From a virus (taxonomy: Duplodnaviria; Caudoviricetes), in IMG/VR virus record IMGVR_UViG_3300027833_001904, positions 1 to 61,550 of that record: 61,550 nucleotides of DNA; one strand, written 5' to 3'. Under the pieces are notes generated by a model that did not search any database, was not told the origin of the DNA, and saw only the letters and a list, made by a program, of their open reading frames with translations. This document shows, piece after piece, positions 1 through 61,550 of this stretch (positions are counted from its first letter, which is position 1; each line of letters starts with the position of its first letter). The translations under genes were made by a program, and so were the position numbers.

Positions 1-366
1 AAAGACGATAAAGATTATATTAAAATTGCAAAAGAAACAGAAGCTGAATGTATTCAGATGTTTGTTGATGCAGTTGATCAAGAAAAAGAATGGGCTGAGT
101 ATTTGTTTAAAGATGGATCAATGATTGGTTTAAATACACAGCTATTAAGTGATTACATTGAATGGATTGCATCAAAGCGTATGACCGCGGTTGGACTAAA
201 GTCGCCATACAGTGTATCACAAGCAAACCCACTACCATGGACACAGAAATGGATCAGCGGTGCAGAAGTGCAAGTTGCTCCACAAGAAACTGAAATTAGT
301 AGTTATATTGTGGGTGGTGTTAAACAAGACGTATCTGAGGATACATTTAAAGGATTTAGTTTATGA
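1..366 (+). CDS. nrdB: Ribonucleotide reductase class Ia beta subunit, C-terminal part (5' truncated by window)
   Basis: Frame open from base 1; EKEWAEYLFKDGSMIGLN and VAPQETEISSY motifs. Confidence 0.95.
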   Translation, partial: KDDKDYIKIAKETEAECIQMFVDAVDQEKEWAEYLFKDGSMIGLNTQLLSDYIEWIASKRMTAVGLKSPYSVSQANPLPWTQKWISGAEVQVAPQETEISSYIVGGVKQDVSEDTFKGFSL

Positions 367-620
367 CAAATGTAGTAGTATACAGTAAGCCACATTGTCC
401 TTATTGCGATAAGGCAAAGGCATTACTTGAAAGAATGAATATCGAGTTTGAAGCAAAGATGCTTGATAAAGATTTTACAAGAGAAGATTTAATGGAAGTT
501 GCTCCAAGGGCTCGAACCTTCCCACAAGTGTTTATTAATGGAACAAACATTGGCGGGTATGATCAATTGACAACATACATTGAAACAACTAATTTTAACG
601 GAACAGGATTTACATTATGA
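363..620 (+). CDS. Glutaredoxin
   Basis: CPYC active site, TFPQVFI, IGGY; adjacent to nrdB. Confidence 0.93.
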   Translation: MTNVVVYSKPHCPYCDKAKALLERMNIEFEAKMLDKDFTREDLMEVAPRARTFPQVFINGTNIGGYDQLTTYIETTNFNGTGFTL

Positions 621-913
621 TTATTGAAACACCTTATAAAGTAGGGGACGTAGTAAGTATCAAACTAAGCAGTGGCGAAGAAATGATTGCGAAACTTGAA
701 GAAGAAACAGCAACACACATTTCAGTGAATAAACCACTTATCTTAGTAGCAGCAGAAACAGGCGTAGGCTTATCACCATTTATGTTCACAGTTAGCCCAG
801 CAGCTAAAGTGCGTCTGAATATAAATAGTATTATATGTGTAGTTAAGTCAGCGAAGGACGCCGACACTACATACATCCAACAAACAACAGGTTTGCATTT
901 AGCGAAAGCATAA
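617..913 (+). CDS. Conserved phage protein, possible Sm-like fold
   Basis: VSIKLSSGEEMIAK pattern; translationally coupled ORF. Confidence 0.55.
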   Translation: MIIETPYKVGDVVSIKLSSGEEMIAKLEEETATHISVNKPLILVAAETGVGLSPFMFTVSPAAKVRLNINSIICVVKSAKDADTTYIQQTTGLHLAKA

Positions 914-914
914 T

Positions 915-1205
915 ATGGCAGGAGTTCACAGAAATACAGACAGTCGTCCATGTGGTGCCACAACTTCGGTTAGTGGTCAAGGCACTGTCTATGTCAATAA
1001 TAAATTGTGTAGTGTGAACAACGATCCTAATACACACGGCGGCGGTAATTTAAAAGCCGCTAATCCAAATGTATATGTAAATAACAAACTCGTGGTAATT
1101 TTAGGCAATAGTGCTTCACCAGATGGCTACTGTCCATTACCTGGTGGTAGTCATTGTAATCCTAAAGCCAGTGGCGCCAGTGGCGATACATACGTAGGCG
1201 GATAA
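915..1205 (+). CDS. PAAR-type spike tip protein (T4 gp5.4-like)
   Basis: R-x-x-D-x-x-x-CGA, repeated VYVNN, His/Cys metal ligands, ASGDTYVG end. Confidence 0.85.
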   Translation: MAGVHRNTDSRPCGATTSVSGQGTVYVNNKLCSVNNDPNTHGGGNLKAANPNVYVNNKLVVILGNSASPDGYCPLPGGSHCNPKASGASGDTYVGG

Positions 1206-1206
1206 T

Positions 1207-2490
1207 ATGTCAGATTTTGAAACAGCAGCTAATTATTTAAAGAACACTAATGTTGATTTAGTCACAAGTGCTACAGTAGATGTAGGCACTGGCGAAGTAG
1301 AAACAACCACAACAAGTATGAGTTTAAGAGAAATTATCTGTAGCTTATTAGCTGGTGGCGGAATTAAACTTCCTAACTTACAATTGTGTTTAAAAATTAA
1401 CTTAGGTAGACTATTGGGTATACCAGGAATTCCACCAGAGTTATATAAAGCACTTGCTGAAGCCGATGCAGCATTAGATGAATTTATTGCACATACAAAC
1501 ATTGATAATGTATTGGGTAGACTAAACGCCGCAATTGCAGAATTTGCCGCAATTGCTAACATGATTAATTTTTGTGGAACACCAATTAACCCAAAACCAA
1601 TTCCAAATGTATTAAAAGAAATATTTGGTTCATATCTAGGAGCAGGTAAAAGCATACTAGATAAACTAGGAACTATGTTAGACAGCGATATTGGTGGATG
1701 CACATCAGGTGGTGGATTTAATGCAGGTATATTTCAAAATGGTATCCTTAAATCATTAGGTGATTTAATTACTCAATTTGGTAGTCTTGCAAATGCTCCA
1801 CAGTCAGTAATAGATGGACTAGTTAACGAGCTTAATGCATTTTCATCAGATATGAAAAATCTAGTTACACTTGAGAACAATTTTAGTGGAACAAATTCTA
1901 ATGGTGGCAGTTCATTTGCAGATGCATCTGCACAATCAACACATACAGGTGTTGGAACAGCAATTGATTCAAGCACATTGACATTAGCAAAAGCACAAGG
2001 ACTTGCTGGCTCATTAAAATCTGCATATGATAGTTTAAATGGTTATCCGGTTGATGCAGCAGGTAATAGCATATTTGATTACTTATTAGATGCTCAAATG
2101 TTAGCCAAATTAAAGCAAAATGATTTACCTACAGTTAGTGTAGTGGAAAGAACACCTGTTTATGATTATTGTGGCGTAGTTACTGGATATACAACAGCAC
2201 CAGATTATAGTGTGCCAAAGAGCGAAGGATCACCGGTAACAGTATCTTCTGCACCTGGAATAACAGGATTAGCAGAAAGTGGAACAGTAAGTAATAATTC
2301 ACCAACAACAACAACAAATTTAACTAATCCAAATCCAATGATAAGAAGTAGTGTTCCAGCTACTAATATTGGTAGTTCGGGCGATAAAAAAGGCGACATA
2401 GCATCTGATTCATCATACATATACATAGCAAATGCAGATTATGACGGATCTACTGCAATATGGGTAAGAGCTGCACTCAGTTCTTGGTAA
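1207..2490 (+). CDS. Putative virion/baseplate-associated protein
   Basis: Follows PAAR gene; Gly/Ser/Thr-rich; C-terminal GDKKGDIASDSSYIYI...WVRAAL motif typical of tail proteins. Confidence 0.55.
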   Translation: MSDFETAANYLKNTNVDLVTSATVDVGTGEVETTTTSMSLREIICSLLAGGGIKLPNLQLCLKINLGRLLGIPGIPPELYKALAEADAALDEFIAHTNIDNVLGRLNAAIAEFAAIANMINFCGTPINPKPIPNVLKEIFGSYLGAGKSILDKLGTMLDSDIGGCTSGGGFNAGIFQNGILKSLGDLITQFGSLANAPQSVIDGLVNELNAFSSDMKNLVTLENNFSGTNSNGGSSFADASAQSTHTGVGTAIDSSTLTLAKAQGLAGSLKSAYDSLNGYPVDAAGNSIFDYLLDAQMLAKLKQNDLPTVSVVERTPVYDYCGVVTGYTTAPDYSVPKSEGSPVTVSSAPGITGLAESGTVSNNSPTTTTNLTNPNPMIRSSVPATNIGSSGDKKGDIASDSSYIYIANADYDGSTAIWVRAALSSW

Positions 2491-2534
2491 AACCCACAAA
2501 TTCTAAAAAAAACTAAAAAAACAAGACATTTCGG

Positions 2535-2563
2535 TTGACAAAAGGCTATCTTACTGTTATATT
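2535..2563 (+). promoter_or_regulatory. Sigma70-type early promoter
   Basis: TTGACA-17nt-TATATT; CAAGACAT motif just upstream (2522-2529). Confidence 0.75.
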
Positions 2564-2599
2564 ATATATAATTGTATTAATTAAAGAAACGATACGAAT

Positions 2600-2887
2600 A
2601 TGAGAGCAACAATATATAACGATGGAATTAAGCGAATCAATGCTAAAATTGAAGTTCCGCTTAGTAATGATGATGTGGGTGATTATATCCTTAGTGCCTT
2701 AGTTGGCGACTCTATAGATTTAAGAAGCCTGCAACAAATGAATAAACGACAACTTTTGCATCTTGCTAAAGAAGAAATTAAAACGTTTGGGACAGAAAAC
2801 CCAAGAGAACGTGTTAATGGAATCGATAACGATACACAGGTTATTGTTAAAAACTACGTGAAACAAATGTTTCCAGAATTACAATAA
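2600..2887 (+). CDS. Hypothetical protein
   Basis: 95 aa ORF downstream of promoter. Confidence 0.7.
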   Translation: MRATIYNDGIKRINAKIEVPLSNDDVGDYILSALVGDSIDLRSLQQMNKRQLLHLAKEEIKTFGTENPRERVNGIDNDTQVIVKNYVKQMFPELQ

Positions 2888-2900
2888 ACAGGAGATTATT

Positions 2901-3443
2901 ATGAACAAACTTGCATACGGAATTATATTAACAACTATACTATTTGCACAATCAGTATTTGCGGAATCAAGAACAGACACAGTAATAAACGTAGATGGCT
3001 ATGTAGTAGATACCCAAACATTGACCGTCAAGACTCAATTAGTGGAAACACCAATTAGAACTTGTAATATTGTAAATGTTCCAATTTATGGAAATACTGG
3101 TAAAACACAAACCGGAGAAGTATTAGGTGGCGCAATTATAGGCGGCATACTAGGTAACCAAGTAGGCGGTGGCAAAGGTAAAGATGCTGCAACTATACTA
3201 GGTGCAATTTTAGGGGCAGACTTTGCCAATAAAAAAGGTGGACAACAAAAAATTGTTGGATACAAACAAGTAGAGCAATGTGAAGTCACATACGAAAAAA
3301 CATACCAAACTATAACCAGATGTGATGTAACAGTAAGTATACCTGCAATAAAAGGAGTTACACATACTTATGTAACTGATACTTGTCCTGCTAATAATAC
3401 CAAAGTTAAACTTGTTACAAGTTTAAGCATACAGCGAAGATAA
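2901..3443 (+). CDS. Glycine-zipper 2TM exported protein (YcfJ-like)
   Basis: Signal peptide; GAIIGGILGNQVGGGKGKDAATILGAILGA; AGGAG RBS. Confidence 0.85.
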   Translation: MNKLAYGIILTTILFAQSVFAESRTDTVINVDGYVVDTQTLTVKTQLVETPIRTCNIVNVPIYGNTGKTQTGEVLGGAIIGGILGNQVGGGKGKDAATILGAILGADFANKKGGQQKIVGYKQVEQCEVTYEKTYQTITRCDVTVSIPAIKGVTHTYVTDTCPANNTKVKLVTSLSIQRR

Positions 3444-3463
3444 ATAAAAAGTAGAAAGAATAT

Positions 3464-3539
3464 GCCGGTATAGCTCAGTTGGTAGAGCAACTGATTTGTA
3501 ATCAGTAGGTCACGTGTTCGAATCATGTTACCGGCACCA
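3464..3539 (+). tRNA. tRNA-Thr(UGU)
   Basis: Cloverleaf; ACTGA-TTTGTAA-TCAGT arm; GTTCGAATC; encoded CCA. Confidence 0.96.
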
Positions 3540-3635
3540 GATATAAAGAAAAGGCGATTGGACTGCCGGGCTGCAAAATGCCTTAAAACGGAAATACAAA
3601 AGAGAATTAATACCAGTAAACATTTAAACAGTCAT

Positions 3636-3711
3636 GGGGCTGTAGCTCAGCTGGGAGAGCACTGCCTTTGCAAGGCAGGGGTCAGGAGTTCGATCCTCCT
3701 CAGCTCCACCA
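3636..3711 (+). tRNA. tRNA-Ala(UGC)
   Basis: GGGGCTG/CAGCTCC acceptor with G3:U70; CTGCC-TTTGCAA-GGCAG; CCA. Confidence 0.97.
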
Positions 3712-3720
3712 TTAAAACTA

Positions 3721-3750
3721 GGCCCTCATCTTAAACGGTGAGGGCTTTTT
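3721..3750 (+). terminator. Intrinsic terminator
   Basis: GCCCTCATC-TTAAAC-GGTGAGGGC followed by TTTTT. Confidence 0.85.
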
Positions 3751-3764
3751 ACTTTAATAAAGTC

Positions 3765-3793
3765 TTGACTTAGTATAAAAACTGTTATATAAT
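3765..3793 (+). promoter_or_regulatory. Sigma70-type promoter
   Basis: TTGACT-17nt-TATAAT. Confidence 0.75.
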
Positions 3794-3836
3794 GTAAGCA
3801 ATTAATAACAACAGAAAAGTAAAAGGGAGAAAATTA

Positions 3837-4490
3837 ATGTCTGAACTAATGAGTAAGAAACTAAAAGACAGCTATGAAAATGGATTTGATAATACAGCAG
3901 GATCGAAAGAGATCTTTGGAACATGGACTACATACGAAGAAGATATTAATGCAGGGCAATGGCTTGCTCCTGTTAAAGTAGCTGCATATGTCCAGCACAA
4001 CTTTAATCCTAGTGTTAGCATTGGTGATATTGCGTGTGGAACTGGATTAGTTGCAAAACTATTAAAACCAGGCTTTTACACTAACATTGATGGATATGAT
4101 ATTACAGTAGAGTTCTTAGAAAAAGCTAAAGAACATTATAACAATACAGCATACAATGACATTTGTGCAGAAGCATTGCCTAAACAATACGAGGTAGTTA
4201 CTGCAAGTGGAGTATTTGCACCAGGTCACCTAAGTGCATTGCCAAGTAAAAACATTGCAGATAGTTTGCTTCCAGGCGGAACATTTGTTATGAGTAATCC
4301 TAGTAACGCACACGGACACGCATTAATCCCATCAGACTATTCATATATGGAAACAGGTGGATGGAATGCACAACAAGATCTTGTAATGATTTATGAATCA
4401 GATCCATATCCTAGTTTGTTACACAATGGACATCAACACTACCACAGGGTTCGTGCATGGAAACGAGCGAAAGATGTTGCAGTTCTGTAA
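3837..4490 (+). CDS. Class I SAM-dependent methyltransferase
   Basis: Motif I DIACGTG, DGYDI, ASGVFAPGH, LLPGG. Confidence 0.88.
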   Translation: MSELMSKKLKDSYENGFDNTAGSKEIFGTWTTYEEDINAGQWLAPVKVAAYVQHNFNPSVSIGDIACGTGLVAKLLKPGFYTNIDGYDITVEFLEKAKEHYNNTAYNDICAEALPKQYEVVTASGVFAPGHLSALPSKNIADSLLPGGTFVMSNPSNAHGHALIPSDYSYMETGGWNAQQDLVMIYESDPYPSLLHNGHQHYHRVRAWKRAKDVAVL

Positions 4491-4493
4491 GTG

Positions 4494-4501
4494 AATAAAT
4501 A
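4494..4501 (+). promoter_or_regulatory. Late promoter-like TAAATA element upstream of the 4525-12016 operon
   Basis: AATAAATA matches the core found before many late genes; AGGA RBS follows. Confidence 0.55.
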
Positions 4502-4524
4502 CACATATAATATAGGATACAACA

Positions 4525-5943
4525 ATGAGACCTTTTTACTTACTCCCTAAAAACGACAGCCCAGCATTATCTGACAAATACAGATTACTTACATACGAAC
4601 AACTTATTGCTGAAGTGTTAGCATGTAAGAAAATTTTAAATGCCAGCGGCTATACTAAAGACCACAGAATTGCTATCCAAGGCACTAATAGAGTTGAGAC
4701 TTGGATTTGGATGATTGCGGCATCGTTTGATGGATCAGGAACAACACTTCCATGGAAAGCATCTGAGTATACAGAGAATGCAAGACTAAAGAAAAACAAT
4801 GCTAACGCAGTTGTTAGGTTAAACCACGATGGCACATTAAACGAAATCGATCACAAACACTTTGAAAAGTCAGTAACACAAGAAAAAGAATACATGTGCC
4901 AATACTCAAGTGGCACAACAAACAGATATGGTATTCCAAGTTGCTACAGTGGTGTATATGAACTAGATGAAAACAATTGGGGTGGTGATGGTCGCCAAGC
5001 AATTGCGTATAGAGTCAAAGGCAATCCAGACTTTGCTAACCCAGAAACAAATAGATTCCTAAACATTATGCAACCATATATTCCGTGGTCGCAGGACCTT
5101 ACATATCACACACTGTTAATGGGTGGTTGGGTGCATGTTATTAACGACCCAGACGAATATGATAGTGCATGTGAAATACAAAAGCCTACATGGGTTATTG
5201 GATTTCCATTATCATTGCAAAAAGTTATGGATACCAACAAAGGAACACACAAAGTTAATACTGTAGAATTTACTGGCGGCATTGTAACTACTAAGCAACA
5301 AGAAGATTGGCAAGAGTTTTTTGACCCAGATCAATATATGAATGTATATGGTGAAGGAAGTGTAGGAACTTATTGTGTTAACTTTGCTAAAAAAGGCGAA
5401 GATATTAGACATGTAGGAAAGCCATTAGATTGGTTTATTCATTCAGGCGGTGAAATGCGTATTGGCGAAAAAGGAACAGTAGAAGTGCGTGGACAGAATA
5501 CACCTGGTGACGAATGGTGGGATTCAGATGACCTAGCAGAGATAACACCCGAAGGCAATTATAATATTATAGGTCGTGCAAACGAAGTAATTATCAGCAG
5601 AGGTGGAGCAAATATCTTCCCATATGAGATAGCAGAATTTATTGGACAACATCCTAAAGTAAATGATTGTTATTTGTATAAGATAACAGTAGATGATGAA
5701 CGTGGCGAAATGCCTGGTTGCGTATACAGTGGTGATGTTGGCCCTGAACATTTTTATAACTATGTTAAAAAGAAGATAGAAGGATATCAAGTTCCAGTTA
5801 AGTTCACAAGACTAAGTGACACAGTTCCTAAATTGCTACAAAGCAAAGGCGACAAGTTTCAAGCACCAAAGATTAATTTATTTTTTATGAATGAAACTCT
5901 GCAAGAAAACAGTGAGTGGATTGTTGATGAATACAAAGTCTAA
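4525..5943 (+). CDS. Adenylate-forming (AMP-binding, acyl-CoA ligase-like) enzyme
   Basis: YSSGTT loop, NVYGEG, WDSDD, GRANEVIISRGGANIFPYEI. Confidence 0.8.
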   Translation: MRPFYLLPKNDSPALSDKYRLLTYEQLIAEVLACKKILNASGYTKDHRIAIQGTNRVETWIWMIAASFDGSGTTLPWKASEYTENARLKKNNANAVVRLNHDGTLNEIDHKHFEKSVTQEKEYMCQYSSGTTNRYGIPSCYSGVYELDENNWGGDGRQAIAYRVKGNPDFANPETNRFLNIMQPYIPWSQDLTYHTLLMGGWVHVINDPDEYDSACEIQKPTWVIGFPLSLQKVMDTNKGTHKVNTVEFTGGIVTTKQQEDWQEFFDPDQYMNVYGEGSVGTYCVNFAKKGEDIRHVGKPLDWFIHSGGEMRIGEKGTVEVRGQNTPGDEWWDSDDLAEITPEGNYNIIGRANEVIISRGGANIFPYEIAEFIGQHPKVNDCYLYKITVDDERGEMPGCVYSGDVGPEHFYNYVKKKIEGYQVPVKFTRLSDTVPKLLQSKGDKFQAPKINLFFMNETLQENSEWIVDEYKV

Positions 5944-7798
5944 TGTATATCTAGCACAATTTAGTTTAACCATAACTCCTGGCAACATGATTTTCATGCC
6001 GTATGCAGTATCATGTGTGTGGAGTTATGCACAGACACACGACGATATTCGAGACAACTATGAAATGAAGGAAGTATTTTTTGAGAAGATACCTCCAAAG
6101 GAAGTAGTAAAAAAGTTAGACAATCCTAAAGTATTTGCATTTGGTTGTTATATTTGGAATTGTAATTACACAGACGAAGTTGCAAAACTAGTCAAAGAAA
6201 AGTTTCCAGAATGTTTAATAGTATATGGTGGCCCACAAATACCAATAACAGCACACGATGAATGGTGGAGCAATCACTCATATGTTGATGTTGTTATATA
6301 TTACGAAGGTGAGAAGCGTTTCACACGAGTGTTAAGATGCAGTTCCAAAGAAGAAATGTCAATGATACCTAATGTAAGTGTTAACTTTGATGGTGACTGG
6401 ACATTTAACTTAGACTATAAAGCAGTTGGTAAAGATAGAATAAAAGACTTAGAACAAATACCAAGTCCGTATCTGTTAGGTATGTTTCCTAATCCACAGC
6501 AAAATTGGATTCCAATTATGGAAACTACAAGAGGTTGTCCATATGCCTGCACATTCTGTGACTTGGGTGCATTGAATCATAATAAAGTTTACAAGACTGA
6601 ATTGGGCAGAGTGCAAGAAGAACTTGATTGGTTAGTAGAAAATAAACTATCAAGTTTCTATTATGTTGATAACAACTTTGGATTATTTAAAGACAGAGAT
6701 GATACTATTGTTGATATGGTTATTGCAAGTAAAGAAAAGCATGGATACCCAAAGAGTTTCTTTGTTAACTGGGCAAAGAATCATAAAGAAGAATTTATTA
6801 ACATGGCAAAGAAACTGTATGATGCAGATGTGCTACAGTCAATAACATTAAGTCTACAAACTAGAAACGAAGAAGCACTAGAAATTATTAAACGTAAAAC
6901 TATGAACATCAACGATATTAGTTTTTATACTGATATGTGTAAACAAGTAGGCTTACCTTACAGCACAGAACTTATGCTGGGCAACCCAGGTGAAACTGTT
7001 GATAGTTGGAAAGATGGATACATAGAAGTAGTTGCCGACGGTATCAGTTGTGACATATACGCAGTAGCACTACTACCAGGCGCAGAACTGGCATCAGAAG
7101 CAAGTTTAAAAGAACATGGAATAGAATATGAACCAGTTCAGTTTCCAGGCGTAGCCAACCCAAAGTATCGTCCAGTAAAAGAATGGATGAATCAAATTGT
7201 AGCTACTAAGTATATGAATAGAAACGAAATGCGTGAGATGTTTGAATGGACTTGGTGCACCAGATTAGGACACGAGTTCAACTTTACACGTGAACTAGCA
7301 AATTATTGTGAGAAACACAATGTTGCTACAATGCGTGAGTTCTACGACAGCTTCTATGAGTATATAAATACTAGTAAGGGTATATTAAACAAGTATTATA
7401 CAGATGTATTGTTGTTTAGAACTGAAAAGTATGAATACACTCTTGCACTAAAAAATATACAATTCAGAGATAATTTAAGTTTAGAAGATAGAGAACTTGT
7501 TAAGACAGACATTAAAGCATTTGCAAGCCAATATAATCTACCTAATGATTTAATTGAATATAATGACGCTAAAATGTTCAGAGGTGATGTAAATTATCCT
7601 TGGCGTATTAAGTTTGATTATGACTTCTTAAATGATATAGATCAAAAAGTAGAAATTGAATTTACAGAAACAGGACACGGTAGAGCTACATCAACCCGAG
7701 ATAATCTACTAGTAGGAACAGATACAGTAGATGAAGAATATAAAAGAAAGAAGAGAATGGTATGCACCAGGACGAATGGGACAATAGTGAGTTTGTAA
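5927..7798 (+). CDS. B12-binding radical SAM enzyme
   Basis: N-terminal cobalamin-binding-like domain (FGCYIWN, VYGGPQ, YEGE); ETTRGCPYACTFC; GNPGET. Confidence 0.9.
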   Translation: MNTKSNVYLAQFSLTITPGNMIFMPYAVSCVWSYAQTHDDIRDNYEMKEVFFEKIPPKEVVKKLDNPKVFAFGCYIWNCNYTDEVAKLVKEKFPECLIVYGGPQIPITAHDEWWSNHSYVDVVIYYEGEKRFTRVLRCSSKEEMSMIPNVSVNFDGDWTFNLDYKAVGKDRIKDLEQIPSPYLLGMFPNPQQNWIPIMETTRGCPYACTFCDLGALNHNKVYKTELGRVQEELDWLVENKLSSFYYVDNNFGLFKDRDDTIVDMVIASKEKHGYPKSFFVNWAKNHKEEFINMAKKLYDADVLQSITLSLQTRNEEALEIIKRKTMNINDISFYTDMCKQVGLPYSTELMLGNPGETVDSWKDGYIEVVADGISCDIYAVALLPGAELASEASLKEHGIEYEPVQFPGVANPKYRPVKEWMNQIVATKYMNRNEMREMFEWTWCTRLGHEFNFTRELANYCEKHNVATMREFYDSFYEYINTSKGILNKYYTDVLLFRTEKYEYTLALKNIQFRDNLSLEDRELVKTDIKAFASQYNLPNDLIEYNDAKMFRGDVNYPWRIKFDYDFLNDIDQKVEIEFTETGHGRATSTRDNLLVGTDTVDEEYKRKKRMVCTRTNGTIVSL

Positions 7799-8316
7799 TA
7801 GAACTCCCACAACTAGAGTTTAATCCAGAAACCTTCCTGGAACAGATGCAAGGAATAGAACTTAAAGACTACGTTAGTGCGTATGGCAAGCCCACTGGCT
7901 TGCAAGTAAGTTATGCACCAGAATTAATTCAAACACAAATTGTAAAACATTATCTTGATATTTTTAAAGACTTTAAGATTCCAATAGGTGATATAGAAAA
8001 CAATCATGCACACGGCGATGGATTATATGGGTGGAGTTATATTAAAACAAAAGCAAACGCTCCGTTGCAAAGACACACAGACGCAGTAAGAGAAGCAAGT
8101 ATTACATTTCCGTTAACATTCCCACAGGAATTGAATTTTTTTAGTAGCAAAGAATCAACCGAAAAATTAGTATATGAATATAAACCAGTTATTGTGATAA
8201 TAAATGCAAAACACAAATGGCATTCAGTTGATCCAAGCAATGAGCCTAGATTACAGTTTCAACTTGATTGTTTTAATCCATGGGATGAGATTAAAGAACT
8301 AGTTAAAGCATTATGA
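7762..8316 (+). CDS. Putative 2OG-Fe(II) oxygenase-fold protein
   Basis: HTD...WHSV...PRLQFQL (HxD...H...R). Confidence 0.65.
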   Translation: MHQDEWDNSEFVIELPQLEFNPETFLEQMQGIELKDYVSAYGKPTGLQVSYAPELIQTQIVKHYLDIFKDFKIPIGDIENNHAHGDGLYGWSYIKTKANAPLQRHTDAVREASITFPLTFPQELNFFSSKESTEKLVYEYKPVIVIINAKHKWHSVDPSNEPRLQFQLDCFNPWDEIKELVKAL

Positions 8317-8948
8317 ATCCAGTAATTGTAATTAATGTAAACATGGCGTCTAAAGGACACCAAATTGGAAGATTAGTATCAAGTTGTAGTAATATTACTT
8401 GGTATGATCATCCTGGCAATGGAAACAATCCATGGGAACCATGTAATAATATATTAAATGCAGAACTAAGTGGCTTTCATTACGATAGACGATTTGCAGA
8501 CAACAGCACAATACCACCTGTGTTAGATTTTAGTAGACGCAGTGGATTGCCAGAGCGTCCAGTTATAGAATACAAAGATAGATTGCTAACATACATAACA
8601 CACAGCTATTTAGATGAGTCACGTGAGTATTTTAATGGTAAACATCTTGTGGTGTTACACAAAGACCTAGACAGGTTTATGAATACATCATGGAAATTTA
8701 GAGTAGGTAAAACAAAAAGACTTGTTAGTGAATTATACACAGAAGAACAAATAGTAGAAATGCTAAACAGCATATACGATAATTACAAAGACAATATAAC
8801 AGAGGATGATTTTGTTATTGAATCAATAGATGAACTATTTGATCAAGATATTTTTAAAAACATGTGTAATAAATTAGAATTAGAGTTTAATGAAGATAGA
8901 TATATACAAGTGAAGAGATTTATAAATGCAAACACACTTATTAACTAA
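8313..8948 (+). CDS. Hypothetical protein, possibly a divergent sulfotransferase/P-loop-like fold
   Basis: Coupled ORF; N-terminal beta-loop-helix pattern (VINVNMASKGHQIGRLV); fold assignment weak. Confidence 0.45.
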   Translation: MNPVIVINVNMASKGHQIGRLVSSCSNITWYDHPGNGNNPWEPCNNILNAELSGFHYDRRFADNSTIPPVLDFSRRSGLPERPVIEYKDRLLTYITHSYLDESREYFNGKHLVVLHKDLDRFMNTSWKFRVGKTKRLVSELYTEEQIVEMLNSIYDNYKDNITEDDFVIESIDELFDQDIFKNMCNKLELEFNEDRYIQVKRFINANTLIN

Positions 8949-9462
8949 AGAAGTATTCCCACAGTTGGAAACTTTCTTTGATACTGCAAAGGAATTAAAG
9001 TATCTAAACAATGTTAGTAAACGTGCTATGAAATACGACTGGTGTTTAGACTTTGGTGGAATGTGGCATTGTGCAATAGATGATAATAATCGCATGGTAA
9101 GTTTAGCAGGCTGTCATCCATTACCAGAAGTTGATGACAATGCTTGGAGAGTAATGTTTAGAGGAGTTCAAATACCAGGAGATTATGGATTTGGATTAAG
9201 TAAATATCATATGAGTGCATTAACATGGAGATTACTATTGCCATTGCAATTAGAATATATCGATAACGCAGATGCATATATAACTACTAACATCTCACAT
9301 GATGCAAGTGGTAAAATGAATAAGACACACAGATTATTTCAACAGTTAGAGAAACTGGGTATGGTTGAACATTATAATGACATGGAACTATATCACACTG
9401 ATCAAAGTGTTTGGAAACTAAACAAAGAGAAATATATGGAGGTAAGAAGCAATGTGGTTTAA
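8926..9462 (+). CDS. Putative GNAT-like acyltransferase
   Basis: MVSLAGCH...WRVMFRG pattern; size consistent with a GNAT. Confidence 0.5.
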   Translation: MQTHLLTKEVFPQLETFFDTAKELKYLNNVSKRAMKYDWCLDFGGMWHCAIDDNNRMVSLAGCHPLPEVDDNAWRVMFRGVQIPGDYGFGLSKYHMSALTWRLLLPLQLEYIDNADAYITTNISHDASGKMNKTHRLFQQLEKLGMVEHYNDMELYHTDQSVWKLNKEKYMEVRSNVV

Positions 9463-9730
9463 TTGGAAACATCTAAGAGATGCAGAATATCTTAGTAAAA
9501 GCAAACGTGAAAATGGAGTAGTGTTATACTTCAAACACATGTGGGTTGGATTTAGAGAAGCAGGAAAACAATTGCTAATGGCTATTGCTAGTGTATTACA
9601 TGCAATATTTCCACCATTGTTTGATTTCAAATTACTTGATATAGTAATTGATCAAACTATAGGCTTACATAAGTTTTTGCCAGATCATCCAAGTTGGCAG
9701 AGACTAAAAGACGAATTAAAGAAGAAATAA
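9452..9730 (+). CDS. DUF6356-like small protein
   Basis: HL...YFKHM...ASVLHAIFPPLF pattern. Confidence 0.65.
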   Translation: MWFNWKHLRDAEYLSKSKRENGVVLYFKHMWVGFREAGKQLLMAIASVLHAIFPPLFDFKLLDIVIDQTIGLHKFLPDHPSWQRLKDELKKK

Positions 9731-9731
9731 T

Positions 9732-10430
9732 ATGAACTTAGACAATCTTAAATTAATACTGGAACACGGAATCACAATTAACACAAGTGGAACAACTGGT
9801 GAACCAAAAAGCATAACACAGACACCTGAGAAGATGAAATTTGCAGACGAGATTGCAATTGATAGTCAACAGTTGACTAAAAATTCTAAAATATATACAG
9901 TTTGCAAAATACAACATGCAGGTGGATTACTAGCACAAACATTACCAGGTATTAGACTTGGAGCAGAAGTTGTTATAGACGATTTTAATGCATATAGATG
10001 GGTAAGAGAAATAAACAAGTATACACATTCGCATCTTACACCTAATCATGCAAAAGCAATAATGAAAACCAAAGGCTGGCGATTATTAGATTTAACTGGC
10101 GTATGGATAACATGTGGAAGTGATCCGGTTCCTTGGGATACTATTAGTGCATTTGTAGAAAAAGGTGCAACATTTATGGCAAATTGGGGTATGACAGAAA
10201 TTGGTCCATGTGCTATTAATACTGTATTTGAAACATTAGACAAAGTAGAAGAATATAAACAAGAATTAACTATTGTAGGCGATAGATTCTATTGCGATAC
10301 TACAGTAGGACCAGATGGGCAATTATATGTTAAAGGTGATATAAGCACATATGGAGATAATTGGTTTGCTACAAAAGATGTAGTAAAAGAAGAAAATAAC
10401 AGCTATTATTACGTTAAAAGGGCGTATTAG
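9732..10430 (+). CDS. Short adenylate-forming (AMP-binding) enzyme
   Basis: TSGTTGEPK, WGMTEIGP, WFATKD; lacks C-terminal subdomain. Confidence 0.8.
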   Translation: MNLDNLKLILEHGITINTSGTTGEPKSITQTPEKMKFADEIAIDSQQLTKNSKIYTVCKIQHAGGLLAQTLPGIRLGAEVVIDDFNAYRWVREINKYTHSHLTPNHAKAIMKTKGWRLLDLTGVWITCGSDPVPWDTISAFVEKGATFMANWGMTEIGPCAINTVFETLDKVEEYKQELTIVGDRFYCDTTVGPDGQLYVKGDISTYGDNWFATKDVVKEENNSYYYVKRAY

Positions 10431-10484
10431 ACGCTCAAATACCGTCATACAAGCACGAATTACACATAGGAAACAAATTATAAC

Positions 10485-11270
10485 ATGGCAATATTAGAAT
10501 TAGAAGTGTTAAAAGTTCAACACTACACAGATGACTTATTTCACTTTACAATAGCAAGAGATCCAGGATTAAGATTCAGAGATGGAGAATTTGTAATGAT
10601 TGGACTGAATAATTGGTCTGAAAAGCTACAAAAGAATAAACCAATTATGCGAGCATACAGTGTAGCAAGTCCTAACCACCAAGACACTATTGAATTTTAT
10701 AGTATTAAAGTGCAAGACGGACCATTAACAAGCAGATTACAGCATGTAGTTCCAGGTGACAAAATATTAGTTAATGATAAAGCAGTAGGCACACTAGTTA
10801 ATGCAAATATAAAACCAGGGCGTAATTTATATTTACTAGCAACAGGCACAGGTGTAGCACCTTTCTTATCATTAGCACGTGGAGTAGACACATACGAATA
10901 TTATGACAACGTCATTTTAGTGTGGGGTGCAAGAACAGTTGCAGAACTTCCATTTGATGCAATGTTTAGAAATCTAAACGAAGATGAAATATACCAACAT
11001 GTAACAGAAGGTAAATTTAAGTTTTATCCTACTGTCACAAGACAGTCATATGAAAACGAAGGTCGTGTAACAACAGCAATGTATGACGGCAAAGTGCAAG
11101 AAGCATTGGATTTGCCAATGCTAGATCCAGAACATGACAGAATTATGATATGTGGTAGCATACCAATGAATGAAGAATTAATAGAATGGCTAGAAGTATT
11201 AGGATTTGAAGAAGGTAATAATAAGTATCCAGGAACTTATGTAGTTGAAAGGGCGTTTGTAAGTTCATGA
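10485..11270 (+). CDS. fpr: Ferredoxin/flavodoxin-NADP+ reductase
   Basis: RAYSVAS, GPLTSRL, ATGTGVAPF, MICGS, VERAF. Confidence 0.95.
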   Translation: MAILELEVLKVQHYTDDLFHFTIARDPGLRFRDGEFVMIGLNNWSEKLQKNKPIMRAYSVASPNHQDTIEFYSIKVQDGPLTSRLQHVVPGDKILVNDKAVGTLVNANIKPGRNLYLLATGTGVAPFLSLARGVDTYEYYDNVILVWGARTVAELPFDAMFRNLNEDEIYQHVTEGKFKFYPTVTRQSYENEGRVTTAMYDGKVQEALDLPMLDPEHDRIMICGSIPMNEELIEWLEVLGFEEGNNKYPGTYVVERAFVSS

Positions 11271-12016
11271 TTTATACTGAGTTACTTGATAAGCACAGAA
11301 ATACTATTGTAAATAACTTTGAACCAGCACGGTGCGAAGAAAATGTATTTACTGAACATGACTTACATCAATTAACTTTGTATCAATTTCAAAATGCAGA
11401 TGATTTGCGTTGGACAGACTCAAGTAGCAATATCCAACCTATATTAAATGTTACACGACTGTTTGAATACTTTCCATGGATGCAAGATAAATTTGAATCT
11501 ATACTAAAACATGATTTTAGTGAACATCACACAGGTAATTATTATATTACTACACAGCTACATGACGCACACGTAGATCTAATGACAGAAGCTGAAACAG
11601 AATTTGACTGGGCAGAAAACTTAATACCATACAAAAGTTGTGTAATACCATTGGGTATCACAGCAGGCGCAGAAGCCTACACAGCATTTTTTAAGCAACG
11701 ACATATTGGAACGAGCATAACATTTGATCGTGTTGGACAAAGTTCACAAGACAAAAGCATGTATGAAATTGCACGTGAGTATCCAGATCTAGAAACAATA
11801 GATACTCCAACACTGGAAAATACAGATTATATATTCCCACACATAGATGAGGGTAATATATGTGACTTTGATTTGGAAGCGGTGTTTCCATTTCAACCCG
11901 GCAATGCATTAGTATTTGATGCATGCCAGTTACACGCAAGTTGTGTAACACGTAGACGACCAAACTTTAATTCACTGAAAACAGGAATAAATATTCAGTT
12001 TTATATTAAGGTATAA
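11267..12016 (+). CDS. Putative 2OG-Fe(II) oxygenase-fold protein (paralogue of 33727-34494)
   Basis: HDAHVD...FDACQLHAS...K-x-GINIQFY. Confidence 0.6.
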   Translation: MIYTELLDKHRNTIVNNFEPARCEENVFTEHDLHQLTLYQFQNADDLRWTDSSSNIQPILNVTRLFEYFPWMQDKFESILKHDFSEHHTGNYYITTQLHDAHVDLMTEAETEFDWAENLIPYKSCVIPLGITAGAEAYTAFFKQRHIGTSITFDRVGQSSQDKSMYEIAREYPDLETIDTPTLENTDYIFPHIDEGNICDFDLEAVFPFQPGNALVFDACQLHASCVTRRRPNFNSLKTGINIQFYIKV

Positions 12017-12024
12017 ATATTAAT

Positions 12025-12111
12025 ATGGGGTAAAACAAAATTGGCCCGGGTAGAGATTCATTGCTTGCATGTCAACACTCTTAGGACGATAGCTATCGGA
12101 CAGTTTTACCC
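12025..12111 (+). ncRNA. Candidate structured RNA after late promoter TATAAATA (12012-12019)
   Basis: GGGTAAAAC/GTTTTACCC closing stem with internal hairpins; GC-rich intergenic stretch. Confidence 0.5.
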
Positions 12112-12133
12112 TAATTAATTACAAGGAAAAAGT

Positions 12134-12886
12134 ATGCACACATTATATTTGGTGGTAAGCCAAAGTTGTATTAACCAGATGGAAATTCCATATCTGCTAA
12201 ACAACAGCCCAGATTTACATGGAACCAGTGGTCCTGGACAACATTGGGCAACATATGAATTAGATGGAAAACAAGTAGATCACGAACCAGGTCCATTAGG
12301 CAAGATTAGAGTGCATGATGATTATTGGAATCTAGACGATGAAGATAAGGAATGGTATAATTTTGATATTAGAAATACTATGGAAATTACCACAGAACAG
12401 TTAGATGGATTACTTAATATTAGTAACAAGTATTCTATTGCATTATTATTACACGCACAAAATTACAATGATGTGTGGAAATGGAGTAGATCGAAAAATG
12501 TTATTATAGTTAATCCAATAATTAGTCAATGGAAAGATGCAGTTCACACCTGGGCAGCAAGAGAATATAATTACCTAATGGAAGATGATAAAAATGCAAA
12601 TTTCAGTGGGTATGATCATGTTTGGCCAGGAACACAAGAAGTTGCAGAAAAGTTTGTAGAACGTATGGATTATGATAGTGAGATCAAAGAACTATTATCC
12701 GATAGACTTATAAAACAACCACAGTGGATGACAACTCCAGAAATATATACATTATGGGATAGTATTGGGATTACATCTCCAACAAAAGAATGGATCGATT
12801 CATATATTAATGATTACAACGAACATCAAGAATATGACATCGACGCAGTTAATGAGTTAAAGGACGCATATGATACAACTAGATAG
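12134..12886 (+). CDS. Hypothetical protein
   Basis: 250 aa ORF with AAGGA RBS. Confidence 0.75.
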   Translation: MHTLYLVVSQSCINQMEIPYLLNNSPDLHGTSGPGQHWATYELDGKQVDHEPGPLGKIRVHDDYWNLDDEDKEWYNFDIRNTMEITTEQLDGLLNISNKYSIALLLHAQNYNDVWKWSRSKNVIIVNPIISQWKDAVHTWAAREYNYLMEDDKNANFSGYDHVWPGTQEVAEKFVERMDYDSEIKELLSDRLIKQPQWMTTPEIYTLWDSIGITSPTKEWIDSYINDYNEHQEYDIDAVNELKDAYDTTR

Positions 12887-13280
12887 TATAGATACAGAAT
12901 CACAATTAAATACAACAACAACAATAGACTTTTTACCGTTTGATAACACACTTAAAATTTATGTGTTTAAAAAAGAACATGCAGTTCAGCTTAGTTTTAA
13001 ATTATCAGAACAGGCAGTATTTACTGACAGAGTAAGTATTAAAGATATGGAAATTATTTGTCAAGAATGGAACAATGGTGGTGTAAATGGAATTGAGACT
13101 TGGATGGGAAAGGTATATTGGGAAGAACGTAAAGTCGGACCAAGACCTGACTGCAAACCAGCAAGTTTTGTTGCTATACAATTTAATAAGTGGAACTTCC
13201 GACTTACAATTAAAGAAATGGAAGATGTTATTAATGAGTTCAATAAGCAGTTAAAAGGCGACAATCATTGGGATGAATGA
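12870..13280 (+). CDS. Hypothetical protein
   Basis: Coupled ORF with AAGGA RBS. Confidence 0.7.
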   Translation: MIQLDSIDTESQLNTTTTIDFLPFDNTLKIYVFKKEHAVQLSFKLSEQAVFTDRVSIKDMEIICQEWNNGGVNGIETWMGKVYWEERKVGPRPDCKPASFVAIQFNKWNFRLTIKEMEDVINEFNKQLKGDNHWDE

Positions 13281-13789
13281 TAAATAGCTATATGGACATA
13301 TATAAAAAAGACAAGGTAGTAACATATGCATTAACAACCGCATTGGTGTTGTTACTCGGTAGCCTTGCCTGTATGTTTTATTCATATGTTAAATTACAAC
13401 AAGCATATCCTTTAGAAAACCTACGTGGTGCAGTTATACAACCAATAGCAACAGATGACGATATGTTAGAGTTTCAAGGAACATATGATAGATATGTAAA
13501 GTGTAATATGCTCAGATTTGATGTGCATCTATACAATGAAGAAACCCAAGATATTATTACGTTAACACCAGTTCATTTAGCAAAACCAGTTCCAATCATT
13601 CCAGAACCAGGACTAGACATAAAAACACAATTTGCATTATTCATGCCAAAAACAATATATCCAGGCAAATGGAAACCTTCATTTACAGGTTTTTACATAT
13701 GTCAACTAGGAATATTTGTAGATCAAAAAACACAAGTAATTAACCCAGAAGCGTTTATAATACAAGCGGCCCCCATTACAAAAGAATAG
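13277..13789 (+). CDS. Membrane-anchored hypothetical protein
   Basis: N-terminal hydrophobic helix. Confidence 0.7.
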   Translation: MINSYMDIYKKDKVVTYALTTALVLLLGSLACMFYSYVKLQQAYPLENLRGAVIQPIATDDDMLEFQGTYDRYVKCNMLRFDVHLYNEETQDIITLTPVHLAKPVPIIPEPGLDIKTQFALFMPKTIYPGKWKPSFTGFYICQLGIFVDQKTQVINPEAFIIQAAPITKE

Positions 13790-13790
13790 G

Positions 13791-13819
13791 TTGACAAAAC
13801 CAAGACTTCTTGTTATAAT
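13791..13819 (+). promoter_or_regulatory. Early promoter, variant of the CCAAGAC family
   Basis: TTGACA-AAACCAAGACTTCTTGT-TATAAT. Confidence 0.8.
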
Positions 13820-13848
13820 ATACACTATTATGATAAATGGAGAACACT

Positions 13849-14016
13849 ATGTTTCTAGGTAAAATTCAAAAGAAAAAGTTATTTGAAAAGCTATTTGCAA
13901 AAGAGCAAATGAAAATTAAATCAACTTCCCCAACATTAAGCAAAAAGTCAATAAATTTATTAGCCGAATGGGCAGCAGAAAATCACATTCAGAATTTAGA
14001 GAATCATGGCGAATAA
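13849..14016 (+). CDS. Small hypothetical protein (55 aa, not in ORF track)
   Basis: GGAGA RBS; ATG..TAA read manually (MFLGKIQKKKLFEK...). Confidence 0.6.
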   Translation: MFLGKIQKKKLFEKLFAKEQMKIKSTSPTLSKKSINLLAEWAAENHIQNLENHGE

Positions 14017-14218
14017 CATAGAAGAAGCGTTTACTCCTAAAGACACGTGTAGCATTTGCGATAGTCCATATGATGAAGACGCAGGTGGAATACAAGGACA
14101 CTTTGGTATATTACCAGTTACGTTTTGTGAATGGTGTTATAGTAGCATCTACAGTATGGTCGAACAAGACATCAGAGATAATTTAGAACCAGAGCCCTGT
14201 GGAATGAGTAGAAAATAA
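14006..14218 (+). CDS. Small zinc-finger-like protein
   Basis: CSIC...CEWC. Confidence 0.65.
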   Translation: MANNIEEAFTPKDTCSICDSPYDEDAGGIQGHFGILPVTFCEWCYSSIYSMVEQDIRDNLEPEPCGMSRK

Positions 14219-14233
14219 AGCATAAATAAAACT

Positions 14234-15238
14234 ATGCTTTACTCAACCATAAACAGTCTTCAATTTGATTTAAACGTTACTTGCAATGCATATTGCCCTG
14301 GTTGCCATAGACATACAATGGTAAACGGCGAGATGTATATGAATCCATTCCTACCATTTAATACTAGTCTTAATATTGATATAGTAGAACGTGTAATGGA
14401 AAACCCAAGACTTAGCGATAATGTAGAAGTAGACTTTGTAGGATTAGTAGGCGAGCCTATTGCTCATCAACAATTTCTAGAGATTATAGATATTATCTAT
14501 AAGCATAGACCAAATGCAAGAGTTAATATTCACACAAATGGTGGATTGCGTTCCGTAGAGTTCTTTACACAGCTTGCTAAAAAATTAAAAGATAAATCTC
14601 ATCAAGTGCAATTTTCAATCGATGGATTAGAAGATACAAACAGTTTATATCGTGTAGGTGTAAATTGGGATAAAGTAATGGAAAATCTACAAGCATTTAT
14701 AGATGCTGGTGGTCGTGCAGTATGGAAGTTTTTGCTTTTTCCATACAATAAACATCAAACAGAAGAAGCAAGACAATTGGCATTTTCAATGGGAGTTAAA
14801 AACTTTCGTCCAGAGAGAAATAGAGACGAAGGACAAGAACTGTATACACGTTATATGAAAGCATATAAAAAGTTTCACCCAAAAACACTAGGTGAAAAAG
14901 GCCATGCACAGGACAAAGGATATGACATAAATCAGTTTAACGAATCCCAAGGCATTGCAAATAGATGCTTTGACGAAGATGCAATTTATATAAATTACGA
15001 AGGCGTAGTATTACCATGTTGTATGTTTAATTCTGGATTAACAGATGAATCATATATGAAAGAGATGGTCCCATATATTAAAGGAAATACTTGCCATCAA
15101 AATGATGATGAAAATTGGAATAGCCTATATCATAATACATTAGAAGATGTTATGAATAATAGCTGGTGGGACAAGTTATATGGCGATTTAGACACAACTC
15201 CATGCACCGTTTGTGTGCATTCTTGCGGAATTCATTAA
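14234..15238 (+). CDS. Radical SAM protein with SPASM/twitch domain (paralogue 1)
   Basis: CNAYCPGC, GEP, HTNGG, FSIDG; C-terminal C...PCC...CxxCxxxC. Confidence 0.9.
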   Translation: MLYSTINSLQFDLNVTCNAYCPGCHRHTMVNGEMYMNPFLPFNTSLNIDIVERVMENPRLSDNVEVDFVGLVGEPIAHQQFLEIIDIIYKHRPNARVNIHTNGGLRSVEFFTQLAKKLKDKSHQVQFSIDGLEDTNSLYRVGVNWDKVMENLQAFIDAGGRAVWKFLLFPYNKHQTEEARQLAFSMGVKNFRPERNRDEGQELYTRYMKAYKKFHPKTLGEKGHAQDKGYDINQFNESQGIANRCFDEDAIYINYEGVVLPCCMFNSGLTDESYMKEMVPYIKGNTCHQNDDENWNSLYHNTLEDVMNNSWWDKLYGDLDTTPCTVCVHSCGIH

Positions 15239-15266
15239 AAAAGACGAAAAAAGATGCATTTTTCGG

Positions 15267-15295
15267 TTGACAACCAAGACATCTTAGTGTATATT
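15267..15295 (+). promoter_or_regulatory. Repeated early promoter TTGACAACCAAGACATCTT (copy 1)
   Basis: TTGACA-ACCAAGACATCTTAGTG-TATATT. Confidence 0.85.
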
Positions 15296-15327
15296 GTATA
15301 TATAAGCTAATAAAACAGGAGTTGAAA

Positions 15328-15666
15328 ATGCAAAACGAAATCCAAACATTGATCCAAAAATGTAAAGTAGATTATACAAAGTTTGTTACTGCTAGTGATC
15401 GTGGAACACCAGATCCAGATAGTTACTTTGGTAAAACACTTGCTAACTTTGAAAATAGTTTCACTATTAAAGAAGGCAAAAAGTATATTAAGATTATACG
15501 TGATAATGGTGTATGGGGCTTTATTGTTAAAGAAGATGGTCCTAAGTTTAAAAAAGGTGATATCCTTAAAGCTGCAGGTTGGAATGCTCCAGCAACAAAT
15601 GCCGCACGTGGTAACATTTTTGAAGACTTTAGTGTTGCGTGGACAGGTCCACATTACTTGAAATAA
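15328..15666 (+). CDS. Conserved phage hypothetical protein
   Basis: GKKYIKI...VWGFI...GDILKAAGWNAPA...RGNIF; AGGAG RBS. Confidence 0.8.
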   Translation: MQNEIQTLIQKCKVDYTKFVTASDRGTPDPDSYFGKTLANFENSFTIKEGKKYIKIIRDNGVWGFIVKEDGPKFKKGDILKAAGWNAPATNAARGNIFEDFSVAWTGPHYLK

Positions 15667-15676
15667 GGAAAAGCAA

Positions 15677-15829
15677 ATGAGTAAAACAGGAAACTGGGTA
15701 TTAGAAATGCAAGAAGATGCGTATGATATGACTCTTGCAGAATTTATTAAAAAACACGGCGAAAGCCAATCATCACTTTGGCATCAAACACAAGAAGAAG
15801 CCGAAGAAGGGGTTCTTATTGATGAGTAA
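15677..15829 (+). CDS. Small hypothetical protein (50 aa, not in ORF track)
   Basis: AAGGA RBS; MSKTGNWVLEMQEDA... read manually. Confidence 0.65.
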   Translation: MSKTGNWVLEMQEDAYDMTLAEFIKKHGESQSSLWHQTQEEAEEGVLIDE

Positions 15830-16082
15830 GGCTATTCAGCGTTACCTCAAACCCACACTATTCAAGCCTAAGGGTTCTGTATTCGAAGGCTTGATATGGA
15901 AACAACCTAACTCAAAAGGCACAGACACATATGATGTTGTATGCACCGAAAAAGGTTTTACTTGTGATTGTCCAGGCTTTACATTCCGTGGCAAGTGCAA
16001 GCACAGTTTAGAAGTGCTAACACGAGTAGAAACAGCATTAGATGACAAGCACCCACAATACAGATGGGAGTTTGCACAATGA
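15822..16082 (+). CDS. SWIM zinc-finger protein
   Basis: CDCPGFTFRGKCKH; likely start ATG 15822. Confidence 0.8.
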   Translation: MSKAIQRYLKPTLFKPKGSVFEGLIWKQPNSKGTDTYDVVCTEKGFTCDCPGFTFRGKCKHSLEVLTRVETALDDKHPQYRWEFAQ

Positions 16083-16804
16083 CAATTGCATATGTATTTG
16101 ATGTAGACGGAACACTAACACCAAGTCGTGAACGAATAGACTTTACGTTTGGTAAATTCTTCTACGAGTTTTGTTTGCACAATGATGTATATTTGGTCAC
16201 AGGAAGTGATAAAAGCAAAACAGTAGAACAAGTAGGTAACATTATATACAGTGGTGCTAAACGTGTGTATAATTGCAGTGGAAACGATGCATATGAAAAC
16301 TTTACTAATGTATATCGCAACGAATGGTCTCTACCAGAAGAACCTTGGAAATATTTAGAGAATAGATTAAACCATAGTAACTTTGGACAAAAATCAGGAC
16401 ATCATTTTGACGAACGTCCTGGGTTATTAAACTTTAGTGTTGTTGGAAGAAAATGCACAGCACAACAACGCAAGGATTATGTGTTGTATGATACATATCA
16501 TAAAGAACGTGAAAATATCTCAAAAGAATTTAATACAGCATATGGCGACAAATATAATATCATGTCAACTGTAGCTGGTGAAACAGGAATAGATATAACA
16601 CAACAAGGTTGTGGTAAAGCACAAATACTTAAAGACTTAGACTACGAAGAAATAATCTTCTTTGGTGACAAAACTATGACAGGTGGGAATGACTATGATA
16701 TTGCACAAGCACTAATAGGCATGGGCCATACTGTATTTTCAGTAAAGGAATGGGAAGATACTTATCGTATTTTAACACAAATGCATGAAACCCATACGAT
16801 CTGA
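16079..16804 (+). CDS. HAD-IIB hydrolase, eukaryote-type phosphomannomutase-like
   Basis: FDVDGTLT, VTGSD, RPGLLNFSVVGR, FFGDK...GGNDY. Confidence 0.85.
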   Translation: MTIAYVFDVDGTLTPSRERIDFTFGKFFYEFCLHNDVYLVTGSDKSKTVEQVGNIIYSGAKRVYNCSGNDAYENFTNVYRNEWSLPEEPWKYLENRLNHSNFGQKSGHHFDERPGLLNFSVVGRKCTAQQRKDYVLYDTYHKERENISKEFNTAYGDKYNIMSTVAGETGIDITQQGCGKAQILKDLDYEEIIFFGDKTMTGGNDYDIAQALIGMGHTVFSVKEWEDTYRILTQMHETHTI

Positions 16805-16973
16805 TAAACAATGGACATGGATGCCCAAGCGTATGAGCAGTGGAAAACTAGTATTCTGCACATACTATTATTATGAAGAATTCCTAAGAACAGCAGACCC
16901 TAGACACAATTGGGTTCATAGATATGAATATTCCAAACGAGAATATTTTATAAAAATACTTTCAGAAAAATAA
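16785..16973 (+). CDS. Hypothetical protein
   Basis: Coupled 62 aa ORF ending just before a terminator. Confidence 0.6.
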   Translation: MKPIRSDKQWTWMPKRMSSGKLVFCTYYYYEEFLRTADPRHNWVHRYEYSKREYFIKILSEK

Positions 16974-16974
16974 C

Positions 16975-17043
16975 AAGCCCTTGTAATGCAAGGGTTTTTT
17001 CTTTACGAATTCGGTTGACAACCAAGACATCTTAGTGTATATT
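16975..17043 (+). repeat. Terminator plus repeated early promoter unit (copy 2)
   Basis: CCCTTG-TAATG-CAAGGG-TTTTTT then TTGACAACCAAGACATCTTAGTG-TATATT; very similar to 60016-60084. Confidence 0.85.
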
Positions 17044-17078
17044 AGTAGTATAAGTTAAACAAACAGAAAGATTACAAC

Positions 17079-17369
17079 ATGTCAAATTATGCAACATTAA
17101 CAGAATCAATTAACACTGCAACTTTTAATGCAGAAAACTGGAATGCTGATGGTAGCATTAACTGGAGTTTTGTTGATGCAGATGCGTTTGATGAGTGTAA
17201 TAAATTGTTTGACGGAACAGCATTGTTTTACGAAGCATTTGATGAAATTGTAACAAATATGCGTAATGAAATGCGTGAAGAAGCACGTAGCGAAATGGAT
17301 TTATTGCAACGGTATCCAAATGCAATAGAGCAATTAGAAGTATTGAAAACAGACTTTTTAGGACAGTAA
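17079..17369 (+). CDS. Hypothetical early protein
   Basis: 96 aa ORF after repeated promoter. Confidence 0.7.
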   Translation: MSNYATLTESINTATFNAENWNADGSINWSFVDADAFDECNKLFDGTALFYEAFDEIVTNMRNEMREEARSEMDLLQRYPNAIEQLEVLKTDFLGQ

Positions 17370-17371
17370 TT

Positions 17372-17884
17372 ATGGATTTACAAACACAAGCACAAATATT
17401 TGCAACAGCGGCCCACGCCGCAATTGGGCAAAAACGTAAATATAGCGGAGACGATTATATTGTTCATCCTGCTCGAGTAGCCAGTATTGTTATGCGACAT
17501 GGTGGCACAGACGAGATGGTTGCCGCTGCTTGGTTGCATGATACTGTAGAAGATACTGATGTTACACCTATTCTTATCACTAAGATGTTTGGTGTTGATG
17601 TTGCAGATATCGTCGAAGGTCTTACTGATATTAGTTTACCCGAGGATGGTAATAGAGCAAAGCGTAAGTCAATTGACCGTATGCACAGTGCAAATGCATC
17701 AACTGAAGCACAGTTTGTAAAGTGTGCAGACATTGTTGACAACAGTTGGGATATTGCTGAAAACGATCTACATTTTGCAAAAGTATACAAATCAGAAGTA
17801 TTTCTTTTGTTAAATGCAATGACCAAAGTCAAGCATACTGAGATTTGGGAACAAGCAATGCAAAGCGTAGAGTTAATGCCTTAA
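17372..17884 (+). CDS. HD-domain hydrolase, (p)ppGpp hydrolase/Mesh1-like
   Basis: AHAAIGQKRK...YIVHP...AAAWLHDTVEDT...VKCAD. Confidence 0.85.
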   Translation: MDLQTQAQIFATAAHAAIGQKRKYSGDDYIVHPARVASIVMRHGGTDEMVAAAWLHDTVEDTDVTPILITKMFGVDVADIVEGLTDISLPEDGNRAKRKSIDRMHSANASTEAQFVKCADIVDNSWDIAENDLHFAKVYKSEVFLLLNAMTKVKHTEIWEQAMQSVELMP

Positions 17885-17906
17885 TTGGCATTAACTAAAT
17901 ACTTGT

Positions 17907-18905
17907 ATGCTTTATAAGAAAATAGATACAGTTGAGTTCGATCTTAACACAGTATGCAATAGTTATTGTCCGCCTTGTCATAGATATACAGTCCAAGACG
18001 GTGAGCTATTTCATAACCCACATGTAAAATTAGGTGTTAACTTAGAGTTAGACGTAATTGAGCGAGTGTTTGAGAACAGTAGAATTGCAGATGATTGTTT
18101 TGTCGATCTTGTAGGATTAGTAGGCGAACCAATTGCACACCCAAAGTTTATGGAAATTATAGATATTATCTATAAGCACAAACCTCATGCTGGAATAAAC
18201 TTACATACAAATGGTGGATTACGCACTGAAAAAATGTTCTATGATTTAGGCAAAAAGTTTAACAAGCACAGTTGGGTTAAATTTTCAATAGATGGATTAG
18301 AAGATACAAATGGTATATATCGTATTGGAGTAGACTATAATAAAGTAGTTGCAAATATGCGAGCATTCATAGATGGCGGAGGCCGTGCAATATGGAAATT
18401 TGTTACATTTCCGTGGAATGAACATCAAGTAGAACAAGCCGAAGCCTTAGCAAAAGAATATGGTTGCTATAAATTTCAACAAGATTGGGATGTGCATGAC
18501 CAAGATATACATGGATACATGGCTGCTGCACAGAAGAAAATTAATAAAAAGGTAGCGGCAGTAAGTGGTGGAGATGTTGAATTACCTGAGTTTGAATCAT
18601 ACACAATAGAAGATCGATGCTTTACATATAAAAAGATATATGTAAATGCACATGGATACGTTATCCCATGTTGTATGTTTAACGGTGCATTTACATATGT
18701 TAATTATAGAGAACAAACACTGAATTTTATTAAAGAAGGCAGAGACGAATACTGGAACAGTTTATATCATAATGACTTAGAAAGTATAATGAGTGATACA
18801 TGGTGGCAAAAACTAAAAGACAGTTTTGATGGCAATGCCTGTAACGTGTGTGTCAATGCGTGTAGTAATAATTCTGTAATTAAAAATGAACGCTATTTTG
18901 ATTGA
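17907..18905 (+). CDS. Radical SAM protein with SPASM/twitch domain (paralogue 2)
   Basis: CNSYCPPC, GEP, HTNGG, FSIDG; PCC...CNVCVNAC. Confidence 0.9.
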   Translation: MLYKKIDTVEFDLNTVCNSYCPPCHRYTVQDGELFHNPHVKLGVNLELDVIERVFENSRIADDCFVDLVGLVGEPIAHPKFMEIIDIIYKHKPHAGINLHTNGGLRTEKMFYDLGKKFNKHSWVKFSIDGLEDTNGIYRIGVDYNKVVANMRAFIDGGGRAIWKFVTFPWNEHQVEQAEALAKEYGCYKFQQDWDVHDQDIHGYMAAAQKKINKKVAAVSGGDVELPEFESYTIEDRCFTYKKIYVNAHGYVIPCCMFNGAFTYVNYREQTLNFIKEGRDEYWNSLYHNDLESIMSDTWWQKLKDSFDGNACNVCVNACSNNSVIKNERYFD

Positions 18906-18930
18906 CTTTATTCACTTAATAGTGTATTAT
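18902..18930 (+). promoter_or_regulatory. Sigma70-type promoter
   Basis: TTGACT-17nt-TATTAT. Confidence 0.65.
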
Positions 18931-18957
18931 ATAAATTAACAAATAAAGGAAAGAACA

Positions 18958-19185
18958 ATGATTTTAGAACTATTTAGTAACCCGTTAACATGGATGATGG
19001 CATTCTTTGTTATTGTATGTGCATGGCATAATTTTAAAGTTGGATACAAGCAAGGAGTCGCTGAAGGGGTAGACGTAGTTTTAGAAATGCTTAATGCAGA
19101 AAAATTAATAGATTTAGAAACTGGCGCTAATGGAGAAGTTATTATTCATGCCAGAGATGGCAGTTCAAGGAAGAAAGCTGGTTAG
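18958..19185 (+). CDS. Small membrane-anchored hypothetical protein
   Basis: N-terminal TM helix; GYKQGVAEG. Confidence 0.7.
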   Translation: MILELFSNPLTWMMAFFVIVCAWHNFKVGYKQGVAEGVDVVLEMLNAEKLIDLETGANGEVIIHARDGSSRKKAG

Positions 19186-20025
19186 ATGTATAGTAAGCAA
19201 GAATTACTAGATAAAAAACAAGCTGCCAACCTTGCATTAGAAAAATCAGAGGCACTAGAAACAAAATTTGCAGATAGATTTGAGATGGCAAGTTCATTGT
19301 TTGCAGTGTTAGACAAGCAACTTTTTATTGAATGTAATGATCTTGAACCAAACGATTCATATAGAATTGAAACATGGAAAGATGAAAATGTTCCAGATAA
19401 AAGTTATTCCTTGAATCACATTGGACCTGTGTTTGGATTTGATATTGATACTATGACAGGACCAGAAAGTTGGTATGATGAAGAATGTGGTGTAGATGAT
19501 TATGTGTTACGTAGAAAATGTTACATATATGATTGGACTGCAGAAAAATTAAAAGTAAACTTTCCAGAACTAACATATTTTACAGATTTACATAAAGAGT
19601 TTGTTCCAGTATTGCAACACTATTATAATGAATGTTTTGAGGATCAACATATAGATATTGCAAAAACGTTGCATAAACTTATGGTTATTGAATACTCGCA
19701 TCCAACTGCAAACGCTGGAACTATTATAGAACATAAAAAACACAATACAGATAGATTTGGCGATATACATTGTGACGAAACATTAGGTGGATTACACTTA
19801 GGTGAAAACGTAGTAGAATTTTATATACAGAATCACCTAACAAAAGAACGTAACTATGTAAGCGAATTATCAGAGAATAACACATTATGGTTCTTTGGTG
19901 AATTTAGTGAACGCAGTGGGTGGCAACCTAGTATGCATGGAATGAAACACAATCCAAGTGATGATACTTGGAAAAGATATAGTATAATTTTTGACTTACA
20001 AGCAAGATATAATGGAGAAGAATAA
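19186..20025 (+). CDS. Putative 2OG-Fe(II) oxygenase (IPNS-like fold)
   Basis: HCD...MHG...RYS (HxD...H...RxS). Confidence 0.6.
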
Positions 20026-20026
20026 A

Positions 20027-20617
20027 ATGGCATTAGTACCAATGGTGGTCGAGCAAACAGGCCGCGGAGAAAGAAGTTACGATATTTACAGTCGTCTATT
20101 AAAAGATCGTATTGTAATGTTAACAGGAGAAGTAAACGACATGACTGCTAATTTAGTAGTTGCACAGATGTTGTTTTTAGAATCACAAAATAGTGCAGAA
20201 GATATTAATTTTTATATTAATAGTCCAGGCGGTGCAGTTACAGCCGGGCTTGGAATTTATGACACAATGCAGTTTATTAAATCTTCAGTAAGCACAATTG
20301 TAATGGGACAAGCATGTAGCATGGGTAGTTTCCTTTCACAAGCAGGCGAACCAGGCAAGCGTTTAGTATTGCCAAACTCACGCACAATGATTCACCAACC
20401 AAGTGGTGGTGCAGGTGGACAAGCAACTGATATGCAAATTCAAGTTGATGAGATTCTCAAGATGAAAAAGAATCTAACACAAATTTATGTTAAACATAAT
20501 AGTGCAGGCAAAACATATGAAGAATTAGAAGCGGCAATGGAACGTGATAATTTTATGAGTGCCGAAGAAGCAGTTGCATATGGACTTGCTGATAAAGTTA
20601 TCGAACGAAAAGTATAA
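20027..20617 (+). CDS. clpP: ATP-dependent Clp protease proteolytic subunit
   Basis: [42 protein letters not shown]. Confidence 0.97.
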
Positions 20618-20652
20618 ACATAGGTTAGTTATATTTTTGTATAAATACTAGT

Positions 20653-21348
20653 ATGAAAATACACGACATATTAGAAAGACTCATAGACGAAGGTCCAAAC
20701 GATCCTGCTATATTTAAAGCTATATTTCTTGCTGGTGGCCCAGGCTCTGGCAAGAGTTACGTAGCAAGTAAAATATTATCAGGACTAGGCCTTAAGCCTG
20801 TTAACAGTGACGATGTGTATGAATACCTAGCTAACAAACATGATGTTGATTTAGGTAATCCAGACGAAGTTGCTAGTGATAAAGGTCAAGAAGCTAGAAA
20901 TCGTGCAAAACAACTTACTGATAAAAGACAAAATATATACATTGATGGTCGCCTCGGATTAATTATTGATGGAACAGGAAAAGACGTTCAAAAAGTAAAA
21001 GAACAAACTGTAAAATTAAAAAGTCTAGGATATGATTGTGCAATGGTATTTGTTAATACTAATCTACAAGTAGCACAAGAACGTAATGGCGATCGTAAAA
21101 GAAAACTTCCGGCAGAAATGGTGCAAACTATGTGGCGTCAAGTTCAAGAAAATATTATGAAGTTTCAGCAAGTATTTGGTGCAAAAGACTTCCACGTAGT
21201 AGACAACAGTGGCGGGCTAGAAGACCCAGAACGTAAAGAAAACTTTGATAATGTATACAAGAGTGTTAGAGCATTTGCTTCATCACCCCCATCTAGTCAC
21301 CATGCTAAAAAGTGGCAAGATGATGCAAAGAATAAAAATACCACTTAA
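20653..21348 (+). CDS. P-loop kinase (zeta toxin/AAA_33-like)
   Basis: GGPGSGKS, VNSDD, IIDGTG, ERNGDR lid motif. Confidence 0.8.
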   Translation: MKIHDILERLIDEGPNDPAIFKAIFLAGGPGSGKSYVASKILSGLGLKPVNSDDVYEYLANKHDVDLGNPDEVASDKGQEARNRAKQLTDKRQNIYIDGRLGLIIDGTGKDVQKVKEQTVKLKSLGYDCAMVFVNTNLQVAQERNGDRKRKLPAEMVQTMWRQVQENIMKFQQVFGAKDFHVVDNSGGLEDPERKENFDNVYKSVRAFASSPPSSHHAKKWQDDAKNKNTT

Positions 21349-21421
21349 ATCCCCCTAAAAAATAGGTAAATATATAACAACGACACTAATAGTGTCGCAT
21401 AGACATGGGTTAATAACAGTA

Positions 21422-21766
21422 ATGTATACATATAAAGCAAAACTAATTAGAGTCGTAGACGGTGATACTATTGATGCAGAGATAGATTTAGGATTTGATA
21501 CAATAGTTCGTAAACGAATTAGATTGTATGGAATTAACACACCGGACACTAAAACAAAAGATCTATCAGAAAAAGATAAAGGATTGGCAGCAAAACAACG
21601 TCTTACTGAATTACTTAGTAATGAATTTGTTGTTGAGACTATTTTAAATAAACGTGGGAAATATGGTAGAGTGTTGGGCGTAGTATATGCTATGGATAAT
21701 AAAACAAAAATAAATATAAATGAAACTTTGGTAGCTGAAGGACATGCTATCAAGTATCTTATATAA
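21422..21766 (+). CDS. Thermonuclease (SNase) family nuclease
   Basis: RVVDGDTI, RIRLYGINTPD, GKYGRVLG. Confidence 0.9.
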   Translation: MYTYKAKLIRVVDGDTIDAEIDLGFDTIVRKRIRLYGINTPDTKTKDLSEKDKGLAAKQRLTELLSNEFVVETILNKRGKYGRVLGVVYAMDNKTKININETLVAEGHAIKYLI

Positions 21767-21777
21767 GGTAAAAATAT

Positions 21778-23361
21778 ATGATAAGAATTTTTGGGTTTTG
21801 GACAATCTTTATAGCATTAGTAATTAGTGCAATAGCAGCCTATTATTCTATTATTGGATTAATTGCAATTTTTGCCGCAGCAGCAGTTCCTGTTATTATA
21901 ATGGGAACAGCATTAGAAATTGGTAAAATCACATCAGCTATTTGGTTACACTTAAAGTGGAAGACTGGTAAATGGCTTATTAAAGGATACTTAGTATTTG
22001 CAGTTGCATTGCTTATGTTCATTACAAGCATGGGTATCTTTGGATTCTTATCAAAAGCACACGTAGAACAAAATGCATCAATGTTAGAAGGCCAAGCACA
22101 GCTAGAACGTATTGAAGTAGAAATTACACGTGCTGAAGGTGAGATTACACGTGCTGAAGGTAAAATTGAAAAACTTTCAACAGCAGACACAAGCACAGAT
22201 GATGGCATACAAGAAAAGATTAGAGTAGCAGAATTAAGTATAACAACTGTATACGATAGATTAAAAGATGATGTTGAGTTTACGCAAGACTCACTAGATC
22301 AAGCAGCGGCACCATACTTAAAACAAGCCGAACAAGCAGATGCTACACTAGAAAAAATGAATACTTATGCAGAAACAAATAACATAACAGCATTACAAGG
22401 TTTAGTAGGTGCTGCACAAGACGGAAGAATGGGATCTAAAACAGCAAAACTTGTTTCAGAATTCCGTGATAAAGTTGAAAAGAATAGAATGATGGCACTA
22501 TTCCAACTACAAAAAATAAGAGAAAATAGCCAAGACGAAACTAAAGATCTTAGAGATGCTGCAGATAGAACAATAGCACAAACTAATAAACTTATTAATA
22601 GATTGCGTGAGCAATTAGGAACAGCAACAGACAATGATGTTGAACCCAAGATACAAGAATTACAAGTTAAAATTAAAGACTTTGAACTAAATTTAGATAC
22701 ACTGTTTGAACAGAAATATGCCATCGAAGCTGAAGGTAGAGAACTAGAAGCAGATGTAGGTCCTGTAAAATATATTGCAGAACTGGTATATGGTGAAGAG
22801 GCAGATAGAGATTCACTTGAAGATGCAGTTAGATGGGTAATACTACTACTTGTTATAGTATTTGATCCACTTGCAATTGTATTGGTTATTTCAGGAATAT
22901 CTCTTGTTGAAGAATACCCTAGAAAAAAGAGGATTCGCAATGAAGATAAAATTACTGAAACAACACCAAAGACTGACCTGGTGGAGAAAACTGTCAAAGA
23001 AACGAAAGCCCGTAAGGAACCTAAAAGCCCAAAAGTAACCCCTAACCAACCAGAACCTAGTTCTGACGCAATAGAATTTAAAGGTGTAGTATACGAACCC
23101 ACAGATTATGCATACCACCGCATTAAAGATCAGATAGATGCCAACGATAAACATCGCAAAATTATCAGTAACCAAACTAAGGTAAATAATATTGTAGAAA
23201 GAATGGAACTTGACGAGAAGACAACAGATGTTGATATTGTTAAGAAACGTTTAGAACAAATGTTTGAAGAAGATAATGCAAAAGCAGAGTTACTAACAAA
23301 TGCCGATACTAAAACAATACATGAAGTATTTAAAGATATTATTAAGGACACTAAGAAATAG
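21778..23361 (+). CDS. Multi-TM membrane protein with long coiled coil
   Basis: Three N-terminal hydrophobic helices, coiled coil, VIVFDPLAIVLV TM segment. Confidence 0.75.
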   Translation: MIRIFGFWTIFIALVISAIAAYYSIIGLIAIFAAAAVPVIIMGTALEIGKITSAIWLHLKWKTGKWLIKGYLVFAVALLMFITSMGIFGFLSKAHVEQNASMLEGQAQLERIEVEITRAEGEITRAEGKIEKLSTADTSTDDGIQEKIRVAELSITTVYDRLKDDVEFTQDSLDQAAAPYLKQAEQADATLEKMNTYAETNNITALQGLVGAAQDGRMGSKTAKLVSEFRDKVEKNRMMALFQLQKIRENSQDETKDLRDAADRTIAQTNKLINRLREQLGTATDNDVEPKIQELQVKIKDFELNLDTLFEQKYAIEAEGRELEADVGPVKYIAELVYGEEADRDSLEDAVRWVILLLVIVFDPLAIVLVISGISLVEEYPRKKRIRNEDKITETTPKTDLVEKTVKETKARKEPKSPKVTPNQPEPSSDAIEFKGVVYEPTDYAYHRIKDQIDANDKHRKIISNQTKVNNIVERMELDEKTTDVDIVKKRLEQMFEEDNAKAELLTNADTKTIHEVFKDIIKDTKK

Positions 23362-23364
23362 TAG

Positions 23365-23817
23365 ATGAACTTAAACGACAATAGCAGTTATACGGTCACT
23401 GCACCAGATTTATTCCTACAATTAAACGGATTAAATGTTTTAATTACAAGCACAAACAAAGAGTTAATTGATAACTTCAAATTAATATTTGAAAAATTTA
23501 TTAGATCAAGCGTAGTTTTTAATGTGCAACAACGAGTAACAAAACCAGATAGTTTGCCGTGGATGTGGCACGTTAGCAGAACATGTGAATATATGTTAGT
23601 TGACTTAGATACATGTGCATGGGAAGATATAATGGCTGCGTTATTAAAGCGAATGGATGATAATCATTCTGTAATTTTTTATAGTGAAAAGAAAGTAAGA
23701 CGAGAAGCAATAAAATTGATTAACGCAACCAGCAACTATATTATAATTAACAACTTAGAAGAATTAAATAAATTCTTAGACATAGATACTCAATACCCAG
23801 GCATGCCAGATGAGTAA
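23365..23817 (+). CDS. Hypothetical protein
   Basis: 150 aa coupled ORF upstream of clpX. Confidence 0.7.
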   Translation: MNLNDNSSYTVTAPDLFLQLNGLNVLITSTNKELIDNFKLIFEKFIRSSVVFNVQQRVTKPDSLPWMWHVSRTCEYMLVDLDTCAWEDIMAALLKRMDDNHSVIFYSEKKVRREAIKLINATSNYIIINNLEELNKFLDIDTQYPGMPDE

Positions 23818-25009
23818 TCCATACTGTAATTTTTGCGGTAAAAATAAACATCAAACCAAAAAACTATTAGCTGGAAATGATGGAACACACATTTGTGATG
23901 GATGTGTGGATCTTTGTCATGACATATTAATTAAAGAAAAAGCTAAAGCATCAGCTCAACCAGAGTCTGTAACACGCCTTAAGCTACCTACACCGTTAGA
24001 ATTACACGAACACTTAAATAGATTCGTCATTGGGCAAAACACCGCTAAAAAGACGCTTAGTGTTGCAGTATACAACCATTACAAGCGGATTAAGAACACT
24101 ACACAAGTAAAGTTACAAAAGAATAATGTGCTTATAGCAGGTCCTACTGGAACAGGCAAAACACTTATTGCTTCTACATTGGCATCATATTTAGATGTGC
24201 CATTTGTAGTTACAGATGCAACAACAATAACTGAAAGCGGATATGCAGGTGATGACACAGAAGTATTACTAGACAAACTATTCCAAGCTGCTGATTATGA
24301 TGTAGAAAAAGCACAGTTGGGTATTATATACGTAGACGAGATTGATAAAAAAGCAAAACGAAATGACATGGTAAGTTTAAGTCGTGATGTGTCAGGCGAA
24401 GGTGTGCAACAAAGTTTGCTAAAGCTAATGGAAGGCACAGTAGTAACAGTTCCAAACAAACCTCAAGCCAATCCAGAAAAAGTAGATATAGATACTACTA
24501 ACATATTGTTTATAGTAGGCGGAGCATTTATAGGATTATCAGATCTTGTAAAACAACGTATAGGCCAAAGTAAAATAGGCTTTAATGATAACAAACAGGA
24601 ACAATTAGATAATTGGGAAATGCATTTACAAACACGTGATCTAGTTCAGTATGGACTTATTCCAGAATTTGTAGGAAGATTACCTAGTGTTAATGTTTTA
24701 CACGAATTAACCAAAGAAGAACTAGTGAAAATACTTACAGAACCACAAGATTCAATAATAGATCAAATAAAAGTGCTTTTTTCACTTGACAAAATACAAA
24801 TAGAGTTTAATATAAAAGCATTAGAGCAAATTGCCTCTATTGCAATAGAACAAGACCTCGGTGCAAGAGGATTAAGAAAGATACTGGATTCGGCACTTGT
24901 GGAAACACAATACCAGTTACCACAACTAAGAGAAAGCGGAGTGAAAAAAATTATTATAACAGATGAAACTATTGTCAATGGCCATCCACCGTTAATGATA
25001 AAAGGGTAA
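23810..25009 (+). CDS. clpX: Clp protease ATP-binding subunit ClpX
   Basis: CNFCGK...ICDGC zinc domain, GPTGTGKT, GYAG pore loop, RDVSGEGVQQ, IGF loop, GARGL. Confidence 0.96.
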   Translation: MSNPYCNFCGKNKHQTKKLLAGNDGTHICDGCVDLCHDILIKEKAKASAQPESVTRLKLPTPLELHEHLNRFVIGQNTAKKTLSVAVYNHYKRIKNTTQVKLQKNNVLIAGPTGTGKTLIASTLASYLDVPFVVTDATTITESGYAGDDTEVLLDKLFQAADYDVEKAQLGIIYVDEIDKKAKRNDMVSLSRDVSGEGVQQSLLKLMEGTVVTVPNKPQANPEKVDIDTTNILFIVGGAFIGLSDLVKQRIGQSKIGFNDNKQEQLDNWEMHLQTRDLVQYGLIPEFVGRLPSVNVLHELTKEELVKILTEPQDSIIDQIKVLFSLDKIQIEFNIKALEQIASIAIEQDLGARGLRKILDSALVETQYQLPQLRESGVKKIIITDETIVNGHPPLMIKG

Positions 25010-25010
25010 G

Positions 25011-25532
25011 ATGAAACAGAAAAATAATCATAACAACCCAAGAAGCCACATCACTGCAAATGAGAAGATCAGAGCAAAAGATGTTAGAGTAATAGCTAGG
25101 GATAGCGAATCCGTAGTAATGCCATTAAGTAAAGCATTACAACAAGCAAGGAGCCAGTATTTAGATTTAATACTTATTAATCCTAAAGCTGAACCACCGT
25201 TATGTAGAATAATGGAAATAAATAAGTTTTTGTATGAACAAAAACAAAAAGAGAAAGCAGAGAAAAAACGCCAACGTGAAAACATAGTAGATCAAAAAGA
25301 AATACGAATGGGCTTAAACATTGATCAAAATGATATGCAAACTAAGGCAAATCATGCTAAGAAGTTTTTAGAACAAAAAGCAAAAGTCACGGTGACAATT
25401 GTTTTAAAAGGCCGCGAAAGAGGCAAACAAGACATGGCAAGAGATCTATTGAATAGCTTCGCTGAATTATGCGAAGTTGAGTATGAAACGATAAATAGTC
25501 AAAACAATAGAGTAATTGGACGTGTGAAATAG
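25011..25532 (+). CDS. infC: Translation initiation factor IF-3
   Basis: NEKIRAKDVRVI, LDLILINPKAEPPLCRI, KEIRM, KGRE. Confidence 0.92.
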   Translation: MKQKNNHNNPRSHITANEKIRAKDVRVIARDSESVVMPLSKALQQARSQYLDLILINPKAEPPLCRIMEINKFLYEQKQKEKAEKKRQRENIVDQKEIRMGLNIDQNDMQTKANHAKKFLEQKAKVTVTIVLKGRERGKQDMARDLLNSFAELCEVEYETINSQNNRVIGRVK

Positions 25533-25539
25533 GTAACAA

Positions 25540-25815
25540 ATGAAAAAATATAATAATAATTCTCGAGATAGAAACAGAGATAACAGAGAAGATAAAGATT
25601 ACGGATTGTCCGTTGAAGTGAGAAACAACAACGTAGACCAAGCAATGCGTAAGTTAAAAAAGAAAATAATGAATGATGGCATGTTGCAAGAATTACGCGA
25701 ACGCCAACATTTTGTAAGTAATACAGAAAAACGATTAAAGGCCGAGGCTGCGGCTCGTGCCAGACATCGTAAACGTATAGCTAGCGATAAAATAGATAAA
25801 CCAAGGCTATACTAA
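25540..25815 (+). CDS. rpsU: Ribosomal protein bS21
   Basis: VEVRNNNVDQAMRKLKKK...ELRERQHF. Confidence 0.9.
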   Translation: MKKYNNNSRDRNRDNREDKDYGLSVEVRNNNVDQAMRKLKKKIMNDGMLQELRERQHFVSNTEKRLKAEAAARARHRKRIASDKIDKPRLY

Positions 25816-25817
25816 AA

Positions 25818-25903
25818 GAATTTGTATACATGTAGTATACGAATAGGCGAGGCGCCGTAAGGGCCTCATTATATACATCTTGCTTAAAAGGAGATAAAAG
25901 ATG
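25818..25903 (+). promoter_or_regulatory. ROSE-like RNA thermometer in hsp20 5' UTR
   Basis: Two upstream hairpins, then ATCTTGCT pairing with AGGAGAT (SD) with a bulged G. Confidence 0.65.
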
Positions 25904-26326
25904 AAAACATTAACAACACTTGATCTGCAGAAGATCGCACCATATGCCGTTGGATTTGACAGAATAATTTCTGACATGTTTCAATATGCAGACAATAACG
26001 TAGCAAGCACAGGCTACCCACCATATAACATTCGCAAAGAAGGTGACAAGTTTCAAATTGAAATTGCACTAGCTGGTGTTACTAAAGAAGATTTAGAAAT
26101 CAATTTAGAAGAAGGGCAGCTAACAATCTCACATGACCCAGAGGAAACTCAAGTCGATGTAGAGTATTTGCACAAAGGTATTGCACAACGCAAGTTCAAA
26201 CGAGTTTGGACGCTGAGTGATGATGTAGTCGTAAACGGTGCTCAAATGGAAAACGGAATGCTTTATGTAGAATTAGAGCGTATTGTTCCAGAAGAGAAAA
26301 AAGCACGTTCGATTAAAATTAAATAA
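25901..26326 (+). CDS. Small heat-shock protein Hsp20 (IbpA-like)
   Basis: GFD, YPPYNI, IEIALAG, YLHKGIAQRKF, ENGML, PEEKK. Confidence 0.95.
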   Translation: MKTLTTLDLQKIAPYAVGFDRIISDMFQYADNNVASTGYPPYNIRKEGDKFQIEIALAGVTKEDLEINLEEGQLTISHDPEETQVDVEYLHKGIAQRKFKRVWTLSDDVVVNGAQMENGMLYVELERIVPEEKKARSIKIK

Positions 26327-26341
26327 ATACTAACGTTAACG

Positions 26342-26368
26342 GTGTAGGGAATTAACTCCCTACACTTT
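26342..26368 (+). terminator. Hairpin between hsp20 and clpS (terminator or stabilising stem)
   Basis: GTGTAGGGA-ATTAAC-TCCCTACAC followed by TTT. Confidence 0.55.
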
Positions 26369-26391
26369 ACTCTAAAAAATTAAAGGTAATT

Positions 26392-26697
26392 ATGTCACAA
26401 GAAGAAATAGCAACAGCAGAAAAGAAAAAAACAGCATTAAAGTCACCTAATAAATATCATGTGGTATTTTTAAATGATAATGTAACTCCAATGGAATACG
26501 TTATACAGGTGCTAGTGGCATTCTTTGGTAAAGGCCCTGATGAAGCAAATATAATTACATTAGAGATCCACGAAAAAGGAAGATCTATCGCAGGTTCATA
26601 TAGCTATGAAGTAGCTGAACAAAAATGCATAGAAACAGTCACAGATGCAAGAAAACATAGCTACCCGCTTGATGTAGTTATGGAAGAAACTACTTAA
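26392..26697 (+). CDS. clpS: ClpA adaptor ClpS
   Basis: YHVVFLNDNVTPMEYVI...IHEKG...YEVAE...YPL. Confidence 0.93.
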   Translation: MSQEEIATAEKKKTALKSPNKYHVVFLNDNVTPMEYVIQVLVAFFGKGPDEANIITLEIHEKGRSIAGSYSYEVAEQKCIETVTDARKHSYPLDVVMEETT

Positions 26698-26715
26698 ATA
26701 AGCACAAAAACCCAC

Positions 26716-26744
26716 TTGACAATTTAAAACTTTGATGTTATAAT
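26716..26744 (+). promoter_or_regulatory. Sigma70-type promoter
   Basis: TTGACA-17nt-TATAAT. Confidence 0.8.
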
Positions 26745-26771
26745 ACATATAACGAATGAGGTATTCTGACT

Positions 26772-27101
26772 ATGAAAGTAAACATAAATGATATACAAGG
26801 CGAAATAGCCAAACAAGACGAGCGTTATACAGTTACTGATAACAAGACTCTTAAAAATCTAGTGCTTAGTTCTACTAGATTACAACCTAAATGTGCTACA
26901 AACGGTCATTCACACGAAGGCCAAGAAGAAATATACTTCTTTGTAAGTGGTTCAGGCAAAATGCAATTAGGCGAAGAAAACATTAACTTTGTAGAAGGTG
27001 ATGTTATTCTAATTCCAGATGGGGCATTTCATAAAGTAAGTGCAGGGCCACTTGGTGCATATTTTGTATGTGTATTTGATGGGAAACGATATGGTAGTTG
27101 A
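26772..27101 (+). CDS. Cupin domain protein
   Basis: HSHEGQEEIY...GDVILIPDGAFHKV. Confidence 0.88.
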   Translation: MKVNINDIQGEIAKQDERYTVTDNKTLKNLVLSSTRLQPKCATNGHSHEGQEEIYFFVSGSGKMQLGEENINFVEGDVILIPDGAFHKVSAGPLGAYFVCVFDGKRYGS

Positions 27102-27495
27102 TACAGACGAAGTAGTGACAAACGAAGAATCAAAAGAAAAATTCAAAGACAGTCAAATGACTAAGGCTGGTAAACTAGCAATGGAACTGAGTTATGAACG
27201 TAAACGTCTTAAAAAAGAATTATCAGAATTACAAACAGAAGTAGAAGACCTAACACCCACTACGCCAATTGGCACAGTTGACTGGTATGTTAAATGGGTA
27301 GCAATGGGCCTTGCAGTTGCTGGTGTATTCTTAATGAGTGCAGGCTTTACATATTGGGGCCAAGTTTCTTACATCGTCAGTAGTATTGGCTGGGTTTTTG
27401 TAGGAATGGCTTGGGGCGACCGAGCAATTATGATTGGTAGTGCTATTACAGGAACAGCCGTAGCAATGAATTTTGTAGAGAGGGTAATGATATGA
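27091..27495 (+). CDS. Membrane protein
   Basis: Coiled N-terminus plus three short TM segments; likely start ATG 27091. Confidence 0.7.
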   Translation: MVVDTDEVVTNEESKEKFKDSQMTKAGKLAMELSYERKRLKKELSELQTEVEDLTPTTPIGTVDWYVKWVAMGLAVAGVFLMSAGFTYWGQVSYIVSSIGWVFVGMAWGDRAIMIGSAITGTAVAMNFVERVMI

Positions 27496-27920
27496 TCATT
27501 AATAAAGTAGGATTTACATGTAGCACTTTTGATTTACTCCATGCAGGACATATTGGCATGTTGAGAGAAGCAAAAGAACATTGCGATTATTTAATTATAG
27601 GACTGCAAAGCGATCCAACTATTGATAGACCTGATACTAAAAACAAACCAATACAAACAATAGTAGAACGTTATGCACAACTTAATGCATTGCATCTAGT
27701 TGACGAGATAGTTCCATACCAAACAGAAGAAGACCTAATTGACATACTAGAATTGTTTGCAATTAATGTAAGATTTTTAGGCGAAGAATACCGAGAAAAA
27801 GAATTTACTGGAAAAGACGTATGTCGTAAACGTGGCATAGATTTACATTTTAATAAACGTGACCATAGGTTCAGCACAAGCTCACTACGGAAACGTGTTT
27901 GCGAAAAGGAAACCAAATGA
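27492..27920 (+). CDS. Cytidylyltransferase (glycerol-3-phosphate cytidylyltransferase-like)
   Basis: FDLLHAGH (HxGH), ERY, RDHRFSTS. Confidence 0.88.
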   Translation: MIINKVGFTCSTFDLLHAGHIGMLREAKEHCDYLIIGLQSDPTIDRPDTKNKPIQTIVERYAQLNALHLVDEIVPYQTEEDLIDILELFAINVRFLGEEYREKEFTGKDVCRKRGIDLHFNKRDHRFSTSSLRKRVCEKETK

Positions 27921-28456
27921 CAATACATGCAATGATTGATTTAGAAACATTAGGCACTTCACCTGATTGTGCGGTATTAACAATCGGTGGTGTTAAGTTT
28001 AATCCCAATGCTATATCAGAACCATATCAACCTTTCTACTATAGATTTGAAGTAGACGAACAATTAGAACAAGGTCGCACAGTATTAGACAGCACATTAG
28101 AATGGTGGGGTCAGCAAGCAGATGATGTTCGTGAAGAAGCATTAGGCGATGCAGACAGAACACCAGTGTTAGAAGTATTACAGGCACTAAACAAATGGTG
28201 CGTGGGCGTTGATACTATTTGGTGTCAAGGACCTGCATTTGATATTGTAATACTGGAAAGCCTATTTAAAGAATACAATCATCACATACCTTGGCCGTTT
28301 TGGAAGATACGTGACAGTAGAACACTGTTTGGTATTATGCCAGTAGACCCACGTAAAGCAATTAACTTTGCGGCTCACAATGCATTAGAAGATTGTAAAG
28401 TTCAAGCATTGTGTGTTCAGCAAACACTACAAAAGCTACAATTGGAGGTTAGGTAA
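27917..28456 (+). CDS. DEDDh 3'-5' exonuclease (Rv2179c-like)
   Basis: MIDLETLG, FDIVIL, RDSRT, HNALED. Confidence 0.88.
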   Translation: MTIHAMIDLETLGTSPDCAVLTIGGVKFNPNAISEPYQPFYYRFEVDEQLEQGRTVLDSTLEWWGQQADDVREEALGDADRTPVLEVLQALNKWCVGVDTIWCQGPAFDIVILESLFKEYNHHIPWPFWKIRDSRTLFGIMPVDPRKAINFAAHNALEDCKVQALCVQQTLQKLQLEVR

Positions 28457-28695
28457 TGTTACATACAGTAGAATCATTATTAGAAAAAATTAATGCAATG
28501 CACTCAAAAGCATTATTACTACACAGACTTCGTAATCAATATTCAGAAGCATCAGGAAAAACATACGACCATGCGGAGTGTCAAGCCCTTATCGATGATA
28601 TTCAATACATGGCTAAACTTATTTCAAACGATAAGCAAGGCGATGAGATTAAAACCGAAATGGAATACACGAAATTTTTAAAGGATGAAAAATGA
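28456..28695 (+). CDS. Hypothetical protein
   Basis: Coupled ORF with GGAGG RBS. Confidence 0.7.
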
Positions 28696-29813
28696 GAATA
28701 GACCAGGATATTAAACTAGACTACAGTGATGTGTTAATTCGCCCAAAACGTAGCACACTTAAAAGTCGTAGTCAAGTAAGACTTGAACGCAAGTTTAAAT
28801 TTAGAAATAGCAGGCACGAATACGAAGGTATTCCTATTATGGCTGCTAACATGGACGGTGTTGGAACATTTGCACTAGCAGATACACTAGCCCAACAAAG
28901 TATGTTTACATGTTTAGTAAAAACATATTCAGTAGAAAAACTTGTAGAATACTTTGATAAAGGTCTTCAAATCAGAACAGAACATGTTGCTATGAGTATT
29001 GGCACAAGTTGGGAAGACTTTGACAAATTAACAAAAGTTTGTAAATTGAGTAGTGGATTAAAGTATGTATGCATGGATATTGCAAATGGTTATAGTGATC
29101 ACTTTGCACAGCATGTAAGGAAAGTGCGTGATGCATTTCCTAATTTAATAATTATAGCAGGTAATGTAGTTACCGGAGAAATGACAGAGGAGTTAATACT
29201 TGCAGGAGCAGATATCATTAAAGTTGGAATCGGACCAGGAAGCGTCTGCACAACAAGAATTCAAACAGGAGTCGGGTATCCGCAACTTAGTGCAGTCATT
29301 GAGTGTGCAGATGCGGCACATGGGCTTGGCGGACATATTATCGCTGATGGGGGCTGTAACTCTAGTGGTGATGTGGCTAAAGCATTTGCTGGCGGCGCCG
29401 ATTTTGTAATGCTAGGCGGTATGCTTGCAGGACACAATGAAGGTGGTGGCGATGTTATTACAAAATATTATGAAACAACTGAACTTGTATACGAAATAGG
29501 TTCGCACTTAGATAAGCATACACGTAAGATTGAAACAAAACAATTTGTAGCGTTCTACGGTATGAGTTCAGATGCAGCAAATACAAAACACTTTGGTGGA
29601 CTAAAAGACTATCGTGCAAGCGAAGGTCGAGAAGTATTAGTTCCATACCGAGGAGATGTTAAAGACACAATTCAAAGTATATTGGGTGGTATTAGATCAA
29701 CTTGCACATATTCAGGTGCAATGAAACTCAAACAACTTAGTAAATGCACTACGTTCGTTCGTGTTAACAATCAGTTTAACAGAACATACGAAAGCACAAC
29801 AACCAAAATATAA
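28692..29813 (+). CDS. guaC: GMP reductase
   Basis: [51 protein letters not shown]. Confidence 0.95.
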
Positions 29814-29825
29814 CTTTTAAACAGG

Positions 29826-29842
29826 TATGTGTATAGTGCATA
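29826..29842. promoter_or_regulatory. Possible LysR-type T-N11-A box
   Basis: TATGT-N7-GCATA imperfect dyad followed by a second ATGCAT. Confidence 0.4.
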
Positions 29843-29899
29843 ACGAGAATGCATAAATAAGTATGGTTTATTGCGTAAATACGTGATAAATAAAAGTGT

Positions 29900-30110
29900 A
29901 ATAATAACACAAAGGTGTGTTGTTTACATATACAACGTAGTATAGAGCGACCTCGGCTCAGAAAAAAAGAGCGGCAGTTAGTGCCACGCTAACTGACTAT
30001 GGGAAAGACCATGGCATAACCCATGCCTTACAAGCGACACGGATGCAGGTGTTGTGGTAGCGGCCAGGAGAGACTGGCAAATAACGGATGCTTTCCCAAA
30101 AACATCCACA
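29900..30110 (+). ncRNA. Candidate multi-hairpin structured RNA or leader
   Basis: At least six consecutive hairpins with complementary segments (GGGAAAG/CTTTCCC). Confidence 0.55.
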
Positions 30111-30133
30111 TATAACTTTTAAGGAGAAGCCAA

Positions 30134-30319
30134 ATGGCAACCAATTTCTTTGGTGCTTGGGCAGGACTCTTCAATGGCGCACGTAAGACACGTGTAAAAT
30201 ATGAGGCTGAACTGCTAAAGTACGCGAAAACAGAATACACAAATGACTGGCAGTATGCATATCAGCATATGTTAGATAACAACGGACACGGTCCACGAGA
30301 AGTGAGTGTATACCGATGA
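30134..30319 (+). CDS. Small protein
   Basis: AAGGAG RBS; ELLKYAKTEYTNDWQYAY. Confidence 0.75.
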   Translation: MATNFFGAWAGLFNGARKTRVKYEAELLKYAKTEYTNDWQYAYQHMLDNNGHGPREVSVYR

Positions 30320-30492
30320 TTAAACATATTATAAAACGTTATAATAAAATGATGCTAAACCGCGAAGAGTCTTATCTAGCAAACTCATGCGATTTAGTTG
30401 AACTAGAAAGACGTCAACGAGAGATTCAACGTGGGAATGCACCATGGCAAAAACCACTATTAACAACCCCAAATTTAAGAGGACATGTATAA
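30316..30492 (+). CDS. DUF3563-like small protein (not in ORF track)
   Basis: ATGA overlap; EESYLANSCDLVELERRQREI. Confidence 0.7.
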   Translation: MIKHIIKRYNKMMLNREESYLANSCDLVELERRQREIQRGNAPWQKPLLTTPNLRGHV

Positions 30493-30683
30493 TGACAACA
30501 ACAGTATTATATAACACTACATGTAGAGTATGTGAAACAATTAAACTAGGCTTAATAACAGCCGCTATGGCAATATGGGCATTTGGTGAAAGTGCCGGTA
30601 GAGCAAGAGCAGCAACTGAACTAGCACGCCAAGGCTACCATAAGGAAGCACGTAATTTGATGATTGGAAACAACGATGTTTAA
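30492..30683 (+). CDS. Small protein
   Basis: TAATG overlap; FGESAGRARAATELARQGY. Confidence 0.7.
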   Translation: MTTTVLYNTTCRVCETIKLGLITAAMAIWAFGESAGRARAATELARQGYHKEARNLMIGNNDV

Positions 30684-30810
30684 AAAGTTTTTAAAAGCAA
30701 TGGAATACAGAAGTTATTGCATGAGCATACAGCAACTTAGAGATATGGGCGAGTTTGAAAAAGCTAACGAGATATCTGAGTTTAAACATAACATGTATCC
30801 TACCCACTAA
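30676..30810 (+). CDS. Small protein (44 aa, not in ORF track)
   Basis: MFKKFLKAMEYRSYCMSIQQLRDMG..., overlapping the previous stop. Confidence 0.6.
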   Translation: MFKKFLKAMEYRSYCMSIQQLRDMGEFEKANEISEFKHNMYPTH

Positions 30811-30821
30811 GGAATGATGAA

Positions 30822-30995
30822 ATGAAATTAATTAGAACACTAAAAAACTTGATGGCACCCAGCTATGATAGAAAAGGCGCTCGTGCTTTACATAGCATGA
30901 CCGACAGAGAGCTTCAAGACATAGGAATATGTCGTGGAGATATTAACAGAATGTGTAGGACACAAGCTGAATTTAATAGAAAACAGCAGATGTAA
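30822..30995 (+). CDS. DUF1127 (YjiS-like) small protein (not in ORF track)
   Basis: ALHSMTDRELQDIGICRGDI signature. Confidence 0.85.
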   Translation: MKLIRTLKNLMAPSYDRKGARALHSMTDRELQDIGICRGDINRMCRTQAEFNRKQQM

Positions 30996-31017
30996 CCATA
31001 TAGTTTATCTTTACATT

Positions 31018-31054
31018 AAAAGTCGTATACTGTTCCCTCGGTATGCGGCTTTTT
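31018..31054 (+). terminator. Intrinsic terminator with GTTCCCTC loop
   Basis: AGTCGTATACT-GTTCCCTC-GGTATGCGGCT followed by TTTT. Confidence 0.8.
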
Positions 31055-31088
31055 CTTTATATACAGTTTTAATCGGCTAAATAGTAGT

Positions 31089-32066
31089 ATGAGTAAAGTT
31101 AATCTAATACCACAAATAGTAGAATTATTACAAGCAACACAATCACAAGAAAGAAAACTTGAGATTGTAAAAAAGTATGAAAAAGAATCACTTTTTAAAC
31201 GAATTGTTTTATTTTCGTATAATCCTTGGATAAATTATAAATTACAGCATTTTGTTCCTAAACACATGGGCAAAAAGTTTGGATTTGGCATGAGTAAATT
31301 TATGCATATGTTTGAAGAAATTATTGAAGGGCAACTTGATCCAAAGGATGCTGAATTTGGATTTAATATGGCATTCTTACATGTTAACACAGAAGAAGCT
31401 CCTATATTGCTAGGCATAGTTAACCAGTCATTGGACCTTGGATTAGACATAGAAACAATTAATACAGTTTGGCCTGGGTCTATATCTGAATATCCTATAC
31501 GTATAGCAAAACCAGGAACTTATAAAACCTTTGATAAATTTCCAGCATCATTGCAAACAGTAAGTAAAGGATTACGTGTTAATATTATTATTAGAGATAA
31601 TACAGTTCAATATAGACAAAAAGATGGCACTGTAATCGAAGAATGGACGCATTGGGATGAACAGTTTATTAATCTTGCACAAGGACAAGGAACTGTATTT
31701 GACGGTCATGCCGTAGTTGCAAAAAATAATAAGATATCAGAAACAGACAACACTAAGGTGTTAGAAGCAGATGTCGAAGATATAAGATTTATATTCTGGG
31801 ATGTAATACGTTATGATGGATTTATAAAAGGCAAAGATACACGCATAGGTTACAACTGGCGTTACAATGGACTTGAACATATGATGATGTTAGCGTATGC
31901 AAAGAATCCGCAACCATGTTATGATATATTGAAAGCAGAAATGATAGGCTCAAGTGAACAACTGTCTACTGCTATAAAAAATTACAGCAAAGCAGTTATT
32001 AAGTCATTAGATGATACTTGGGCACATGGCGAAAGCGATGATGAAATTATTTTTTCTCGGAAATAA
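31089..32066 (+). CDS. ATP-dependent DNA ligase-like protein with degenerate catalytic motifs
   Basis: T4 gp30-like N-terminus; VSKGLRV in place of KxDGxR; VFDGH; FWDVI; no OB domain apparent. Confidence 0.65.
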   Translation: MSKVNLIPQIVELLQATQSQERKLEIVKKYEKESLFKRIVLFSYNPWINYKLQHFVPKHMGKKFGFGMSKFMHMFEEIIEGQLDPKDAEFGFNMAFLHVNTEEAPILLGIVNQSLDLGLDIETINTVWPGSISEYPIRIAKPGTYKTFDKFPASLQTVSKGLRVNIIIRDNTVQYRQKDGTVIEEWTHWDEQFINLAQGQGTVFDGHAVVAKNNKISETDNTKVLEADVEDIRFIFWDVIRYDGFIKGKDTRIGYNWRYNGLEHMMMLAYAKNPQPCYDILKAEMIGSSEQLSTAIKNYSKAVIKSLDDTWAHGESDDEIIFSRK

Positions 32067-32367
32067 TTTGTTCTAGTCTATGATTATTTTGCACTCTTGT
32101 ATTTCTTATGTAACGCCAAATTTTACCTCTGCCGTTATCAACTTCAAATATAGTTTCTGAATAACCTATACTAATAATAGTAGCACGTTCACCATCTAAA
32201 TATACTACATCTCCGGGTTCAAACCCAGGTTTCATTTTCCAGCGTATACTTGCTACTACATCACTTACTAATTCCTTAAACCATAATGCAATAATACCTG
32301 ATATTAGTAATGCTAATACTGGTGTTAAATATGCAGTTATGCCTGCTTCTAATAATGATTGGTCCAT
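32047..32367 (-). CDS. MscS-like small membrane protein
   Basis: TM helix plus FEPGDVVYLDGERATIISIG beta domain. Confidence 0.65.
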   Translation of the reverse strand: MDQSLLEAGITAYLTPVLALLISGIIALWFKELVSDVVASIRWKMKPGFEPGDVVYLDGERATIISIGYSETIFEVDNGRGKIWRYIRNTRVQNNHRLEQIISEKK

Positions 32368-32370
32368 AAT

Positions 32371-32772
32371 TTATTCCTCTTCTATTTTAGTATTTTTATA
32401 TACTTGATCATTAAACGACTTACCTTTAACTCCACATTCTTTAATACAGATAGGTGAAGGATTGTCACTTTCCCAACCCTCATAATTTATGTATGATTTA
32501 TATATTGGGTGTTCTAGAATTTCATCCCATGTATTTTTGGTTAAGTCGTTAAAATCGGGATCGTCTTTTAACAGTTTAGCTAATTTTTCATCTGGGTTAG
32601 TTCCAGCACTTTTGGTATTCCATCCTTGTATCCAAACACAACATGGCCATAGTTTACCATCATGATCAACTTCCATTTCTCTTTGTAATACATAAGGGTC
32701 TAAATCTTTACGTTGATCTTTTTCATCAAGTTTTACAGTTCGCATACAATTTGGTTTTATTAAATGTTTCAT
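32371..32772 (-). CDS. Stand-alone SPASM/twitch-like domain protein
   Basis: PNC...VDHDGKLWPCC...ICIKEC. Confidence 0.75.
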   Translation of the reverse strand: MKHLIKPNCMRTVKLDEKDQRKDLDPYVLQREMEVDHDGKLWPCCVWIQGWNTKSAGTNPDEKLAKLLKDDPDFNDLTKNTWDEILEHPIYKSYINYEGWESDNPSPICIKECGVKGKSFNDQVYKNTKIEEE

Positions 32773-33038
32773 TACCAGTCCCATCTCCAAGGCAGTATTG
32801 AATAACCTAACATATTAAAATACATTTCAATTAGATACGTGAATAATATAAAGAAAGTTGTTTTAACTATAAATCTCCACGGTTGAGGTAAACTATTCTG
32901 CCATCTATTGAATCTACTTCCTTGGACTTTCTCTTCTAGATTATTTTTAGTCCATATCTTTTCTGCCCACCAGCCTGCATCTAAAATATTTTTTAGCATA
33001 ATAACTGGCCAGAATATAATTTTAATTATACGTTTCAT
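32772..33038 (-). CDS. Small Trp-rich membrane protein
   Basis: Hydrophobic segments; coupled to both neighbours. Confidence 0.65.
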   Translation of the reverse strand: MKRIIKIIFWPVIMLKNILDAGWWAEKIWTKNNLEEKVQGSRFNRWQNSLPQPWRFIVKTTFFILFTYLIEMYFNMLGYSILPWRWDW

Positions 33039-33679
33039 TTCAACTCCTCTATAAGTTCTTTACATGCTGCTTTGTTTTCATCACTTATTAAACCTAGACT
33101 ACGGTTGTTAAATTTAAAGTTAATATTAATACCATGTTCTTTTGCCATTGCATACGCCTCAGTAACTTCTTGCCAATTCCATTCAAAAATAAGAAAGTGC
33201 CATTCCATTTCAGCATCTGTTTTTGCCATTGCTATCATATTATCCATAGCCCGTTGCCAATCCACACCTTCTCTATATTTCCAATTACTCTCATGGGTTA
33301 TACCATCTATCCCAAAAATTATCACAAATCCATGGCCATGCTTGTTGCCCATCTTAGTATACCAGTCTGGAGTTCTTAGTCCGCCATTTGTATTGATAAT
33401 AAGTCTATTTACGCTTTCTTTAGATAATGCACGATCAACAAATTTTGTTATATCAGGATGCATCATAGGATCGCCTAGCTCTCCGCAAAATTGAATAGTT
33501 TTTAATTTATCAGGAGAACCAGTAAGCACCTTATCAAATAAATCATAGGGCATATGGCTAGGAATTAACCAATCTTCGGGTTGACCTGTGTCTTGGTTAG
33601 TTCGTTGGCAGCTTCTGCATCTTGCCTGACAATATGTCGTAATAGCAAAATCAGTCCATATTATAGGCTCATGTATCAT
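33035..33679 (-). CDS. Radical SAM protein, core domain only (paralogue 3)
   Basis: CQARCRSC, GELGDP, NTNGG, FGIDG; likely start ATG 33679. Confidence 0.88.
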   Translation of the reverse strand: MIHEPIIWTDFAITTYCQARCRSCQRTNQDTGQPEDWLIPSHMPYDLFDKVLTGSPDKLKTIQFCGELGDPMMHPDITKFVDRALSKESVNRLIINTNGGLRTPDWYTKMGNKHGHGFVIIFGIDGITHESNWKYREGVDWQRAMDNMIAMAKTDAEMEWHFLIFEWNWQEVTEAYAMAKEHGININFKFNNRSLGLISDENKAACKELIEELK

Positions 33680-33684
33680 ACTTG

Positions 33685-33699
33685 TATTTAGCATAAATA
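33685..33699. promoter_or_regulatory. Back-to-back divergent late promoters
   Basis: TATTTA-GCA-TAAATA between divergent genes. Confidence 0.65.
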
Positions 33700-33726
33700 A
33701 GTATGTAGTTAATAAAAGGACAACAT

Positions 33727-34494
33727 GTGAATTATTTAAATAATTGTCACAAATATAGACAAGACATTATAGACAGGTTTGAACCTGCTTATGTAATGGA
33801 AAAGTTTTTCTCTGATAATGACTTGCAAAAACTTATGGACTATCAGTTCCAAAATGCAAAGCGTGTAAAAGCAAGAGTAACGGGTATGAACATACAAAGT
33901 GTTGTAAGTGTGCAAAAGATGTTCAGAGAAAACCAATGGCTTGCTGATAAATTTACAGAAGCATTGGGAGAGTTCGATGAAGTATTAACAGGTAATTTTT
34001 ATATTACTATAATGCACCACGATGCTCATGTGGATTTAATCAATGAAGATGAAGAAAACGATCCAGTGTTCCATAACCTAATACCTTGGAAAAGTGTAGT
34101 GTTTCCAATATTCCTATCAGACAATGCAGACTGCTACACAGCATTTATGGATCAACGTAGAATAGGATATGCAGCCACATTTGATAGAATATCATTAACT
34201 GATCAAGGCGATAGTAGTTATAAACTGTTTAGAGATTATGATGGATTCTTAGATGTAAATGGAAATCCATTACCAAGCACAAATGATAGTCCAGGATGGA
34301 CCGAAGAAAAGTATCCAATACTACCTAAAGAAAACTTTAGTGGATTTAGTGAAGAAGCAATATTTAAACAAAAAATGGGAGATGTTATGGTTTTTGATGC
34401 ATGTCAAGTTCATGCTAGTTGTCAACTTCCAGGTTCTAATTCACATTGGATGAAAAACGGCATGAATATTCAATTCTATAAGTCTGCAAGGTAA
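33727..34494 (+). CDS. Putative 2OG-Fe(II) oxygenase-fold protein (paralogue of 11267-12016)
   Basis: HDAHVD...FDACQVHAS...KNGMNIQFY. Confidence 0.6.
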   Translation: MNYLNNCHKYRQDIIDRFEPAYVMEKFFSDNDLQKLMDYQFQNAKRVKARVTGMNIQSVVSVQKMFRENQWLADKFTEALGEFDEVLTGNFYITIMHHDAHVDLINEDEENDPVFHNLIPWKSVVFPIFLSDNADCYTAFMDQRRIGYAATFDRISLTDQGDSSYKLFRDYDGFLDVNGNPLPSTNDSPGWTEEKYPILPKENFSGFSEEAIFKQKMGDVMVFDACQVHASCQLPGSNSHWMKNGMNIQFYKSAR

Positions 34495-34504
34495 ATACAA
34501 GTGG

Positions 34505-34533
34505 TTGCAATATACCACAACATGTAGTATAAT
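34505..34533 (+). promoter_or_regulatory. Sigma70-type promoter for iscSU
   Basis: TTGCAA-17nt-TATAAT. Confidence 0.65.
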
Positions 34534-34572
34534 ATAACATTAAATATTCACACTTTCGGATTAATTATTACT

Positions 34573-35787
34573 ATGACATCTCCAACATACATGGATTATT
34601 CAGCAACAACACCGGTAGACCACCGAGTTGCAGAGAAAATGGCAGAGTGCCTATCAATAGAAGGCACCTTTGGAAACCCGGCATCTCGCTCACATTATTA
34701 TGGGTGGCAAGCCGAAGCGGCAGTAGACAAAGCACGTAAACAAGTAGCAGATTTAGTAGGAGCAGATCCTAAAGAAATAGTATGGACATCTGGTGCTACC
34801 GAATCAAACAACTTAGCACTTAAAGGTATTGCACACTTTTATAAAAAGCGTGGCAATCATATTATTACGCTAAAAACAGAACACAAGGCAATACTAGATA
34901 CTTGCCGTCAACTAGAGCGTGAAGGATTTGAAGTTACATACATGAGTCCATTACCTAGTGGACTATTAGACATTGAAGAATTAAAAGCTACAATACGAGA
35001 AGATACAATACTAGCTTCATTTATGCATGTTAATAATGAGATTGGTGTTATACAAGACTTACAAGTTATTGGTGATATTTGCAGAGAACGTAAAGTATTC
35101 TTTCATGTTGATGCATCACAATCAGTTGGTAAACTTCCAATAAACTTAACAGAACTTCCAGTTGACTTAATGAGTTTTTCAGCACACAAGATATATGGGC
35201 CAAAAGGAATGGGAGCTCTTTATGTATCACGCAAGCCACGAGTTAGACTTGAGGCGCAGATGCATGGTGGTGGACACGAACGTGGAATGCGATCAGGCAC
35301 ATTAGCTACACATCAAATTGTTGGCATGGGCGAAGCATTTGCAATTGCACAAGAAATGATGGCAGACGAAGAAGTTAGAACACGTGGACTTAGAGATAGG
35401 TTATACGCTGGCTTCTCTGACATGGAAGAAGTAAAAGTAAATGGCGATATGGAACAACGTATTGGCAATAACTTAAATATTAGTTTTAATCATGTAGAAG
35501 GCGAATCGCTAATGATGGCAATAAACGGCATTGCAGTATCATCAGGATCAGCATGCACATCAGCAAGTTTAGAACCTTCTTACGTTCTTAGAGCAATAGG
35601 ATTACCAGATGAATTATCTGCTAGTTCAATACGTTTTAGTGTAGGACGCTTTACAACAGAAAAAGATGTTGACAATGCAATTACACTTGTTAGACAAAAA
35701 GTAGAAAAATTAAGAGAACTATCGCCACTATGGGATATGTATAAAGATGGAATTGATTTAAACACAGTAGTATGGGCTGCTCATTAG
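34573..35787 (+). CDS. iscS: Cysteine desulfurase
   Basis: [27 protein letters not shown] (PLP lysine), SSGSACTS. Confidence 0.97.
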
Positions 35788-35816
35788 AGTAGTCTTAAAT
35801 AATATAGGATAAGATT

Positions 35817-36227
35817 ATGGCATATTCAGACAAAGTAATGGATCATTATGAGAACCCACGTAATGTAGGTAAGTTTGATCCCAAAGAAAGTAATATTGGA
35901 ACAGGAATGGTTGGAGCTCCTGCTTGCGGTGATGTAATGAGATTACAAATTCAAGTAGAAGATGGTATTATTACTGATGCTAAATTTAAAACATATGGTT
36001 GTGGTAGTGCAATTGCAAGTAGCAGTTTACTAACTACAATGGTAAAAGGTATGAATTTAGAAGAAGCTGGTGCAATCCAAAACATGGACCTTGCAGATGA
36101 ACTTGCATTACCTCCAGTTAAGATTCACTGTAGTGTATTAGCCGAAGATGCAATTAAATCTGCAATAGCAGATTATCAAGGCAAAAACCCAGTGCCAGAA
36201 GGCGCCAATTATTTTGAAATTAAATAA
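35817..36227 (+). CDS. iscU: Fe-S cluster scaffold protein
   Basis: MAYSDKVMDHYENPRNVG, APACGD, GCGSA, LPPVKIHC. Confidence 0.97.
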   Translation: MAYSDKVMDHYENPRNVGKFDPKESNIGTGMVGAPACGDVMRLQIQVEDGIITDAKFKTYGCGSAIASSSLLTTMVKGMNLEEAGAIQNMDLADELALPPVKIHCSVLAEDAIKSAIADYQGKNPVPEGANYFEIK

Positions 36228-36230
36228 AGG

Positions 36231-36261
36231 TTGACATTTTATACACTTTCGTGTATAAATA
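36231..36261 (+). promoter_or_regulatory. Overlapping sigma70 and late promoter for tmRNA
   Basis: TTGACA-17nt-TATAAA, where the -10 is also a perfect TATAAATA. Confidence 0.75.
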
Positions 36262-36266
36262 ACATT

Positions 36267-36560
36267 GTAACGTTGAAGCGATTTGACGACTATACTGGAC
36301 CTCGGGGCAGTACCGAGCAGCTCCACCAAAAACATACTAGTGTCCAGTTAAGTTTGGAACACATCTGATAAAGTGGCTAGTATGTTTTTGATGGGGCTGA
36401 ACTAGGATCGACAGGTAGGATAGATGAGTGGAGTTACCGGGATGTAAGCGCCGTTACCGCGAACAAACTTTATAATTGCAAATAACAATTATGCGCCAGA
36501 AATGGCATTAGCAGCCTAGAGTTGCTATGAGGTAACTATACCTTATTACCCAAACTAGTA
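36267..36560 (+). ncRNA. ssrA: Circularly permuted (two-piece) tmRNA, tag ANNNYAPEMALAA
   Basis: Acceptor piece with T-arm and CAGCTCCACCA (ends 36328) precedes GGGGCTGAA 5' end (36393); tag frame 36478-36519; outer ends approximate. Confidence 0.92.
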
Positions 36561-36561
36561 G

Positions 36562-36588
36562 AAAGGGTGTCTTAGGGCACCCTTTTTT
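36562..36588 (+). terminator. Intrinsic terminator after tmRNA
   Basis: AAAGGGTGTC-TTAG-GGCACCCTTTTTT. Confidence 0.88.
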
Positions 36589-36606
36589 GAGGCAATAAAT
36601 ACTAGC

Positions 36607-37650
36607 ATGATATATTCCAAGAAGCCATTAATATTACAATTAGAATTAAGCAGTATGTGTAATGCATTATGCTTAGGCTGTCAGCGTGTCGATCCAAATA
36701 CATTTAACAGTGTGCATCCAGATATCCCTAAAAAGGAAATGATATCAGTTGATACAATACACAAATTAATGAATAGCCCAGCAATGGCTAGTATAGAGGA
36801 AATACAATTTTGTGGAACAATAGACGAGCCACTAATGCATCCAAATTTTATGGAAATACTAGATGTTATGTATGAAGCGAATCCAGAACTAGACATAGAA
36901 ATACATACAAATGCAAGTTTAAGGACAACTGAATTTTGGAGAGACCTAGCACATAAGTTATCCAAGTTTAAGAAACATAAAGTATTATTTGGCATAGATG
37001 GGTTAGTTGACACACATGAAATATATAGACAGCAAACAAATTTTGATCTCATTATTAGAAATGCAGTGCATTTTATACGTGCAGGCGGGAATGCACAATG
37101 GCAGTATATTATCTTTCCATGGAATAAACATCAAGTAGAAGAAGCACGTAACATGAGTAATAGTTTAGGATTTAAGGAATTTAAAACTCGTAATGATAGA
37201 AGTGGAGTAAGCGAAGAAGGACTTGACTTAGTAAGAGAAATACAACAAAATCCAACAACTAGTAAAGAAGGAACAGATGTGAGTATATACAATGGGTATG
37301 CGATTAGTTGTATGAATCACGATGAAGACATGTATCATGTTTCATACGATGGCAGACTTTGGCCTTGTTGCTATTTTGGTAATGTAAAGTATATGGGTCC
37401 AAAATTGTATAACGAATTTAAGCAGAGAATATTTGGAGTGTATGGCGAAGATTTTAATTTACTTACCAAACACACAGTAGAAGAAATATTAGATTCAGAT
37501 TTATATAAAAACGATTTAGTAGAGTCTTGGAATAATCCAATAGGTTGCGGCAGTAAAGATAAAGTAAATCGTTGTGCAATGTCGTGTAGTGTAAAAGCAC
37601 TTGAAACCAGACCAATTGCAACAGCACATAAAATTACAGAAAACTTTTAA
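36607..37650 (+). CDS. Radical SAM protein with SPASM/twitch domain (paralogue 4)
   Basis: CNALCLGC, HTNAS, FGIDG, YDGRLWPCC, RCAMSC. Confidence 0.9.
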   Translation: MIYSKKPLILQLELSSMCNALCLGCQRVDPNTFNSVHPDIPKKEMISVDTIHKLMNSPAMASIEEIQFCGTIDEPLMHPNFMEILDVMYEANPELDIEIHTNASLRTTEFWRDLAHKLSKFKKHKVLFGIDGLVDTHEIYRQQTNFDLIIRNAVHFIRAGGNAQWQYIIFPWNKHQVEEARNMSNSLGFKEFKTRNDRSGVSEEGLDLVREIQQNPTTSKEGTDVSIYNGYAISCMNHDEDMYHVSYDGRLWPCCYFGNVKYMGPKLYNEFKQRIFGVYGEDFNLLTKHTVEEILDSDLYKNDLVESWNNPIGCGSKDKVNRCAMSCSVKALETRPIATAHKITENF

Positions 37651-37657
37651 AAAACAC

Positions 37658-37686
37658 TTGACAAGTTGTATAACATAATGTATATT
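37658..37686 (+). promoter_or_regulatory. Sigma70-type promoter of the tRNA array
   Basis: TTGACA-17nt-TATATT. Confidence 0.75.
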
Positions 37687-37704
37687 AGTTATATAAATTG
37701 AAGT

Positions 37705-37779
37705 TGGAAAGTAGCATAACGGTAATGCATCACTTTTTGGTAGTGCAGATTATAGGTTCGAATCCTATCTTTCCAGCCA
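37705..37779 (+). tRNA. tRNA-Gln(UUG)
   Basis: TGGAAAG/CTTTCCA acceptor; CACT-TTTTGGT-AGTG; GCCA end. Confidence 0.9.
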
Positions 37780-37783
37780 CACT

Positions 37784-37858
37784 GCACCCTTCGTCTATCG
37801 GTTAGGACACACGGTTTTCATCCGTGCAAGAGGAGTTCGATTCTCCTAGGGTGTACCA
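37784..37858 (+). tRNA. tRNA-Glu(UUC)
   Basis: CACGG-TTTTCAT-CCGTG; GTTCGATTC; CCA. Confidence 0.94.
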
Positions 37859-37865
37859 ACATTAT

Positions 37866-37941
37866 TCCTTCTTAGCTCAGTTGGTAGAGCAATTGACTGT
37901 TAATCAATTTGTCGCTGGTTCGAGCCCAGCAGAAGGAGCCA
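37866..37941 (+). tRNA. tRNA-Asn(GUU)
   Basis: TCCTTCT/AGAAGGA; ATTGA-CTGTTAA-TCAAT; GCCA. Confidence 0.96.
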
Positions 37942-37948
37942 ATAATAC

Positions 37949-38038
37949 GGAAGATTGGCTGAGTGGTCGAAAGCACCGGTTTACTAAACCGACGAAGGGG
38001 TAACTCTTCCTAGGGTTCGAATCCCTAATCTTCCGCCA
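37949..38038 (+). tRNA. tRNA-Ser(ACU), class II
   Basis: GGAAGAT/ATCTTCC; CGGT-TTACTAA-ACCG; long variable arm; G73; CCA. Confidence 0.9.
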
Positions 38039-38040
38039 AA

Positions 38041-38204
38041 GACGTGTTGAGGTTGCTCCTCGACTAGTATGGGTTAGCAAGTCCCATATGATGAGAAGTG
38101 GTGTCGCAATCACAACAAAAGGCTCGATGCAAGTATGCCGGCAAGTGTTTGTCGTTAGTGTGGATAGGCGGAGCGAAAGCGTTGAGAACCTCCCACGCAT
38201 ACAC
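38041..38204 (+). ncRNA. Candidate structured ncRNA inside the tRNA array
   Basis: Ends pair (GAGGTT/AACCTC, CTCGAC/GTTGAG, CGTG/CACG); internal hairpins; GNRA loop. Confidence 0.6.
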
Positions 38205-38211
38205 ATTAATT

Positions 38212-38285
38212 GCGGGTGTTGTGTAATGGTAAGACCTTAGGTTTCCAACCTAAAGATAGGAGTTCGATTCTCCTCACCCGCTCCA
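38212..38285 (+). tRNA. tRNA-Gly(UCC)
   Basis: GCGGGTG/CACCCGC; TTAGG-TTTCCAA-CCTAA; U73-CCA. Confidence 0.94.
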
Positions 38286-38307
38286 ACAACAAGTAACATA
38301 TGAAAGG

Positions 38308-38336
38308 TTGACACCTTGTAGTTTTTATGTTATTGT
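38308..38336 (+). promoter_or_regulatory. Sigma70-type promoter with extended -10
   Basis: TTGACA-17nt-(TGn)TATTGT. Confidence 0.6.
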
Positions 38337-38383
38337 AATTGTAGTAATGCTCTTCGGGTAAATAAAAACATAAGGAATTTAAA

Positions 38384-38443
38384 ATGTCAAGATCGATACA
38401 ACAATATATATTAAATTGGTGCCTGCATAGGGGTATGTCTTGA
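38384..38443 (+). CDS. Putative leader peptide MSRSIQQYILNWCLHRGMS
   Basis: TAAGGA RBS; 19 codons; lies between a promoter and the terminator preceding tRNA-Trp. Confidence 0.55.
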   Translation: MSRSIQQYILNWCLHRGMS

Positions 38444-38473
38444 TGTGACTTTTTAACAAAAGTTATTTTTAGC

Positions 38474-38507
38474 AAGCCCTGTAGTAGAAATATTACAGGG
38501 CTTTTTT
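38474..38507 (+). terminator. Intrinsic terminator (candidate attenuator) abutting tRNA-Trp
   Basis: AAGCCCTGTAGTA-GAAA-TATTACAGGGC-TTTTTT. Confidence 0.85.
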
Positions 38508-38582
38508 ATGGGTGTGGTGTTAACGGCAACACGTTGGTCTCCAAAACCAAAGTTTAGGGTTCGAATCCCTACACCTATGCCA
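38508..38582 (+). tRNA. tRNA-Trp(CCA)
   Basis: ATGGGTG/CACCTAT; TTGGT-CTCCAAA-ACCAA; GCCA. Confidence 0.93.
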
Positions 38583-38586
38583 ATTC

Positions 38587-38661
38587 GGGACCGTAGCTTA
38601 GTGGTAGAGCAAGACGCTCATAACGTCCAGGTCGTTGGTTCGATCCCAACCGGTCCCACCA
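38587..38661 (+). tRNA. tRNA with CAU anticodon (Ile2-lysidine or elongator Met; not initiator)
   Basis: GGGACCG/CGGTCCC fully paired; GACG-CTCATAA-CGTC; no GGG/CCC initiator stem. Confidence 0.9.
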
Positions 38662-38721
38662 AATAAACACTTGACAAATGCTTTATAAGTAGTATAATAA
38701 GTGCATGTTAGGAGAATATCA

Positions 38722-39633
38722 GTGTCATTAGAGAAACATCATTGGATGCATGGAATAGATGAATACTTAACACGTATTAATCATGTTCATGCAGAGCAGT
38801 ATAAAAAATTACAAAAGGCTATTCAGTATGGTGAGCCTTGGCCTATTCGTGACATGATGCTTGAGTTAATCAAAGAAGGGTTTAGTAGTGAAAGCGAAGA
38901 ACATACTAATCTAATTCTTTCACACTATCTTACAGAGCTAGAAGTAACACCAGAACAGTTACTACGTCTTGTTAATAGACATGTTGACGATGGATTCTTA
39001 TTAGACACTTATGCATGGTTAGAAAAATATCAAGATCGTGCAGACTTAAACGACCACTTTAGTAGAGGCCAAATTAAAAGTAAACTATGGTTAATGGAAG
39101 AACTACGTAATGTAGTAAGCGGCAATGAACTAGGAACAGTAGTATTATATGGTGGATGGTATGCCACAATTGCACATTTCTTCTTTAAGTTTTTTAGCCC
39201 ATCAAAGTTATACAGTATAGATTTAGATCCTAGCACAGTTGAAATAGCAGATAGTTTTAACAAACGACAAGGCGAGGATAATAATTGGCAATTTAAAGCA
39301 TTTGCATATGATGTAAATGAACTTAGTTATACTGATAAAGGATTTATTATTCCAGCAGATAGTAGTAAGATGGGAACAACGCAACTATCAATAAAGCCAA
39401 CAGTAGTAATAAACACAAGTTGTGAACACATGAATGACGATTGGTTTACAAACTTACCAGATGGACAATTTGTAGTATTACAAACAAATGATTATTTTGC
39501 CAATGAGCAACATACAAATTGTGTTAATAATGTTAACGAAGCATTATCAAAGTATAAATTTAACGAGGTATATTTTAGCGGTGAACTAGATACACAATTA
39601 TATAAGAGATTTATGATAATTGGAAAGAAATAA
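38722..39633 (+). CDS. Class I SAM-dependent methyltransferase-like protein
   Basis: VLYGGWY, SIDLDP, VINTSCEH; AGGAG RBS before GTG 38722; promoter 38671-38698. Confidence 0.7.
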   Translation: MSLEKHHWMHGIDEYLTRINHVHAEQYKKLQKAIQYGEPWPIRDMMLELIKEGFSSESEEHTNLILSHYLTELEVTPEQLLRLVNRHVDDGFLLDTYAWLEKYQDRADLNDHFSRGQIKSKLWLMEELRNVVSGNELGTVVLYGGWYATIAHFFFKFFSPSKLYSIDLDPSTVEIADSFNKRQGEDNNWQFKAFAYDVNELSYTDKGFIIPADSSKMGTTQLSIKPTVVINTSCEHMNDDWFTNLPDGQFVVLQTNDYFANEQHTNCVNNVNEALSKYKFNEVYFSGELDTQLYKRFMIIGKK

Positions 39634-39729
39634 TTATAATAGTTGTTAACTCATATTATACCACTTTAAATAAAATTAACTATTGACAAGAACCAAAAAA
39701 GATAGTATAGTATAAATTAAATAACAGGA

Positions 39730-39948
39730 GTGATGATTATGATTACAAGTAGACAAATTGTTGATATTATCCGTAAGGAAAAAAGCAAAACAAATAACGA
39801 AGTTATGCGATCTGCATATGATAATATCCTTAATAGAATTGAAGTTATCGAAGACGTAGAGTTACATAACCGATATAGCTCATTTGGTTATGGTCGTGAA
39901 GCTGCAGAAAGAATGACAAAGGATGAACTCGAAAAAGTCTTTAAATAA
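39730..39948 (+). CDS. Hypothetical protein
   Basis: After promoter TTGACA(39683)-17nt-TATAGT; AGGAG RBS. Confidence 0.7.
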   Translation: MMIMITSRQIVDIIRKEKSKTNNEVMRSAYDNILNRIEVIEDVELHNRYSSFGYGREAAERMTKDELEKVFK

Positions 39949-40180
39949 TAGTTGGCATCGAGTAATAGTAAGATCCACAGACAAAGATAAGGCAGTAAAA
40001 TGGCTAGACGACATGAACATTGTGGCTAACTGCCAAGACTTTAATAATGATTATTTTGAGGATAGCTTAAACACTATTCAATTCATATTCATCGAACATG
40101 AAGGGTCAGACTTAACATGTGCAACATCTTTTGCTAAACTGTTTGCACTACATAACGAGGTAAGAAGCTATGAGATTTAA
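39923..40180 (+). CDS. Hypothetical protein
   Basis: Overlapping ORF in an early cluster. Confidence 0.6.
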   Translation: MNSKKSLNNSWHRVIVRSTDKDKAVKWLDDMNIVANCQDFNNDYFEDSLNTIQFIFIEHEGSDLTCATSFAKLFALHNEVRSYEI

Positions 40181-40478
40181 AGACTTAGAATTTATAAAAA
40201 CAACTAATCCTAATGGAATACAAGCACTTATGGATTATGGAATGTATGAATTAAGTGTTATAAAAAGCGACATTTCATATGGCGGTAAAATGGGACTATA
40301 TGAAATAGGTGTATTCTTTGGAGGCGAGCTAACAGAGTTGCCAGGAATCACAGCAGATGATGACTATGTTGCAGGATATTTAACAGAGTCAGAAGTTGAA
40401 ACAATCATGCACAAAATGTATTTAATCACTGCAAAAAACCCAGTGAATATACAAGTAAGAAATATGGAGATACAATGA
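40170..40478 (+). CDS. Conserved phage hypothetical protein
   Basis: YELSVI...SYGG..GLYEIGV...VAGYLT pattern. Confidence 0.75.
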   Translation: MRFKDLEFIKTTNPNGIQALMDYGMYELSVIKSDISYGGKMGLYEIGVFFGGELTELPGITADDDYVAGYLTESEVETIMHKMYLITAKNPVNIQVRNMEIQ

Positions 40479-40693
40479 AACAAGAACTTTATCTAGAATA
40501 CCAAGTTGGAAATAAAACAGCTCGAGTAATGAAACGCAATGATCAATTTGAAGTTGATTTCTTTGATAACAATGAACAAATGGGAACTATAAATTATGCA
40601 GATAAAAGTTTGCATTTTGTTGAAGACGCCGCAGAAAATTGGGTAACAGGTGTCATGTCTACTGATACACTAAATAAGTATAGTATTACATAA
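40475..40693 (+). CDS. Hypothetical protein
   Basis: KSLHFVEDAAENWV; GGAGA RBS. Confidence 0.7.
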   Translation: MKQELYLEYQVGNKTARVMKRNDQFEVDFFDNNEQMGTINYADKSLHFVEDAAENWVTGVMSTDTLNKYSIT

Positions 40694-40755
40694 TATAACA
40701 ATATTGCACACTTATTTAGAGAGTGTAATATAAGGTTCGATATAAGGAGAACTAG

Positions 40756-41511
40756 ATGCAAGACATTATCAAAGATATTAAAAAAACGTCAGAAATAATT
40801 AGACGTTGTCAAAGAAATTGGGATCATTCAAAATCAATCCCACGTGAACATATTGAACTATTGGCAGAAGTAGCCAAGAACTCACCCGCTAAACAAGACG
40901 AAGCATACTTTGATGTGTATGCAATTACTGATAGAGATTTAATTGAGAAGCTATATGAAAATAGTAATGGGTTTACATCTGGTGCACTTTCAGAAGGCAA
41001 ACTAGATAACTTTAAAGTTTATCCAAATTCACAAACAAGAGCTAATCTTGTATTTTGTTGGGTATCAAGACAACCAACTACAATGAGAAATTATTACCAA
41101 GATGACCACGATCACGATGCATTTGATCCAAGTGACAAAGGTATTGATAATGATAAGACTCCAGGCACACCTAAAGATGCTGGCGAGTGGAGTAGAAACA
41201 TTGAAAACACTTACACATCAATTGGTATCTCAACAGCATGTGTGGCACAAGCAGCCGCACGTTTAGGATACGTAACTGGATATAATAAGAACACTGGTGA
41301 GTTTGATGAAATCATTGAATTGAAAACAAACGAAAGTGTATGGCTACGTTATACATTAAGTATTGGATTTCCAAATGAAGATATTCCACACCATGTAGAT
41401 GACGAAGGCAGAGAGTTTGGATCATTTTCATTAACTACAGAACGTGATAACCAAGTAGTAGAAGTTACACTTGATAAAGACGGAAATATCAATAAAAATA
41501 AAATAGCGTAA
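40756..41511 (+). CDS. Nitroreductase-family protein
   Basis: RRCQRNWD, NSPAKQ, SIGISTACVAQAAARLGYVTG, LSIGFP. Confidence 0.75.
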   Translation: MQDIIKDIKKTSEIIRRCQRNWDHSKSIPREHIELLAEVAKNSPAKQDEAYFDVYAITDRDLIEKLYENSNGFTSGALSEGKLDNFKVYPNSQTRANLVFCWVSRQPTTMRNYYQDDHDHDAFDPSDKGIDNDKTPGTPKDAGEWSRNIENTYTSIGISTACVAQAAARLGYVTGYNKNTGEFDEIIELKTNESVWLRYTLSIGFPNEDIPHHVDDEGREFGSFSLTTERDNQVVEVTLDKDGNINKNKIA

Positions 41512-41517
41512 TACGTT

Positions 41518-41603
41518 GCTCGCATGGTGGAATTGGTATACACAACAGACTTAAAATCTGTCGCCTAACAGGCTTTCCGGTTCGAGTCCGGATGCGAGCA
41601 CCA
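41518..41603 (+). tRNA. tRNA-Leu(UAA)
   Basis: GCTCGCA/TGCGAGC; ACAGA-CTTAAAA-TCTGT; long variable arm; ACCA. Confidence 0.96.
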
Positions 41604-41608
41604 AGAAT

Positions 41609-41639
41609 AAAAAGGGCAGTGTAAAAACTGCCCTTTTTT
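41609..41639. terminator. Bidirectional terminator
   Basis: AAAAAGGGCAGT-GTAAAA-ACTGCCCTTTTTT between convergent genes. Confidence 0.88.
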
Positions 41640-41644
41640 GTATC

Positions 41645-42157
41645 TTAAACTAATTGTAATGCTAGTTCAGTTGTTTCATCTACTCGACGAGTCCAACCTC
41701 TTCCAAACGTTTCAAAGGTTTTTAATCTTTCATAATAACCTTGTCTTGCTTCTTGGAAGTTTTTAATTGCATTATCTAAACCAACATCTTTTACATATGC
41801 ATCAACACACTTTAATGTGTTAGGGCCTATGCCTCCATCTACTGTAGTGCCGACCATTTTTTGCAAATACTTTGCTGAACGGCCTGTTCCTGCATTAACA
41901 CCAAAATCAAATACACACAAATCTAACCCTTTAGGTAAATCATCACCTTTCAGTCTGTCCCAATAATTTTTCTTATATATTGGAGCAACATCTGATACTG
42001 TTAAATCACGCATGCTTTTTGTTCCACCCCATTCTTCGTAAACTCGCTTAGTAACTCCTAAGTTAGTTTCGCCTCCTGGGTCTTTAGGATGGTTTACATA
42101 ACCTCCTTCGTGGTGTAATATAGTTTCTAGACATTTGTCATAGTTTATATGTGCCAA
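41645..42157 (-). CDS. Endolysin, glycoside hydrolase family 108 with PG-binding domain
   Basis: HEGGYVNHPKDPGGETNLGVT; FGRGWTRR. Confidence 0.93.
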   Translation of the reverse strand: MAHINYDKCLETILHHEGGYVNHPKDPGGETNLGVTKRVYEEWGGTKSMRDLTVSDVAPIYKKNYWDRLKGDDLPKGLDLCVFDFGVNAGTGRSAKYLQKMVGTTVDGGIGPNTLKCVDAYVKDVGLDNAIKNFQEARQGYYERLKTFETFGRGWTRRVDETTELALQLV

Positions 42158-42160
42158 TTT

Positions 42161-42340
42161 TTAATCCTCTTCTCTTTTCCACATTGTCCACACACCCCAT
42201 ACGATTGCCACCCAAGCGGCAATTTTAGCTAATGGTGTAAACATTAGAAATACAACACCTGCAGCGACTAGCATCATGCCATCCCATGTAGTGCGTTCTT
42301 TGAAAAGTCCTGTGACTTTATTTTTTAAATAGTTAAACAT
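42161..42340 (-). CDS. Small two-TM protein, holin candidate (not in ORF track)
   Basis: MFNYLKNKVTGLFKERTTWDGMMLVAAGVVFLMFTPLAKIAAWVAIVWGVWTMWKREED; AGGAG RBS; directly upstream of endolysin. Confidence 0.65.
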   Translation of the reverse strand: MFNYLKNKVTGLFKERTTWDGMMLVAAGVVFLMFTPLAKIAAWVAIVWGVWTMWKREED

Positions 42341-42439
42341 ATTGTTCTCCTTCTTATATACAACAGGTCACATTTCGGCCTGTGTAACGTATTTATGATA
42401 AAAAACACACTAAATATACATAATACAAGGAGTAAACAC

Positions 42440-42817
42440 ATGGAACTAGTGCATAAGCATATTATATTAAGAATTGAGGCTAAATCACCGCCTGAAGAAC
42501 AAGAACTAAAAGAGTGGATGGTTGAATTAGTAGATAAAATAGGAATGAAAGTATTAGCAGGTCCTATATCAGCAAACATTGATTATATGCCCGGTAACAA
42601 TGGACCAACTTGTGTTGTTATTATTGAAACATCACACTTTGCATGTCATGTATGGAATGATGTTGATCCAGCATTAATACAACTAGATGTTTATACTTGT
42701 GGTCCGTTTGATCCACATAAAGTTATAGAACATATTCAAGTTTGGGATCCAGTCAAAGTAGAATACAAATACTTAGACAGAGAATTTGGATTAAATGAAA
42801 TAAGTATTGACAAATAG
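42440..42817 (+). CDS. speD: S-adenosylmethionine decarboxylase proenzyme-like protein
   Basis: HKHIIL, VVIIETSHFACHVW, LDVYTCG. Confidence 0.85.
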   Translation: MELVHKHIILRIEAKSPPEEQELKEWMVELVDKIGMKVLAGPISANIDYMPGNNGPTCVVIIETSHFACHVWNDVDPALIQLDVYTCGPFDPHKVIEHIQVWDPVKVEYKYLDREFGLNEISIDK

Positions 42818-42855
42818 TCAAATTTACGCTATACTGTAATAACAGCAAGTTTACT

Positions 42856-43311
42856 ATGGAGCGTAAAAATATGACGATGCAATTACTTGGTCCACATATG
42901 ACCACAACTCAATATAGTCGTAAGAAAAGCAAAAAGGCTATGAGTCCAGCAAAACTAGAAAACCTAAAAGTGCAATGGCGACAACACAACAAAGATTGTC
43001 GTAGGCGACATATCCACTCGGCACAGTTTGCAGAGTTTGATGATTATGTTGCATATGTAAGTGGTACATACAAAGCCCCAAAAAGCACAGCAAAGCCTAA
43101 AGCATACGAACCTCCTAAATTACTACGTGAAACAAAGCATTACCCTAGTCTTAGCAATAATGTTAGTGGCAATGGCACACGTAAAGAGCCAATGCAATAC
43201 ACAGGCGAACGCAAATTACTAGGTATTGCAACAATGCACAAAAGTAATATGGTTCCTATATTTGAAGATCAGAAAGAGCAAGCTGTTGAAATTGCTCAAA
43301 TGAGGCGATAA
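42856..43311 (+). CDS. Conserved phage hypothetical protein
   Basis: YTG...GIATMHKSNMVPIF...AQMRR; promoter 42807-42835. Confidence 0.75.
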   Translation: MERKNMTMQLLGPHMTTTQYSRKKSKKAMSPAKLENLKVQWRQHNKDCRRRHIHSAQFAEFDDYVAYVSGTYKAPKSTAKPKAYEPPKLLRETKHYPSLSNNVSGNGTRKEPMQYTGERKLLGIATMHKSNMVPIFEDQKEQAVEIAQMRR

Positions 43312-43316
43312 AAATT

Positions 43317-43481
43317 ATGAAGAAATTTGGATTATTTAGATATAAAGTAATGCAATGGCATATGGATGCAAATGAAGAACGTAGACACTTTGGTCAACGT
43401 GCTATATCATTTGTTGAATACGTAAGACGCTATAAGTGGTGGCTACGTGATAAGTTTAGAAAGGATCAGAATGGAAAATGA
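43317..43481 (+). CDS. Small hypothetical protein (54 aa, not in ORF track)
   Basis: MKKFGLFRYKVMQW...YKWWLR read manually; fills the gap. Confidence 0.55.
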   Translation: MKKFGLFRYKVMQWHMDANEERRHFGQRAISFVEYVRRYKWWLRDKFRKDQNGK

Positions 43482-43674
43482 AATAACCGAACAAGAGGTA
43501 TTAGCACAAGCAATAAAAGAATTCCAAGAAAAAGGTGGAAAGATTACTGTATGCGAGCCAGGTGCTAGAACTGAAGATATTACTGTAGGACAGTGGGGAA
43601 AACGTAAGAAAAACAAGAAACGTGGAACAATAAAAACTGATAAATTTGGCTTTGATGATGGAATAAAAGGTTGA
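43471..43674 (+). CDS. Small hypothetical protein
   Basis: AIKEFQEKGGKITVC; AAGGA RBS. Confidence 0.7.
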   Translation: MENEITEQEVLAQAIKEFQEKGGKITVCEPGARTEDITVGQWGKRKKNKKRGTIKTDKFGFDDGIKG

Positions 43675-43699
43675 CAACCAAGACATCTTGTTGTATAAT
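43671..43699 (+). promoter_or_regulatory. Repeated early promoter (copy 3)
   Basis: TTGACA-ACCAAGACATCTTGTTG-TATAAT. Confidence 0.85.
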
Positions 43700-43726
43700 A
43701 GTAGTATGTTAAATGAAAGAGAAGAT

Positions 43727-44320
43727 ATGAAAAACTACAAGATTATACTTACTGACTGTGATGGCGTTCTACTTGATTGGGAAGGCGCATTCCATAATTG
43801 GATGAGTGAACATGGATATATAACAGTTACTAGCGGTATGTATGATATTGGAGAACAATATGGATTGCCAAAAGTTGAAGCTAAAAAACTTATTAAAGTG
43901 TTTAATGAAAGTGCTTGGATGGGTTACTTAAAAGCATTCCGTGATGCACGTAGTGGTGTTGCTAAACTTTATGAGAATGGATATCGATTTAAATGTATTA
44001 CTAGTTTAAGTTTAGATCAAAAAGCAAAACGTTTACGTGCATATAACTTAGATAATGTATTTGGTAAAGGAACATTTAAAGAACTAGTTTGTTTAGATAC
44101 TGGCGCTGATAAAGATGAAGCACTTGCTGAATACAAAGATAGCGGACTTTGGTGGATTGAAGATAAACTTGAGAACGCAGAGTGTGGATTAAAATTTGGA
44201 TTGAAACCAATTTTAATTGGACACGAACACACAGAAGGTGTTGACATTAAAGCGGGTGTTACTCGTTTAATGGATTGGACTGCAATTACTAATCACATTC
44301 TAGATAACGATAATATTTAA
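43727..44320 (+). CDS. HAD-family nucleotidase-like phosphatase
   Basis: LTDCDGVLLDW, CITS, WIEDK. Confidence 0.8.
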   Translation: MKNYKIILTDCDGVLLDWEGAFHNWMSEHGYITVTSGMYDIGEQYGLPKVEAKKLIKVFNESAWMGYLKAFRDARSGVAKLYENGYRFKCITSLSLDQKAKRLRAYNLDNVFGKGTFKELVCLDTGADKDEALAEYKDSGLWWIEDKLENAECGLKFGLKPILIGHEHTEGVDIKAGVTRLMDWTAITNHILDNDNI

Positions 44321-44363
44321 CAGCAAGCAAGTTAGGACTTTTTATTTTTAACTCTGTTAAATA

Positions 44364-45110
44364 TTATACTATATTATCGTCACCGTATATGTCTAGAACT
44401 GCACTTACCGCCGGATGTCTTTCAACTTCATTCTTAGTAAATTTGACCACGTCGATCATTTTACTATTGCGGGTTTGCAACAATTCTACAAAATCTTTAA
44501 GACCGTTGTTTTCAAATCCACGGTCATGTTGGTTTAAGTCTCCTGTAACTACTATTTTACTATTGTTACCGATGCGGGTTAATAACATTTTCATTTGACT
44601 TGGAGTAGCGTTTTGCATTTCGTCTGCAACGATCCAAGCGTTTTTAAATGTTCTACCACGCATGTAGGCTAGTGGTGCGATTTCAATAACATTTTCTTCT
44701 ATCATGTTTTCGATTTCTTTTGGACTCCAGTATTCTTCCATTACGTCGAATATAGGTCTAGTCCATGGCGCCATTTTTTCTACTAACGTTCCAGGTAGGA
44801 AACCATGCTGTTCATCAACTGATACAGCTGGTCGTGTAATAACAATTTTGTCGCATTGTTTATTGTTCATTGCGTCGATGGCTGCTAATACACCAAGCAT
44901 TGTTTTACCGGTTCCAGCAGGACCCATTGCAAAGACGATTGCCTTGTTGGCATCATCTAGCATTTCAAGATAATCTTCTTGAAGTAGGTTTTTTGGTATG
45001 ATTTGAACATGCTTTTGTCTACGTCTGTAGGCACTTACTGATATAACATCATCGGAATAGTTTGAACTTTGATGTTGTTGTTTTTTTGTCTTTCGAGCTC
45101 TTTTTGCCAT
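44364..45110 (-). CDS. phoH: PhoH-family ATPase
   Basis: GPAGTGKT, RPAV, GFLPG, PLAYMRGRTF, DEMQN, TGD. Confidence 0.95.
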   Translation of the reverse strand: MAKRARKTKKQQHQSSNYSDDVISVSAYRRRQKHVQIIPKNLLQEDYLEMLDDANKAIVFAMGPAGTGKTMLGVLAAIDAMNNKQCDKIVITRPAVSVDEQHGFLPGTLVEKMAPWTRPIFDVMEEYWSPKEIENMIEENVIEIAPLAYMRGRTFKNAWIVADEMQNATPSQMKMLLTRIGNNSKIVVTGDLNQHDRGFENNGLKDFVELLQTRNSKMIDVVKFTKNEVERHPAVSAVLDIYGDDNIV

Positions 45111-45273
45111 TTTAACTCCTATTATAAGGTTTTTTACATTGGCCTAACTTGCCTGCTCATAAGTATTTAACAAAGAAACAAAACCATTAAATACGTGTTT
45201 TACAAAAATAATTACATAACTTGACCTGCAGAACAAAGATAGATAAATAACTATAGTTAAGGAATAAAATATT

Positions 45274-45801
45274 ATGGATCAAAATTACATTATAGATACA
45301 CTTAAAAACAACATTAATCGTCAAAGTGCGTTAGATACACTTATTGACTTTGAACGTGTGCTAGACAATCAGAACATTTATACCTATGCAAATTGGATAG
45401 AAGGTGAAGTTGTTGAAGGACCACACATTGACAAGTATTGGGTTACAGTTACATTAATGTATCCATATGAGAAAATGCCAGACCCAGAAGCATCAAAGCG
45501 TTTACTAAAACATGATTGTAAGGTGTTCTATGCAAAAGATACACTAATTTCAGCGGCTAAATTAAAAGACCCAAGTGATAGTGAACCAAGAGATGGAATG
45601 GACGGTAAACGCCCAGGACAACATAGAGCTAAAAAAGTTGAAAAACCTATTTGGTTAGTAACACTAGAAGTTCCACGTAAGTTTATGCAAGAACTTGCAA
45701 CAGCTGATTTAAGCATTGCTAACGATACATTAGATGGCGAAGCAGTAAATACAGCTATGGATGACGGCGCAGGAGATAATGATGCAACAGCACAAATCTA
45801 A
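45274..45801 (+). CDS. Conserved phage hypothetical protein (late)
   Basis: After GATAAATA; AAGGA RBS. Confidence 0.75.
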   Translation: MDQNYIIDTLKNNINRQSALDTLIDFERVLDNQNIYTYANWIEGEVVEGPHIDKYWVTVTLMYPYEKMPDPEASKRLLKHDCKVFYAKDTLISAAKLKDPSDSEPRDGMDGKRPGQHRAKKVEKPIWLVTLEVPRKFMQELATADLSIANDTLDGEAVNTAMDDGAGDNDATAQI

Positions 45802-46276
45802 CATTAGCGAAAATATTAAGCATAACGACTTAGCAGGATTAATTAATGCTACGTTTAGTATTGATCAATATAAGTCAAAATTAGGTAATGATGAGAACGT
45901 AATTGTAATTGCGTTTATTGTTATGGATATTGAACCAGCACAAGAACTAAGTCAGTTTTTAGAAACTGGACATGATGTAATCGATATTGATGTTAGCACA
46001 GGTCCAAATGAAGATGGACATTATTCAGTTTACGTTGAAATTGAAAGAGATAGTCAAGCGTTTAAAAAAGTAAATGAAATAATTGCTGATGTTAGACGTG
46101 CAGATACAGAATTAACAAAACTACAGTTTACAAGCTACGAAGATAAAAGTCCAAGAGATTGGAACGAAGATAACTTTATAAAAAATGTTATTACCGATAG
46201 TTACACATATGTAATGAAACATAATCCAGAAGCCAAGGCAATATCAGAAAGAATTAACTTTCTTAAGAAGTATTAA
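45779..46276 (+). CDS. Hypothetical protein
   Basis: SIDQYKSKLG pattern; AGGAG RBS before ATG 45779. Confidence 0.7.
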   Translation: MMQQHKSNISENIKHNDLAGLINATFSIDQYKSKLGNDENVIVIAFIVMDIEPAQELSQFLETGHDVIDIDVSTGPNEDGHYSVYVEIERDSQAFKKVNEIIADVRRADTELTKLQFTSYEDKSPRDWNEDNFIKNVITDSYTYVMKHNPEAKAISERINFLKKY

Positions 46277-46290
46277 TTCAGGTAAAAAAG

Positions 46291-46758
46291 ATGTTTACAA
46301 AACTCAAAGTTTATATTATAATGTTTACAGCGTTTGCAATGTTTGCCGGTGTGGCTTATTGGTATTATACAGATACACAAAAAGCACTAGCAGTTGCAGC
46401 AGGTAACCAAGCTAGACTTGAAACAAGTTTAAGCATACAAAAAGAAACAACAGCAAGTTTGCAAGCAGACATAAAATTAATGACAAAAACAATCAAAGAA
46501 CTAAACCAAGAATTTGCGTTGAGTAGATTAAATGTTAAAAGAATAGAACAATTATTTACACAAGACGAAGATGGAACTTCACGTGATTTTGGCGAACTAA
46601 CAATACAACAGCCAGATTATGTCCAAGATAAAATTCAAAAAGGAAACGATGAAGTTTTTAGATGTATTGAATTACTAAGTGGCCAGGAGGCCAAGCAAGG
46701 AGAAAAAGAGAATGCAGAATTTATTGATTGCCTCACTAGCAATACTGACACTAAGTAG
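46291..46758 (+). CDS. Putative inner-membrane spanin (Rz-like)
   Basis: N-terminal TM helix, coiled coil, C-terminal Cys; overlaps a lipoprotein gene. Confidence 0.65.
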   Translation: MFTKLKVYIIMFTAFAMFAGVAYWYYTDTQKALAVAAGNQARLETSLSIQKETTASLQADIKLMTKTIKELNQEFALSRLNVKRIEQLFTQDEDGTSRDFGELTIQQPDYVQDKIQKGNDEVFRCIELLSGQEAKQGEKENAEFIDCLTSNTDTK

Positions 46759-47065
46759 TTGCACAAGTATACCAAGTATAATAGACATTAATTCTTCTCC
46801 TGTAGAAAGACCTCCACTAGTGGTCCCAAACGTAGATGAATTTACTACAAGACCTATTGAATGGACAGTTTTAACACCTGAGAATCAAGAACAAGTATTC
46901 CAGGATTTAAAAGACAGAGACATTGATGTGGTACTTTATGCAATCACTGACGATGGGTATAAAAACCTTTCGCTAAATATGGCAGATATTATTAAGTTGG
47001 TAAAACAACAAAAAGCAATAATAGCCGCCTACGAAAAGTACACCGATGAAGAAAAAACAGAATAA
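46712..47065 (+). CDS. Putative outer-membrane spanin lipoprotein (Rz1-like)
   Basis: Lipobox LSSC; Pro-rich linker; AAGGAG RBS. Confidence 0.7.
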   Translation: MQNLLIASLAILTLSSCTSIPSIIDINSSPVERPPLVVPNVDEFTTRPIEWTVLTPENQEQVFQDLKDRDIDVVLYAITDDGYKNLSLNMADIIKLVKQQKAIIAAYEKYTDEEKTE

Positions 47066-47729
47066 CCCTTGGGATGTTTTAGGCATCCACCCAGATTCAA
47101 ATGTTGCTGAAGTAAAGAAAGCCTACAAAAGTCTTTCTATGTTACATCATCCAGATAAAGGCGGCAAGATTGCAGACTGGCTAGCAATAGCAGATGCATA
47201 CGATTCCATTACATCAAAGAATTACATTCCCATAGTCAAATCTACCAACACACAATTGCTTAATCTTAAACTTAGTTTAAAGCAGCAAATACTAGGTGTT
47301 GATGATATCATTGCAATAGAAAATGATGATGACGAAATATACATGAACGTTAAGATACCACCTGGAGCTGCATCGGGTGATAAGATACAAGTTACGCAAG
47401 ATAATAAAAAATATATAATAAATATTAAAGATAAAGCACATTCGGTCTTTACAAGACAAGGTTCTTCGCTTATAATGTATAAGAAGGTATCAGTTATAGA
47501 AGCACTAAAGAGAACACCAATACTGATAGAAGGTCCAACAGAAGAATTTATCGAAGTAGACTTGCCAGAAGAAATACAAACAGGAACTATACTAACATTG
47601 GCAAATTATGGTTTATACGATAAGAAGAAACGAAAACGAGGGAATTTAAAAATACATATACATGTAGACTTCCCTATTATTACAGACGCTAATTTACAAG
47701 AATTTATAACAAGGTTAAAAAATGACTGA
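47046..47729 (+). CDS. DnaJ/CbpA-like co-chaperone
   Basis: J-domain with HPDKGG; C-terminal DnaJ_C-like region. Confidence 0.88.
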   Translation: MKKKQNNPWDVLGIHPDSNVAEVKKAYKSLSMLHHPDKGGKIADWLAIADAYDSITSKNYIPIVKSTNTQLLNLKLSLKQQILGVDDIIAIENDDDEIYMNVKIPPGAASGDKIQVTQDNKKYIINIKDKAHSVFTRQGSSLIMYKKVSVIEALKRTPILIEGPTEEFIEVDLPEEIQTGTILTLANYGLYDKKKRKRGNLKIHIHVDFPIITDANLQEFITRLKND

Positions 47730-50031
47730 TATTGAAAAAATTATTATTACAGCAATAGATCTAGCAAAAAGATTTAAACACGAGTATGTTACAATTGAAC
47801 ACCTAACAGCCGTTATATTAGACGACGAAGAAGTTCGTAGCATGTGTTTTGATATACAAGCAGACTTCGAAGGTATACAAGTAGCACTTATACATTACCT
47901 TCAACATGACTGTGATGAAATTGCAGTGGCAAACGGAGAAGAACCAGATCCTAAAAAGACACAAATGCTTGAAAGAGTATTTAATAGAGCATTAACACAA
48001 GCATTGTTTCAAGGTAAAAAAGCTATTGATCAGTTAGATCTGGTATTAAGTATATTGGGTGAGGATAAAAGCACAAGTTGTTTCTTTGCAGAGAGTTTAG
48101 GATTATCAAAGTCAAAAGTATTAGCATGGATGCAGGAAAGTTTTGCAGAGAACTTTAAAACAGATTACGAACAACAGCAAGCACACGAAGAAGCATACTA
48201 TACGCAGACTAAAAAGAATCAAATGGGTCCACAAACACATGTAGAGGTGTTGCAACAGTTTTGCACTAACCTATGTGAACAACATGCAGATTTTGAAGAT
48301 GTAATTGGTCGCAGAGAAGAATTAAAAGACCTTGTGCAAACAATTGCACGTAAGAAAAAATCAAACGCTATTTTAGTAGGAGCCAGTGGTGTTGGTAAAA
48401 CTGCTATTGTGCAAGGGTTATCAAAACTTATTGTAGAAGGACATGTTCCTGATATTATCAAAGGCACCACAGTGTGGGAACTTGATATGACGAAGTTAAT
48501 TGCAGGCACAAAGTATAGAGGCGACTTTGAAGAACGCATGAAACTGCTAGGCGATGCATTAATGAAATTAGACGATATTATATTATTCATTGATGAGATA
48601 CACACAGTAATTGGTGCAGGTAGCACTAGTGGTAGCTTAGACGCAGGTAACATGCTCAAACCAGCATTAAGTTCAGGCAAGCTGAAAGTTATTGGTGCAA
48701 CAACAGATGAAGAATATCGTAAGATATTTGAAAAAGAAAGTGCGTTAGCACGTAGATTTACAAAGTTAAATGTAAAAGAACCAACAGTGCAAGAAGCTAA
48801 AGAAGTCTTACGTAATACACTAGACCATTACGAAGCATTTCATGAAGTAGATATTGATATTGCATCGGCAGATTTAGCAGTAGAATTATCAGCACAGTAT
48901 ATCTTTAACAAGAAACTTCCAGACAAAGCATTTGATATTATTGATAGAGCATGTGCATTTAATAGAATATTACCAGAAGAAGAACGTGTAACCACTATTG
49001 GCATAAATGAAATTAGAGCTGAGGTTTCTAGACTAACTGGCATACCAAAAGAACACTTAGGCACAGCTGCAGAAGAACAATCAATTAAAAAACATACAGA
49101 AGTAAAAGCATTTTTAGAGAACACAGTATTTGGACAACAAGAAGCCATTGATAAAGTATCAAATGCAATTACAGTAAGTTTAGCAGGCCTAAAAGATCCA
49201 AACAAACCAGTTGCAAGTTACTTGCTTACAGGACCAACAGGTGTAGGTAAAACAGAACTTGCTAGACGTCTATCACAAGCAATGGGCATGTCAATGGTGC
49301 GTTATGATATGGCTGAATATCAAGAACGTCATAGTGTAGCAAAACTAATAGGCTCACCTCCAGGCTATGTAGGACATGGTGATGGTAAAGCAGGTGATGG
49401 TTTGCTAATTACACAATTAGAAGATAATCCAAATTGTGTATTGTTACTAGACGAAGTAGAAAAAGGACACCCAGATATTATGAGTGTTATGCTAAGTTTA
49501 CTAGATGAAGGTATAATTACAAGTAGCTCAGGCAAAAAAGTCAGTGCAAAAAATGCCATCATTATAATGACCAGTAACTTAGGTGCAAAGGATGCCTCTA
49601 TTAAGAGCATCGGATTTAACGAAGAAACATACAACGATAGTGCGGTAACAGAAGCAATTAATAACTTCTTTGCACCAGAGTTTAGAAATAGACTTGATGG
49701 TGTTATAAGATTTAATTCACTACAACCTGAAAATATGCAACGTATTGTTATAAAGTTTTTAAGACAATTAGAAGGATATGTTGAGGGCAGACACATTAAA
49801 ATTCATTGGAATAAAAATCTTTTAGCTATGTTACAAGATAAAGGATACAGTGCTACAATGGGTGCTCGTCCACTTGCACGTCTCATTAACGAACGTGTTA
49901 AACTACCACTAGCAAATTATATGATGGAAAATTTAGAATCAAAAGAGCTTGATATATCGTATGATGAGGTTACAGATAAAGTTAACATTCTGCCATCTAA
50001 AGTGATAGCAGCCAATGAACAACCAGCATAA
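47722..50031 (+). CDS. clpA: Clp protease ATP-binding subunit ClpA
   Basis: HEYVTIEHL N-domain; two AAA modules (GVGKT twice); GTKYRGDFEER; PPGYVG; IGF loop; no ClpB M-domain. Confidence 0.93.
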   Translation: MTDIEKIIITAIDLAKRFKHEYVTIEHLTAVILDDEEVRSMCFDIQADFEGIQVALIHYLQHDCDEIAVANGEEPDPKKTQMLERVFNRALTQALFQGKKAIDQLDLVLSILGEDKSTSCFFAESLGLSKSKVLAWMQESFAENFKTDYEQQQAHEEAYYTQTKKNQMGPQTHVEVLQQFCTNLCEQHADFEDVIGRREELKDLVQTIARKKKSNAILVGASGVGKTAIVQGLSKLIVEGHVPDIIKGTTVWELDMTKLIAGTKYRGDFEERMKLLGDALMKLDDIILFIDEIHTVIGAGSTSGSLDAGNMLKPALSSGKLKVIGATTDEEYRKIFEKESALARRFTKLNVKEPTVQEAKEVLRNTLDHYEAFHEVDIDIASADLAVELSAQYIFNKKLPDKAFDIIDRACAFNRILPEEERVTTIGINEIRAEVSRLTGIPKEHLGTAAEEQSIKKHTEVKAFLENTVFGQQEAIDKVSNAITVSLAGLKDPNKPVASYLLTGPTGVGKTELARRLSQAMGMSMVRYDMAEYQERHSVAKLIGSPPGYVGHGDGKAGDGLLITQLEDNPNCVLLLDEVEKGHPDIMSVMLSLLDEGIITSSSGKKVSAKNAIIIMTSNLGAKDASIKSIGFNEETYNDSAVTEAINNFFAPEFRNRLDGVIRFNSLQPENMQRIVIKFLRQLEGYVEGRHIKIHWNKNLLAMLQDKGYSATMGARPLARLINERVKLPLANYMMENLESKELDISYDEVTDKVNILPSKVIAANEQPA

Positions 50032-50662
50032 GCAACACAAATATTGGTCACCAGTTAGGAAGTTATATTATAAAAAATATTATAATGTAATAAGAGCTTC
50101 CGCTACACCTACACATTCCGCAGTGTCTATACCACTTGAGTTTAAAGGTGAGTATAGAATAGTAGATAGGTATGATGGGATAAAAAAGATTGATGGTGCT
50201 ACTGCATTTACAAGTGTTGCAAGCATATATACCAATAACCAAGATCTAATTAATTATGTAATGAAAACATATGGAGTTATTGGAATAGAAACTCCATTCA
50301 ATCAAACACATTTAGATTATCTACTAGATTCCAATAGAGAAATTATATATAGAGACAAAGCATGGTATGATCAATATCATCATAAAGTGCGAGTATTCGA
50401 ATCATGGCGTAGCAGAGGCCTGCCAAACAGTGCTCAGCCTATAGAAGTTTTAACTATGTGGAAAGAGTTATTTCAACGTAAAGATTCACGTTGGTCGGGA
50501 CAAGATAGACAATTAAGAACTTCTTGGTCACATTCACGTTATTTTTCATATCCTACAGTATATACTAACAATGAAGCATCAATAATGCTACTTAAAATGA
50601 CATATAACTCATTATTAAACATACATGTTGAAACTGTAGTCACGCCAGATTTCTTAAAGTAG
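50015..50662 (+). CDS. Hypothetical protein
   Basis: 215 aa coupled ORF. Confidence 0.7.
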   Translation: MNNQHKQHKYWSPVRKLYYKKYYNVIRASATPTHSAVSIPLEFKGEYRIVDRYDGIKKIDGATAFTSVASIYTNNQDLINYVMKTYGVIGIETPFNQTHLDYLLDSNREIIYRDKAWYDQYHHKVRVFESWRSRGLPNSAQPIEVLTMWKELFQRKDSRWSGQDRQLRTSWSHSRYFSYPTVYTNNEASIMLLKMTYNSLLNIHVETVVTPDFLK

Positions 50663-50712
50663 ATAAATACAAGTATATATTTACATATACAAATACTGAA
50701 TAGAGAGATAAA

Positions 50713-51087
50713 ATGGCTAACACACAAATAGTATTAACAAATAAACCAGAGCTTACTTATACAAGTGATAAGGTAAAGGGTGATGGCTACTATGGATATG
50801 CAGACGGACTGCATACTATGAGCTTTCATTTTAAGAATTTCGTAGGAAGAATTTGGGTTCATGCAACACTTGTTGATGATCCAGCAGAAACAGATTGGTT
50901 TCCAATTAGTTTAGATACAAATACAGATTACTACCAATACACCACACAAACAAGTGGAACAGTAGGAACAACATTCCAAGGAAATTTTGTTTGGCTTAGA
51001 GTTAAAATAGACAGAGATTACATAGGCGATGCAACGTATGTTTCATCAACACATGGATTGTTTGATAAAGCCGTATTGTTAATTTAG
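50713..51087 (+). CDS. Putative virion protein
   Basis: After GATAAATA; beta-rich; GNFVWLRV. Confidence 0.6.
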   Translation: MANTQIVLTNKPELTYTSDKVKGDGYYGYADGLHTMSFHFKNFVGRIWVHATLVDDPAETDWFPISLDTNTDYYQYTTQTSGTVGTTFQGNFVWLRVKIDRDYIGDATYVSSTHGLFDKAVLLI

Positions 51088-51118
51088 TATAAATATATAA
51101 AAGCAAGGAGAATATACA

Positions 51119-51925
51119 GTGCCAATAAAAGCGTTTAGTGGAAGTATTAGTTCATTACCATTACCAGAGGTTGTCCTAAGTGATGATATTCTGGATGGTG
51201 AAATTCTAGTTTATAACAAATCTTTAAAAGTATTTGAAAATAATTTAGCAGCTGATAAGGCCACAGGTAAATTATTTGTTACCGGTGCAGTAAGCACAGG
51301 TGGAAATAGTGTTGTATCTTCTGTTGCTAACAAAGATATAAAATTAAAAGGATTAACAGCAGGTAACATGGTTACTATTACTGATAGCGTAGATGGTAAC
51401 AGTCTAGTCATTGGTATTAACTCAGCTATAGCAAATGCAACAGCAGGCTTTACAGGTGAATTAAAAACAAGTGATGTAATAGTTGTTCCAGATGCAGTAA
51501 CAGTTGAGTATAAGTTTTACAAAGTTAACAACGGACAAGAACTGGAATTAAACGGAAACTTTACAATTGTATACAGAAATGGACGTAGATTAAGTCCAGA
51601 CGAATATTCATTTACTGTAAACAACACTGCAATCTTTTATGAGATATTAGAAGGCGACGAATTACATATAGATACAATAACTGGTGAAACAGATAATAAA
51701 CTAATTCACAGTAAACGAGTTACAGCAACAACAGTATTAGCATATGAATTCCAAGACCAAGTAAACAATTTAATAACAATAAACAATCACTTTTTAGAAG
51801 TTTTTGTAAATAGAATAAAAGTTCATCAACGTGACTATGCTGTTCAAGAGAACAAAGTAGTATTTGCTGCAGGCTCTATTGTTGAGCAAGATGAGTTAGA
51901 GATAATTACACTAGGAGACATTTAA
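51119..51925 (+). CDS. Putative tail/structural protein
   Basis: After TATAAATA (51088-51095); repeated VYRNG/VFVNR beta modules. Confidence 0.6.
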   Translation: MPIKAFSGSISSLPLPEVVLSDDILDGEILVYNKSLKVFENNLAADKATGKLFVTGAVSTGGNSVVSSVANKDIKLKGLTAGNMVTITDSVDGNSLVIGINSAIANATAGFTGELKTSDVIVVPDAVTVEYKFYKVNNGQELELNGNFTIVYRNGRRLSPDEYSFTVNNTAIFYEILEGDELHIDTITGETDNKLIHSKRVTATTVLAYEFQDQVNNLITINNHFLEVFVNRIKVHQRDYAVQENKVVFAAGSIVEQDELEIITLGDI

Positions 51926-52704
51926 TGCCAAATACAAGAACGACACATATTAAATCAGGCGCAACTGCAGATTTTAAATTAGAATATGATACAATATATG
52001 TTTATGATGAAATAAACAACCAGCTTACAACAGTTGCTACATTAGGCGATGTGCAAGCAAATCAATATGTATTTTTTGGAACAAAAAGTGATCGAAGAAT
52101 TGACGCAGCTGAAAAGAATTTAAGTCTCCTAATTCATAAGCTAGAGCAACTTACAACTGATGACATTCCACAAGGTTCAACTAATACTTACTTGTTAAAC
52201 AATGGTGTATCAAGTCAAGCAGTAGCAGTTGATGCCGTTAACTTAGATGCAAGTGGATCAAAAATATTCAAACAGTTTGCAAGCAACAGATTAGAATTTA
52301 AAACAGTAAAAGCAGCATCAGGTGTTACACTAACTGAAGATGCTACAAGCGTTACAGTTGGATTAGACGCAAATGCAAATGCAAACAGTTCAAGTTGGAC
52401 AGCAAAGATTAACTTTGATGGTGGAGGCGACCCAACTACAGTTGAAGACTTACCGGCAGGTGTTACAGCAAACGTAAGTGGAAGTGCAATTACATTTACA
52501 CATGGTTATGCAAGAAGTGTTAAGAGTGTTGTATACATGGGTTATGATGCAAATACAGACGAATATCGTATGAGATTCCCTACATCAACATATATTGTTA
52601 AAACAACTCCAGCTACACTAACAACAGAGTTTACTATTAATGTAAACACAGCGGCAACCGGTGCAGATGCTAATGGACATGCGTTGATGAATGTGGTGAT
52701 GTAA
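51925..52704 (+). CDS. Putative tail/structural protein
   Basis: TTDDIPQGSTNTY motif; Thr/Ala-rich. Confidence 0.6.
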   Translation: MPNTRTTHIKSGATADFKLEYDTIYVYDEINNQLTTVATLGDVQANQYVFFGTKSDRRIDAAEKNLSLLIHKLEQLTTDDIPQGSTNTYLLNNGVSSQAVAVDAVNLDASGSKIFKQFASNRLEFKTVKAASGVTLTEDATSVTVGLDANANANSSSWTAKINFDGGGDPTTVEDLPAGVTANVSGSAITFTHGYARSVKSVVYMGYDANTDEYRMRFPTSTYIVKTTPATLTTEFTINVNTAATGADANGHALMNVVM

Positions 52705-52705
52705 C

Positions 52706-55348
52706 ATGGCAATTGTTATCGATGCGCCTAAATTACTGCCCATAAGGATAACAGCTTTAACGCCGAAAGACGTTAAAAACGATTACGTTTATACCTATAA
52801 TGCAGAGATTGATGTAACAGCACAGTTACACAGCGGAACCACAGGTTTCGTTGCAAAACAATATGACGGTAGAGATGTAAAAGTAGGCGACTATATTGCT
52901 ACTACTTCTCAAGGCAGAATACTAAAAATCTCATCTATTACTAATACAGGACCAACACGGGTTGTATGTGTGTTAATGGATGAAGACCAAATGAACGCCA
53001 GTGTAGATCCTACACAGTTTGGCGAAAGTTCAATTGATAAAGATGACGGTATATTATTTGCTATCAAAGAAGGCAAACCATTTATATTTCCATTGCCAGG
53101 TGTATTACCAGGCGGACTAACAAAAGATTTTGCAACACAAATATTCTCACGTTTTAACTACGTATCAAAAGCAAGAAATATTAATGTTGAACAACAGATA
53201 CACACATTTGAACTTGGTGAAACAGTATTACTAACAGACAGCGGATGGATTGCAGCTACAACTAACCCAACTGGTGTTGTTGTAAAAGCAGATGACGATA
53301 GCTTTGGTGTAAGATTATTTGGTGACAAAACAGCAGTATCACTTCCAGGTGATGTAGGTGATGTTTACTATTGGGATGACATTGATAGAATGTTAACCAA
53401 AACACCAAGCAGTGCAAACGCAGTAAAATTATTTCAAAAAATAGATTCAGATGAAGCACTACTATTAGGTGATGTCAGAGGCACCGGAGGCGGTGGTGGT
53501 GGAGGCGGTGCGTTCAGCGGCGCATTTAACGACCTTACAAATGTGCCTAGCACACTTGCAGGATATGGAATTACAGACGCAGTATTAACACCAGCAAATT
53601 ATACAGATTTAACAAACAAACCAAGCATACCAACTGACGTTAGTGACTTAACAGACACAACTAACTTATTAAGCAGTGGCGGAGCGTTTGATGGTGATTA
53701 CAATAACCTAACAAACAAGCCAGTATTGTTCAGTGGAAACTGGAGTGATATCACAGGCACACCAGCTCTATTCAGCGGTAATTACAACGATCTTTATAAT
53801 AAGCCAACTATACCAGCTGACCTTGGCGATCTCACAAATAACGCAGGATATTTAAAGACCATAACAAGTTCTCACATTGTTACAGCATTGGGTTACACAC
53901 CACAGAATGCCGCAACAGCATTTGGTGGAAGTTATACAGACTTAACAAACAAACCAACAGACATAAGCGACTTTACTGATAACAATGGATTGCTAGGCGG
54001 TGGCGGCGGTGCAACTACACTAGGTGCTTTAACAGATGTAGATACAAGTGGCGCAACAGCAGGTCAAGTATTAAAGTTCGATGGCACAGAATGGGTAGCA
54101 GCTGCAGATGCAACCACAGGCGGTGGTGGAACTGATGCAGACACATTAGATGGATTTGATAGTTCTTATTATTTAGACTATGCTAACTTAACAAACAAAC
54201 CAACATTATTTGATGGACAATATTCAAGTCTAACAGGCTTACCAACTATTCCAAGTGCATACACAAATGCAGATGTTGATGCACACTTAAACCAAACTAA
54301 CCCAACAAGTGGATATGTTCTTTCATGGAATGGATCAGATTACACGTGGGTTGCAAACGCCGGTGGTGGAGGTGGCGGTGCTACAGCATTAAGTGGGCTA
54401 ACTGACGTAGTAAGCACAGCACCTACAAACGGTCAAGTTCTTAAATGGGATAACGCAAACAACACATGGGCACCAGCAGATGATGCCACAGCAGGTATTG
54501 GTGGTAGTAGTTATGCAACAGAATCATATGTAGATCAAAAATTAGTAGAACGTGGTAATCACTTTAGCGGTGACTACAACGACTTAACTAATTCACCTAC
54601 GTTGTTCAGTGGAAACTTTACAGACCTAAATGGTAAACCAACTACAATAGCTGGATATGGAATTACAGACGTTCCACAAAGTTTAATAGACCTTGCTATT
54701 GCAGATGGTAATGCCGGACAAGTATTAACAACAGATGGAGCAGGCAACTTTACATTTACAAGTGCAGGCGCATTTAATGGCGATTATAATTCGCTTATAA
54801 ACAGACCATCGTTATTCTCAGGCAACTATTTAGACTTATCAAATAAACCATATATTCCAAGTATAGCAGGACTGGCCTCTACTAACTATGTAGACCAAAA
54901 AGCAGATTATGGTGGCGATAAAAACTTCTTAAACAACGTAGAGTTTAGAGATAAAATTAAACAAAAAGCCAGCACAGCAGATACTACAGGCGAACGTGAA
55001 AGTCTTGTAATGGCAATACAAACAGCAGATGATGTTGAAACAGAAGTGCTATTTTCAGACAACACTAAGATAGAAATAGCAGACGGAACTACAGCAATGG
55101 TAGAAATGCACATTGTTGGTTCAAGTTCTATTGGACAATATGGTGTAAAACTACAAGCAATTGTGCATAGAGCAGGAACAAACGTGTTTATTATTGGAAG
55201 TCCAGCTAGGGAAACATTAGCAGAATACAGCACATGGACAGCTGATTTAGACGTAAATACCACTAGTTTAAAGGTAACAGTTACAGGATCAGCGGCTACA
55301 ACCGTAGATTGGACAGTGTTTACCAACATTTTTTCAGTAATTAGATAA
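52706..55348 (+). CDS. Tail-fibre-like protein with internal repeats
   Basis: About a dozen (F)SGxYxDLxNKP repeats; LxxLTDV...GQVLKW repeats; poly-Gly hinges. Confidence 0.8.
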   Translation: MAIVIDAPKLLPIRITALTPKDVKNDYVYTYNAEIDVTAQLHSGTTGFVAKQYDGRDVKVGDYIATTSQGRILKISSITNTGPTRVVCVLMDEDQMNASVDPTQFGESSIDKDDGILFAIKEGKPFIFPLPGVLPGGLTKDFATQIFSRFNYVSKARNINVEQQIHTFELGETVLLTDSGWIAATTNPTGVVVKADDDSFGVRLFGDKTAVSLPGDVGDVYYWDDIDRMLTKTPSSANAVKLFQKIDSDEALLLGDVRGTGGGGGGGGAFSGAFNDLTNVPSTLAGYGITDAVLTPANYTDLTNKPSIPTDVSDLTDTTNLLSSGGAFDGDYNNLTNKPVLFSGNWSDITGTPALFSGNYNDLYNKPTIPADLGDLTNNAGYLKTITSSHIVTALGYTPQNAATAFGGSYTDLTNKPTDISDFTDNNGLLGGGGGATTLGALTDVDTSGATAGQVLKFDGTEWVAAADATTGGGGTDADTLDGFDSSYYLDYANLTNKPTLFDGQYSSLTGLPTIPSAYTNADVDAHLNQTNPTSGYVLSWNGSDYTWVANAGGGGGGATALSGLTDVVSTAPTNGQVLKWDNANNTWAPADDATAGIGGSSYATESYVDQKLVERGNHFSGDYNDLTNSPTLFSGNFTDLNGKPTTIAGYGITDVPQSLIDLAIADGNAGQVLTTDGAGNFTFTSAGAFNGDYNSLINRPSLFSGNYLDLSNKPYIPSIAGLASTNYVDQKADYGGDKNFLNNVEFRDKIKQKASTADTTGERESLVMAIQTADDVETEVLFSDNTKIEIADGTTAMVEMHIVGSSSIGQYGVKLQAIVHRAGTNVFIIGSPARETLAEYSTWTADLDVNTTSLKVTVTGSAATTVDWTVFTNIFSVIR

Positions 55349-55402
55349 ATACAATTAGCACATTAGAGTGCAGAAAATAAAACATTTTTAGGAGAAATTA
55401 AA

Positions 55403-55705
55403 ATGGCAACAAGAAACCCAGCAAACGTAATCGAGTTCGGCAAATGGAACTACGGCGCAACAATGACAGACTTTACAGTAGTAGCAGACGCTGATATTTC
55501 AGCAGAAGTTAACCCTGGTGAAGAAATGGAAAAAGTAATGGAGACTATGTCTCAACACGGAACTTGGATGGGCTTATCAGCACATTCAGTTGGTGGAACA
55601 ACTTTTACTGTAACTATGGAAGGTTCTTCATGGGCAGACGCAGCAGCAGTTCAAGTAGCTCTTAGAGCACTTGGCGGAAACTTTGCAACAGCAACAGTAT
55701 CGTAA
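55403..55705 (+). CDS. Putative small virion protein
   Basis: Own late promoter (55344-55351), AGGAG RBS and terminator. Confidence 0.65.
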   Translation: MATRNPANVIEFGKWNYGATMTDFTVVADADISAEVNPGEEMEKVMETMSQHGTWMGLSAHSVGGTTFTVTMEGSSWADAAAVQVALRALGGNFATATVS

Positions 55706-55732
55706 TTACTAGCTAACTAGTTATTATAAAGG

Positions 55733-55760
55733 AAAGCCCAATCTTAGTATTGGGTTTTTT
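55733..55760 (+). terminator. Intrinsic terminator
   Basis: AAAGCCCAAT-CTTAGT-ATTGGGTTTTTT. Confidence 0.8.
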
Positions 55761-55813
55761 CTTGACTAAATTATATACGTCATAAATACATATATAAGAA
55801 TCAGGAGTTAAAC

Positions 55814-56077
55814 ATGGCAGCAAGAAGAAAAACTACAGACCTAAATGAAGATGGTGTAGTAAGTTTATTTGAATCATTCCCATATTGGTTTGACAGATTA
55901 CGTTTATTTCCACGTGCATTTATTTCAGTATATATTTATTTGCTTTATGATGTATGTCAGTGGTTCATGTCATTGCCAGATCCTAACACACAACAAGCAG
56001 GTTTAGTATCTGTTATAGTTGGTGCAGGTGCAGCTTGGTTTGGCCTTTACGTAAGTAGCGGTAAATCAGATAGATAA
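55814..56077 (+). CDS. Small two-TM membrane protein (holin-like candidate)
   Basis: RLFPR...WFM.LP.P...QAGLVSVIVGAGAAWFGLY. Confidence 0.65.
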   Translation: MAARRKTTDLNEDGVVSLFESFPYWFDRLRLFPRAFISVYIYLLYDVCQWFMSLPDPNTQQAGLVSVIVGAGAAWFGLYVSSGKSDR

Positions 56078-56092
56078 CATTGGAGAATCATT

Positions 56093-56404
56093 ATGAAAAC
56101 AGTAGCCGAAGAAATTAGAGAGTTTGCAGATAGATTGGCACAGATCAATCCCGAAGTTCAGGAAGCTGAGCATGATAGAGAATATTATAGAGATCTAGAC
56201 AAAGGTCAACTTAATCATACTAAATCAATGTTAATGAAAACTGCAGGTCAGTTAGAAGTAGCAATTAATCAAAGATCAAAATTTAGTAGAGAATTAATGA
56301 CTAATGGCAACAGAGCCGGTACAGGAGATCTGTATAACATGTTAGACAAACTCAACAAATTAATTGAAGAGTGGGACGAACAAACAGAATTATATGGAAT
56401 GTAA
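56093..56404 (+). CDS. Hypothetical late protein
   Basis: GGAGA RBS; helical, acidic. Confidence 0.7.
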   Translation: MKTVAEEIREFADRLAQINPEVQEAEHDREYYRDLDKGQLNHTKSMLMKTAGQLEVAINQRSKFSRELMTNGNRAGTGDLYNMLDKLNKLIEEWDEQTELYGM

Positions 56405-56406
56405 AA

Positions 56407-56604
56407 ATGATTAAGAATTTAAAAGATTTAATAATTGTAGCATTAGTAATTGGTGTATTATCATTACTAGGATTAATAATTGTAGGTGACTACTATGTTG
56501 CATTACAAGAAAATAGACCAGTAGACGAAAGCGTTATTACACTAATGAAAATGGCACTTACAGGATTAATAGGCATTATTGCAGGCTACATAGGAAGTAA
56601 ATAA
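56407..56604 (+). CDS. Small two-TM membrane protein
   Basis: Two hydrophobic helices; likely start ATG 56407. Confidence 0.7.
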   Translation: MIKNLKDLIIVALVIGVLSLLGLIIVGDYYVALQENRPVDESVITLMKMALTGLIGIIAGYIGSK

Positions 56605-56605
56605 T

Positions 56606-57148
56606 ATGTTCCAACATCACATTATATTAGCAACACCAGAAGTAATGGAATCAGAACTTGTTCACAAGTGGTATGATTTTGTAAAAACTTATGGTCCAGA
56701 AGGAATTGTATCTCCGTATACAACTGTTGATGGCGATGTTGCAATAGAATATGGAACACGTGAAAGCGACATGCCACACTGTTATATTATTCCTCTACAT
56801 AGAGATTTAACTACAGACGAAACACAATTTATTGTAGCAACATGGGAACATATATACCCAGAAGATTTTGATATTGAAATTTCAAATCAATATGATATTT
56901 CACGTAGTTATGAATATGACATCAATGAAGAATTTGAAACTCGTGCAAGACACGATATGAAAAAATGGCATCATAATCGTTGGGTTACAGAAATGTCACA
57001 TACTGGCTGGAGTTGGGGAACTTCATTTAGTGAATCAAAGAAAACACACCCAGCATTGCGTGATTGGGATAGCCTTCCAGAATCACATAGACGCAGTCCA
57101 GATTTCAATCAAAAAGAAATTACTGAATGGCTACGCAACCTAATTTAG
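56606..57148 (+). CDS. RyR-domain protein
   Basis: HNRW...GWSWG...KKTHPALRDWDSLPE. Confidence 0.8.
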   Translation: MFQHHIILATPEVMESELVHKWYDFVKTYGPEGIVSPYTTVDGDVAIEYGTRESDMPHCYIIPLHRDLTTDETQFIVATWEHIYPEDFDIEISNQYDISRSYEYDINEEFETRARHDMKKWHHNRWVTEMSHTGWSWGTSFSESKKTHPALRDWDSLPESHRRSPDFNQKEITEWLRNLI

Positions 57149-57207
57149 GTTGACATCACACACTTACCGTTATATAATAAACACTATTAACCTATAGGAG
57201 ACTCTGA

Positions 57208-58551
57208 ATGAGCAAAGCATTGATACTTCTTTCTAGCAATAAGAACGAAGTTAAAAAGTTAGGTCTGGCAAAACATGCCGCACTAATTGACAAAGACGTA
57301 GATGTTGCATTTGCAAACAAAGACTACGACTACATTACACTAATTAATAAAGCACCAACAACACCACAAGAAGCACGTGACATTGGTGGGAATATGTTTA
57401 AGAAATATAAATCAAAAGCAACAGAAATTGTTTTTAATCTTCCTAGACTAGCTGATGTTAAAGAAGGTGCAGCATTGGCATCATACGAATTTACCAAATA
57501 TAAAACAAAGCCTGAAGAAAACACACTACAAGTAGAAGATGCAGGCATTAGTGCAAGTGTTCATTTTGCACGTGATTTAGTTACAGAGCCAGGCAATGCA
57601 TTATATCCTGAAGAATACGCACACCGTATTAATGAAACACTCACACCACATGGTGTTAGAGTGCGTGTAATTTATCAACGTGAACTAGAACGCATCGGCA
57701 TGGATATGCTGTTAAGTGTTGGACTAGGTAGTGAGAATAACAGTGCTGTGGTTATAATGGAATGGATGCATGGACTTGAAGGTGAACAACCAATTGCATT
57801 AGTAGGTAAAGGTGTTACATTTGACACAGGTGGTATTAGTTTAAAACCAGGTCGTAACATGGGCGATATGAAATATGACATGGGCGGTAGTGCCGCAGTT
57901 GTAGGAGCCATGCATGCTATTGCTGATAAAAAACTAAAGAAAAACGTAGTTGGTATTGTAGGACTAGTAGAGAACATGCCAGATGGTAAAGCAATTAAAC
58001 CAGGTGATGTTGTTAGATCACTAAGTGGACAATATGTTGAAAACTTAAACACTGATGCAGAAGGCAGACTTGTGCTTGGTGATATTTTAACATATGTGCA
58101 AAGTGAATACAATCCAGGTGCTATTATTGACCTTGCTACACTAACAGGAGCCATTGTTGCAACACTAGGCAATGAAATGGCAGGATTGTTTACTAACAGT
58201 GATGGATTAGAAAAAGCAATTATTGAAAATGGTGAGCTAGGTGGAGAAGGTTACTTCCGTATGCCAATGGGTAAAAACTGGGCTAAGATGATCGAATCAC
58301 CTATCGCTGATTTCCAAAACATTGGTGGTCCATATGGTGGCTCAACTACTGCCGCTGAATTCTTATACAAGTTTGTAGACAAGAAAACAGCATGGGCTCA
58401 TTTAGATATTGCAGGTATGTGTTGGTCTAAAAGTGGAAATGCAACAACACCAAAAGGCGCAGTCGGCTTCGGCGTAAAAACATTATTCAACTTTGTAGAC
58501 AACACAGAGAGTTATCAGTGGTTTGCAGTAGAAGAAAAAATGTCATACTAA
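57208..58551 (+). CDS. pepA: Leucyl aminopeptidase (M17)
   Basis: VGKGVTFDTGG, MKYDMGG, NTDAEGRL, DLATLTG, HLDIAG; promoter 57150-57178. Confidence 0.95.
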   Translation: MSKALILLSSNKNEVKKLGLAKHAALIDKDVDVAFANKDYDYITLINKAPTTPQEARDIGGNMFKKYKSKATEIVFNLPRLADVKEGAALASYEFTKYKTKPEENTLQVEDAGISASVHFARDLVTEPGNALYPEEYAHRINETLTPHGVRVRVIYQRELERIGMDMLLSVGLGSENNSAVVIMEWMHGLEGEQPIALVGKGVTFDTGGISLKPGRNMGDMKYDMGGSAAVVGAMHAIADKKLKKNVVGIVGLVENMPDGKAIKPGDVVRSLSGQYVENLNTDAEGRLVLGDILTYVQSEYNPGAIIDLATLTGAIVATLGNEMAGLFTNSDGLEKAIIENGELGGEGYFRMPMGKNWAKMIESPIADFQNIGGPYGGSTTAAEFLYKFVDKKTAWAHLDIAGMCWSKSGNATTPKGAVGFGVKTLFNFVDNTESYQWFAVEEKMSY

Positions 58552-58554
58552 AGG

Positions 58555-58583
58555 TTGACAACCAAGACATCTTATTGTATATT
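58555..58583 (+). promoter_or_regulatory. Repeated early promoter (copy 4)
   Basis: TTGACA-ACCAAGACATCTTATTG-TATATT. Confidence 0.85.
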
Positions 58584-58614
58584 GTATGTATAGGTTGTTA
58601 ATAAAGGACTGGTA

Positions 58615-59058
58615 ATGGATATCGTATATAACAAAAACTATAATTTTAAAATTAATGCAACGTTTGGAGATCTTCCTATTTCAGTATTAGAAGAAGTTCT
58701 CAAAGATGGACGTTTAGCAAGTCACTTTTTAGAACGTCAGTTGGAAGTATGGTTTCCAGAACTTACATTTGTAAATGCAAAAGGTTACGATCATGTTCGT
58801 AAAGGATCTGATATTTTGTATGACCAAAAATGTTTTACAAAAGGTGGACTTGGGTTTGCACCAAGTAAGATGTTAGGTGCAGGTCGTAAAATTAATATAG
58901 AAGAAGCACATGCACACGCAAATACAATTGATTACATTGCATGTGATATTACTGAATTTCCTAAAGTAGTTGTTCGCTTTGTAAAAGGAAGTGAACTTGT
59001 TAATAATTATCCAACATGTAAAGTTAAATATAATCAACGAGAGGAATTCTTTGCTTAA
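58615..59058 (+). CDS. Putative PD-(D/E)xK restriction-type endonuclease
   Basis: E...GYD...YDQK spacing; coupled to a DNA methyltransferase. Confidence 0.5.
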   Translation: MDIVYNKNYNFKINATFGDLPISVLEEVLKDGRLASHFLERQLEVWFPELTFVNAKGYDHVRKGSDILYDQKCFTKGGLGFAPSKMLGAGRKINIEEAHAHANTIDYIACDITEFPKVVVRFVKGSELVNNYPTCKVKYNQREEFFA

Positions 59059-59992
59059 TATAATACACAATCAAGACTGTATAGAAGGTATGTTATCACT
59101 GCCAGCAGGCAGTGTTGATGTGGTAGTTACATCACCACCATATAACTTGGATATAAAATATGGAACATACAAAGATGACTTGCCACGTGATAGTTATCTC
59201 AAATGGTTAGATGATGTATTTGCAGGTGTAAAGCATTGTCTTAAAGATAATGGGCATTTCTTTCTTAATGTAGGGTATTCAAATATTGATCCATGGGTTG
59301 GTATGGACGTAGGTAATGTTGCTCGTAAGCATTTTGTTTTACAAAATAACTTTACATGGGTTAAAAGCATTTATGTAGATGGTAAAACAAGTGGACACTT
59401 TAAGCCAATAAACAGCAAAAGGTTTAGTAATCCAACATGGGAGCACTTGTTTCACTTTACAAAAGATGGTGCAGTAGAATGCGATAAACTAGCAATTGGT
59501 GTTCCATATGAATGGGATTGTAATATTGATAACAGTGGCAGAATGCGTGGACGTCTAGTTAAAAAGATGGGCTTTGATAACTTTAAGCACTTTGAAAAAA
59601 CAGCAACAGCAGAACAAATTAATGAACTACAAGTTGCACTGGCTGAAAAATTAGCAAATACACCAGAGCGTCCTACTACAAGAGATAGAGGAAATACTTG
59701 GTATATTCCATATGATACTATTGCTACTCGAGATAAACGTGGTAAACATCCGGCAACATTTCCAGTTGCATTAGTAGAGCAATGTATACAATTTACTGGT
59801 ATCAAAGATGGTGTATTACTTGATCCATTTATGGGTTCTGGCACATCAGCAATAGCATCAATAAATCAACAGTTTGATTATATAGGATATGACATAGATG
59901 TAGACTATATTGAATTTGCAAAACAACGAATAGATGCACAAGTTAAAGACATAAATCAACCAAAATATCAGCTATTTGATGCAGCTTTATAA
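59051..59992 (+). CDS. Beta-class amino DNA methyltransferase (probably N4-cytosine)
   Basis: TSPPY (motif IV) before HPATFP and DPFMGSGT (motif I); GAGGA RBS before TTG 59051. Confidence 0.9.
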   Translation: MLNIIHNQDCIEGMLSLPAGSVDVVVTSPPYNLDIKYGTYKDDLPRDSYLKWLDDVFAGVKHCLKDNGHFFLNVGYSNIDPWVGMDVGNVARKHFVLQNNFTWVKSIYVDGKTSGHFKPINSKRFSNPTWEHLFHFTKDGAVECDKLAIGVPYEWDCNIDNSGRMRGRLVKKMGFDNFKHFEKTATAEQINELQVALAEKLANTPERPTTRDRGNTWYIPYDTIATRDKRGKHPATFPVALVEQCIQFTGIKDGVLLDPFMGSGTSAIASINQQFDYIGYDIDVDYIEFAKQRIDAQVKDINQPKYQLFDAAL

Positions 59993-60015
59993 TAAATTAA
60001 TTTAAAAAAACTTAC

Positions 60016-60084
60016 AAACCCTTGTTACGCAAGGGTTTTTTCTTGACTAAAAAGGTTGACAACCAAGACATCTTACTGTATACT
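60016..60084 (+). repeat. Terminator plus repeated early promoter unit (copy 5)
   Basis: CCCTTG-TTACG-CAAGGG-TTTTTT then TTGACAACCAAGACATCTTACTG-TATACT. Confidence 0.85.
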
Positions 60085-60116
60085 ATAAGTATATAAACAA
60101 TAAAGGAATGAACTAA

Positions 60117-60488
60117 ATGGCATATGTATCACAAGCAGACAAAAAAGAACTTGCACCAGCTATTAAAGATGTATTGAAAAAATACAAAATGAAAGCCAGC
60201 ATTAGTGTTAACAATCATTCAACACTAGCAGTTAACATCAAAGAAGGTGCAATTGACTTTACAGACAATTTTACACATGGAGATGGTTATATCCAAGTTA
60301 ACGAATATTGGATTAATGATCATTGGGCAGGTGTTAAGCGTGATTTCTTTAACGAACTACTAGCGGCAATGAAAGGCCCAAAGTATTTTAATGATGATGA
60401 TGCAATGACTGATTACTTTAGTCGTTCACACTATACTAGCATTAATGTTGGTAAGTGGAATAAGCCTTACAATTACACAGGAGCGTAA
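60117..60488 (+). CDS. Conserved phage hypothetical early protein
   Basis: AMTDYF...INVGKWNKPY; AAGGA RBS. Confidence 0.75.
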   Translation: MAYVSQADKKELAPAIKDVLKKYKMKASISVNNHSTLAVNIKEGAIDFTDNFTHGDGYIQVNEYWINDHWAGVKRDFFNELLAAMKGPKYFNDDDAMTDYFSRSHYTSINVGKWNKPYNYTGA

Positions 60489-60489
60489 T

Positions 60490-60726
60490 ATGAAAAAGTT
60501 TACAATATTAATGAGTGTGTTTTGTTTAACAATTATCGGAGGTTCAGTGTTTGCTGATGAAAATAATCCGCCAGTAAAGATGAGCAAGAGTGAAATTTGT
60601 CATGCTACAGATAGTTCATCATACAAACGCACAAAAAACTTTACTGCATTTGATACATTAGAAGACTGTTTAGGTAATAGCGAAAAAGCACGTTTACCTA
60701 AAAACTATACACGAAAAGAAAGTTAA
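60490..60726 (+). CDS. Small exported protein
   Basis: Signal peptide; VKMSKSEICH...YKRTKNF...CL. Confidence 0.7.
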   Translation: MKKFTILMSVFCLTIIGGSVFADENNPPVKMSKSEICHATDSSSYKRTKNFTAFDTLEDCLGNSEKARLPKNYTRKES

Positions 60727-60727
60727 T

Positions 60728-61462
60728 ATGAAGTTTACTGCAATTCTATTATCAACATTGTTGTCAGCAACACTTTCACATGCCGATGTTCTTAAAGAAC
60801 ACGTAATATCAACCGAAAAAATATTCAATATAGGGTCTGATATTATAGGCACCAATAATAAAAAAACCTTAGCAGAAGATTTTTACTATTTCAAAGCGAA
60901 CGAAAATTTAAATATTCATATTGATGTTCATTCAGATGACCTCCCTCTGATAGGTTTTGGGTTTAAAAACAATATCGAGTTTACTGAACTTAGAGCTGAG
61001 TCATTAAAGTCTTTTCTTCTTGATAATTTTAAAGATAATATTAATAGCATAACAATTTCAGGAAAAGGTGAATTTAATCCTATATGTCAAGATTATACTC
61101 CAGAATGTCGTTCTAAAAATCGTAGGGCAGTAATACAAATTTACAGAAAGGATAGGGGAGATATTAAAATGCCAGTGAAAGTTGCACCTGTAACAATTAG
61201 AAAAAACCAACCAAGAAAACTAAATGTCCCCCATATGATAGTTAGATGTGGCATGTATGTAAACGCAATGATTTTTGATGAAAGTGGTCCAAAATTACAA
61301 GATTTTTTAACTTCACAATTACGTGAAATGGGCGTAGGCAGAGATCATGAAGTTCAGATAAGAAAAGGAATGAGAAAAATTATTAAACAATCAGGGGTTA
61401 CATTTATTGAGCAAATGAACTTCCTATTTAACGATTGTAAAGCATTAGGATTAACAAAATAA
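60728..61462 (+). CDS. Exported protein with OmpA-like domain
   Basis: Signal peptide; HSD, LRAESL, GKGE..P, KNRRAVI. Confidence 0.7.
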   Translation: MKFTAILLSTLLSATLSHADVLKEHVISTEKIFNIGSDIIGTNNKKTLAEDFYYFKANENLNIHIDVHSDDLPLIGFGFKNNIEFTELRAESLKSFLLDNFKDNINSITISGKGEFNPICQDYTPECRSKNRRAVIQIYRKDRGDIKMPVKVAPVTIRKNQPRKLNVPHMIVRCGMYVNAMIFDESGPKLQDFLTSQLREMGVGRDHEVQIRKGMRKIIKQSGVTFIEQMNFLFNDCKALGLTK

Positions 61463-61550
61463 ATGACAAATAAAATTAAAGATCAACTATTCCTAGAAGC
61501 CTGTTTTTATATTAAGATGGGCGTTCTAGTTGATGTAGAAGATGCAAGTG

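Follow-up and report, generated by a model that had tools for sequence, protein, structure and literature searches.

The window, by which we mean the whole stretch of DNA analysed, comes from an uncultured marine jumbo phage, of whose genome its 61.5 kb make up ~17%. Between 3837 and 13789 its + strand carries co-directional, close-packed genes whose junctions are overlaps of 4–37 nt or gaps of 1–117 nt, bearing out the tightly coupled enzyme run described in a first-pass annotation made from the sequence alone. The kinds of enzyme named there were also recovered, in a mix that resembles a tailoring pathway. The features are as follows.

3720..3747, + strand: intrinsic-terminator-like hairpin (11-pair stem, 6 GC pairs, T-run)
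3765..3793, + strand: sigma-70-type promoter-like site, TTGACT-17-TATAAT (11/12 consensus positions)
3837..4490, + strand: MT_A, class-I SAM-dependent methyltransferase, Module I (five Pfam methyltransferase models, E 3e-6 to 2e-4)
4525..5943, + strand: ANL_B, putative divergent adenylate-forming (ANL) ligase, Module I (Pfam AMP-binding, 47.7 bits, cut-off 29.9)
5927..7798, + strand: rSAM_C, predicted cobalamin-dependent radical SAM methylase, TokK/CysS/KedN5-like, Module I (Pfam Radical_SAM and B12-binding; NCBIfam KedN5 family, E 3.2e-65)
7762..8316, + strand: D, predicted 2OG/Fe(II) oxygenase, prolyl-hydroxylase/AlkB-like fold, Module I (invariant H105, D107, H154, R163; fold matches)
8313..8948, + strand: E, family without assigned function, possibly sulfotransferase-like, Module II (104 metagenome homologues)
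8926..9462, + strand: F, GNAT-fold acyltransferase-like protein, Module II (model pLDDT 90)
9452..9730, + strand: G, small DUF6356 protein with hydrophobic helix, Module II (Pfam DUF6356, 25.1 bits, cut-off 24.4)
9732..10430, + strand: H, mini adenylate-forming enzyme, Module II (Pfam AMP-binding, 56.3 bits, profile positions 170–376 of 384)
10485..11270, + strand: Fpr-like ferredoxin/flavodoxin-NADP+ reductase, Module III (NCBIfam PRK10926, E 2.2e-33; Pfam NAD_binding_1, 38.8 bits)
11267..12016, + strand: J, probable 2OG/Fe(II)-type oxygenase, Module III (invariant H102, D104, H223; weak evidence)
12134..12886, + strand: K, no assigned family, Module III (accompanies Fpr-J in close relatives)
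12870..13280, + strand: L, no assigned family (accompanies Fpr-J in close relatives)
13277..13789, + strand: M, no assigned family (accompanies Fpr-J in close relatives)

Ahead of the first gene, MT_A, stand the strongest signals: the terminator-like hairpin, which comes after tRNA-Ala and marks the left edge of the transcription unit, and the TTGACT-17-TATAAT site, the sole such match in the window (1 against 0.08 expected). TTGACA-17 sites are found at the same position in two relatives (L002 and L008). One RNA-library contig ends at 3721, in line with the hairpin. Others, from two studies, begin at 3823, a weak hint in favour of the promoter site; RNA-library contigs from three studies cover the cassette, where DNA carry-over is possible. 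The run had been proposed to be late-expressed, from a TAAATA late-promoter core at 4496–4501. The hexamer is present, but its frequency in the window is no better than chance (99 copies, against 122 ± 11 expected), and of the full T4-type motif TATAAATA, expected 11.6 times, there are 6 copies. A T4-type late promoter, with TATAAATA at −10, was rejected on these below-expectation counts and on the sequence of the site itself, which reads AATAAATA. Late timing is unsupported, in view of the chance-level hexamer and of the terminator and near-consensus sigma-70-type promoter that precede the run, whose transcription apparently relies on a promoter of host type (sigma-70-like).

Composition and inheritance of the three gene sets

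Three separately inherited gene sets make up the run, a mosaic that is transcriptionally unified and not one conserved pathway; the idea of a single pathway was lost once relatives were compared, their genes being split into separately inherited modules. Module I (MT_A, ANL_B, rSAM_C and D; 3837–8316) recurs in nine viral contigs. The methyltransferase, ANL and radical SAM genes occur together in 9/9, the methyltransferase in each being an MT_A homologue, and D follows the radical SAM gene in 7/7 loci that reach that far. Module II (E, F, G and H; 8313–10430) is far commoner: at 73 F loci, H was nearby in 71 and E close to F in 40, with a B12 enzyme in only three. In one record (G002) the F–H pair lies ~140 kb from the core, and a complete 342.6 kb phage genome has F–H–E and Fpr, with the B12 enzyme and Module I absent. 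The third set comprises Fpr with J and K.

Comparison with a close relative (L008) locates the exchange. The two are 81% identical in DNA at 1–3714 and 9439–15832 of the window; the intervening 3715–9438 aligns only patchwise, at 66–70% identity, the core proteins being ~41% identical and their genes differently ordered. From these alignments, the Module I segment has evidently been swapped between close relatives. Module I is a self-contained, exchangeable four-gene tailoring cassette.

Module II is a separate phage module that works without Module I elsewhere, and its G–H core is common to SAR11-type bacteria. The G–H pair was found in SAR11, OM43 and SAR116 genomes, whose 'AMP-binding protein' (236 aa) is mostly 44–57% identical to H (extremes 40% and 61%; 57% in Ca. 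Pelagibacter), is equally truncated, and has a small G-like (DUF6356-like) ORF directly upstream, as in the phage. Such an ORF precedes the H homologue in 31 cellular loci, and in phage loci G or a shorter related ORF sits between F and H. The two settings differ in their other genes: 60 cellular loci had F in one and E in none, in contrast to the 71/73 phage loci that pair F with H.

Fpr had been cited as a supplier of electrons to radical SAM enzymes. The gene is indeed there, and scores 38.8 bits with NAD_binding_1 (cut-off 22) and 18.5 bits with FAD_binding_6 (under its 21.1), its translation carrying RAYS and GTGVAP motifs; these features identify an FNR-family protein with both the FAD-binding and the NAD(P)-binding domain. 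It reaches only 115.6 bits against the PRK10926 cut-off of 390, and is therefore not the E. coli equivalog. A dedicated partnership is unsupported, since Fpr turns up in 5/5 related phage records at a great distance from either module. In this phage group, Fpr is a redox gene of general use. Searches of K, L and M gave no Pfam, PHROG or NCBIfam match; all three are conserved beside Fpr/J in two relatives (L141 and L148), and K adjoins Fpr in two more (G007 and G008).

Enzyme families and their possible substrates

The methyltransferase placed just upstream of the run by the earlier reading is MT_A, whose best PDB match is METTL27 (E 3.5e-6). One natural fusion of a methyltransferase with a radical SAM enzyme (P0028) is 32% identical to MT_A over 188 aa (E 2e-27).

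Two adenylate-forming enzymes had been reported, and both ANL_B and H do match Pfam AMP-binding, although the second, a mini form of 232 aa, lacks the C-terminal subdomain. ANL_B finds its best NCBIfam and PDB matches in MenE and 4-chlorobenzoate-CoA ligase, through its C-terminal part only. SSGT, GR..E, RGG..P.E and K449 are conserved across seven sequences; the A7 Asp, A8 (GR...RGG..P.E) and conserved Lys449 are present, with A3 reading SSGTTxxYG without GxPK and A5 reading YG(E/D)G, not the usual YGxTE. The gene is duplicated in tandem in one relative (L011). H spans motifs A3 to the start of A8, with conserved TSGTTGxPK, WGMTE and ATxD, A3 and A5 being canonical. A two-domain ANL architecture with an A10-lysine C-terminal subdomain was rejected for H, which ends at the start of A8 and whose homologues (46 distinct in phages, all 221–283 aa) are equally short.

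The radical SAM assignment was upheld, with a probable dependence on B12. The rSAM_C ORF opens at 5891, with homologues starting at the Met encoded at 5927. It scores 43.1 bits with Pfam Radical_SAM (cut-off 29.5) and has the CxxxCxxC motif CPYACTFC, whose C204, C208 and C211 do not vary among 13 sequences; the B12-binding score, 28.5 bits, is under the cut-off of 32.1, but the N-terminal region aligns with the cobalamin-binding domains of TokK and CysS. Across TokK/ThnK (carbapenem) and CysS (cystobactamid), this N-terminal region, the CxxxCxxC core and part of the C-terminal domain are alignable, TokK covering residues 22–481 (E 5.4e-62 as a single sequence, 9.9e-90 as a profile) and CysS matching as a PDB profile at 1.5e-62; TokK and CysS give no alignment over the last ~140 residues. 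Against the NCBIfam KedN5 model it scores 220.5 bits (cut-off 700), making it a relative of that family and not, by that model, a member. We predict that rSAM_C is a cobalamin radical SAM methylase of the TokK/CysS type, a type described as iterative methylases on pantetheinylated substrates in those parts of PMC12846815 that deal with them. Unlike TokK, ThnK and CysS, it is phage-borne and linked to, sometimes fused with, a class-I methyltransferase.

Homologues of rSAM_C numbered 725, one phage locus (L004) having the gene duplicated in tandem. Among 547 cellular relatives, the nearest are ~30–35% identical to it across as much as 88% of its length, and their alignment extends deeper into the C-terminal domain than that of TokK; some Clostridia MAGs hold 4–5 tandem paralogues. 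The commonest neighbour in the 80 cellular loci kept for analysis was an NDP-sugar epimerase/dehydratase (44 loci), other common ones being GHMP kinase, nucleotidyl transferase, DegT aminotransferase and GT2 glycosyltransferases, not CoA ligases. These uncharacterised KedN5-like enzymes thus sit among sugar-nucleotide enzymes and glycosyltransferases and, unlike the phage cassette, without relatives of ANL_B, MT_A or D (0/80 loci).

Such neighbours raise the possibility that the target is a sugar, in a surface polysaccharide or a glycan on a phage component, to which the cassette adds C-methyl, O-methyl, hydroxyl and acyl groups; swapping would then be a serotype-like diversification. The hypervariability of the cassette among close relatives would suit this, as would weak sulfotransferase hints in E, the nucleotide-sugar GNAT FdhC among fold matches of F, and the Sulfotransfer_2 and aminotransferase-like proteins that L011 additionally has. 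We consider a sugar substrate unlikely, however: the phage cassettes examined have no glycosyltransferase, sugar nucleotidyltransferase or epimerase in or beside them, it is hard to see what an ANL ligase would do to a sugar, and the cellular relatives are distant in sequence and lack the other three Module I genes.

Where two HxD...H oxygenase-fold proteins had been proposed, D is well supported and J only weakly. D gave no match in a Pfam search; a PDB fold search with its model (pLDDT 78) gave 256 matches at E≤1e-3, with PHD2, P4H and AlkB at the top, and H105, D107, H154 and R163 are invariant in six sequences. Modelled fold, HxD...H triad and 2OG-binding basic residue together make a 2OG/Fe(II) oxygenase a well-supported prediction. 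J, which overlaps Fpr by 4 nt, is weakly suggested to be of this type by H102, D104 and H223, invariant in 29 sequences, by a best PDB profile match to prolyl 4-hydroxylase (P4H, E 0.013) and by one family member that matches WelO5 (E 6e-4); J itself gave no match in a Pfam search.

In Module II, the GNAT-like reading of F holds at the level of fold, though no Pfam GNAT model matches. Compared by fold with the PDB, its model gave 167 matches at E≤1e-3 (TM 0.5–0.6), SpeG-type GNATs ranking first, and an ESM Atlas look-alike search with language-model features returned viral N-acetyltransferase clusters; homologues numbered 371. As modelled, F has the GNAT fold, and an acyltransferase role is predicted. 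G does prove to be the DUF6356-like protein announced, just above the Pfam cut-off. None of the 104 metagenome homologues of E has a Pfam domain, and 3/34 family members show weak sulfotransferase matches (best E 2.5e-4), so that E is possibly sulfotransferase-like.

The prolyl hydroxylases that head the D matches, among them PHD2 and the EF-Tu-modifying P4H, are protein-modifying enzymes, and some cobalamin radical SAM methylases have peptides as substrates. The target of the oxygenases and radical SAM enzymes might accordingly be a protein, of phage or host, or a ribosomal peptide, which the ANL and GNAT proteins acylate, a scheme that includes the earlier, unsupported suggestion of virion proteins. 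An Asp/Asn beta-hydroxylase-like gene beside F–H in L011 and three radical SAM paralogues in the window with twitch/SPASM-type similarity fit such a scheme. We judge it improbable: rSAM_C is far nearer TokK, CysS and KedN5 (9.9e-90, 3.2e-65) than the peptide methylases, of which it matches only the NCBIfam models ApyD (E 6e-15) and rSAM_ocin_1 (E 3e-11); neither a precursor peptide nor a recognition-element protein came to light; the TAAATA and TATAAATA counts lend no support to late expression; and the genes neighbouring the run are auxiliary (such as ClpP, a HAD hydrolase and kinases), not virion genes.

Alternatively, the enzymes might sculpt a group appended to phage DNA or phage tRNAs, in the manner of thymidine hypermodification pathways, whose combinatorial sets, as outlined in the relevant portions of PMC8989533, likewise include a radical SAM isomerase and a GNAT acetyltransferase acting on DNA. 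The cassette adjoins tRNA genes, MT_A has a weak match to a PHROG whose annotation is tRNA methyltransferase (E 2.8e-5), AlkB is among the D fold matches, ThyX lies beside the L011 cluster, and swappable cassettes are compatible with a restriction-system arms race. The same portions of PMC8989533 give the core of those pathways as a 5-hmdU DNA kinase and an amino-acid:DNA transferase, yet neither was seen among the proteins scanned (general family scans), and that paper contains 'cobalamin' and 'adenylat' 0 times. A nucleic-acid target is, on balance, very doubtful.

Proposed chemistry of Module I

The four enzyme roles of Module I equal those of the cystobactamid alkoxy-pABA set, CysL, CysC, CysF and CysS (PMC7966384, PMC12846815, in the sections that cover this set), in which the pABA-CoA ligase CysL, hydroxylase CysC, O-methyltransferase CysF and CysS are assigned to isopropoxy-pABA (PMC7966384, same sections). 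Only the radical SAM enzyme is demonstrably homologous between the two: CysC is BoxB-like where the Module I hydroxylase is a predicted 2OG oxygenase and, since 0/80 cellular loci hold a homologue of ANL_B, MT_A or D, the parallel is one of enzyme roles, not ancestry. Unlike the cystobactamid system, the phage window is without an NRPS or carrier protein. The absence of a carrier protein had already been remarked upon and was confirmed (0 matches to PF00550, in a search whose control matched 11/14 genomes); in the window, ~17% of the genome, no flavodoxin or 2Fe-2S ferredoxin was found either.

Counting against the tailoring of an acid, ANL_B matches characterised ligases only in the generic C-terminal part and departs from the usual sequence in its P-loop and A5, the cellular relatives of rSAM_C adjoin nucleotide-sugar and glycosyltransferase genes, and the closest folds to D are those of protein prolyl hydroxylases and AlkB. 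The best explanation, to which we give tentative preference at somewhat less than an even chance, is nonetheless a three-set mosaic in which Module I activates, hydroxylates and O-/C-methylates a carboxylic acid. ANL_B would convert the acid, through an acyl-adenylate, to a thioester or amide; D would put a hydroxyl group on it; MT_A would methylate that hydroxyl; and rSAM_C would add one or more methyls to an unactivated carbon (turning, for example, a methoxy group into ethoxy or isopropoxy, or a methyl group into ethyl or isopropyl), and cobalamin and low-potential electrons would have to come from the host. In this phage, Module II may accept or transfer the Module I product.

Enzymes of the gene run

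From 3837 to 13789 every gene lies on the + strand, and neighbouring genes overlap by 4-37 nt or are spaced by 1-117 nt. The first-pass annotation had read 3837-12886 as one apparently late-expressed tailoring operon, and the enzyme genes that it placed there are largely confirmed: they are tightly packed on the + strand and match the methyltransferase, AMP-binding (twice), Radical_SAM/B12, DUF6356 and Fpr families. MT_A, ANL_B, rSAM_C and D (3837-8316) are referred to here as Module I, or the cassette, and E, F, G and H (8313-10430) as Module II; Fpr follows with J and K, and then L and M.

Genes of the run with family matches (coordinates, strand, assignment)
3837-4490, +, MT_A, class-I methyltransferase
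4525-5943, +, ANL_B, AMP-binding protein
5927-7798, +, rSAM_C, Radical_SAM and B12-binding, KedN5 family (E 3.2e-65)
9452-9730, +, G, DUF6356
9732-10430, +, H, AMP-binding protein
10485-11270, +, Fpr, Fpr-like

D, E, F and J had no match in Pfam, PHROG or NCBIfam. An AlphaFold model of D built from six homologues (pLDDT 78) matches 2OG oxygenases (PHD2, bacterial P4H and AlkB; 256 PDB chains at E<=1e-3), and H105, D107, H154 and R163 are invariant. Of the two HxD...H oxygenase-fold proteins that had been proposed, D is therefore upheld, but J, whose HxD...H is invariant in 29 sequences, shows beyond this motif only a marginal P4H match (E 0.013). The GNAT-like reading of F is supported by fold: the model, from 34 homologues (pLDDT 90), matches GNAT acyltransferases (167 chains at E<=1e-3). 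E is an orphan whose family counts 104 proteins from metagenomes, 3 of 34 members showing weak sulfotransferase matches, and PDB sequence or profile searches with F and E gave no match. H is no normal ligase, its motifs running from A3 to the start of A8 only, and its 46 distinct phage homologues are all 221-283 aa long. An uncontrolled prediction of an H-F complex scored 0.00, which is evidence neither way. No paralogy was found by BLASTP or hhalign for D/J, E/K or ANL_B/H, and tblastn recovered neither F nor H from GenBank phages. Upstream of the run, a 69-aa ORF (3525-3734) overlaps tRNA-Thr and tRNA-Ala (3464-3539, 3636-3711) and is probably no gene.

A four-gene cassette and its neighbours

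A profile search with rSAM_C recovered nine distinct viral contigs whose enzymes are 41-97% identical to it; homologues of MT_A and ANL_B were present in 9/9, and D lay downstream of the radical SAM gene in all seven loci reaching that far. Gene order varies, being MT-ANL-rSAM-D in the window and ANL-MT-rSAM-D in six loci; one contig (L004) has two radical SAM genes in tandem with the methyltransferase 8 kb away, and another (L011) two ANL genes in tandem. In some metagenome relatives radical SAM and MT_A are fused, as in P0028, a protein of 836 aa (radical SAM part 46% identical; C-terminal MT_A homologue 32% identical, E 2e-27), and the two enzymes are therefore functionally tied.

Exchange of the cassette is visible in L008, a related locus with 81% DNA identity to the window over 1-3714 and 9439-15832. 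Across the intervening segment, 3715-9438 (MT_A to F), the two align in 66-70% patches only; here the L008 proteins are 28-42% identical to those of the window, in changed order and partly on the opposite strand, and an extra nicotinamidase is inserted. The variable block is limited by the tRNA/terminator at its left and the start of G at its right. The L008 'isochorismatase' might have pointed to a precursor of aryl-acid type, but this reading was rejected, as the protein is a nicotinamidase (E 1.7e-51). The real finding is a four-gene cassette, specific to phages and swappable, with a TokK/CysS-like cobalamin methylase at its centre.

Synteny in relatives splits the run into modules, contrary to the single pathway first proposed. 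A search with F gave 73 viral loci: H is no more than 8 kb away in 71 of them, E in 40 and G in 22, and rSAM_C is near F in only three; in some other F loci a shorter DUF6356-like ORF occupies the F-H gap. In one phage record (G002) some 140 kb separate F, G, H and E from the core, and G006, a 342.6 kb genome that is 100% complete and bears terminal repeats, carries F-H-E and Fpr and lacks rSAM_C in a search that recovered this gene in two positive controls. Nor is Fpr the dedicated electron partner that had been suggested, since it occurs in 5/5 related records distant from both modules; K accompanies it in two of these five, one of which also has a weak J-like match, and both J and K accompany it in the loci L141 and L148. 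Module II, beside the cassette, is widespread and partly host-derived.

The richest version of the cluster is L011 621-6570, in which F-H and the core are interspersed with, and flanked by, extra genes. These encode a radical SAM protein, an Asp/Asn beta-hydroxylase-like protein, an aminotransferase-like protein, another 2OG oxygenase and a Sulfotransfer_2 protein, the last showing no relation to E.

Promoters, phage and host

The proposed late-promoter core, TAAATA at 4496-4501, is present, but the hexamer occurs 99 times in the window against 122 +/- 11 expected. Late timing is disfavoured, both because the full T4 late motif has 6 copies against 11.6 expected and because the run starts behind a terminator and a sigma-70-type site. 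The terminator (3720-3747) is the only strong one on the + strand in the region. After it comes TTGACT-17-TATAAT at 3765-3793, which has no second match in the window (0.08 matches expected); the next perfect sigma-70 site, 13791-13819, lies directly after M. L002 and L008, which share the insertion site of the window, have a TTGACA-17 site ahead of the first cassette gene, and this site is absent before that gene in four relatives with the cassette elsewhere. No riboswitch or other structured RNA was found at the cassette at Rfam gathering scores.

Contigs from RNA libraries, of which strand and level are not readable and in which DNA carry-over is possible, cover the cassette as far as 12630; one ends at 3721 and contigs of two studies begin at 3823, a weak hint of a transcript start. 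They carry no information on timing, and late expression found no support in this analysis. Three of the six T4-motif copies (TATAAATA; 12012-12019, 20640-20647 and 51088-51095) each sit in a short gap directly before a gene (K, starting at 12134, and those starting at 20653 and 51119); should the phage use T4-type late promoters, these would be better candidates than the site at 4496.

The window is a complete IMG/VR virus record of 61,550 bases, classed as linear and ~17% complete, which would put the genome at roughly 350 kb. Its GC content is 33-39%, and it encodes 10 tRNA genes and one tmRNA. Near-identical DNA is widespread in marine metagenomes (at least half of sampled words in 14 runs), and megablast found none in 50,697 GenBank phage records. 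Elsewhere in the window are three paralogous radical SAM proteins (14234-15238, 17907-18905, 36607-37650) with twitch/SPASM-type similarity (phrog_21308; NCBIfam N_Twi_rSAM E 1e-12 to 1e-17) and an IscS cysteine desulfurase (34573-35787); iron-sulfur radical chemistry seems to be a major investment of this phage. Also encoded are ClpP (19991-20617, E 8e-93), a ClpX-like ATPase (23810-25009) and a Lon-like ATP-dependent protease (47722-50031; phrog_4871 E 2e-220).

The tmRNA (36227-36588) is permuted and of alphaproteobacterial type (Rfam alpha_tmRNA 96.5 bits; tmRNA_permuted 110.8 bits), and this hints that the host is an alphaproteobacterium. Cellular homologues of H number 60; their identity is 40-61%, mostly 44-57%, and they come from Pelagibacteraceae (including a complete Ca. 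Pelagibacter genome), Methylophilaceae, SAR116 and marine Gammaproteobacteria. A small G-like ORF lies upstream, the pair being conserved in SAR11, OM43, SAR116 and Gammaproteobacteria (31 cellular loci); in Ca. Pelagibacter sp. Uisw_113 (L187, 5102-6699) a DUF6356-like small ORF precedes a 236-aa mini AMP-binding protein, and the Pelagibacter pair adjoins an SDR, a cryptochrome/photolyase-family gene and a PQQ sugar dehydrogenase. F was detected in 1/60 cellular H loci and E in 0/60. The module of GNAT, DUF6356, mini-ANL and E genes is widespread in uncultured marine phages, with half of it common to SAR11, OM43 and SAR116 genomes, which points to an uncharacterised host function copied by phages. 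Because of the cellular homologues of H and the alpha-type tmRNA, an alphaproteobacterial host of SAR11 kind is suggested, not shown. SAR11 is not known to use cobalamin, which would make a B12 enzyme in such a host hard to explain.

Proposed chemistry and meaning

KedN5 has a role in kedarcidin; a literature search found no paper naming it. The closest solved relatives of rSAM_C are TokK (profile E 9.9e-90) and CysS (1.5e-62), both described as iterative methylases on pantetheinylated substrates (PMC12846815). For cystobactamid, the synthesis of isopropoxy-pABA is assigned to CysS together with a pABA-CoA ligase, a hydroxylase and an O-methyltransferase (PMC7966384), four enzyme roles that match those of Module I. 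Because of this match, a mechanism of the cystobactamid kind is preferred for Module I. The chemistry first proposed for the enzymes is partly right.

A role for rSAM_C in glycan tailoring is a serious rival: a search of 185,579 species genomes gave 547 cellular relatives, and of the 80 kept, which align at ~30-35% identity, most lie among nucleotide-sugar enzymes and glycosyltransferases. No relative of ANL_B, MT_A or D was found in these 80 loci. Pattern scans from the rSAM_C phage-clade and ANL_B alignments found no cellular relatives, weak evidence of absence given the few peptide patterns used. Separately, seven Clostridia MAG contigs (L044, L053, L059, L064, L068, L083 and L096) carry KedN5-like cobalamin radical SAM paralogues in arrays of 3-5, accompanied by a GT2 glycosyltransferase, several also with an NDP-sugar epimerase and a GHMP kinase, which suggests heavily C-methylated glycans.

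Among the alkylations of natural-product chemistry, some of the hardest are the work of cobalamin radical SAM methylases. A literature search found no paper with such an enzyme in a conserved phage cassette, and 50,697 GenBank phage records gave only one partial match, 24% identical. A bolder reading, possible though rather unlikely, is that marine jumbo phages, plausibly of SAR11-type bacteria, carry a cobalamin-dependent iterative-alkylation cassette that is swapped by recombination and expressed from a host-type promoter, its product being an alkylated acyl group not seen before. On this reading it would be the first viral B12 radical SAM methylase pathway, and allelic replacement between near-identical phages would be the mark of an arms race, fought over a modified metabolite, surface structure or nucleic acid. 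With four genes, the cassette is of a size that can be expressed and assayed, and allelic swapping among near-identical phages provides natural variants for comparison. If an ocean phage relied on its host for cobalamin, iron-sulfur supply and low-potential electrons, infection would be tied to B12 availability.

Follow-up and report, generated by a model that had tools for sequence, protein, structure and literature searches.

Four radical SAM paralogues of a marine phage belong to a large unnamed family with a possible role in carbohydrate tailoring

The 61,550-nt stretch of DNA analysed (the window) covers part of the very large genome of a marine phage and carries four members of a large, unnamed and unstudied family of radical SAM enzymes. 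The four CxxxCxxC genes are genuine paralogues. Tentatively, they are read as enzymes of carbohydrate tailoring, for which the phage itself would supply IscS/IscU and an FNR-like reductase. The ORFs are located at 14234-15238(+) (paralogue 1; 334 aa, a radical SAM core plus a C-terminal twitch-like Cys domain), 17907-18905(+) (paralogue 2; 332 aa, the slowly evolving sister of paralogue 1), 33035-33694(-) (paralogue 3; 219 aa, the radical SAM barrel only) and 36607-37650(+) (paralogue 4; 347 aa). When paralogue 1 was used as query against the whole record, exactly four places were found, with 100, 49 (paralogue 2), 36 (paralogue 4) and 29% identity (E 2e-242 to 1e-21). The original prediction had described four related CxxxCxxC enzymes and proposed counting the copies genome-wide; the four-way alignment and the whole-record search, which returned no other place, agree with it. 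A fifth radical SAM gene of a different, B12-binding kind (5891-7798) lies outside the interval that the prediction covered.

Alignment of the four proteins yielded 29 invariant columns, among them C17/C21/C24, R26, T101-N102, F127-x-I-D130-G131, Y139-R140 and N172. The motifs predicted as shared, namely C-x-R (R26), TN(G/A), F(S/G)IDG and YR, are thus invariant; of the predicted NxxQ motif, N172 is invariant while paralogue 3 reads N-W-Q-E at that point. The proteins belong to the radical SAM class by their N-terminal CxxxCxxC, their Pfam match and a partial TIM barrel in the predicted structure. Pfam Radical_SAM (PF04055; cut-off 29.5 bits) was exceeded by three of the four (43.6 bits for paralogue 1, 37.1, and 34.9 for paralogue 3), no match being found in paralogue 4 at E≤0.1. 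The three full-length copies scored 14.5, 18.2 and 19.0 bits with Pfam SPASM (PF13186), below its cut-off of 21.5. SPASM maturases have seven conserved Cys; here five are conserved at the C-terminus, each kept in 62-76 of 76 full-length relatives, in a pattern peculiar to the family (C-x16-CC...C-x3-C). The label 'SPASM' used earlier stands as far as 'twitch/SPASM-type': the C-terminal domain of these radical SAM enzymes, with its five conserved Cys, is twitch-like and falls short of a complete SPASM domain. In the curated profile search none of the four matched a model at cut-off. NF033640 (N_Twi_rSAM) ranked first among curated profiles for the core of three copies and almost tied for first place in paralogue 3; to it the cores scored 55.9, 46.5, 42.3 and 63.0 bits (the last being paralogue 4) over model positions ∼108-273, against a cut-off of 170. 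Sequence searches of PDB chains gave no significant match (best E 0.027).

Paralogue 3 is a split gene. The interval first assigned to it (33035-33679) captured the N-terminal core but missed a separate Cys-domain ORF at 32371-32772(-), which encodes 133 aa from an in-frame ATG at 32772 and scores 22.2 bits with SPASM (cut-off 21.5). Between the two halves lies an 88-codon orphan ORF (32772-33038, minus strand) on a 266-bp insertion with a 7-bp direct repeat, ATGAAAC, at its bounds; blastn and tblastn searches of the fetched loci found no relative of this ORF, and it was a singleton in ORF clustering. The core/Cys-domain split is conserved in relatives: paralogue 3 belongs to a 13-row clade, all members of which are split, and in which homologous separate Cys-domain ORFs come after the core. 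In this one subfamily, core and Cys domain are made as two translationally coupled polypeptides.

The family comprises 1,720 clusters at E≤1e-30, forms a large clade of its own with several paralogous subfamilies per genome, and reaches 19-20 matches in relatives' partial genomes; its neighbour clusters in the ESM Atlas are 91-100% viral. Matches in isolate phages were limited to Campylobacter phage CP220 (25-28% identity over 50-73% of the query) and pelagiphage Mosig. Each copy in the window falls in a deep subfamily, orthologues of which occupy syntenic positions in other phage contigs, so the paralogy is old and conserved rather than the product of a recent expansion. The best orthologues were 88% (paralogue 2), 81% (paralogue 4), 72% (paralogue 3) and 62% (paralogue 1) identical; the orthologue clade of paralogue 2 had a support of 100, and orthologues of paralogue 1 were found in loci L001-L004. 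The 'diversifying toolkit' first envisaged holds as to the toolkit, the phage carrying twitch/SPASM-type radical SAM enzymes in several copies for modification, but not as to diversifying, the copies being old orthologous subfamilies. Such old, stable subfamilies fit a multi-step pathway.

Two identical DNA blocks quoted for paralogues 1 and 2 do exist, each occurring exactly twice, once in either gene (0/100 shuffles matched). The two genes are 61% identical in nucleotides and 49% in amino acids overall, and their longest identical run, 23 nt, was reached in 3.2% of 2,000 resamplings that preserved both proteins and codon usage; the blocks are thus barely above expectation. The window contains 6 exact copies of TATAAATA (11.6 expected), and the sole one close to a paralogue is at 36254, within the tmRNA gene. 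ATAAATA stands 12 nt ahead of the ATG of paralogues 1 (14222-14228, plus strand) and 4 (36595-36601) only, so that the notion of a late box for each gene applies to these two and not to the others. As a motif, ATAAATA seems genuine: 13 of its 25 plus-strand copies precede a gene start by 8-75 nt, where 9% would be expected (p=4e-8). A sigma-70-like site (13791-13819, plus strand; 12/12 and TG-extended, by consensus match only) precedes paralogue 1 and the small gene orf70.

The proposed role draws on the gene neighbourhoods of relatives, surveyed in 66 related viral loci and 79 bacterial loci (39 of the latter labelled Bdellovibrionota). The family stood beside N_Twi_rSAM and/or a third radical SAM family in 44/66 viral and 37/79 bacterial loci, true N_Twi_rSAM members adjoining it in 44/66 and 31/79; ORF cluster 1 of the relatives is such a true NF033640 member (425.7 bits; cut-off 170). 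Besides other radical SAM families, the recurring neighbours are GT-A-fold proteins, a carbamoyltransferase (Carbam_trans_N/C; 14/66 viral loci), and SDR-like and SGNH-like genes. The model of the c3 proteins (35/66 viral loci; pLDDT 80) matches nucleotide-sugar-type GT-A folds, among them those of PcManGT, a chlorovirus hyaluronan synthase and the capsid glycosyltransferase of PBCV-1 (Foldseek E 2e-4 to 1e-3, TM ≤0.44), and its match list also contains the nucleotidyltransferases HddC and IspDF. Among the flanking genes, similarity was seen to shikimate dehydrogenase (E 1e-12) as well as to a thiamine-enzyme E1-beta domain (E 3e-6). In cultured Bdellovibrio sp. HCB2-146 (2.2-Mb contig) a polysaccharide locus encloses the cluster, whose genes are interleaved with three GT2, GNAT, UDP-glucose/GDP-mannose dehydrogenase and NAD epimerase/dehydratase genes. 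Housekeeping genes made up most of the flanks at a further six chromosomal loci, judged by the 25 commonest families listed, and GT1 family matches accounted for 2 of the 82 ORFs flanking them. One bacterial locus showed the polysaccharide context. The relatives from which the carbohydrate link is drawn are 25-35% (bacterial) and ∼30% (island-type viral) identical.

Several other window genes bear on the paralogues. An IscS/NifS-like cysteine desulfurase (34573-35787, plus strand; Aminotran_5, E 2.7e-82) and an IscU scaffold (35817-36227, plus strand; NifU_N, E 8.6e-51), both assigned to Fe-S cluster supply, lie between paralogues 3 and 4. A candidate electron source, an FNR-like FAD/NAD(P)-binding reductase (10485-11270, plus strand; HMM 506 bits), shares its ORF cluster with L006:9212-9994, which matches NAD_binding_1 and FAD_binding_6, and is the first gene of a block that ends with paralogue 1. 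One c2 protein (11267-12016, plus strand), 2OG/cupin-like by its invariant H-x-D...H motif only, had no match in Pfam, PHROG or PDB sequence searches; a second copy (33727-34494, plus strand) neighbours the core of paralogue 3 in divergent orientation, and the c2 family occurs in 35/66 viral loci. Upstream of paralogue 1 are the conserved genes c5 (12870-13280, plus strand) and c13 (13277-13789, plus strand; 12/66 viral loci) and, directly before it, orf70 (14006-14218, plus strand), a 70-aa CxxC...CxxC protein with an invariant C-terminal tail and no match in Pfam. A phosphomannomutase-type HAD enzyme (16064-16804, plus strand; PF03332 PMM, E 2.2e-24) is encoded between paralogues 1 and 2, a position syntenic in L001 and L003. 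The tRNA array flanking paralogue 4 separates it from the c4 gene (38701-39633, plus strand; HMM 386 bits, fold not assigned), which recurs beside the family in 34/66 viral and 10/79 bacterial loci and has 635 relatives, all unnamed. The phosphomannomutase, the IscS/IscU pair and the FNR-like gene speak for the carbohydrate reading; it counts against that reading that no glycosyltransferase, N_Twi_rSAM or carbamoyltransferase gene was found in the window.

By analogy with the superfamily, the first cluster would bind and cleave S-adenosylmethionine, the resulting 5'-deoxyadenosyl radical taking a substrate hydrogen, and the five C-terminal Cys are the probable site of one auxiliary [4Fe-4S] cluster, hence the designation of a twitch-type domain. 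The neighbourhoods of relatives suggest that the subfamilies might perform different steps on nucleotide-sugars, a growing glycan or a glycoside, the likely reactions being oxidation, epimerisation, dehydration or decarboxylation, as in BtrN, DesII and BlsE. These steps could form part of a larger pathway which elsewhere includes N_Twi_rSAM, the third radical SAM family, GT-A-fold transferases and the carbamoyltransferase. Given their co-location, IscS and IscU may assemble clusters for these oxygen-sensitive enzymes, with the FNR-like flavoprotein providing reducing power. A glycan product, if made, could land on virion proteins; candidate targets of the pathway are the virion, DNA and the host envelope, a free compound being a further option.

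Protein substrates such as tail fibres, originally suggested, are not supported: in relatives the recurring neighbours are carbohydrate-type genes, and the paralogues lack an N-terminal peptide-recognition domain. They begin 16 residues ahead of the cluster motif, and the structural alignments start at residue 101 of SuiB, 102 of SkfB and 89-91 of CteB. From the gene locations of relatives it is more likely that the family tailors sugars than proteins. Direct protein modification would nevertheless be possible, because the fold comparison ties peptide- and sugar-acting enzymes: the AF2 model of paralogue 1 (pLDDT 92, pTM 0.91) is matched over residues 1-334 by twitch/SPASM enzymes, with Z 16-18.6, and the six top neighbours by Z act on peptides or proteins (SuiB, SkfB, anSME), with gaps within ties. 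Maturases of the SkfB/SuiB/CteB/anSME type, which would introduce a cross-link, an epimerisation or an oxidation into a phage protein or a small precursor (orf70, c5 or c6), are an unlikely explanation, but one to which the highest Z scores (SuiB 18.6, SkfB 18.0, anSME 17.7) lend weight. The Cys-rich orf70 stands immediately 5' of paralogue 1 and, at 71-94% identity in three relatives, of its orthologues; c5 lies upstream of family members in 27/66 viral loci and c6 in 20/66; and anSME acts on proteins without a recognition domain. Against this, besides the missing domain, five rather than seven C-terminal Cys are conserved, paralogues 2, 3 and 4 have no conserved small ORF alongside, the recurring partners are carbohydrate-type enzymes, and c5 and c6 occur in 0/79 and 1/79 bacterial loci even though the radical SAM module is present.

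Rather improbable is the modification of nucleotides, DNA or tRNA, by which a hypermodified, possibly sugar-decorated base or nucleoside would protect phage DNA or retune translation. Paralogue 4 does have the tmRNA gene on one side and an array of seven tRNA genes on the other, but this holds for one copy only; the window also encodes a DNA methylase and an IMPDH/GMP-reductase-type gene, whereas the Bdellovibrionota module adjoins GT2 and sugar-nucleotide genes, not nucleotide metabolism. Enzymes acting on nucleotides or nucleosides (MoaA at Z 17.2, BlsE, viperins) are among the structural neighbours, yet QueE, TYW1, MiaB and other curated nucleic-acid families gave no match near cut-off. That CP220, for which 11 radical SAM genes are reported (PMC2853527), gives the only isolate-phage matches besides Mosig was also counted in favour of this reading. 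A role in host metabolism, with copies of cofactor-maturation enzymes (MoaA, NirJ, or heme/tungsten-cofactor type) sustaining anaerobic or cofactor pathways of the host during infection, has been proposed for CP220 in the same report; for the present family it seems very improbable. The profile matches to TIGR04317 (38-55 bits), MoaA and NirJ families that speak for it are weak and far below curated cut-offs (e.g. 55.5 versus 380 bits), the neighbour clusters are overwhelmingly viral, and a large separate clade with several subfamilies per genome is unlike single-copy cofactor genes.

Carbohydrate tailoring being the preferred, if tentative, reading, the family can be set beside known systems. 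SuiB (5v1s), SkfB (6efn), CteB (5why) and anSME (4k37) give the top structural scores (Z 17.1-18.6; Foldseek E 2e-10 to 1e-7), but SPASM/twitch maturases differ in their N-terminal recognition domain and seven C-terminal Cys. BtrN (4m7t, Z 16.6), DesII (8hzv, Z 17.3) and BlsE (7vob, Z 17.1) have the same fold over the whole length (222-257 residues aligned) and a short C-terminal Cys domain, and relatives of the family occur in a carbohydrate-gene context; sequence identity to these three enzymes is 12-17%, and the Cys pattern is family-specific. N_Twi_rSAM, the best curated profile for the core, has its Cys-rich domain at the N-terminus instead of the C-terminus, and the family scores far below its cut-off; searches for a characterised function of NF033640 found none. 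Marine phages with multiple radical SAM genes were already published in 2017, as T4-like environmental genomes with IscU/ATC, one of which (183 kb) has 12 such genes (Nishimura 2017, PMC5332604), and Campylobacter phage CP220 was described earlier (Timms 2010, CP220/CPt10, PMC2853527). Like the window, these phages combine many radical SAM genes with phage-encoded Fe-S assembly genes; in the available text of both reports, superfamily members are tallied without families or a pathway being defined.

A search of the whole record with paralogue 1 (14234-15238, plus strand) returned exactly four places, at 100, 49, 36 and 29% identity, bearing out the four homologous CxxxCxxC open reading frames (ORFs) of the original prediction; the others are paralogue 2 (17907-18905, plus strand), paralogue 3 (core 33035-33694 and a Cys-domain ORF at 32371-32772, both on the minus strand) and paralogue 4 (36607-37650, plus strand). 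The motifs listed for them were seen in a four-way alignment, except that NxxQ is absent from paralogue 3. The DNA blocks reported as identical between paralogues 1 and 2 are exact; however, a run as long as the longest (23 nt) was reached in 3.2% of resamplings, so these blocks largely reflect conserved peptides and codon bias. Gene conversion between the two was set aside (p ~0.03 by resampling; weak support at best). The CxxxCxxC motif lies near the N-terminus in all four copies and is invariant in 76 of 76 full-length relatives. Paralogues 1-3 passed the PF04055 cut-off of 29.5 bits (43.6, 37.1 and 34.9 bits, respectively); paralogue 4 gave no PF04055 match at E ≤ 0.1, yet shares 36% identity with paralogue 1. 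For paralogue 1, the AF2 model (pLDDT 92) shows a partial TIM barrel when compared with solved radical SAM enzymes (Z up to 18.6). Motif, profile and fold together place the family in the radical SAM superfamily (PF04055). A fifth, unrelated radical SAM gene, of the B12-binding type, lies upstream of the four (5891-7798). The ORFs flanking it, in a region spanning 4525-10430 (plus strand), match different parts of an AMP-binding enzyme profile (positions 9-67 in ORF 4525-5943, positions 170-376 in ORF 9732-10430, both plus strand), and a SAM methyltransferase gene is found nearby (3837-4490); this arrangement could represent another small pathway or an adenylating enzyme in two pieces.

The 230 relatives recovered by a word-indexed search were unnamed or bore a generic label only. 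An exhaustive profile search returned 20,167 representatives at E ≤ 1e-3; tightening the threshold to 1e-10 left 3,939, and a threshold of 1e-30 left 1,720, the last figure referring to clusters at 50% identity. Among isolate phages, a DNA search with positions 14000-19000 found no match, and protein searches found only half-length matches (23-28% identity) in pelagiphage Mosig and in Campylobacter phages; a scan of IMG/VR found 66 related loci, mostly with several family members. The copies had been described as diversifying, a view that the tree of 104 core sequences does not support: they belong to separate, well-supported, old subfamilies, each with orthologues elsewhere. Paralogues 1 and 2 fall in two five-member clades that are sisters (support 96 and 100, respectively) and occupy conserved syntenic positions in four of the related viral loci (L001-L004), while paralogue 4 falls in a clade of 26 members. 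Orthologues of paralogue 2 reach 88% identity on short branches (0.03-0.1); those of paralogue 1 reach 62%, on branches (0.2-0.3) three to six times longer. The sister genes at 14234-15238 and 17907-18905 have therefore evolved at very unequal rates since an old duplication. The 70-aa CxxC...CxxC protein encoded directly before paralogue 1 (orf70; 14006-14218, plus strand) is conserved at 71-94%, far above its neighbour.

Paralogue 3 is split rather than short: its core (219 aa) and the 133-aa ORF bearing the Cys motifs are separate, with an 88-codon ORF between them. All 13 members of its clade in the core tree are split, as are those of a second, unrelated clade of nine. At the 13 junctions examined, the ATG of the second ORF lies at or overlaps the end of the first, so the split is inherited as a two-gene arrangement and is not damage. 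An intron was rejected as the cause, since Rfam at gathering thresholds returned only tmRNA and tRNAs and the two coupled ORFs are arranged as in the relatives. The 88-codon orphan ORF, coupled on both sides, is created by an insertion found in the window alone. This 266-bp segment (32772-33038, minus strand) lies precisely at the ATG with which the Cys-domain ORF begins, is flanked by the direct repeat ATGAAAC, and has no other copy in the window or in 148 loci. Four family representatives of 771-856 aa (P0249, P0273, P0275 and P0353) have two or three matched stretches; unlike the split forms, they are apparently fused in tandem.

When the ORFs of all viral loci were clustered, two contexts emerged. 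The first, window-like order runs FNR-like reductase, c2 (an H-x-D...H protein), c36, c5, c13, (orf70), radical SAM, PMM, HD protein, radical SAM, c19, ClpP ... ClpX, where numbers prefixed with c denote families of neighbouring proteins. The second is a dense island of ~20 kb (e.g. in L011, L016, L022, L031 and L040) holding a carbamoyltransferase gene, three copies of c3, the conserved family c4, and 8-11 radical SAM genes of three families with SGNH-like, SDR-like and c2 genes interspersed. One of the companion radical SAM families is a true N_Twi_rSAM (NF033640, 425.7 bits), and the predicted model of c3 (pLDDT 80) matches GT-A-type folds only. N_Twi_rSAM was found in 44 of the 66 loci, c2 and c3 in 35 each, c4 in 34, the third radical SAM family in 19 and the carbamoyltransferase in 14. 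The window contains c2 (twice), c4, c5, c13, c36, c19 and the FNR-like gene; c3, N_Twi_rSAM and the carbamoyltransferase are absent from it. Profiles of c2, c3 and c4 found no credible match among PDB sequences; in the ESM Atlas, c2 matched only unnamed viral clusters, with a 14% hint of DUF6445, and none of 635 relatives of c4 is named or has a Pfam domain. A GatZ-like identity for ORF cluster 47 was dismissed as too weak (E 0.0065). Just upstream of the island, in 14 of the 66 loci, lies a gene for a protein of 425-441 aa with G-D/N-V-x-G repeats (cluster 17; L016:3340-4617, minus strand, and relatives); since this protein looks fibre-like, a structural gene appears to adjoin the radical SAM island. 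Whole related records gave 19, 20, 14, 8 and 4 Radical_SAM matches.

Cellular relatives also exist. Neighbours in the ESM Atlas were 91-100% viral, yet 117 relatives emerged from a scan of one prokaryote genome per species, and 79 loci were retained; their labels include Bdellovibrionota (39), Pseudomonadota (15) and Myxococcota (7). Phage DNA may have been mis-binned where the contigs from metagenome-assembled genomes are short; the contigs of nine loci, however, measure 0.8-3.9 Mb, with flanks that include housekeeping genes such as those for arginyl-tRNA synthetase and SecY. In 37 of the 79 bacterial loci the family has N_Twi_rSAM or the third radical SAM family as a neighbour, other partners being SDR-like (11), c4 (10), c3 (5) and carbamoyltransferase (4) genes. 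The cultured Bdellovibrio sp. HCB2-146 has, among the genes of the cluster, genes for three GT2 glycosyltransferases, a GNAT protein, a UDP-glucose/GDP-mannose dehydrogenase, a fatty-acid-hydroxylase-type protein and an NAD epimerase/dehydratase; 82 ORFs flanking six further chromosomal loci matched mostly housekeeping families in Pfam. Bacterial and viral members interleave in a joint tree, at least two changes being needed and six being most parsimonious, and the window's three subfamilies fall in a part of it with 56 viral versus 2 bacterial members.

The window is a complete IMG/VR record (61,550 bp) rated 17% complete. Related records of 233, 192, 128, 91 and 86 kb are rated 65, 52, 35, 25 and 24% complete, respectively, and contigs of 356 and 360 kb hold relatives of one window gene (c4); from these figures the phage genome would measure ~360 kb. 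Near-identical DNA is present in marine metagenomes, 72-89% of sampled words being found in ten runs from eight studies, the four samples that could be the source not counted. Besides a ClpP (assigned by sequence), the window encodes ClpX, a ClpB-like ATPase, an M17 aminopeptidase, a DNA methylase, DnaJ, an IF3 homologue, PhoH, a GH108 lysin, a ligase and ten tRNAs. The ClpP, ClpX, IF3, DnaJ and ClpB-like genes (19991-25532 and 47046-50031) form a cell-like proteostasis and translation set. Directly before paralogue 4 lies a gene for a permuted tmRNA of alpha-proteobacterial type (36227-36610, plus strand; RF04321, 110.8 bits; RF01849, 96.5 bits; tag peptide found by ARAGORN), which hints at an alphaproteobacterial host. 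The phage also carries a gene with an IMPDH/GMP-reductase domain (28692-29813, plus strand; E 1.8e-70). Campylobacter phages, which figure among the isolate-phage radical SAM matches, have DNA with replaced guanine.

Three of the copies had each been credited with its own late box. Paralogues 1 and 4 do have the motif ATAAATA 12 nt ahead of the start codon; paralogues 2 and 3 have none there. The motif is depleted in the window as a whole (27 occurrences versus 39.5 expected), with 25 of the 27 on the plus strand; for 13 of these 25 a gene starts 8-75 nt further on, where chance predicts 9% (p = 4e-8), and at three sites (14222, 20641 and 36595) the distance to the ATG is exactly 12 nt. ATAAATA is likely a promoter element. 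The exact sequence TATAAATA is rarer than chance (6 versus 11.6 expected), and none of its occurrences directly serves a paralogue. A perfect sigma-70-like site, as judged by consensus match, precedes orf70 and paralogue 1. RNA libraries of three studies yielded contigs identical to parts of orf70 and of paralogues 1 and 2, uncovered stretches (e.g. 18622-19223) being uninformative; since such libraries can contain DNA, these matches give only a weak hint of transcription.

The four genes, then, encode radical SAM enzymes whose C-terminus carries a small Cys domain, in conserved paralogous subfamilies of which one is split; such genes repeatedly occur together with carbohydrate-type genes and two further radical SAM families, and in the phage genes for IscS, IscU and an FNR-like reductase lie nearby. 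We tentatively favour the joint reading that the substrates are carbohydrates, that each subfamily takes its own step in a single pathway and that the Fe-S and reductase genes serve them, the carbohydrate context being drawn from distant relatives and, in bacteria, from one well-annotated locus. The fold of paralogue 1 is compatible with more than one substrate: its model can be superposed over the whole length on twitch/SPASM radical SAM enzymes (Z 16-18.6), the matches to SuiB, SkfB, anSME, DesII, ChlB, MoaA, BlsE, CteB, BtrN and PqqE are effectively tied, and enzymes acting on peptides and on sugars are inseparable by this comparison. Protein modification, as originally proposed, is on the whole unlikely. 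The alignments start past the N-terminal peptide-recognition domains of SuiB, SkfB and CteB; SuiB and CteB have an N-terminal RRE that is absent from paralogue 1, residue 1 of the model corresponding to residue 101 of SuiB and to residues 89-91 of CteB. A candidate precursor-peptide gene, orf70, accompanies paralogue 1 and its orthologues only, none being seen beside paralogues 2-4; complex prediction for paralogue 1 with orf70 scored 0.00 against a mark of 0.32, a 'no answer' that weighs neither way. That the enzymes modify nucleic acid, given partners of carbohydrate type, seems quite improbable, and a role in host cofactor pathways would be highly improbable: the tungsten-cofactor oxidoreductase maturases of TIGR04317 have a cut-off of 380 bits, and the four copies, at 38-55.5 bits, are not members.

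The carbohydrate reading can be carried further into a more speculative proposal, which we regard as doubtful: marine phages of ~360 kb and predatory Bdellovibrionota would share a pathway of ~10-20 enzymes (three radical SAM families including split two-subunit forms, GT-A transferases and a carbamoyltransferase) leading to a heavily tailored, undescribed glycan or glycoside, with the window's four genes as dispersed steps, and with the phage supplying Fe-S assembly and a reductase for oxygen-sensitive chemistry in hosts of surface seawater. The product of such a shared pathway could decorate the virion or the envelope of the infected cell. If sugar tailoring proved true, this would be among the most radical-SAM-dense pathways known, with a product nobody has seen.

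Radical SAM enzymes perform some of biology's hardest chemistry, and here a family of 1,720 clusters is unnamed, lacks a curated model and has no member that has been studied. Its carriers are common in the sea, near-identical DNA having turned up in marine runs of eight or more studies other than the possible sources, and partial genomes of related phages contain 14-20 radical SAM matches. Nishimura 2017 describes environmental genomes of marine T4-like phages that have IscU or ATC genes and as many as 12 radical SAM genes, and proposes that phage Fe-S genes serve phage Fe-S proteins (PMC5332604); Timms 2010 reports Campylobacter phages with 11-12 radical SAM genes (PMC2853527). Two partial genomes among the related records, G001 (containing L011; 233 kb) and G004 (containing L064; 91 kb), with 19 and 20 Radical_SAM matches, exceed the 11-12 published for any phage that the literature searches brought up (PMC5332604, PMC2853527). 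The co-located IscS, IscU and FNR-like genes make the 2017 idea of phage Fe-S assembly directly testable. Literature searches covering the main texts of papers found no description of the family, the split forms, the island, or the Bdellovibrio cluster and its Bdellovibrionota link; a brine-pool preprint deals with other radical SAM genes. A module common to phages and to bacteria that prey on bacteria offers a cultured, tractable Bdellovibrio for tests of function, and the conserved split between core and Cys domain offers a natural system in which to ask what the auxiliary domain does.

The SPASM label initially given to these enzymes was not upheld: against the PF13186 cut-off of 21.5 bits the three full-length copies scored 14.5, 18.2 and 19.0 bits, and only the separate C-terminal ORF of paralogue 3 passed (22.2 bits). 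Grell et al. in 2015 are said to have described SPASM as a seven-Cys pattern with two auxiliary clusters, whereas the conserved Cys residues of the 76 full-length relatives are the three of the SAM cluster and five at the C-terminus (243/245, 262, 263, 327 and 331), short of the seven. In twitch enzymes the C-terminal domain is abridged: it has a C-x(n)-G-x4-C hairpin and enough Cys residues for a single auxiliary cluster. On sequence alone, the C-terminal motif C-x11-G-x4-CC plus C-x3-C matches the twitch hairpin pattern, and since five C-terminal Cys are conserved, a twitch-type domain with one auxiliary cluster is predicted. None of the NCBIfam curated models came near its cut-off, the best being NF033640 and TIGR04317, and no PDB chain fell below E 0.027 in a sequence search with the four-paralogue profile. 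The four copies are not members of NF033640 either: they reach just 42.3-63.0 bits against a cut-off of 170, their matches span only model positions ~106-273, and that family carries its Cys-rich twitch domain N-terminal to the core, whereas here the cluster motif begins at residue 17. The sugar-tailoring twitch enzymes BtrN, DesII and BlsE, a functional group and not one family, resemble the modelled fold of paralogue 1 at Z 16.6-17.3.

Follow-up and report, generated by a model that had tools for sequence, protein, structure and literature searches.

Do the Clp, chaperone and tmRNA genes of this phage form a single proteostasis kit that is matched to the phage's own tmRNA? A first-pass annotation of the stretch of DNA analyzed here (the window, 61,550 nucleotides of IMG/VR virus record IMGVR_UViG_3300027833_001904) had described a near-complete kit of this type. 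All of the genes that it listed, and the tmRNA, are real and lie where it placed them, but they belong to three separate loci, and one of them, pepA, is an occasional passenger.

Gene blocks of a marine jumbo phage

The virus record that holds the window is 17% complete, and the window covers ~17%, or roughly one sixth, of the genome (~360 kb) of a marine jumbo phage with a T4-like capsid. The ancestry of this phage is among phages of Alphaproteobacteria. The window encodes PhoH, a GH108 lysozyme (endolysin) and a tail-fibre-like ORF. A Gp23 capsid gene (278.8 bits) was identified in the related record G003, which carries the same Clp module, and likewise in G006:C57. The window and all records of its clade are fragments (17-56% complete), and genes for SmpB, SspB or DnaK could lie elsewhere in these genomes.

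The genes of interest sit in three separately (vertically) inherited blocks, not in one kit. Block A encodes, in order, ClpP, a kinase, a nuclease, orf527, orf150, ClpX, IF-3, bS21, Hsp20 and ClpS; block B encodes a J-protein followed by ClpA; and block C comprises a two-piece tmRNA, with IscS/IscU and a tRNA array next to it. Within the blocks the genes are intact, the motifs complete and the gene order conserved. Chance is of no concern for the gene identities because the matches are full-length family matches. We counted synteny across 51 loci with a ClpX of at least 55% identity: ClpP is present in 39/39 loci with room for it, orf150 in 48/48, IF-3 in 47/50, bS21 in 48/50 and ClpS in 48/48. 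Purifying selection acts on the ClpP-to-orf109 stretch, where ten genes have dN/dS values of 0.09-0.30 in comparison with three relatives. RNA-library contigs identical to the window exist, although DNA carry-over may account for them.

Block A (all features described here are on the + strand) also includes genes outside the Clp and chaperone set. A P-loop kinase-like protein of the Zeta-toxin/AAA_33 type (20653..21348; Pfam Zeta_toxin, 52 bits) also matches phrog_12810 and the polynucleotide kinase phrog_505, and occurs in 33/40 clade loci with room. It is followed by a small endonuclease (21392..21766; phrog_452 endonuclease, 127.9 bits) and by orf527, a conserved protein (21778..23361; 42/42 clade loci with room), which has weak Pfam hits only and no PHROG. 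In the orf527 sequence, the middle part is long, charged and repetitive, and hydrophobic segments lie close to the N-terminus and around residue 350. The stop of orf150 (23365..23817) overlaps the clpX start by 8 bases. A 21-sequence alignment of orf150 (A1) has 13 invariant residues, and its AlphaFold2 model (pLDDT 82) predicts a flavodoxin-like, receiver-like (beta-alpha)5 fold; the top hits from Foldseek and VIA-align are mostly receiver domains (Z up to 11.4), with deoxyribosyltransferase and TIR folds tied. We considered orf150 as a candidate ClpX adaptor of the receiver-domain type (CpdR, RssB); strand 1 is not followed by an acidic pair. The gene was found in none of the 15 loci with a canonical-loop ClpX, in contrast to its constant presence in the clade. 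Downstream of clpX are IF-3 (25011..25532; Pfam IF3_N 84.4 bits, IF3_C 69.9 bits) and ribosomal protein bS21 (25540..25815; Pfam Ribosomal_S21, 50.1 bits).

The leucyl aminopeptidase PepA (M17; 57208..58551) had been counted as a component of the kit. The gene itself is sound (Pfam Peptidase_M17 375.3 bits; NCBIfam NF002077 484.7 against a cut-off of 471), but it is a variable accessory gene and not a conserved component. It occurs in only 3/51 ClpX-clade loci and 0/25 ClpA loci, and tblastn did not find it in G001, G005 or G006:C57.

Clp proteins, chaperones and the substrate-entry loops of ClpX

The ClpP proteolytic subunit (20027..20617) scores 264.8 bits against Pfam CLP_protease and 307.4 against NCBIfam PRK00277 (cut-off 249), although its TIGR00493 score of 292.2 is below the cut-off of 308.6. 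Aligned over its full length to solved ClpP (265.6 bits), the protein has its catalytic residues in place, with Ser in GQACSMGS, His in MIHQP and Asp in ERDNF, and its N-terminus, MALVPMV, matches the mature form. The dN/dS for this gene is 0.10-0.17.

The ClpX unfoldase (23810..25009) is an NCBIfam equivalog match (NF003745, 504.1 against 359; TIGR00382, 471 against 370.75). We numbered its residues using the solved ClpX 8e91_A (402.7 bits, E 1.4e-119), which matches E. coli ClpX numbering. The N-terminal C4 zinc finger (Pfam zf-C4_ClpX, 56.6 bits) has four Cys that are conserved in the clade, as is the IGF docking loop (SKIGFNDN, aligned to SGIGFGAT of E. coli). The first-pass annotation had correctly noted this loop and a pore-1 loop that reads GYAG where E. 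coli has GYVG (V154A). Its hint of altered specificity also relied on a KRN said to replace the RKH loop, and that part fails: KRN lies in KKAKRNDMV, which aligns to ISRKSDNPS, another segment of the E. coli protein. The RKH loop itself corresponds to NK-PQANPEK, which is shorter by three residues and lacks R-K-H. The pore-2 loop is also changed (T199S, in LSRDV).

The combination of GYAG, loss of R-K-H and LSRDV is present in 32/32 clade ClpX sequences and 0/40 others (9 viral sequences, 2 from cultured phages and 29 from alphaproteobacteria), all of which keep canonical loops. The clade forms one branch (SH-aLRT 100, stem 0.9) in a quick tree search, which is not a finished tree, and ClpX dN/dS is 0.10-0.15. 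According to the sections of Fei et al. (2020) consulted, Y153, V154, T199, V202, R228 and H230 are critical for ssrA binding, and R228A lowers ssrA specificity while raising N-degron specificity. Four of these six residues are changed in the phage ClpX, with Y153 and V202 kept, and canonical ssrA-reading loops (GYVG, T199, R228/H230) occur in 0/32 clade sequences. The changes lower the expectation that the protein reads ssrA tags, not its identity as ClpX. Judged from the sequence, the remodelled loops favour altered specificity.

A residual capacity to bind ssrA may persist, since T199S preserves a hydroxyl group and Y153 and V202 are unchanged. The rules for ssrA recognition in E. coli may not transfer to the phage protein.

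Block B encodes a double-ring AAA+ unfoldase of the ClpA type (47722..50031). TIGR02639 (ClpA) is its best family, at 754.8 bits, below the cut-off of 993.15, and the NF008263 score is 603.1 against 1350. Among solved structures, E. coli ClpA matches best (540 bits, residues 9-735), and the protein aligns to it in one stretch (E. coli residues 11-721), whereas ClpB matches fall in two. The architecture, an N-domain and two AAA+ modules without the ClpB middle domain, is that of ClpA. Across 20 unique clade sequences, the Walker A and B motifs of both modules are conserved, as are both pore loops (KYR and GYVG), and all 20 have the ClpP-docking tripeptide [IV]GF; the window ClpA has IGF, as previously noted, and E. 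coli has IGL at this position.

A J-domain protein (47046..47729; Pfam DnaJ 35.5 bits, DnaJ_C 70.2 bits) is directly upstream of ClpA in 25/25 related loci. The description of this gene as dnaJ-like holds for the J domain with its HPD motif (HHPDKGG) and for the DnaJ C-terminal domain, but the protein is not DnaJ itself. No zinc-finger domain is listed among its Pfam domains, and its NCBIfam DnaJ scores are all below cut-offs. We rejected a type I DnaJ identity because the protein lacks the zinc finger and has 227 residues only, and refer to it as a J-protein.

Block A also encodes ClpS, the N-degron adaptor for ClpA (26392..26697; Pfam ClpS, 91.6 bits against 23). The best solved match is ClpS 3dnj, although NCBIfam ClpS scores are below cut-offs. 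The N, D, T and H of LNDxxTP...H, which belong to the N-degron pocket, are retained in 38/38 unique clade sequences, and the gatekeeper Met is Gln in 13/38. An IbpA-like Hsp20 small heat-shock protein (25901..26326; Pfam HSP20, 62.7 bits) has IbpA as its best NCBIfam family, below that family's cut-off, and is encoded in 40/50 clade loci. The earlier calls of clpP, clpX, clpA, clpS and hsp20 are thus all upheld.

The tmRNA and the role of the blocks

ARAGORN (tmRNA*) identified a two-piece (permuted) alpha-type tmRNA (36227..36610) with the tag ANNNYAPEMALAA. Both Rfam models match at full length (tmRNA_permuted RF04321, 110.8 bits against 47; alpha_tmRNA RF01849, 96.5 against 50), and the Rfam alignment shows an acceptor stem, GGGGCUG/CAGCUCC, with G3-U and then ACCA. 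A tmRNA is present in 3/5 related records as well as in G006:C57 and Phosso; tags of relatives are ANDNYSPEMALAA, ANNNYEPEMAMAA, ANDNYAPEMAMAA and ANDNYAPEMALAA, and clade tags keep A[LM]AA. The tag does end in LAA, as had been claimed. However, the ALAA ending is generic to alphaproteobacterial tags and therefore shows no specific matching, and the claim that the Clp set is matched to its own tmRNA fails for ClpX, given also the four changed residues.

The reported lack of smpB agrees with a PF01668 profile search (0/1 for the window). A wider search for smpB and sspB, which the first-pass annotation had suggested, covered the window and five related records, all fragments; SmpB was found in 0/5 of these records and SspB in none, the 335-kb contig included, and neither was found in the window. 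In one metagenome-assembled genome (MAG), the only SmpB sits on a contig other than the phage contig. The search for Hsp70 covered related phage records only and found none.

The best overall explanation, to which we give slightly better than even chances, is that three vertically inherited blocks serve translation take-over and protein quality control, with a phage ClpX that is probably not a reader of the phage tmRNA tag. The phage ClpP would be the shared peptidase for ClpX and ClpA, because both keep IGF docking loops. ClpS would feed N-degron substrates to ClpA, Hsp20 would hold unfolded protein, and the J-protein would recruit host DnaK. The tmRNA would be charged by host AlaRS and work with host SmpB to free stalled ribosomes. 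If the phage ClpX does not read the tag, tagged proteins would go to host ClpXP or phage ClpAP. The ClpAP route is weakened by the fact that, in E. coli, ClpS is an inhibitor of ClpAP activity towards ssrA substrates. The phage ClpX most likely recognizes substrates of its own, and phage ClpXP would target this different set of proteins. Retargeting of proteolysis to host or defence proteins is possible.

The first-pass annotation had instead proposed a chain under phage control: proteins tagged by the phage tmRNA are recognized at their LAA end and degraded by phage ClpXP and ClpAPS, and the resulting peptides are recycled by PepA. We consider this improbable. Every part is present in one window, the tag ends in ALAA with A[LM]AA kept in the clade, the ClpA pore loops are canonical, and ClpX retains Y153, V202 and a hydroxyl at 199. 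Against this are the loss of R228 and H230 and the V154A change in all clade ClpX sequences, the generic tag ending, the rarity of PepA, the separation of the parts into three blocks, and the 335-kb relative, which has tmRNA, ClpS and ClpA but no ClpX or ClpP (tblastn and Pfam). What stands of the chain is a set of intact Clp parts under selection (the ClpP triad and two ATPases with docking loops), together with ClpS, Hsp20, the J-protein and a complete tmRNA; the single kit and the match of ClpX to the tag do not.

A little less probable is a role in morphogenesis, in which ClpP would serve as the head maturation protease or support it, with ClpX and ClpA as assembly chaperones or translocases for virion proteins and not as regulators of the cellular proteome. 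Translocase or assembly roles were proposed for jumbo-phage ClpA and ClpX (Iyer et al., 2021, in the part consulted), ClpP and ClpX of Bacillus phage G were both detected by virion mass spectrometry according to the portion of the source available, and the window ClpA adjoins spanin-like ORFs with a tail-fibre-like ORF nearby. However, the window ClpP aligns over its full length to cellular ClpP and scores 307 bits against the cellular-type model and 111 bits against the head-maturation model. G001-G003 each have a second, weaker ClpP-family match, which fits a separate prohead protease. In addition, ClpS is a degradation adaptor, and the module is grouped with IF-3 and bS21 instead of structural genes.

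Slightly more doubtful again is nutrient scavenging, i.e., bulk proteolysis of little selectivity (by ClpAPS, ClpXP and, where present, PepA) by which a phage in a host of nutrient-poor ocean water would convert host protein into the amino acids that its very large virion requires. Module DNA is detected in marine metagenome runs from at least 10 studies, some relatives carry PepA, and ClpX could become less selective once the closed-gate loops for ssrA recognition are lost; a ClpX mutant with an open channel shows better casein degradation in the part of the literature consulted. PepA is rare, however, and the remodelled loops are strongly conserved in the clade with ClpX dN/dS near 0.1, which argues for a defined specificity, not relaxed function. 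That the region is a bacterial contig or island carrying the host's own Clp system is scarcely credible: all genes have close cellular counterparts and two relatives are in bacterial MAG bins, but those MAG contigs share phage ORFs with the window, no alphaproteobacterial ClpX exceeds 56% identity (101 genomes), tRNA arrays, PhoH, endolysin and a tail-fibre-like ORF are present without SmpB in the window, related contigs hold Gp23 capsid genes, and the clpX-IF3 pair is common to cultured jumbo phages.

Comparison with known systems

Published descriptions of Agrobacterium phage Atu_ph07, Sinorhizobium phage AP-J-162 and Bacillus phage G already include this gene content, so the novelty implied for the set does not hold, as far as the published records consulted extend. 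In those records, Atu_ph07, AP-J-162 and Phosso (~470-490 kb, Polybotosvirus type) likewise encode ClpX, ClpP, ClpS and ClpA beside DnaJ, and AP-J-162 also has Hsp20 and tmRNA. As in the window, clpX is annotated directly upstream of IF-3 in Atu_ph07 and Phosso, and neither has SmpB; Phosso has an alpha-type tmRNA like that of the window, with the tag ANDNVSTKVALAA. Unlike the window ClpX, the Atu_ph07-group ClpX (45-46% identical) keeps GYVG and GGRKN. In the portions of the descriptions available, the Clp genes of this group are scattered, not grouped as ClpP...ClpX...ClpS, the phages are from soil (GC 37-47%) whereas the window phage is marine, and Atu_ph07 has no tmRNA. Phage G (499 kb), from the material consulted, has adjacent ClpP-ClpX (its ClpX is 47% identical to that of the window) and a tmRNA, but it has a Gram-positive host, its tag AKLNITNNELQVA does not end in AA, and no ClpA or ClpS is reported there.

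The available text of Al-Shayeb et al. (2020) describes huge phages with tmRNA and SmpB, as well as S21 and translation factors; the window is similar in its phage-borne tmRNA, S21 and translation factors, and 'Clp' is absent from the main text in the form consulted. A 553-kb record with a 44%-identical ClpX carries SmpB, which was not found in the window clade.

Compared with the E. coli ClpXP-ssrA/SspB system, the window set is alike in zinc finger, Walker motifs, pore-1 Tyr, IGF, ClpP triad and ALAA tag, but neither SspB nor SmpB was found in the window, and its ClpX differs by V154A, T199S, the loss of R228 and H230, and the three-residue deletion. Human mitochondrial ClpX keeps GYVG and is not close to the window ClpX (it gives partial matches of 298-299 bits, where 8e91_A scores 402.7 bits). 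In the sections of Fei et al. (2020) consulted, however, human ClpX has no counterparts of T199 and H230 and fails to degrade ssrA substrates, and the phage ClpX resembles it in lacking those tag-reading residues. Human mitochondrial ClpX shows that ClpXP need not read the tag in order to function.

The Clp proteins and the substrate gate of ClpX

The genes for ClpP (20027-20617), ClpX (23810-25009), Hsp20 (from 25901), ClpS (26392-26697), a J-protein (from 47046), a ClpA-type ATPase (from 47722) and PepA (from 57208) are all present, with the starts assigned to them in the first-pass annotation. ClpP keeps its Ser, His and Asp residues and has an N-terminus like that of the mature bacterial protein. 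ClpX retains the zinc finger, the Walker motifs and the IGF loop, and ClpA, which aligns to residues 9 to 735 of E. coli ClpA, has two nucleotide sites and two pore loops. IGF docking loops had been noted in both ATPases and are indeed found in both, that of ClpA where E. coli has IGL. The J-protein has the HPD motif and the DnaJ C-terminal domain, and lacks the zinc finger.

The ClpX alignment comprised 72 distinct sequences. The clade of viral relatives supplied 32 of them, more distant viral contigs 9 and Alphaproteobacteria 29, with one unpublished genome omitted; the remaining two are those of the cultured rhizobial jumbo phages Atu_ph07 and Phosso. Alignment to E. coli ClpX bore out the earlier observation that the pore-1 loop reads GYAG, and this replacement of GYVG occurs in all 32 clade sequences, as does SLSRDV in place of SITRDV. 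The RKH loop, PQGGRKHPQQE, is replaced by NK---PQxNPEK in 31 of the 32; the remaining sequence has a different loop, also without R-K-H. None of the three changes occurs in any of the other 40 sequences. The KRN segment previously taken for the RKH loop was misassigned, as it aligns to RKSDN of E. coli, outside that loop; the true loop of the window ClpX is NK-PQANPEK, three residues shorter. The 32 clade sequences form one branch with a long stem in a quick maximum-likelihood tree (SH-aLRT 100), and the bacterial sequences form another (SH-aLRT 99).

Fei et al. (2020) describe Y153, V154, T199, V202, R228 and H230 as touching the ssrA tail and as critical for binding and specificity. They also report that R228A lowers specificity for ssrA and raises that for N-degrons, and that T199 and H230 are missing from human ClpX, an enzyme that does not degrade ssrA substrates. 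Phage ClpX differs at four of the six ssrA-binding positions listed there, which on sequence grounds makes it more likely a re-specified unfoldase than a reader of the tag that the phage encodes.

The module, its order and its phage

Of the 66 viral loci identified with ClpX, 51 have a ClpX identity of at least 55%, and their gene order is fixed: ClpP, kinase, nuclease, orf527 (21778-23361), orf150 (23365-23817), ClpX, IF-3, bS21, Hsp20 and ClpS. Where the flank is long enough, ClpP (39/39), orf150 (48/48) and ClpS (48/48) are always present, and IF-3 (47/50), bS21 (48/50) and Hsp20 (40/50) nearly so or mostly so. Against three relatives, dN/dS is 0.09-0.30 for each of the ten genes in the stretch that runs from ClpP to orf109. 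IF-3 and bS21 (25011-25815), between ClpX and Hsp20, are conserved in the clade, and the clpX-IF3 pair also occurs in the GenBank records of Atu_ph07 and Phosso, a shared arrangement that suggests an old linkage of translation-initiation take-over and ClpX. At a ClpS position that we take to be the gatekeeper of the N-degron pocket, the window has Met, and 38 unique clade sequences include 13 with Gln and one with Val.

ClpA lies at a separate site, where the J-protein comes directly before it in all 25 loci, and PhoH borders this block in 21 of the 25. PepA is a neighbour of ClpX in 3 of 51 loci and of ClpA in none of 25, and tblastn did not find it in the related records G001 and G005 or on the 335-kb relative (contig C57 of MAG G006); we thus regard it as an occasional passenger. 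The 335-kb contig carries the tmRNA, bS21, Hsp20, ClpS, the J-protein and ClpA, and neither tblastn nor Pfam identified ClpX or ClpP on it. The proposal that these genes form a single kit is not supported, given that ClpA is located away from the ClpX module, PepA is occasional and the tmRNA lies beside IscS/IscU.

The window is an entire IMG/VR virus record, which CheckV rates 17% complete, so that its 61,550 bases imply a genome of roughly 360 kb. The G+C content is 35%, nearly every gene is on one strand, and ten tRNA genes and one tmRNA gene were identified. Phage-type genes include PhoH and a GH108 lysozyme (endolysin; 41645-42157, -), along with an 880-residue tail-fibre-like ORF. Just upstream of the J-protein, two overlapping ORFs (46291-46758 and 46679-47065) look like an i-spanin/o-spanin pair, with a hydrophobic segment at the N-terminus of the first and a lipobox-like LSSC in the second. 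Relatives with the same module reach 184-205 kb (completeness 51-56%). A T4-type Gp23 major capsid protein is encoded by one record with the module (G003) and by the 335-kb relative; the same Gp23 match occurs twice in MAG G006, on contigs C57 and C77.

The module DNA is nearly unchanged in marine metagenome runs from at least 10 studies, and the matches listed for ClpX at 66-98% identity comprise at least 120 protein clusters. A megablast search of the 10-kb module against GenBank phages gave no match. The clade is one of common, uncultured marine jumbo phages. Two relatives, G006:C57 (locus L087; 335,231 bases) and G008:C8 (locus L089), are filed in bacterial MAG bins; they have ORFs and the tmRNA tag type in common with the window and are probably mis-binned.

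The tmRNA, the host and partner proteins

The tmRNA gene is complete, is of the two-piece alpha type and passes both Rfam thresholds; its acceptor stem has the G3-U pair, CCA is encoded, and the tag reads ANNNYAPEMALAA. tmRNAs were also identified in three of five partial relatives, in G006:C57 and in G008:C8, and tags of relatives read ANDNYSPEMALAA, ANNNYEPEMAMAA, ANDNYAPEMAMAA and ANDNYAPEMALAA. Rfam matched tmRNAs that ARAGORN did not call at loci L069, L113 and L094; a pattern search gave tags for L113 and L094 and none for L069. Sampled bacterial tags end in VAVAA, MALAA, RLAA and similar, and the nearest bacterial ending, ANDNEMALAA, occurs across many lineages of Alphaproteobacteria, on at least 120 contigs. 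The phage ending is of this common alphaproteobacterial type. The idea that the phage tag and ClpX are tuned to each other is corrected by the ClpX loops: with four of six ssrA-binding positions changed and a generic tag ending, the tag-matched chain of the first-pass annotation is not supported. The more general part of that proposal, a phage-run Clp system, is likely.

Two features indicate a host lineage within the Alphaproteobacteria: the tmRNA is of the two-piece alpha type, and the phage is related to rhizobial jumbo phages. When the tmRNA was compared by BLAST with 401 alphaproteobacterial genomes, 24 matched, with all bacterial matches at most 113 bases long; the only longer match was in G008, on a phage-like contig. 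A degenerate pattern of the phage-type tag matched four contigs, two of which are phage-like contigs in MAG bins. The other two are 64%-GC contigs on which ARAGORN called no tmRNA, and are probably chance matches. No host could be named from the tag and tmRNA comparisons. No bacterial ClpX close to that of the phage was found in 101 genomes (a tally that takes in the unpublished G048), where the 97 with a match reach at most 56% identity.

Contigs of two metatranscriptome runs from one study are identical to the window over parts of ClpX, IF-3, bS21, Hsp20 and elsewhere, and an RNA-library contig of another study matches 90 bases of the first tmRNA piece exactly; in both cases DNA carry-over is possible, and parts of the window that no contig covers carry no weight. 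Summed contig depth in one metatranscriptome run is far greater at 29996-31329 (505 and 178 in the two bins) than anywhere else. The RNA contigs there are 90-95% alike and may come from relatives, and 29813 to 31089 is largely without a called ORF of at least 80 aa.

SmpB was not found in the window, as had been noted, nor in five partial relatives, Atu_ph07 or Phosso. Searches for SspB in the window and in five related records, including the MAG with the 335-kb contig, were negative. In that MAG the sole SmpB and the sole Hsp70 match are each on a different contig from the 335-kb one, and four related virus records gave no Hsp70 match. Because all these records are incomplete, we describe the three proteins as not found rather than absent. 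A 553,716-base virus record rated complete (G007; loci L065 and L093) has a distant ClpX (44% identity) and encodes SmpB (184.5 bits); no alpha-type tmRNA was matched in it.

The tmRNA adjoins a tRNA array and, directly upstream, an IscS-type cysteine desulfurase with IscU (34573-36227; Aminotran_5 277 bits, NifU_N 172 bits). The window encodes no fewer than five radical-SAM ORFs, including a B12-binding one (5891-7798, 14234-15238, 17907-18905, 33035-33694 (-) and 36607-37650); judging from these gene calls, the phage seems to supply its radical-SAM enzymes with Fe-S assembly of its own. A run of enzyme genes at 3837-12016 (methyltransferase, two AMP-binding/acyl-CoA-ligase-like ORFs, B12 radical-SAM methyltransferase-like ORF and NAD-binding oxidoreductase) looks like a small-molecule or modification pathway. 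A tRNA-Ser called by ARAGORN at 37949-38038 of the window, and again at 28473-28560 of the related record G005, has the anticodon ACT, an unusual one in bacteria.

orf150, the possibility of a private ClpXP, and known jumbo-phage systems

The stop of orf150 overlaps the clpX start by eight bases, and the gene is present in 48 of 48 loci with the remodelled ClpX versus 0 of 15 other loci. Across 21 sequences it has 13 invariant residues; its N-terminal peptide, DNSSYTVTxPDL, is invariant and predicted to be disordered. Neither PHROGs nor Pfam identified orf150 or orf527, and the ESM Atlas gave no usable match to orf150. The predicted model of orf150 is a flavodoxin-like or receiver-like (beta-alpha)5 fold (pLDDT 82) for which receiver domains top both fold searches, with deoxyribosyltransferase and TIR folds tied. 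The receiver-domain proteins CpdR and RssB are known ClpX adaptors. An adaptor role for orf150 is a lead, not a finding.

Taken jointly, these features could be read as a private ClpXP, a reading that we think improbable. The gate would have been rebuilt once (RKH loop lost, GYAG, T199S), and the phage ClpXP would ignore ssrA-tagged and other AA-ending host substrates. The receiver-like orf150, translationally coupled to clpX, would direct it to specific host regulatory or defence proteins. The phage tmRNA would keep ribosomes free and fill the host's own ClpXP with tagged waste.

The gene set itself is of a kind already known from Atu_ph07, AP-J-162 and phage G. Atu_ph07 is described with ClpX, ClpA beside DnaJ, ClpB, ClpP and ClpS (Attai et al., 2018), and the rhizobial jumbo phage AP-J-162, in the paper on it, with six Clp proteins, Hsp20, DnaJ, GroES, a tmRNA and clpX adjoining IF-3. 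ClpP, ClpS, ClpA and ClpX are noted in jumbo phages (Iyer et al., 2021), and tmRNA and SmpB in huge phages (Al-Shayeb et al., 2020). Bacillus phage G has adjacent ClpP-ClpX and a tmRNA. GenBank contains 201 phage records with ClpX-like genes and 194 with ClpA-like ones, none of which reaches 60% identity. A search covering part of the literature listed papers on bacterial ClpX structure and unrelated ones, and among those listed there was no report of ClpX loop remodelling in a phage. Jumbo-phage papers list phage Clp genes and tmRNAs, but as generic "protein turnover" genes. What is new is a ClpX substrate gate rebuilt throughout a marine clade that is large and abundant, with natural changes, under purifying selection, at the residues that structural work identifies as reading the ssrA tag. 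The ClpX of this clade is a natural experiment on ClpX specificity, and the changes offer a concrete, testable reason to suppose that a phage keeps a ClpXP with substrates unlike those of its host.
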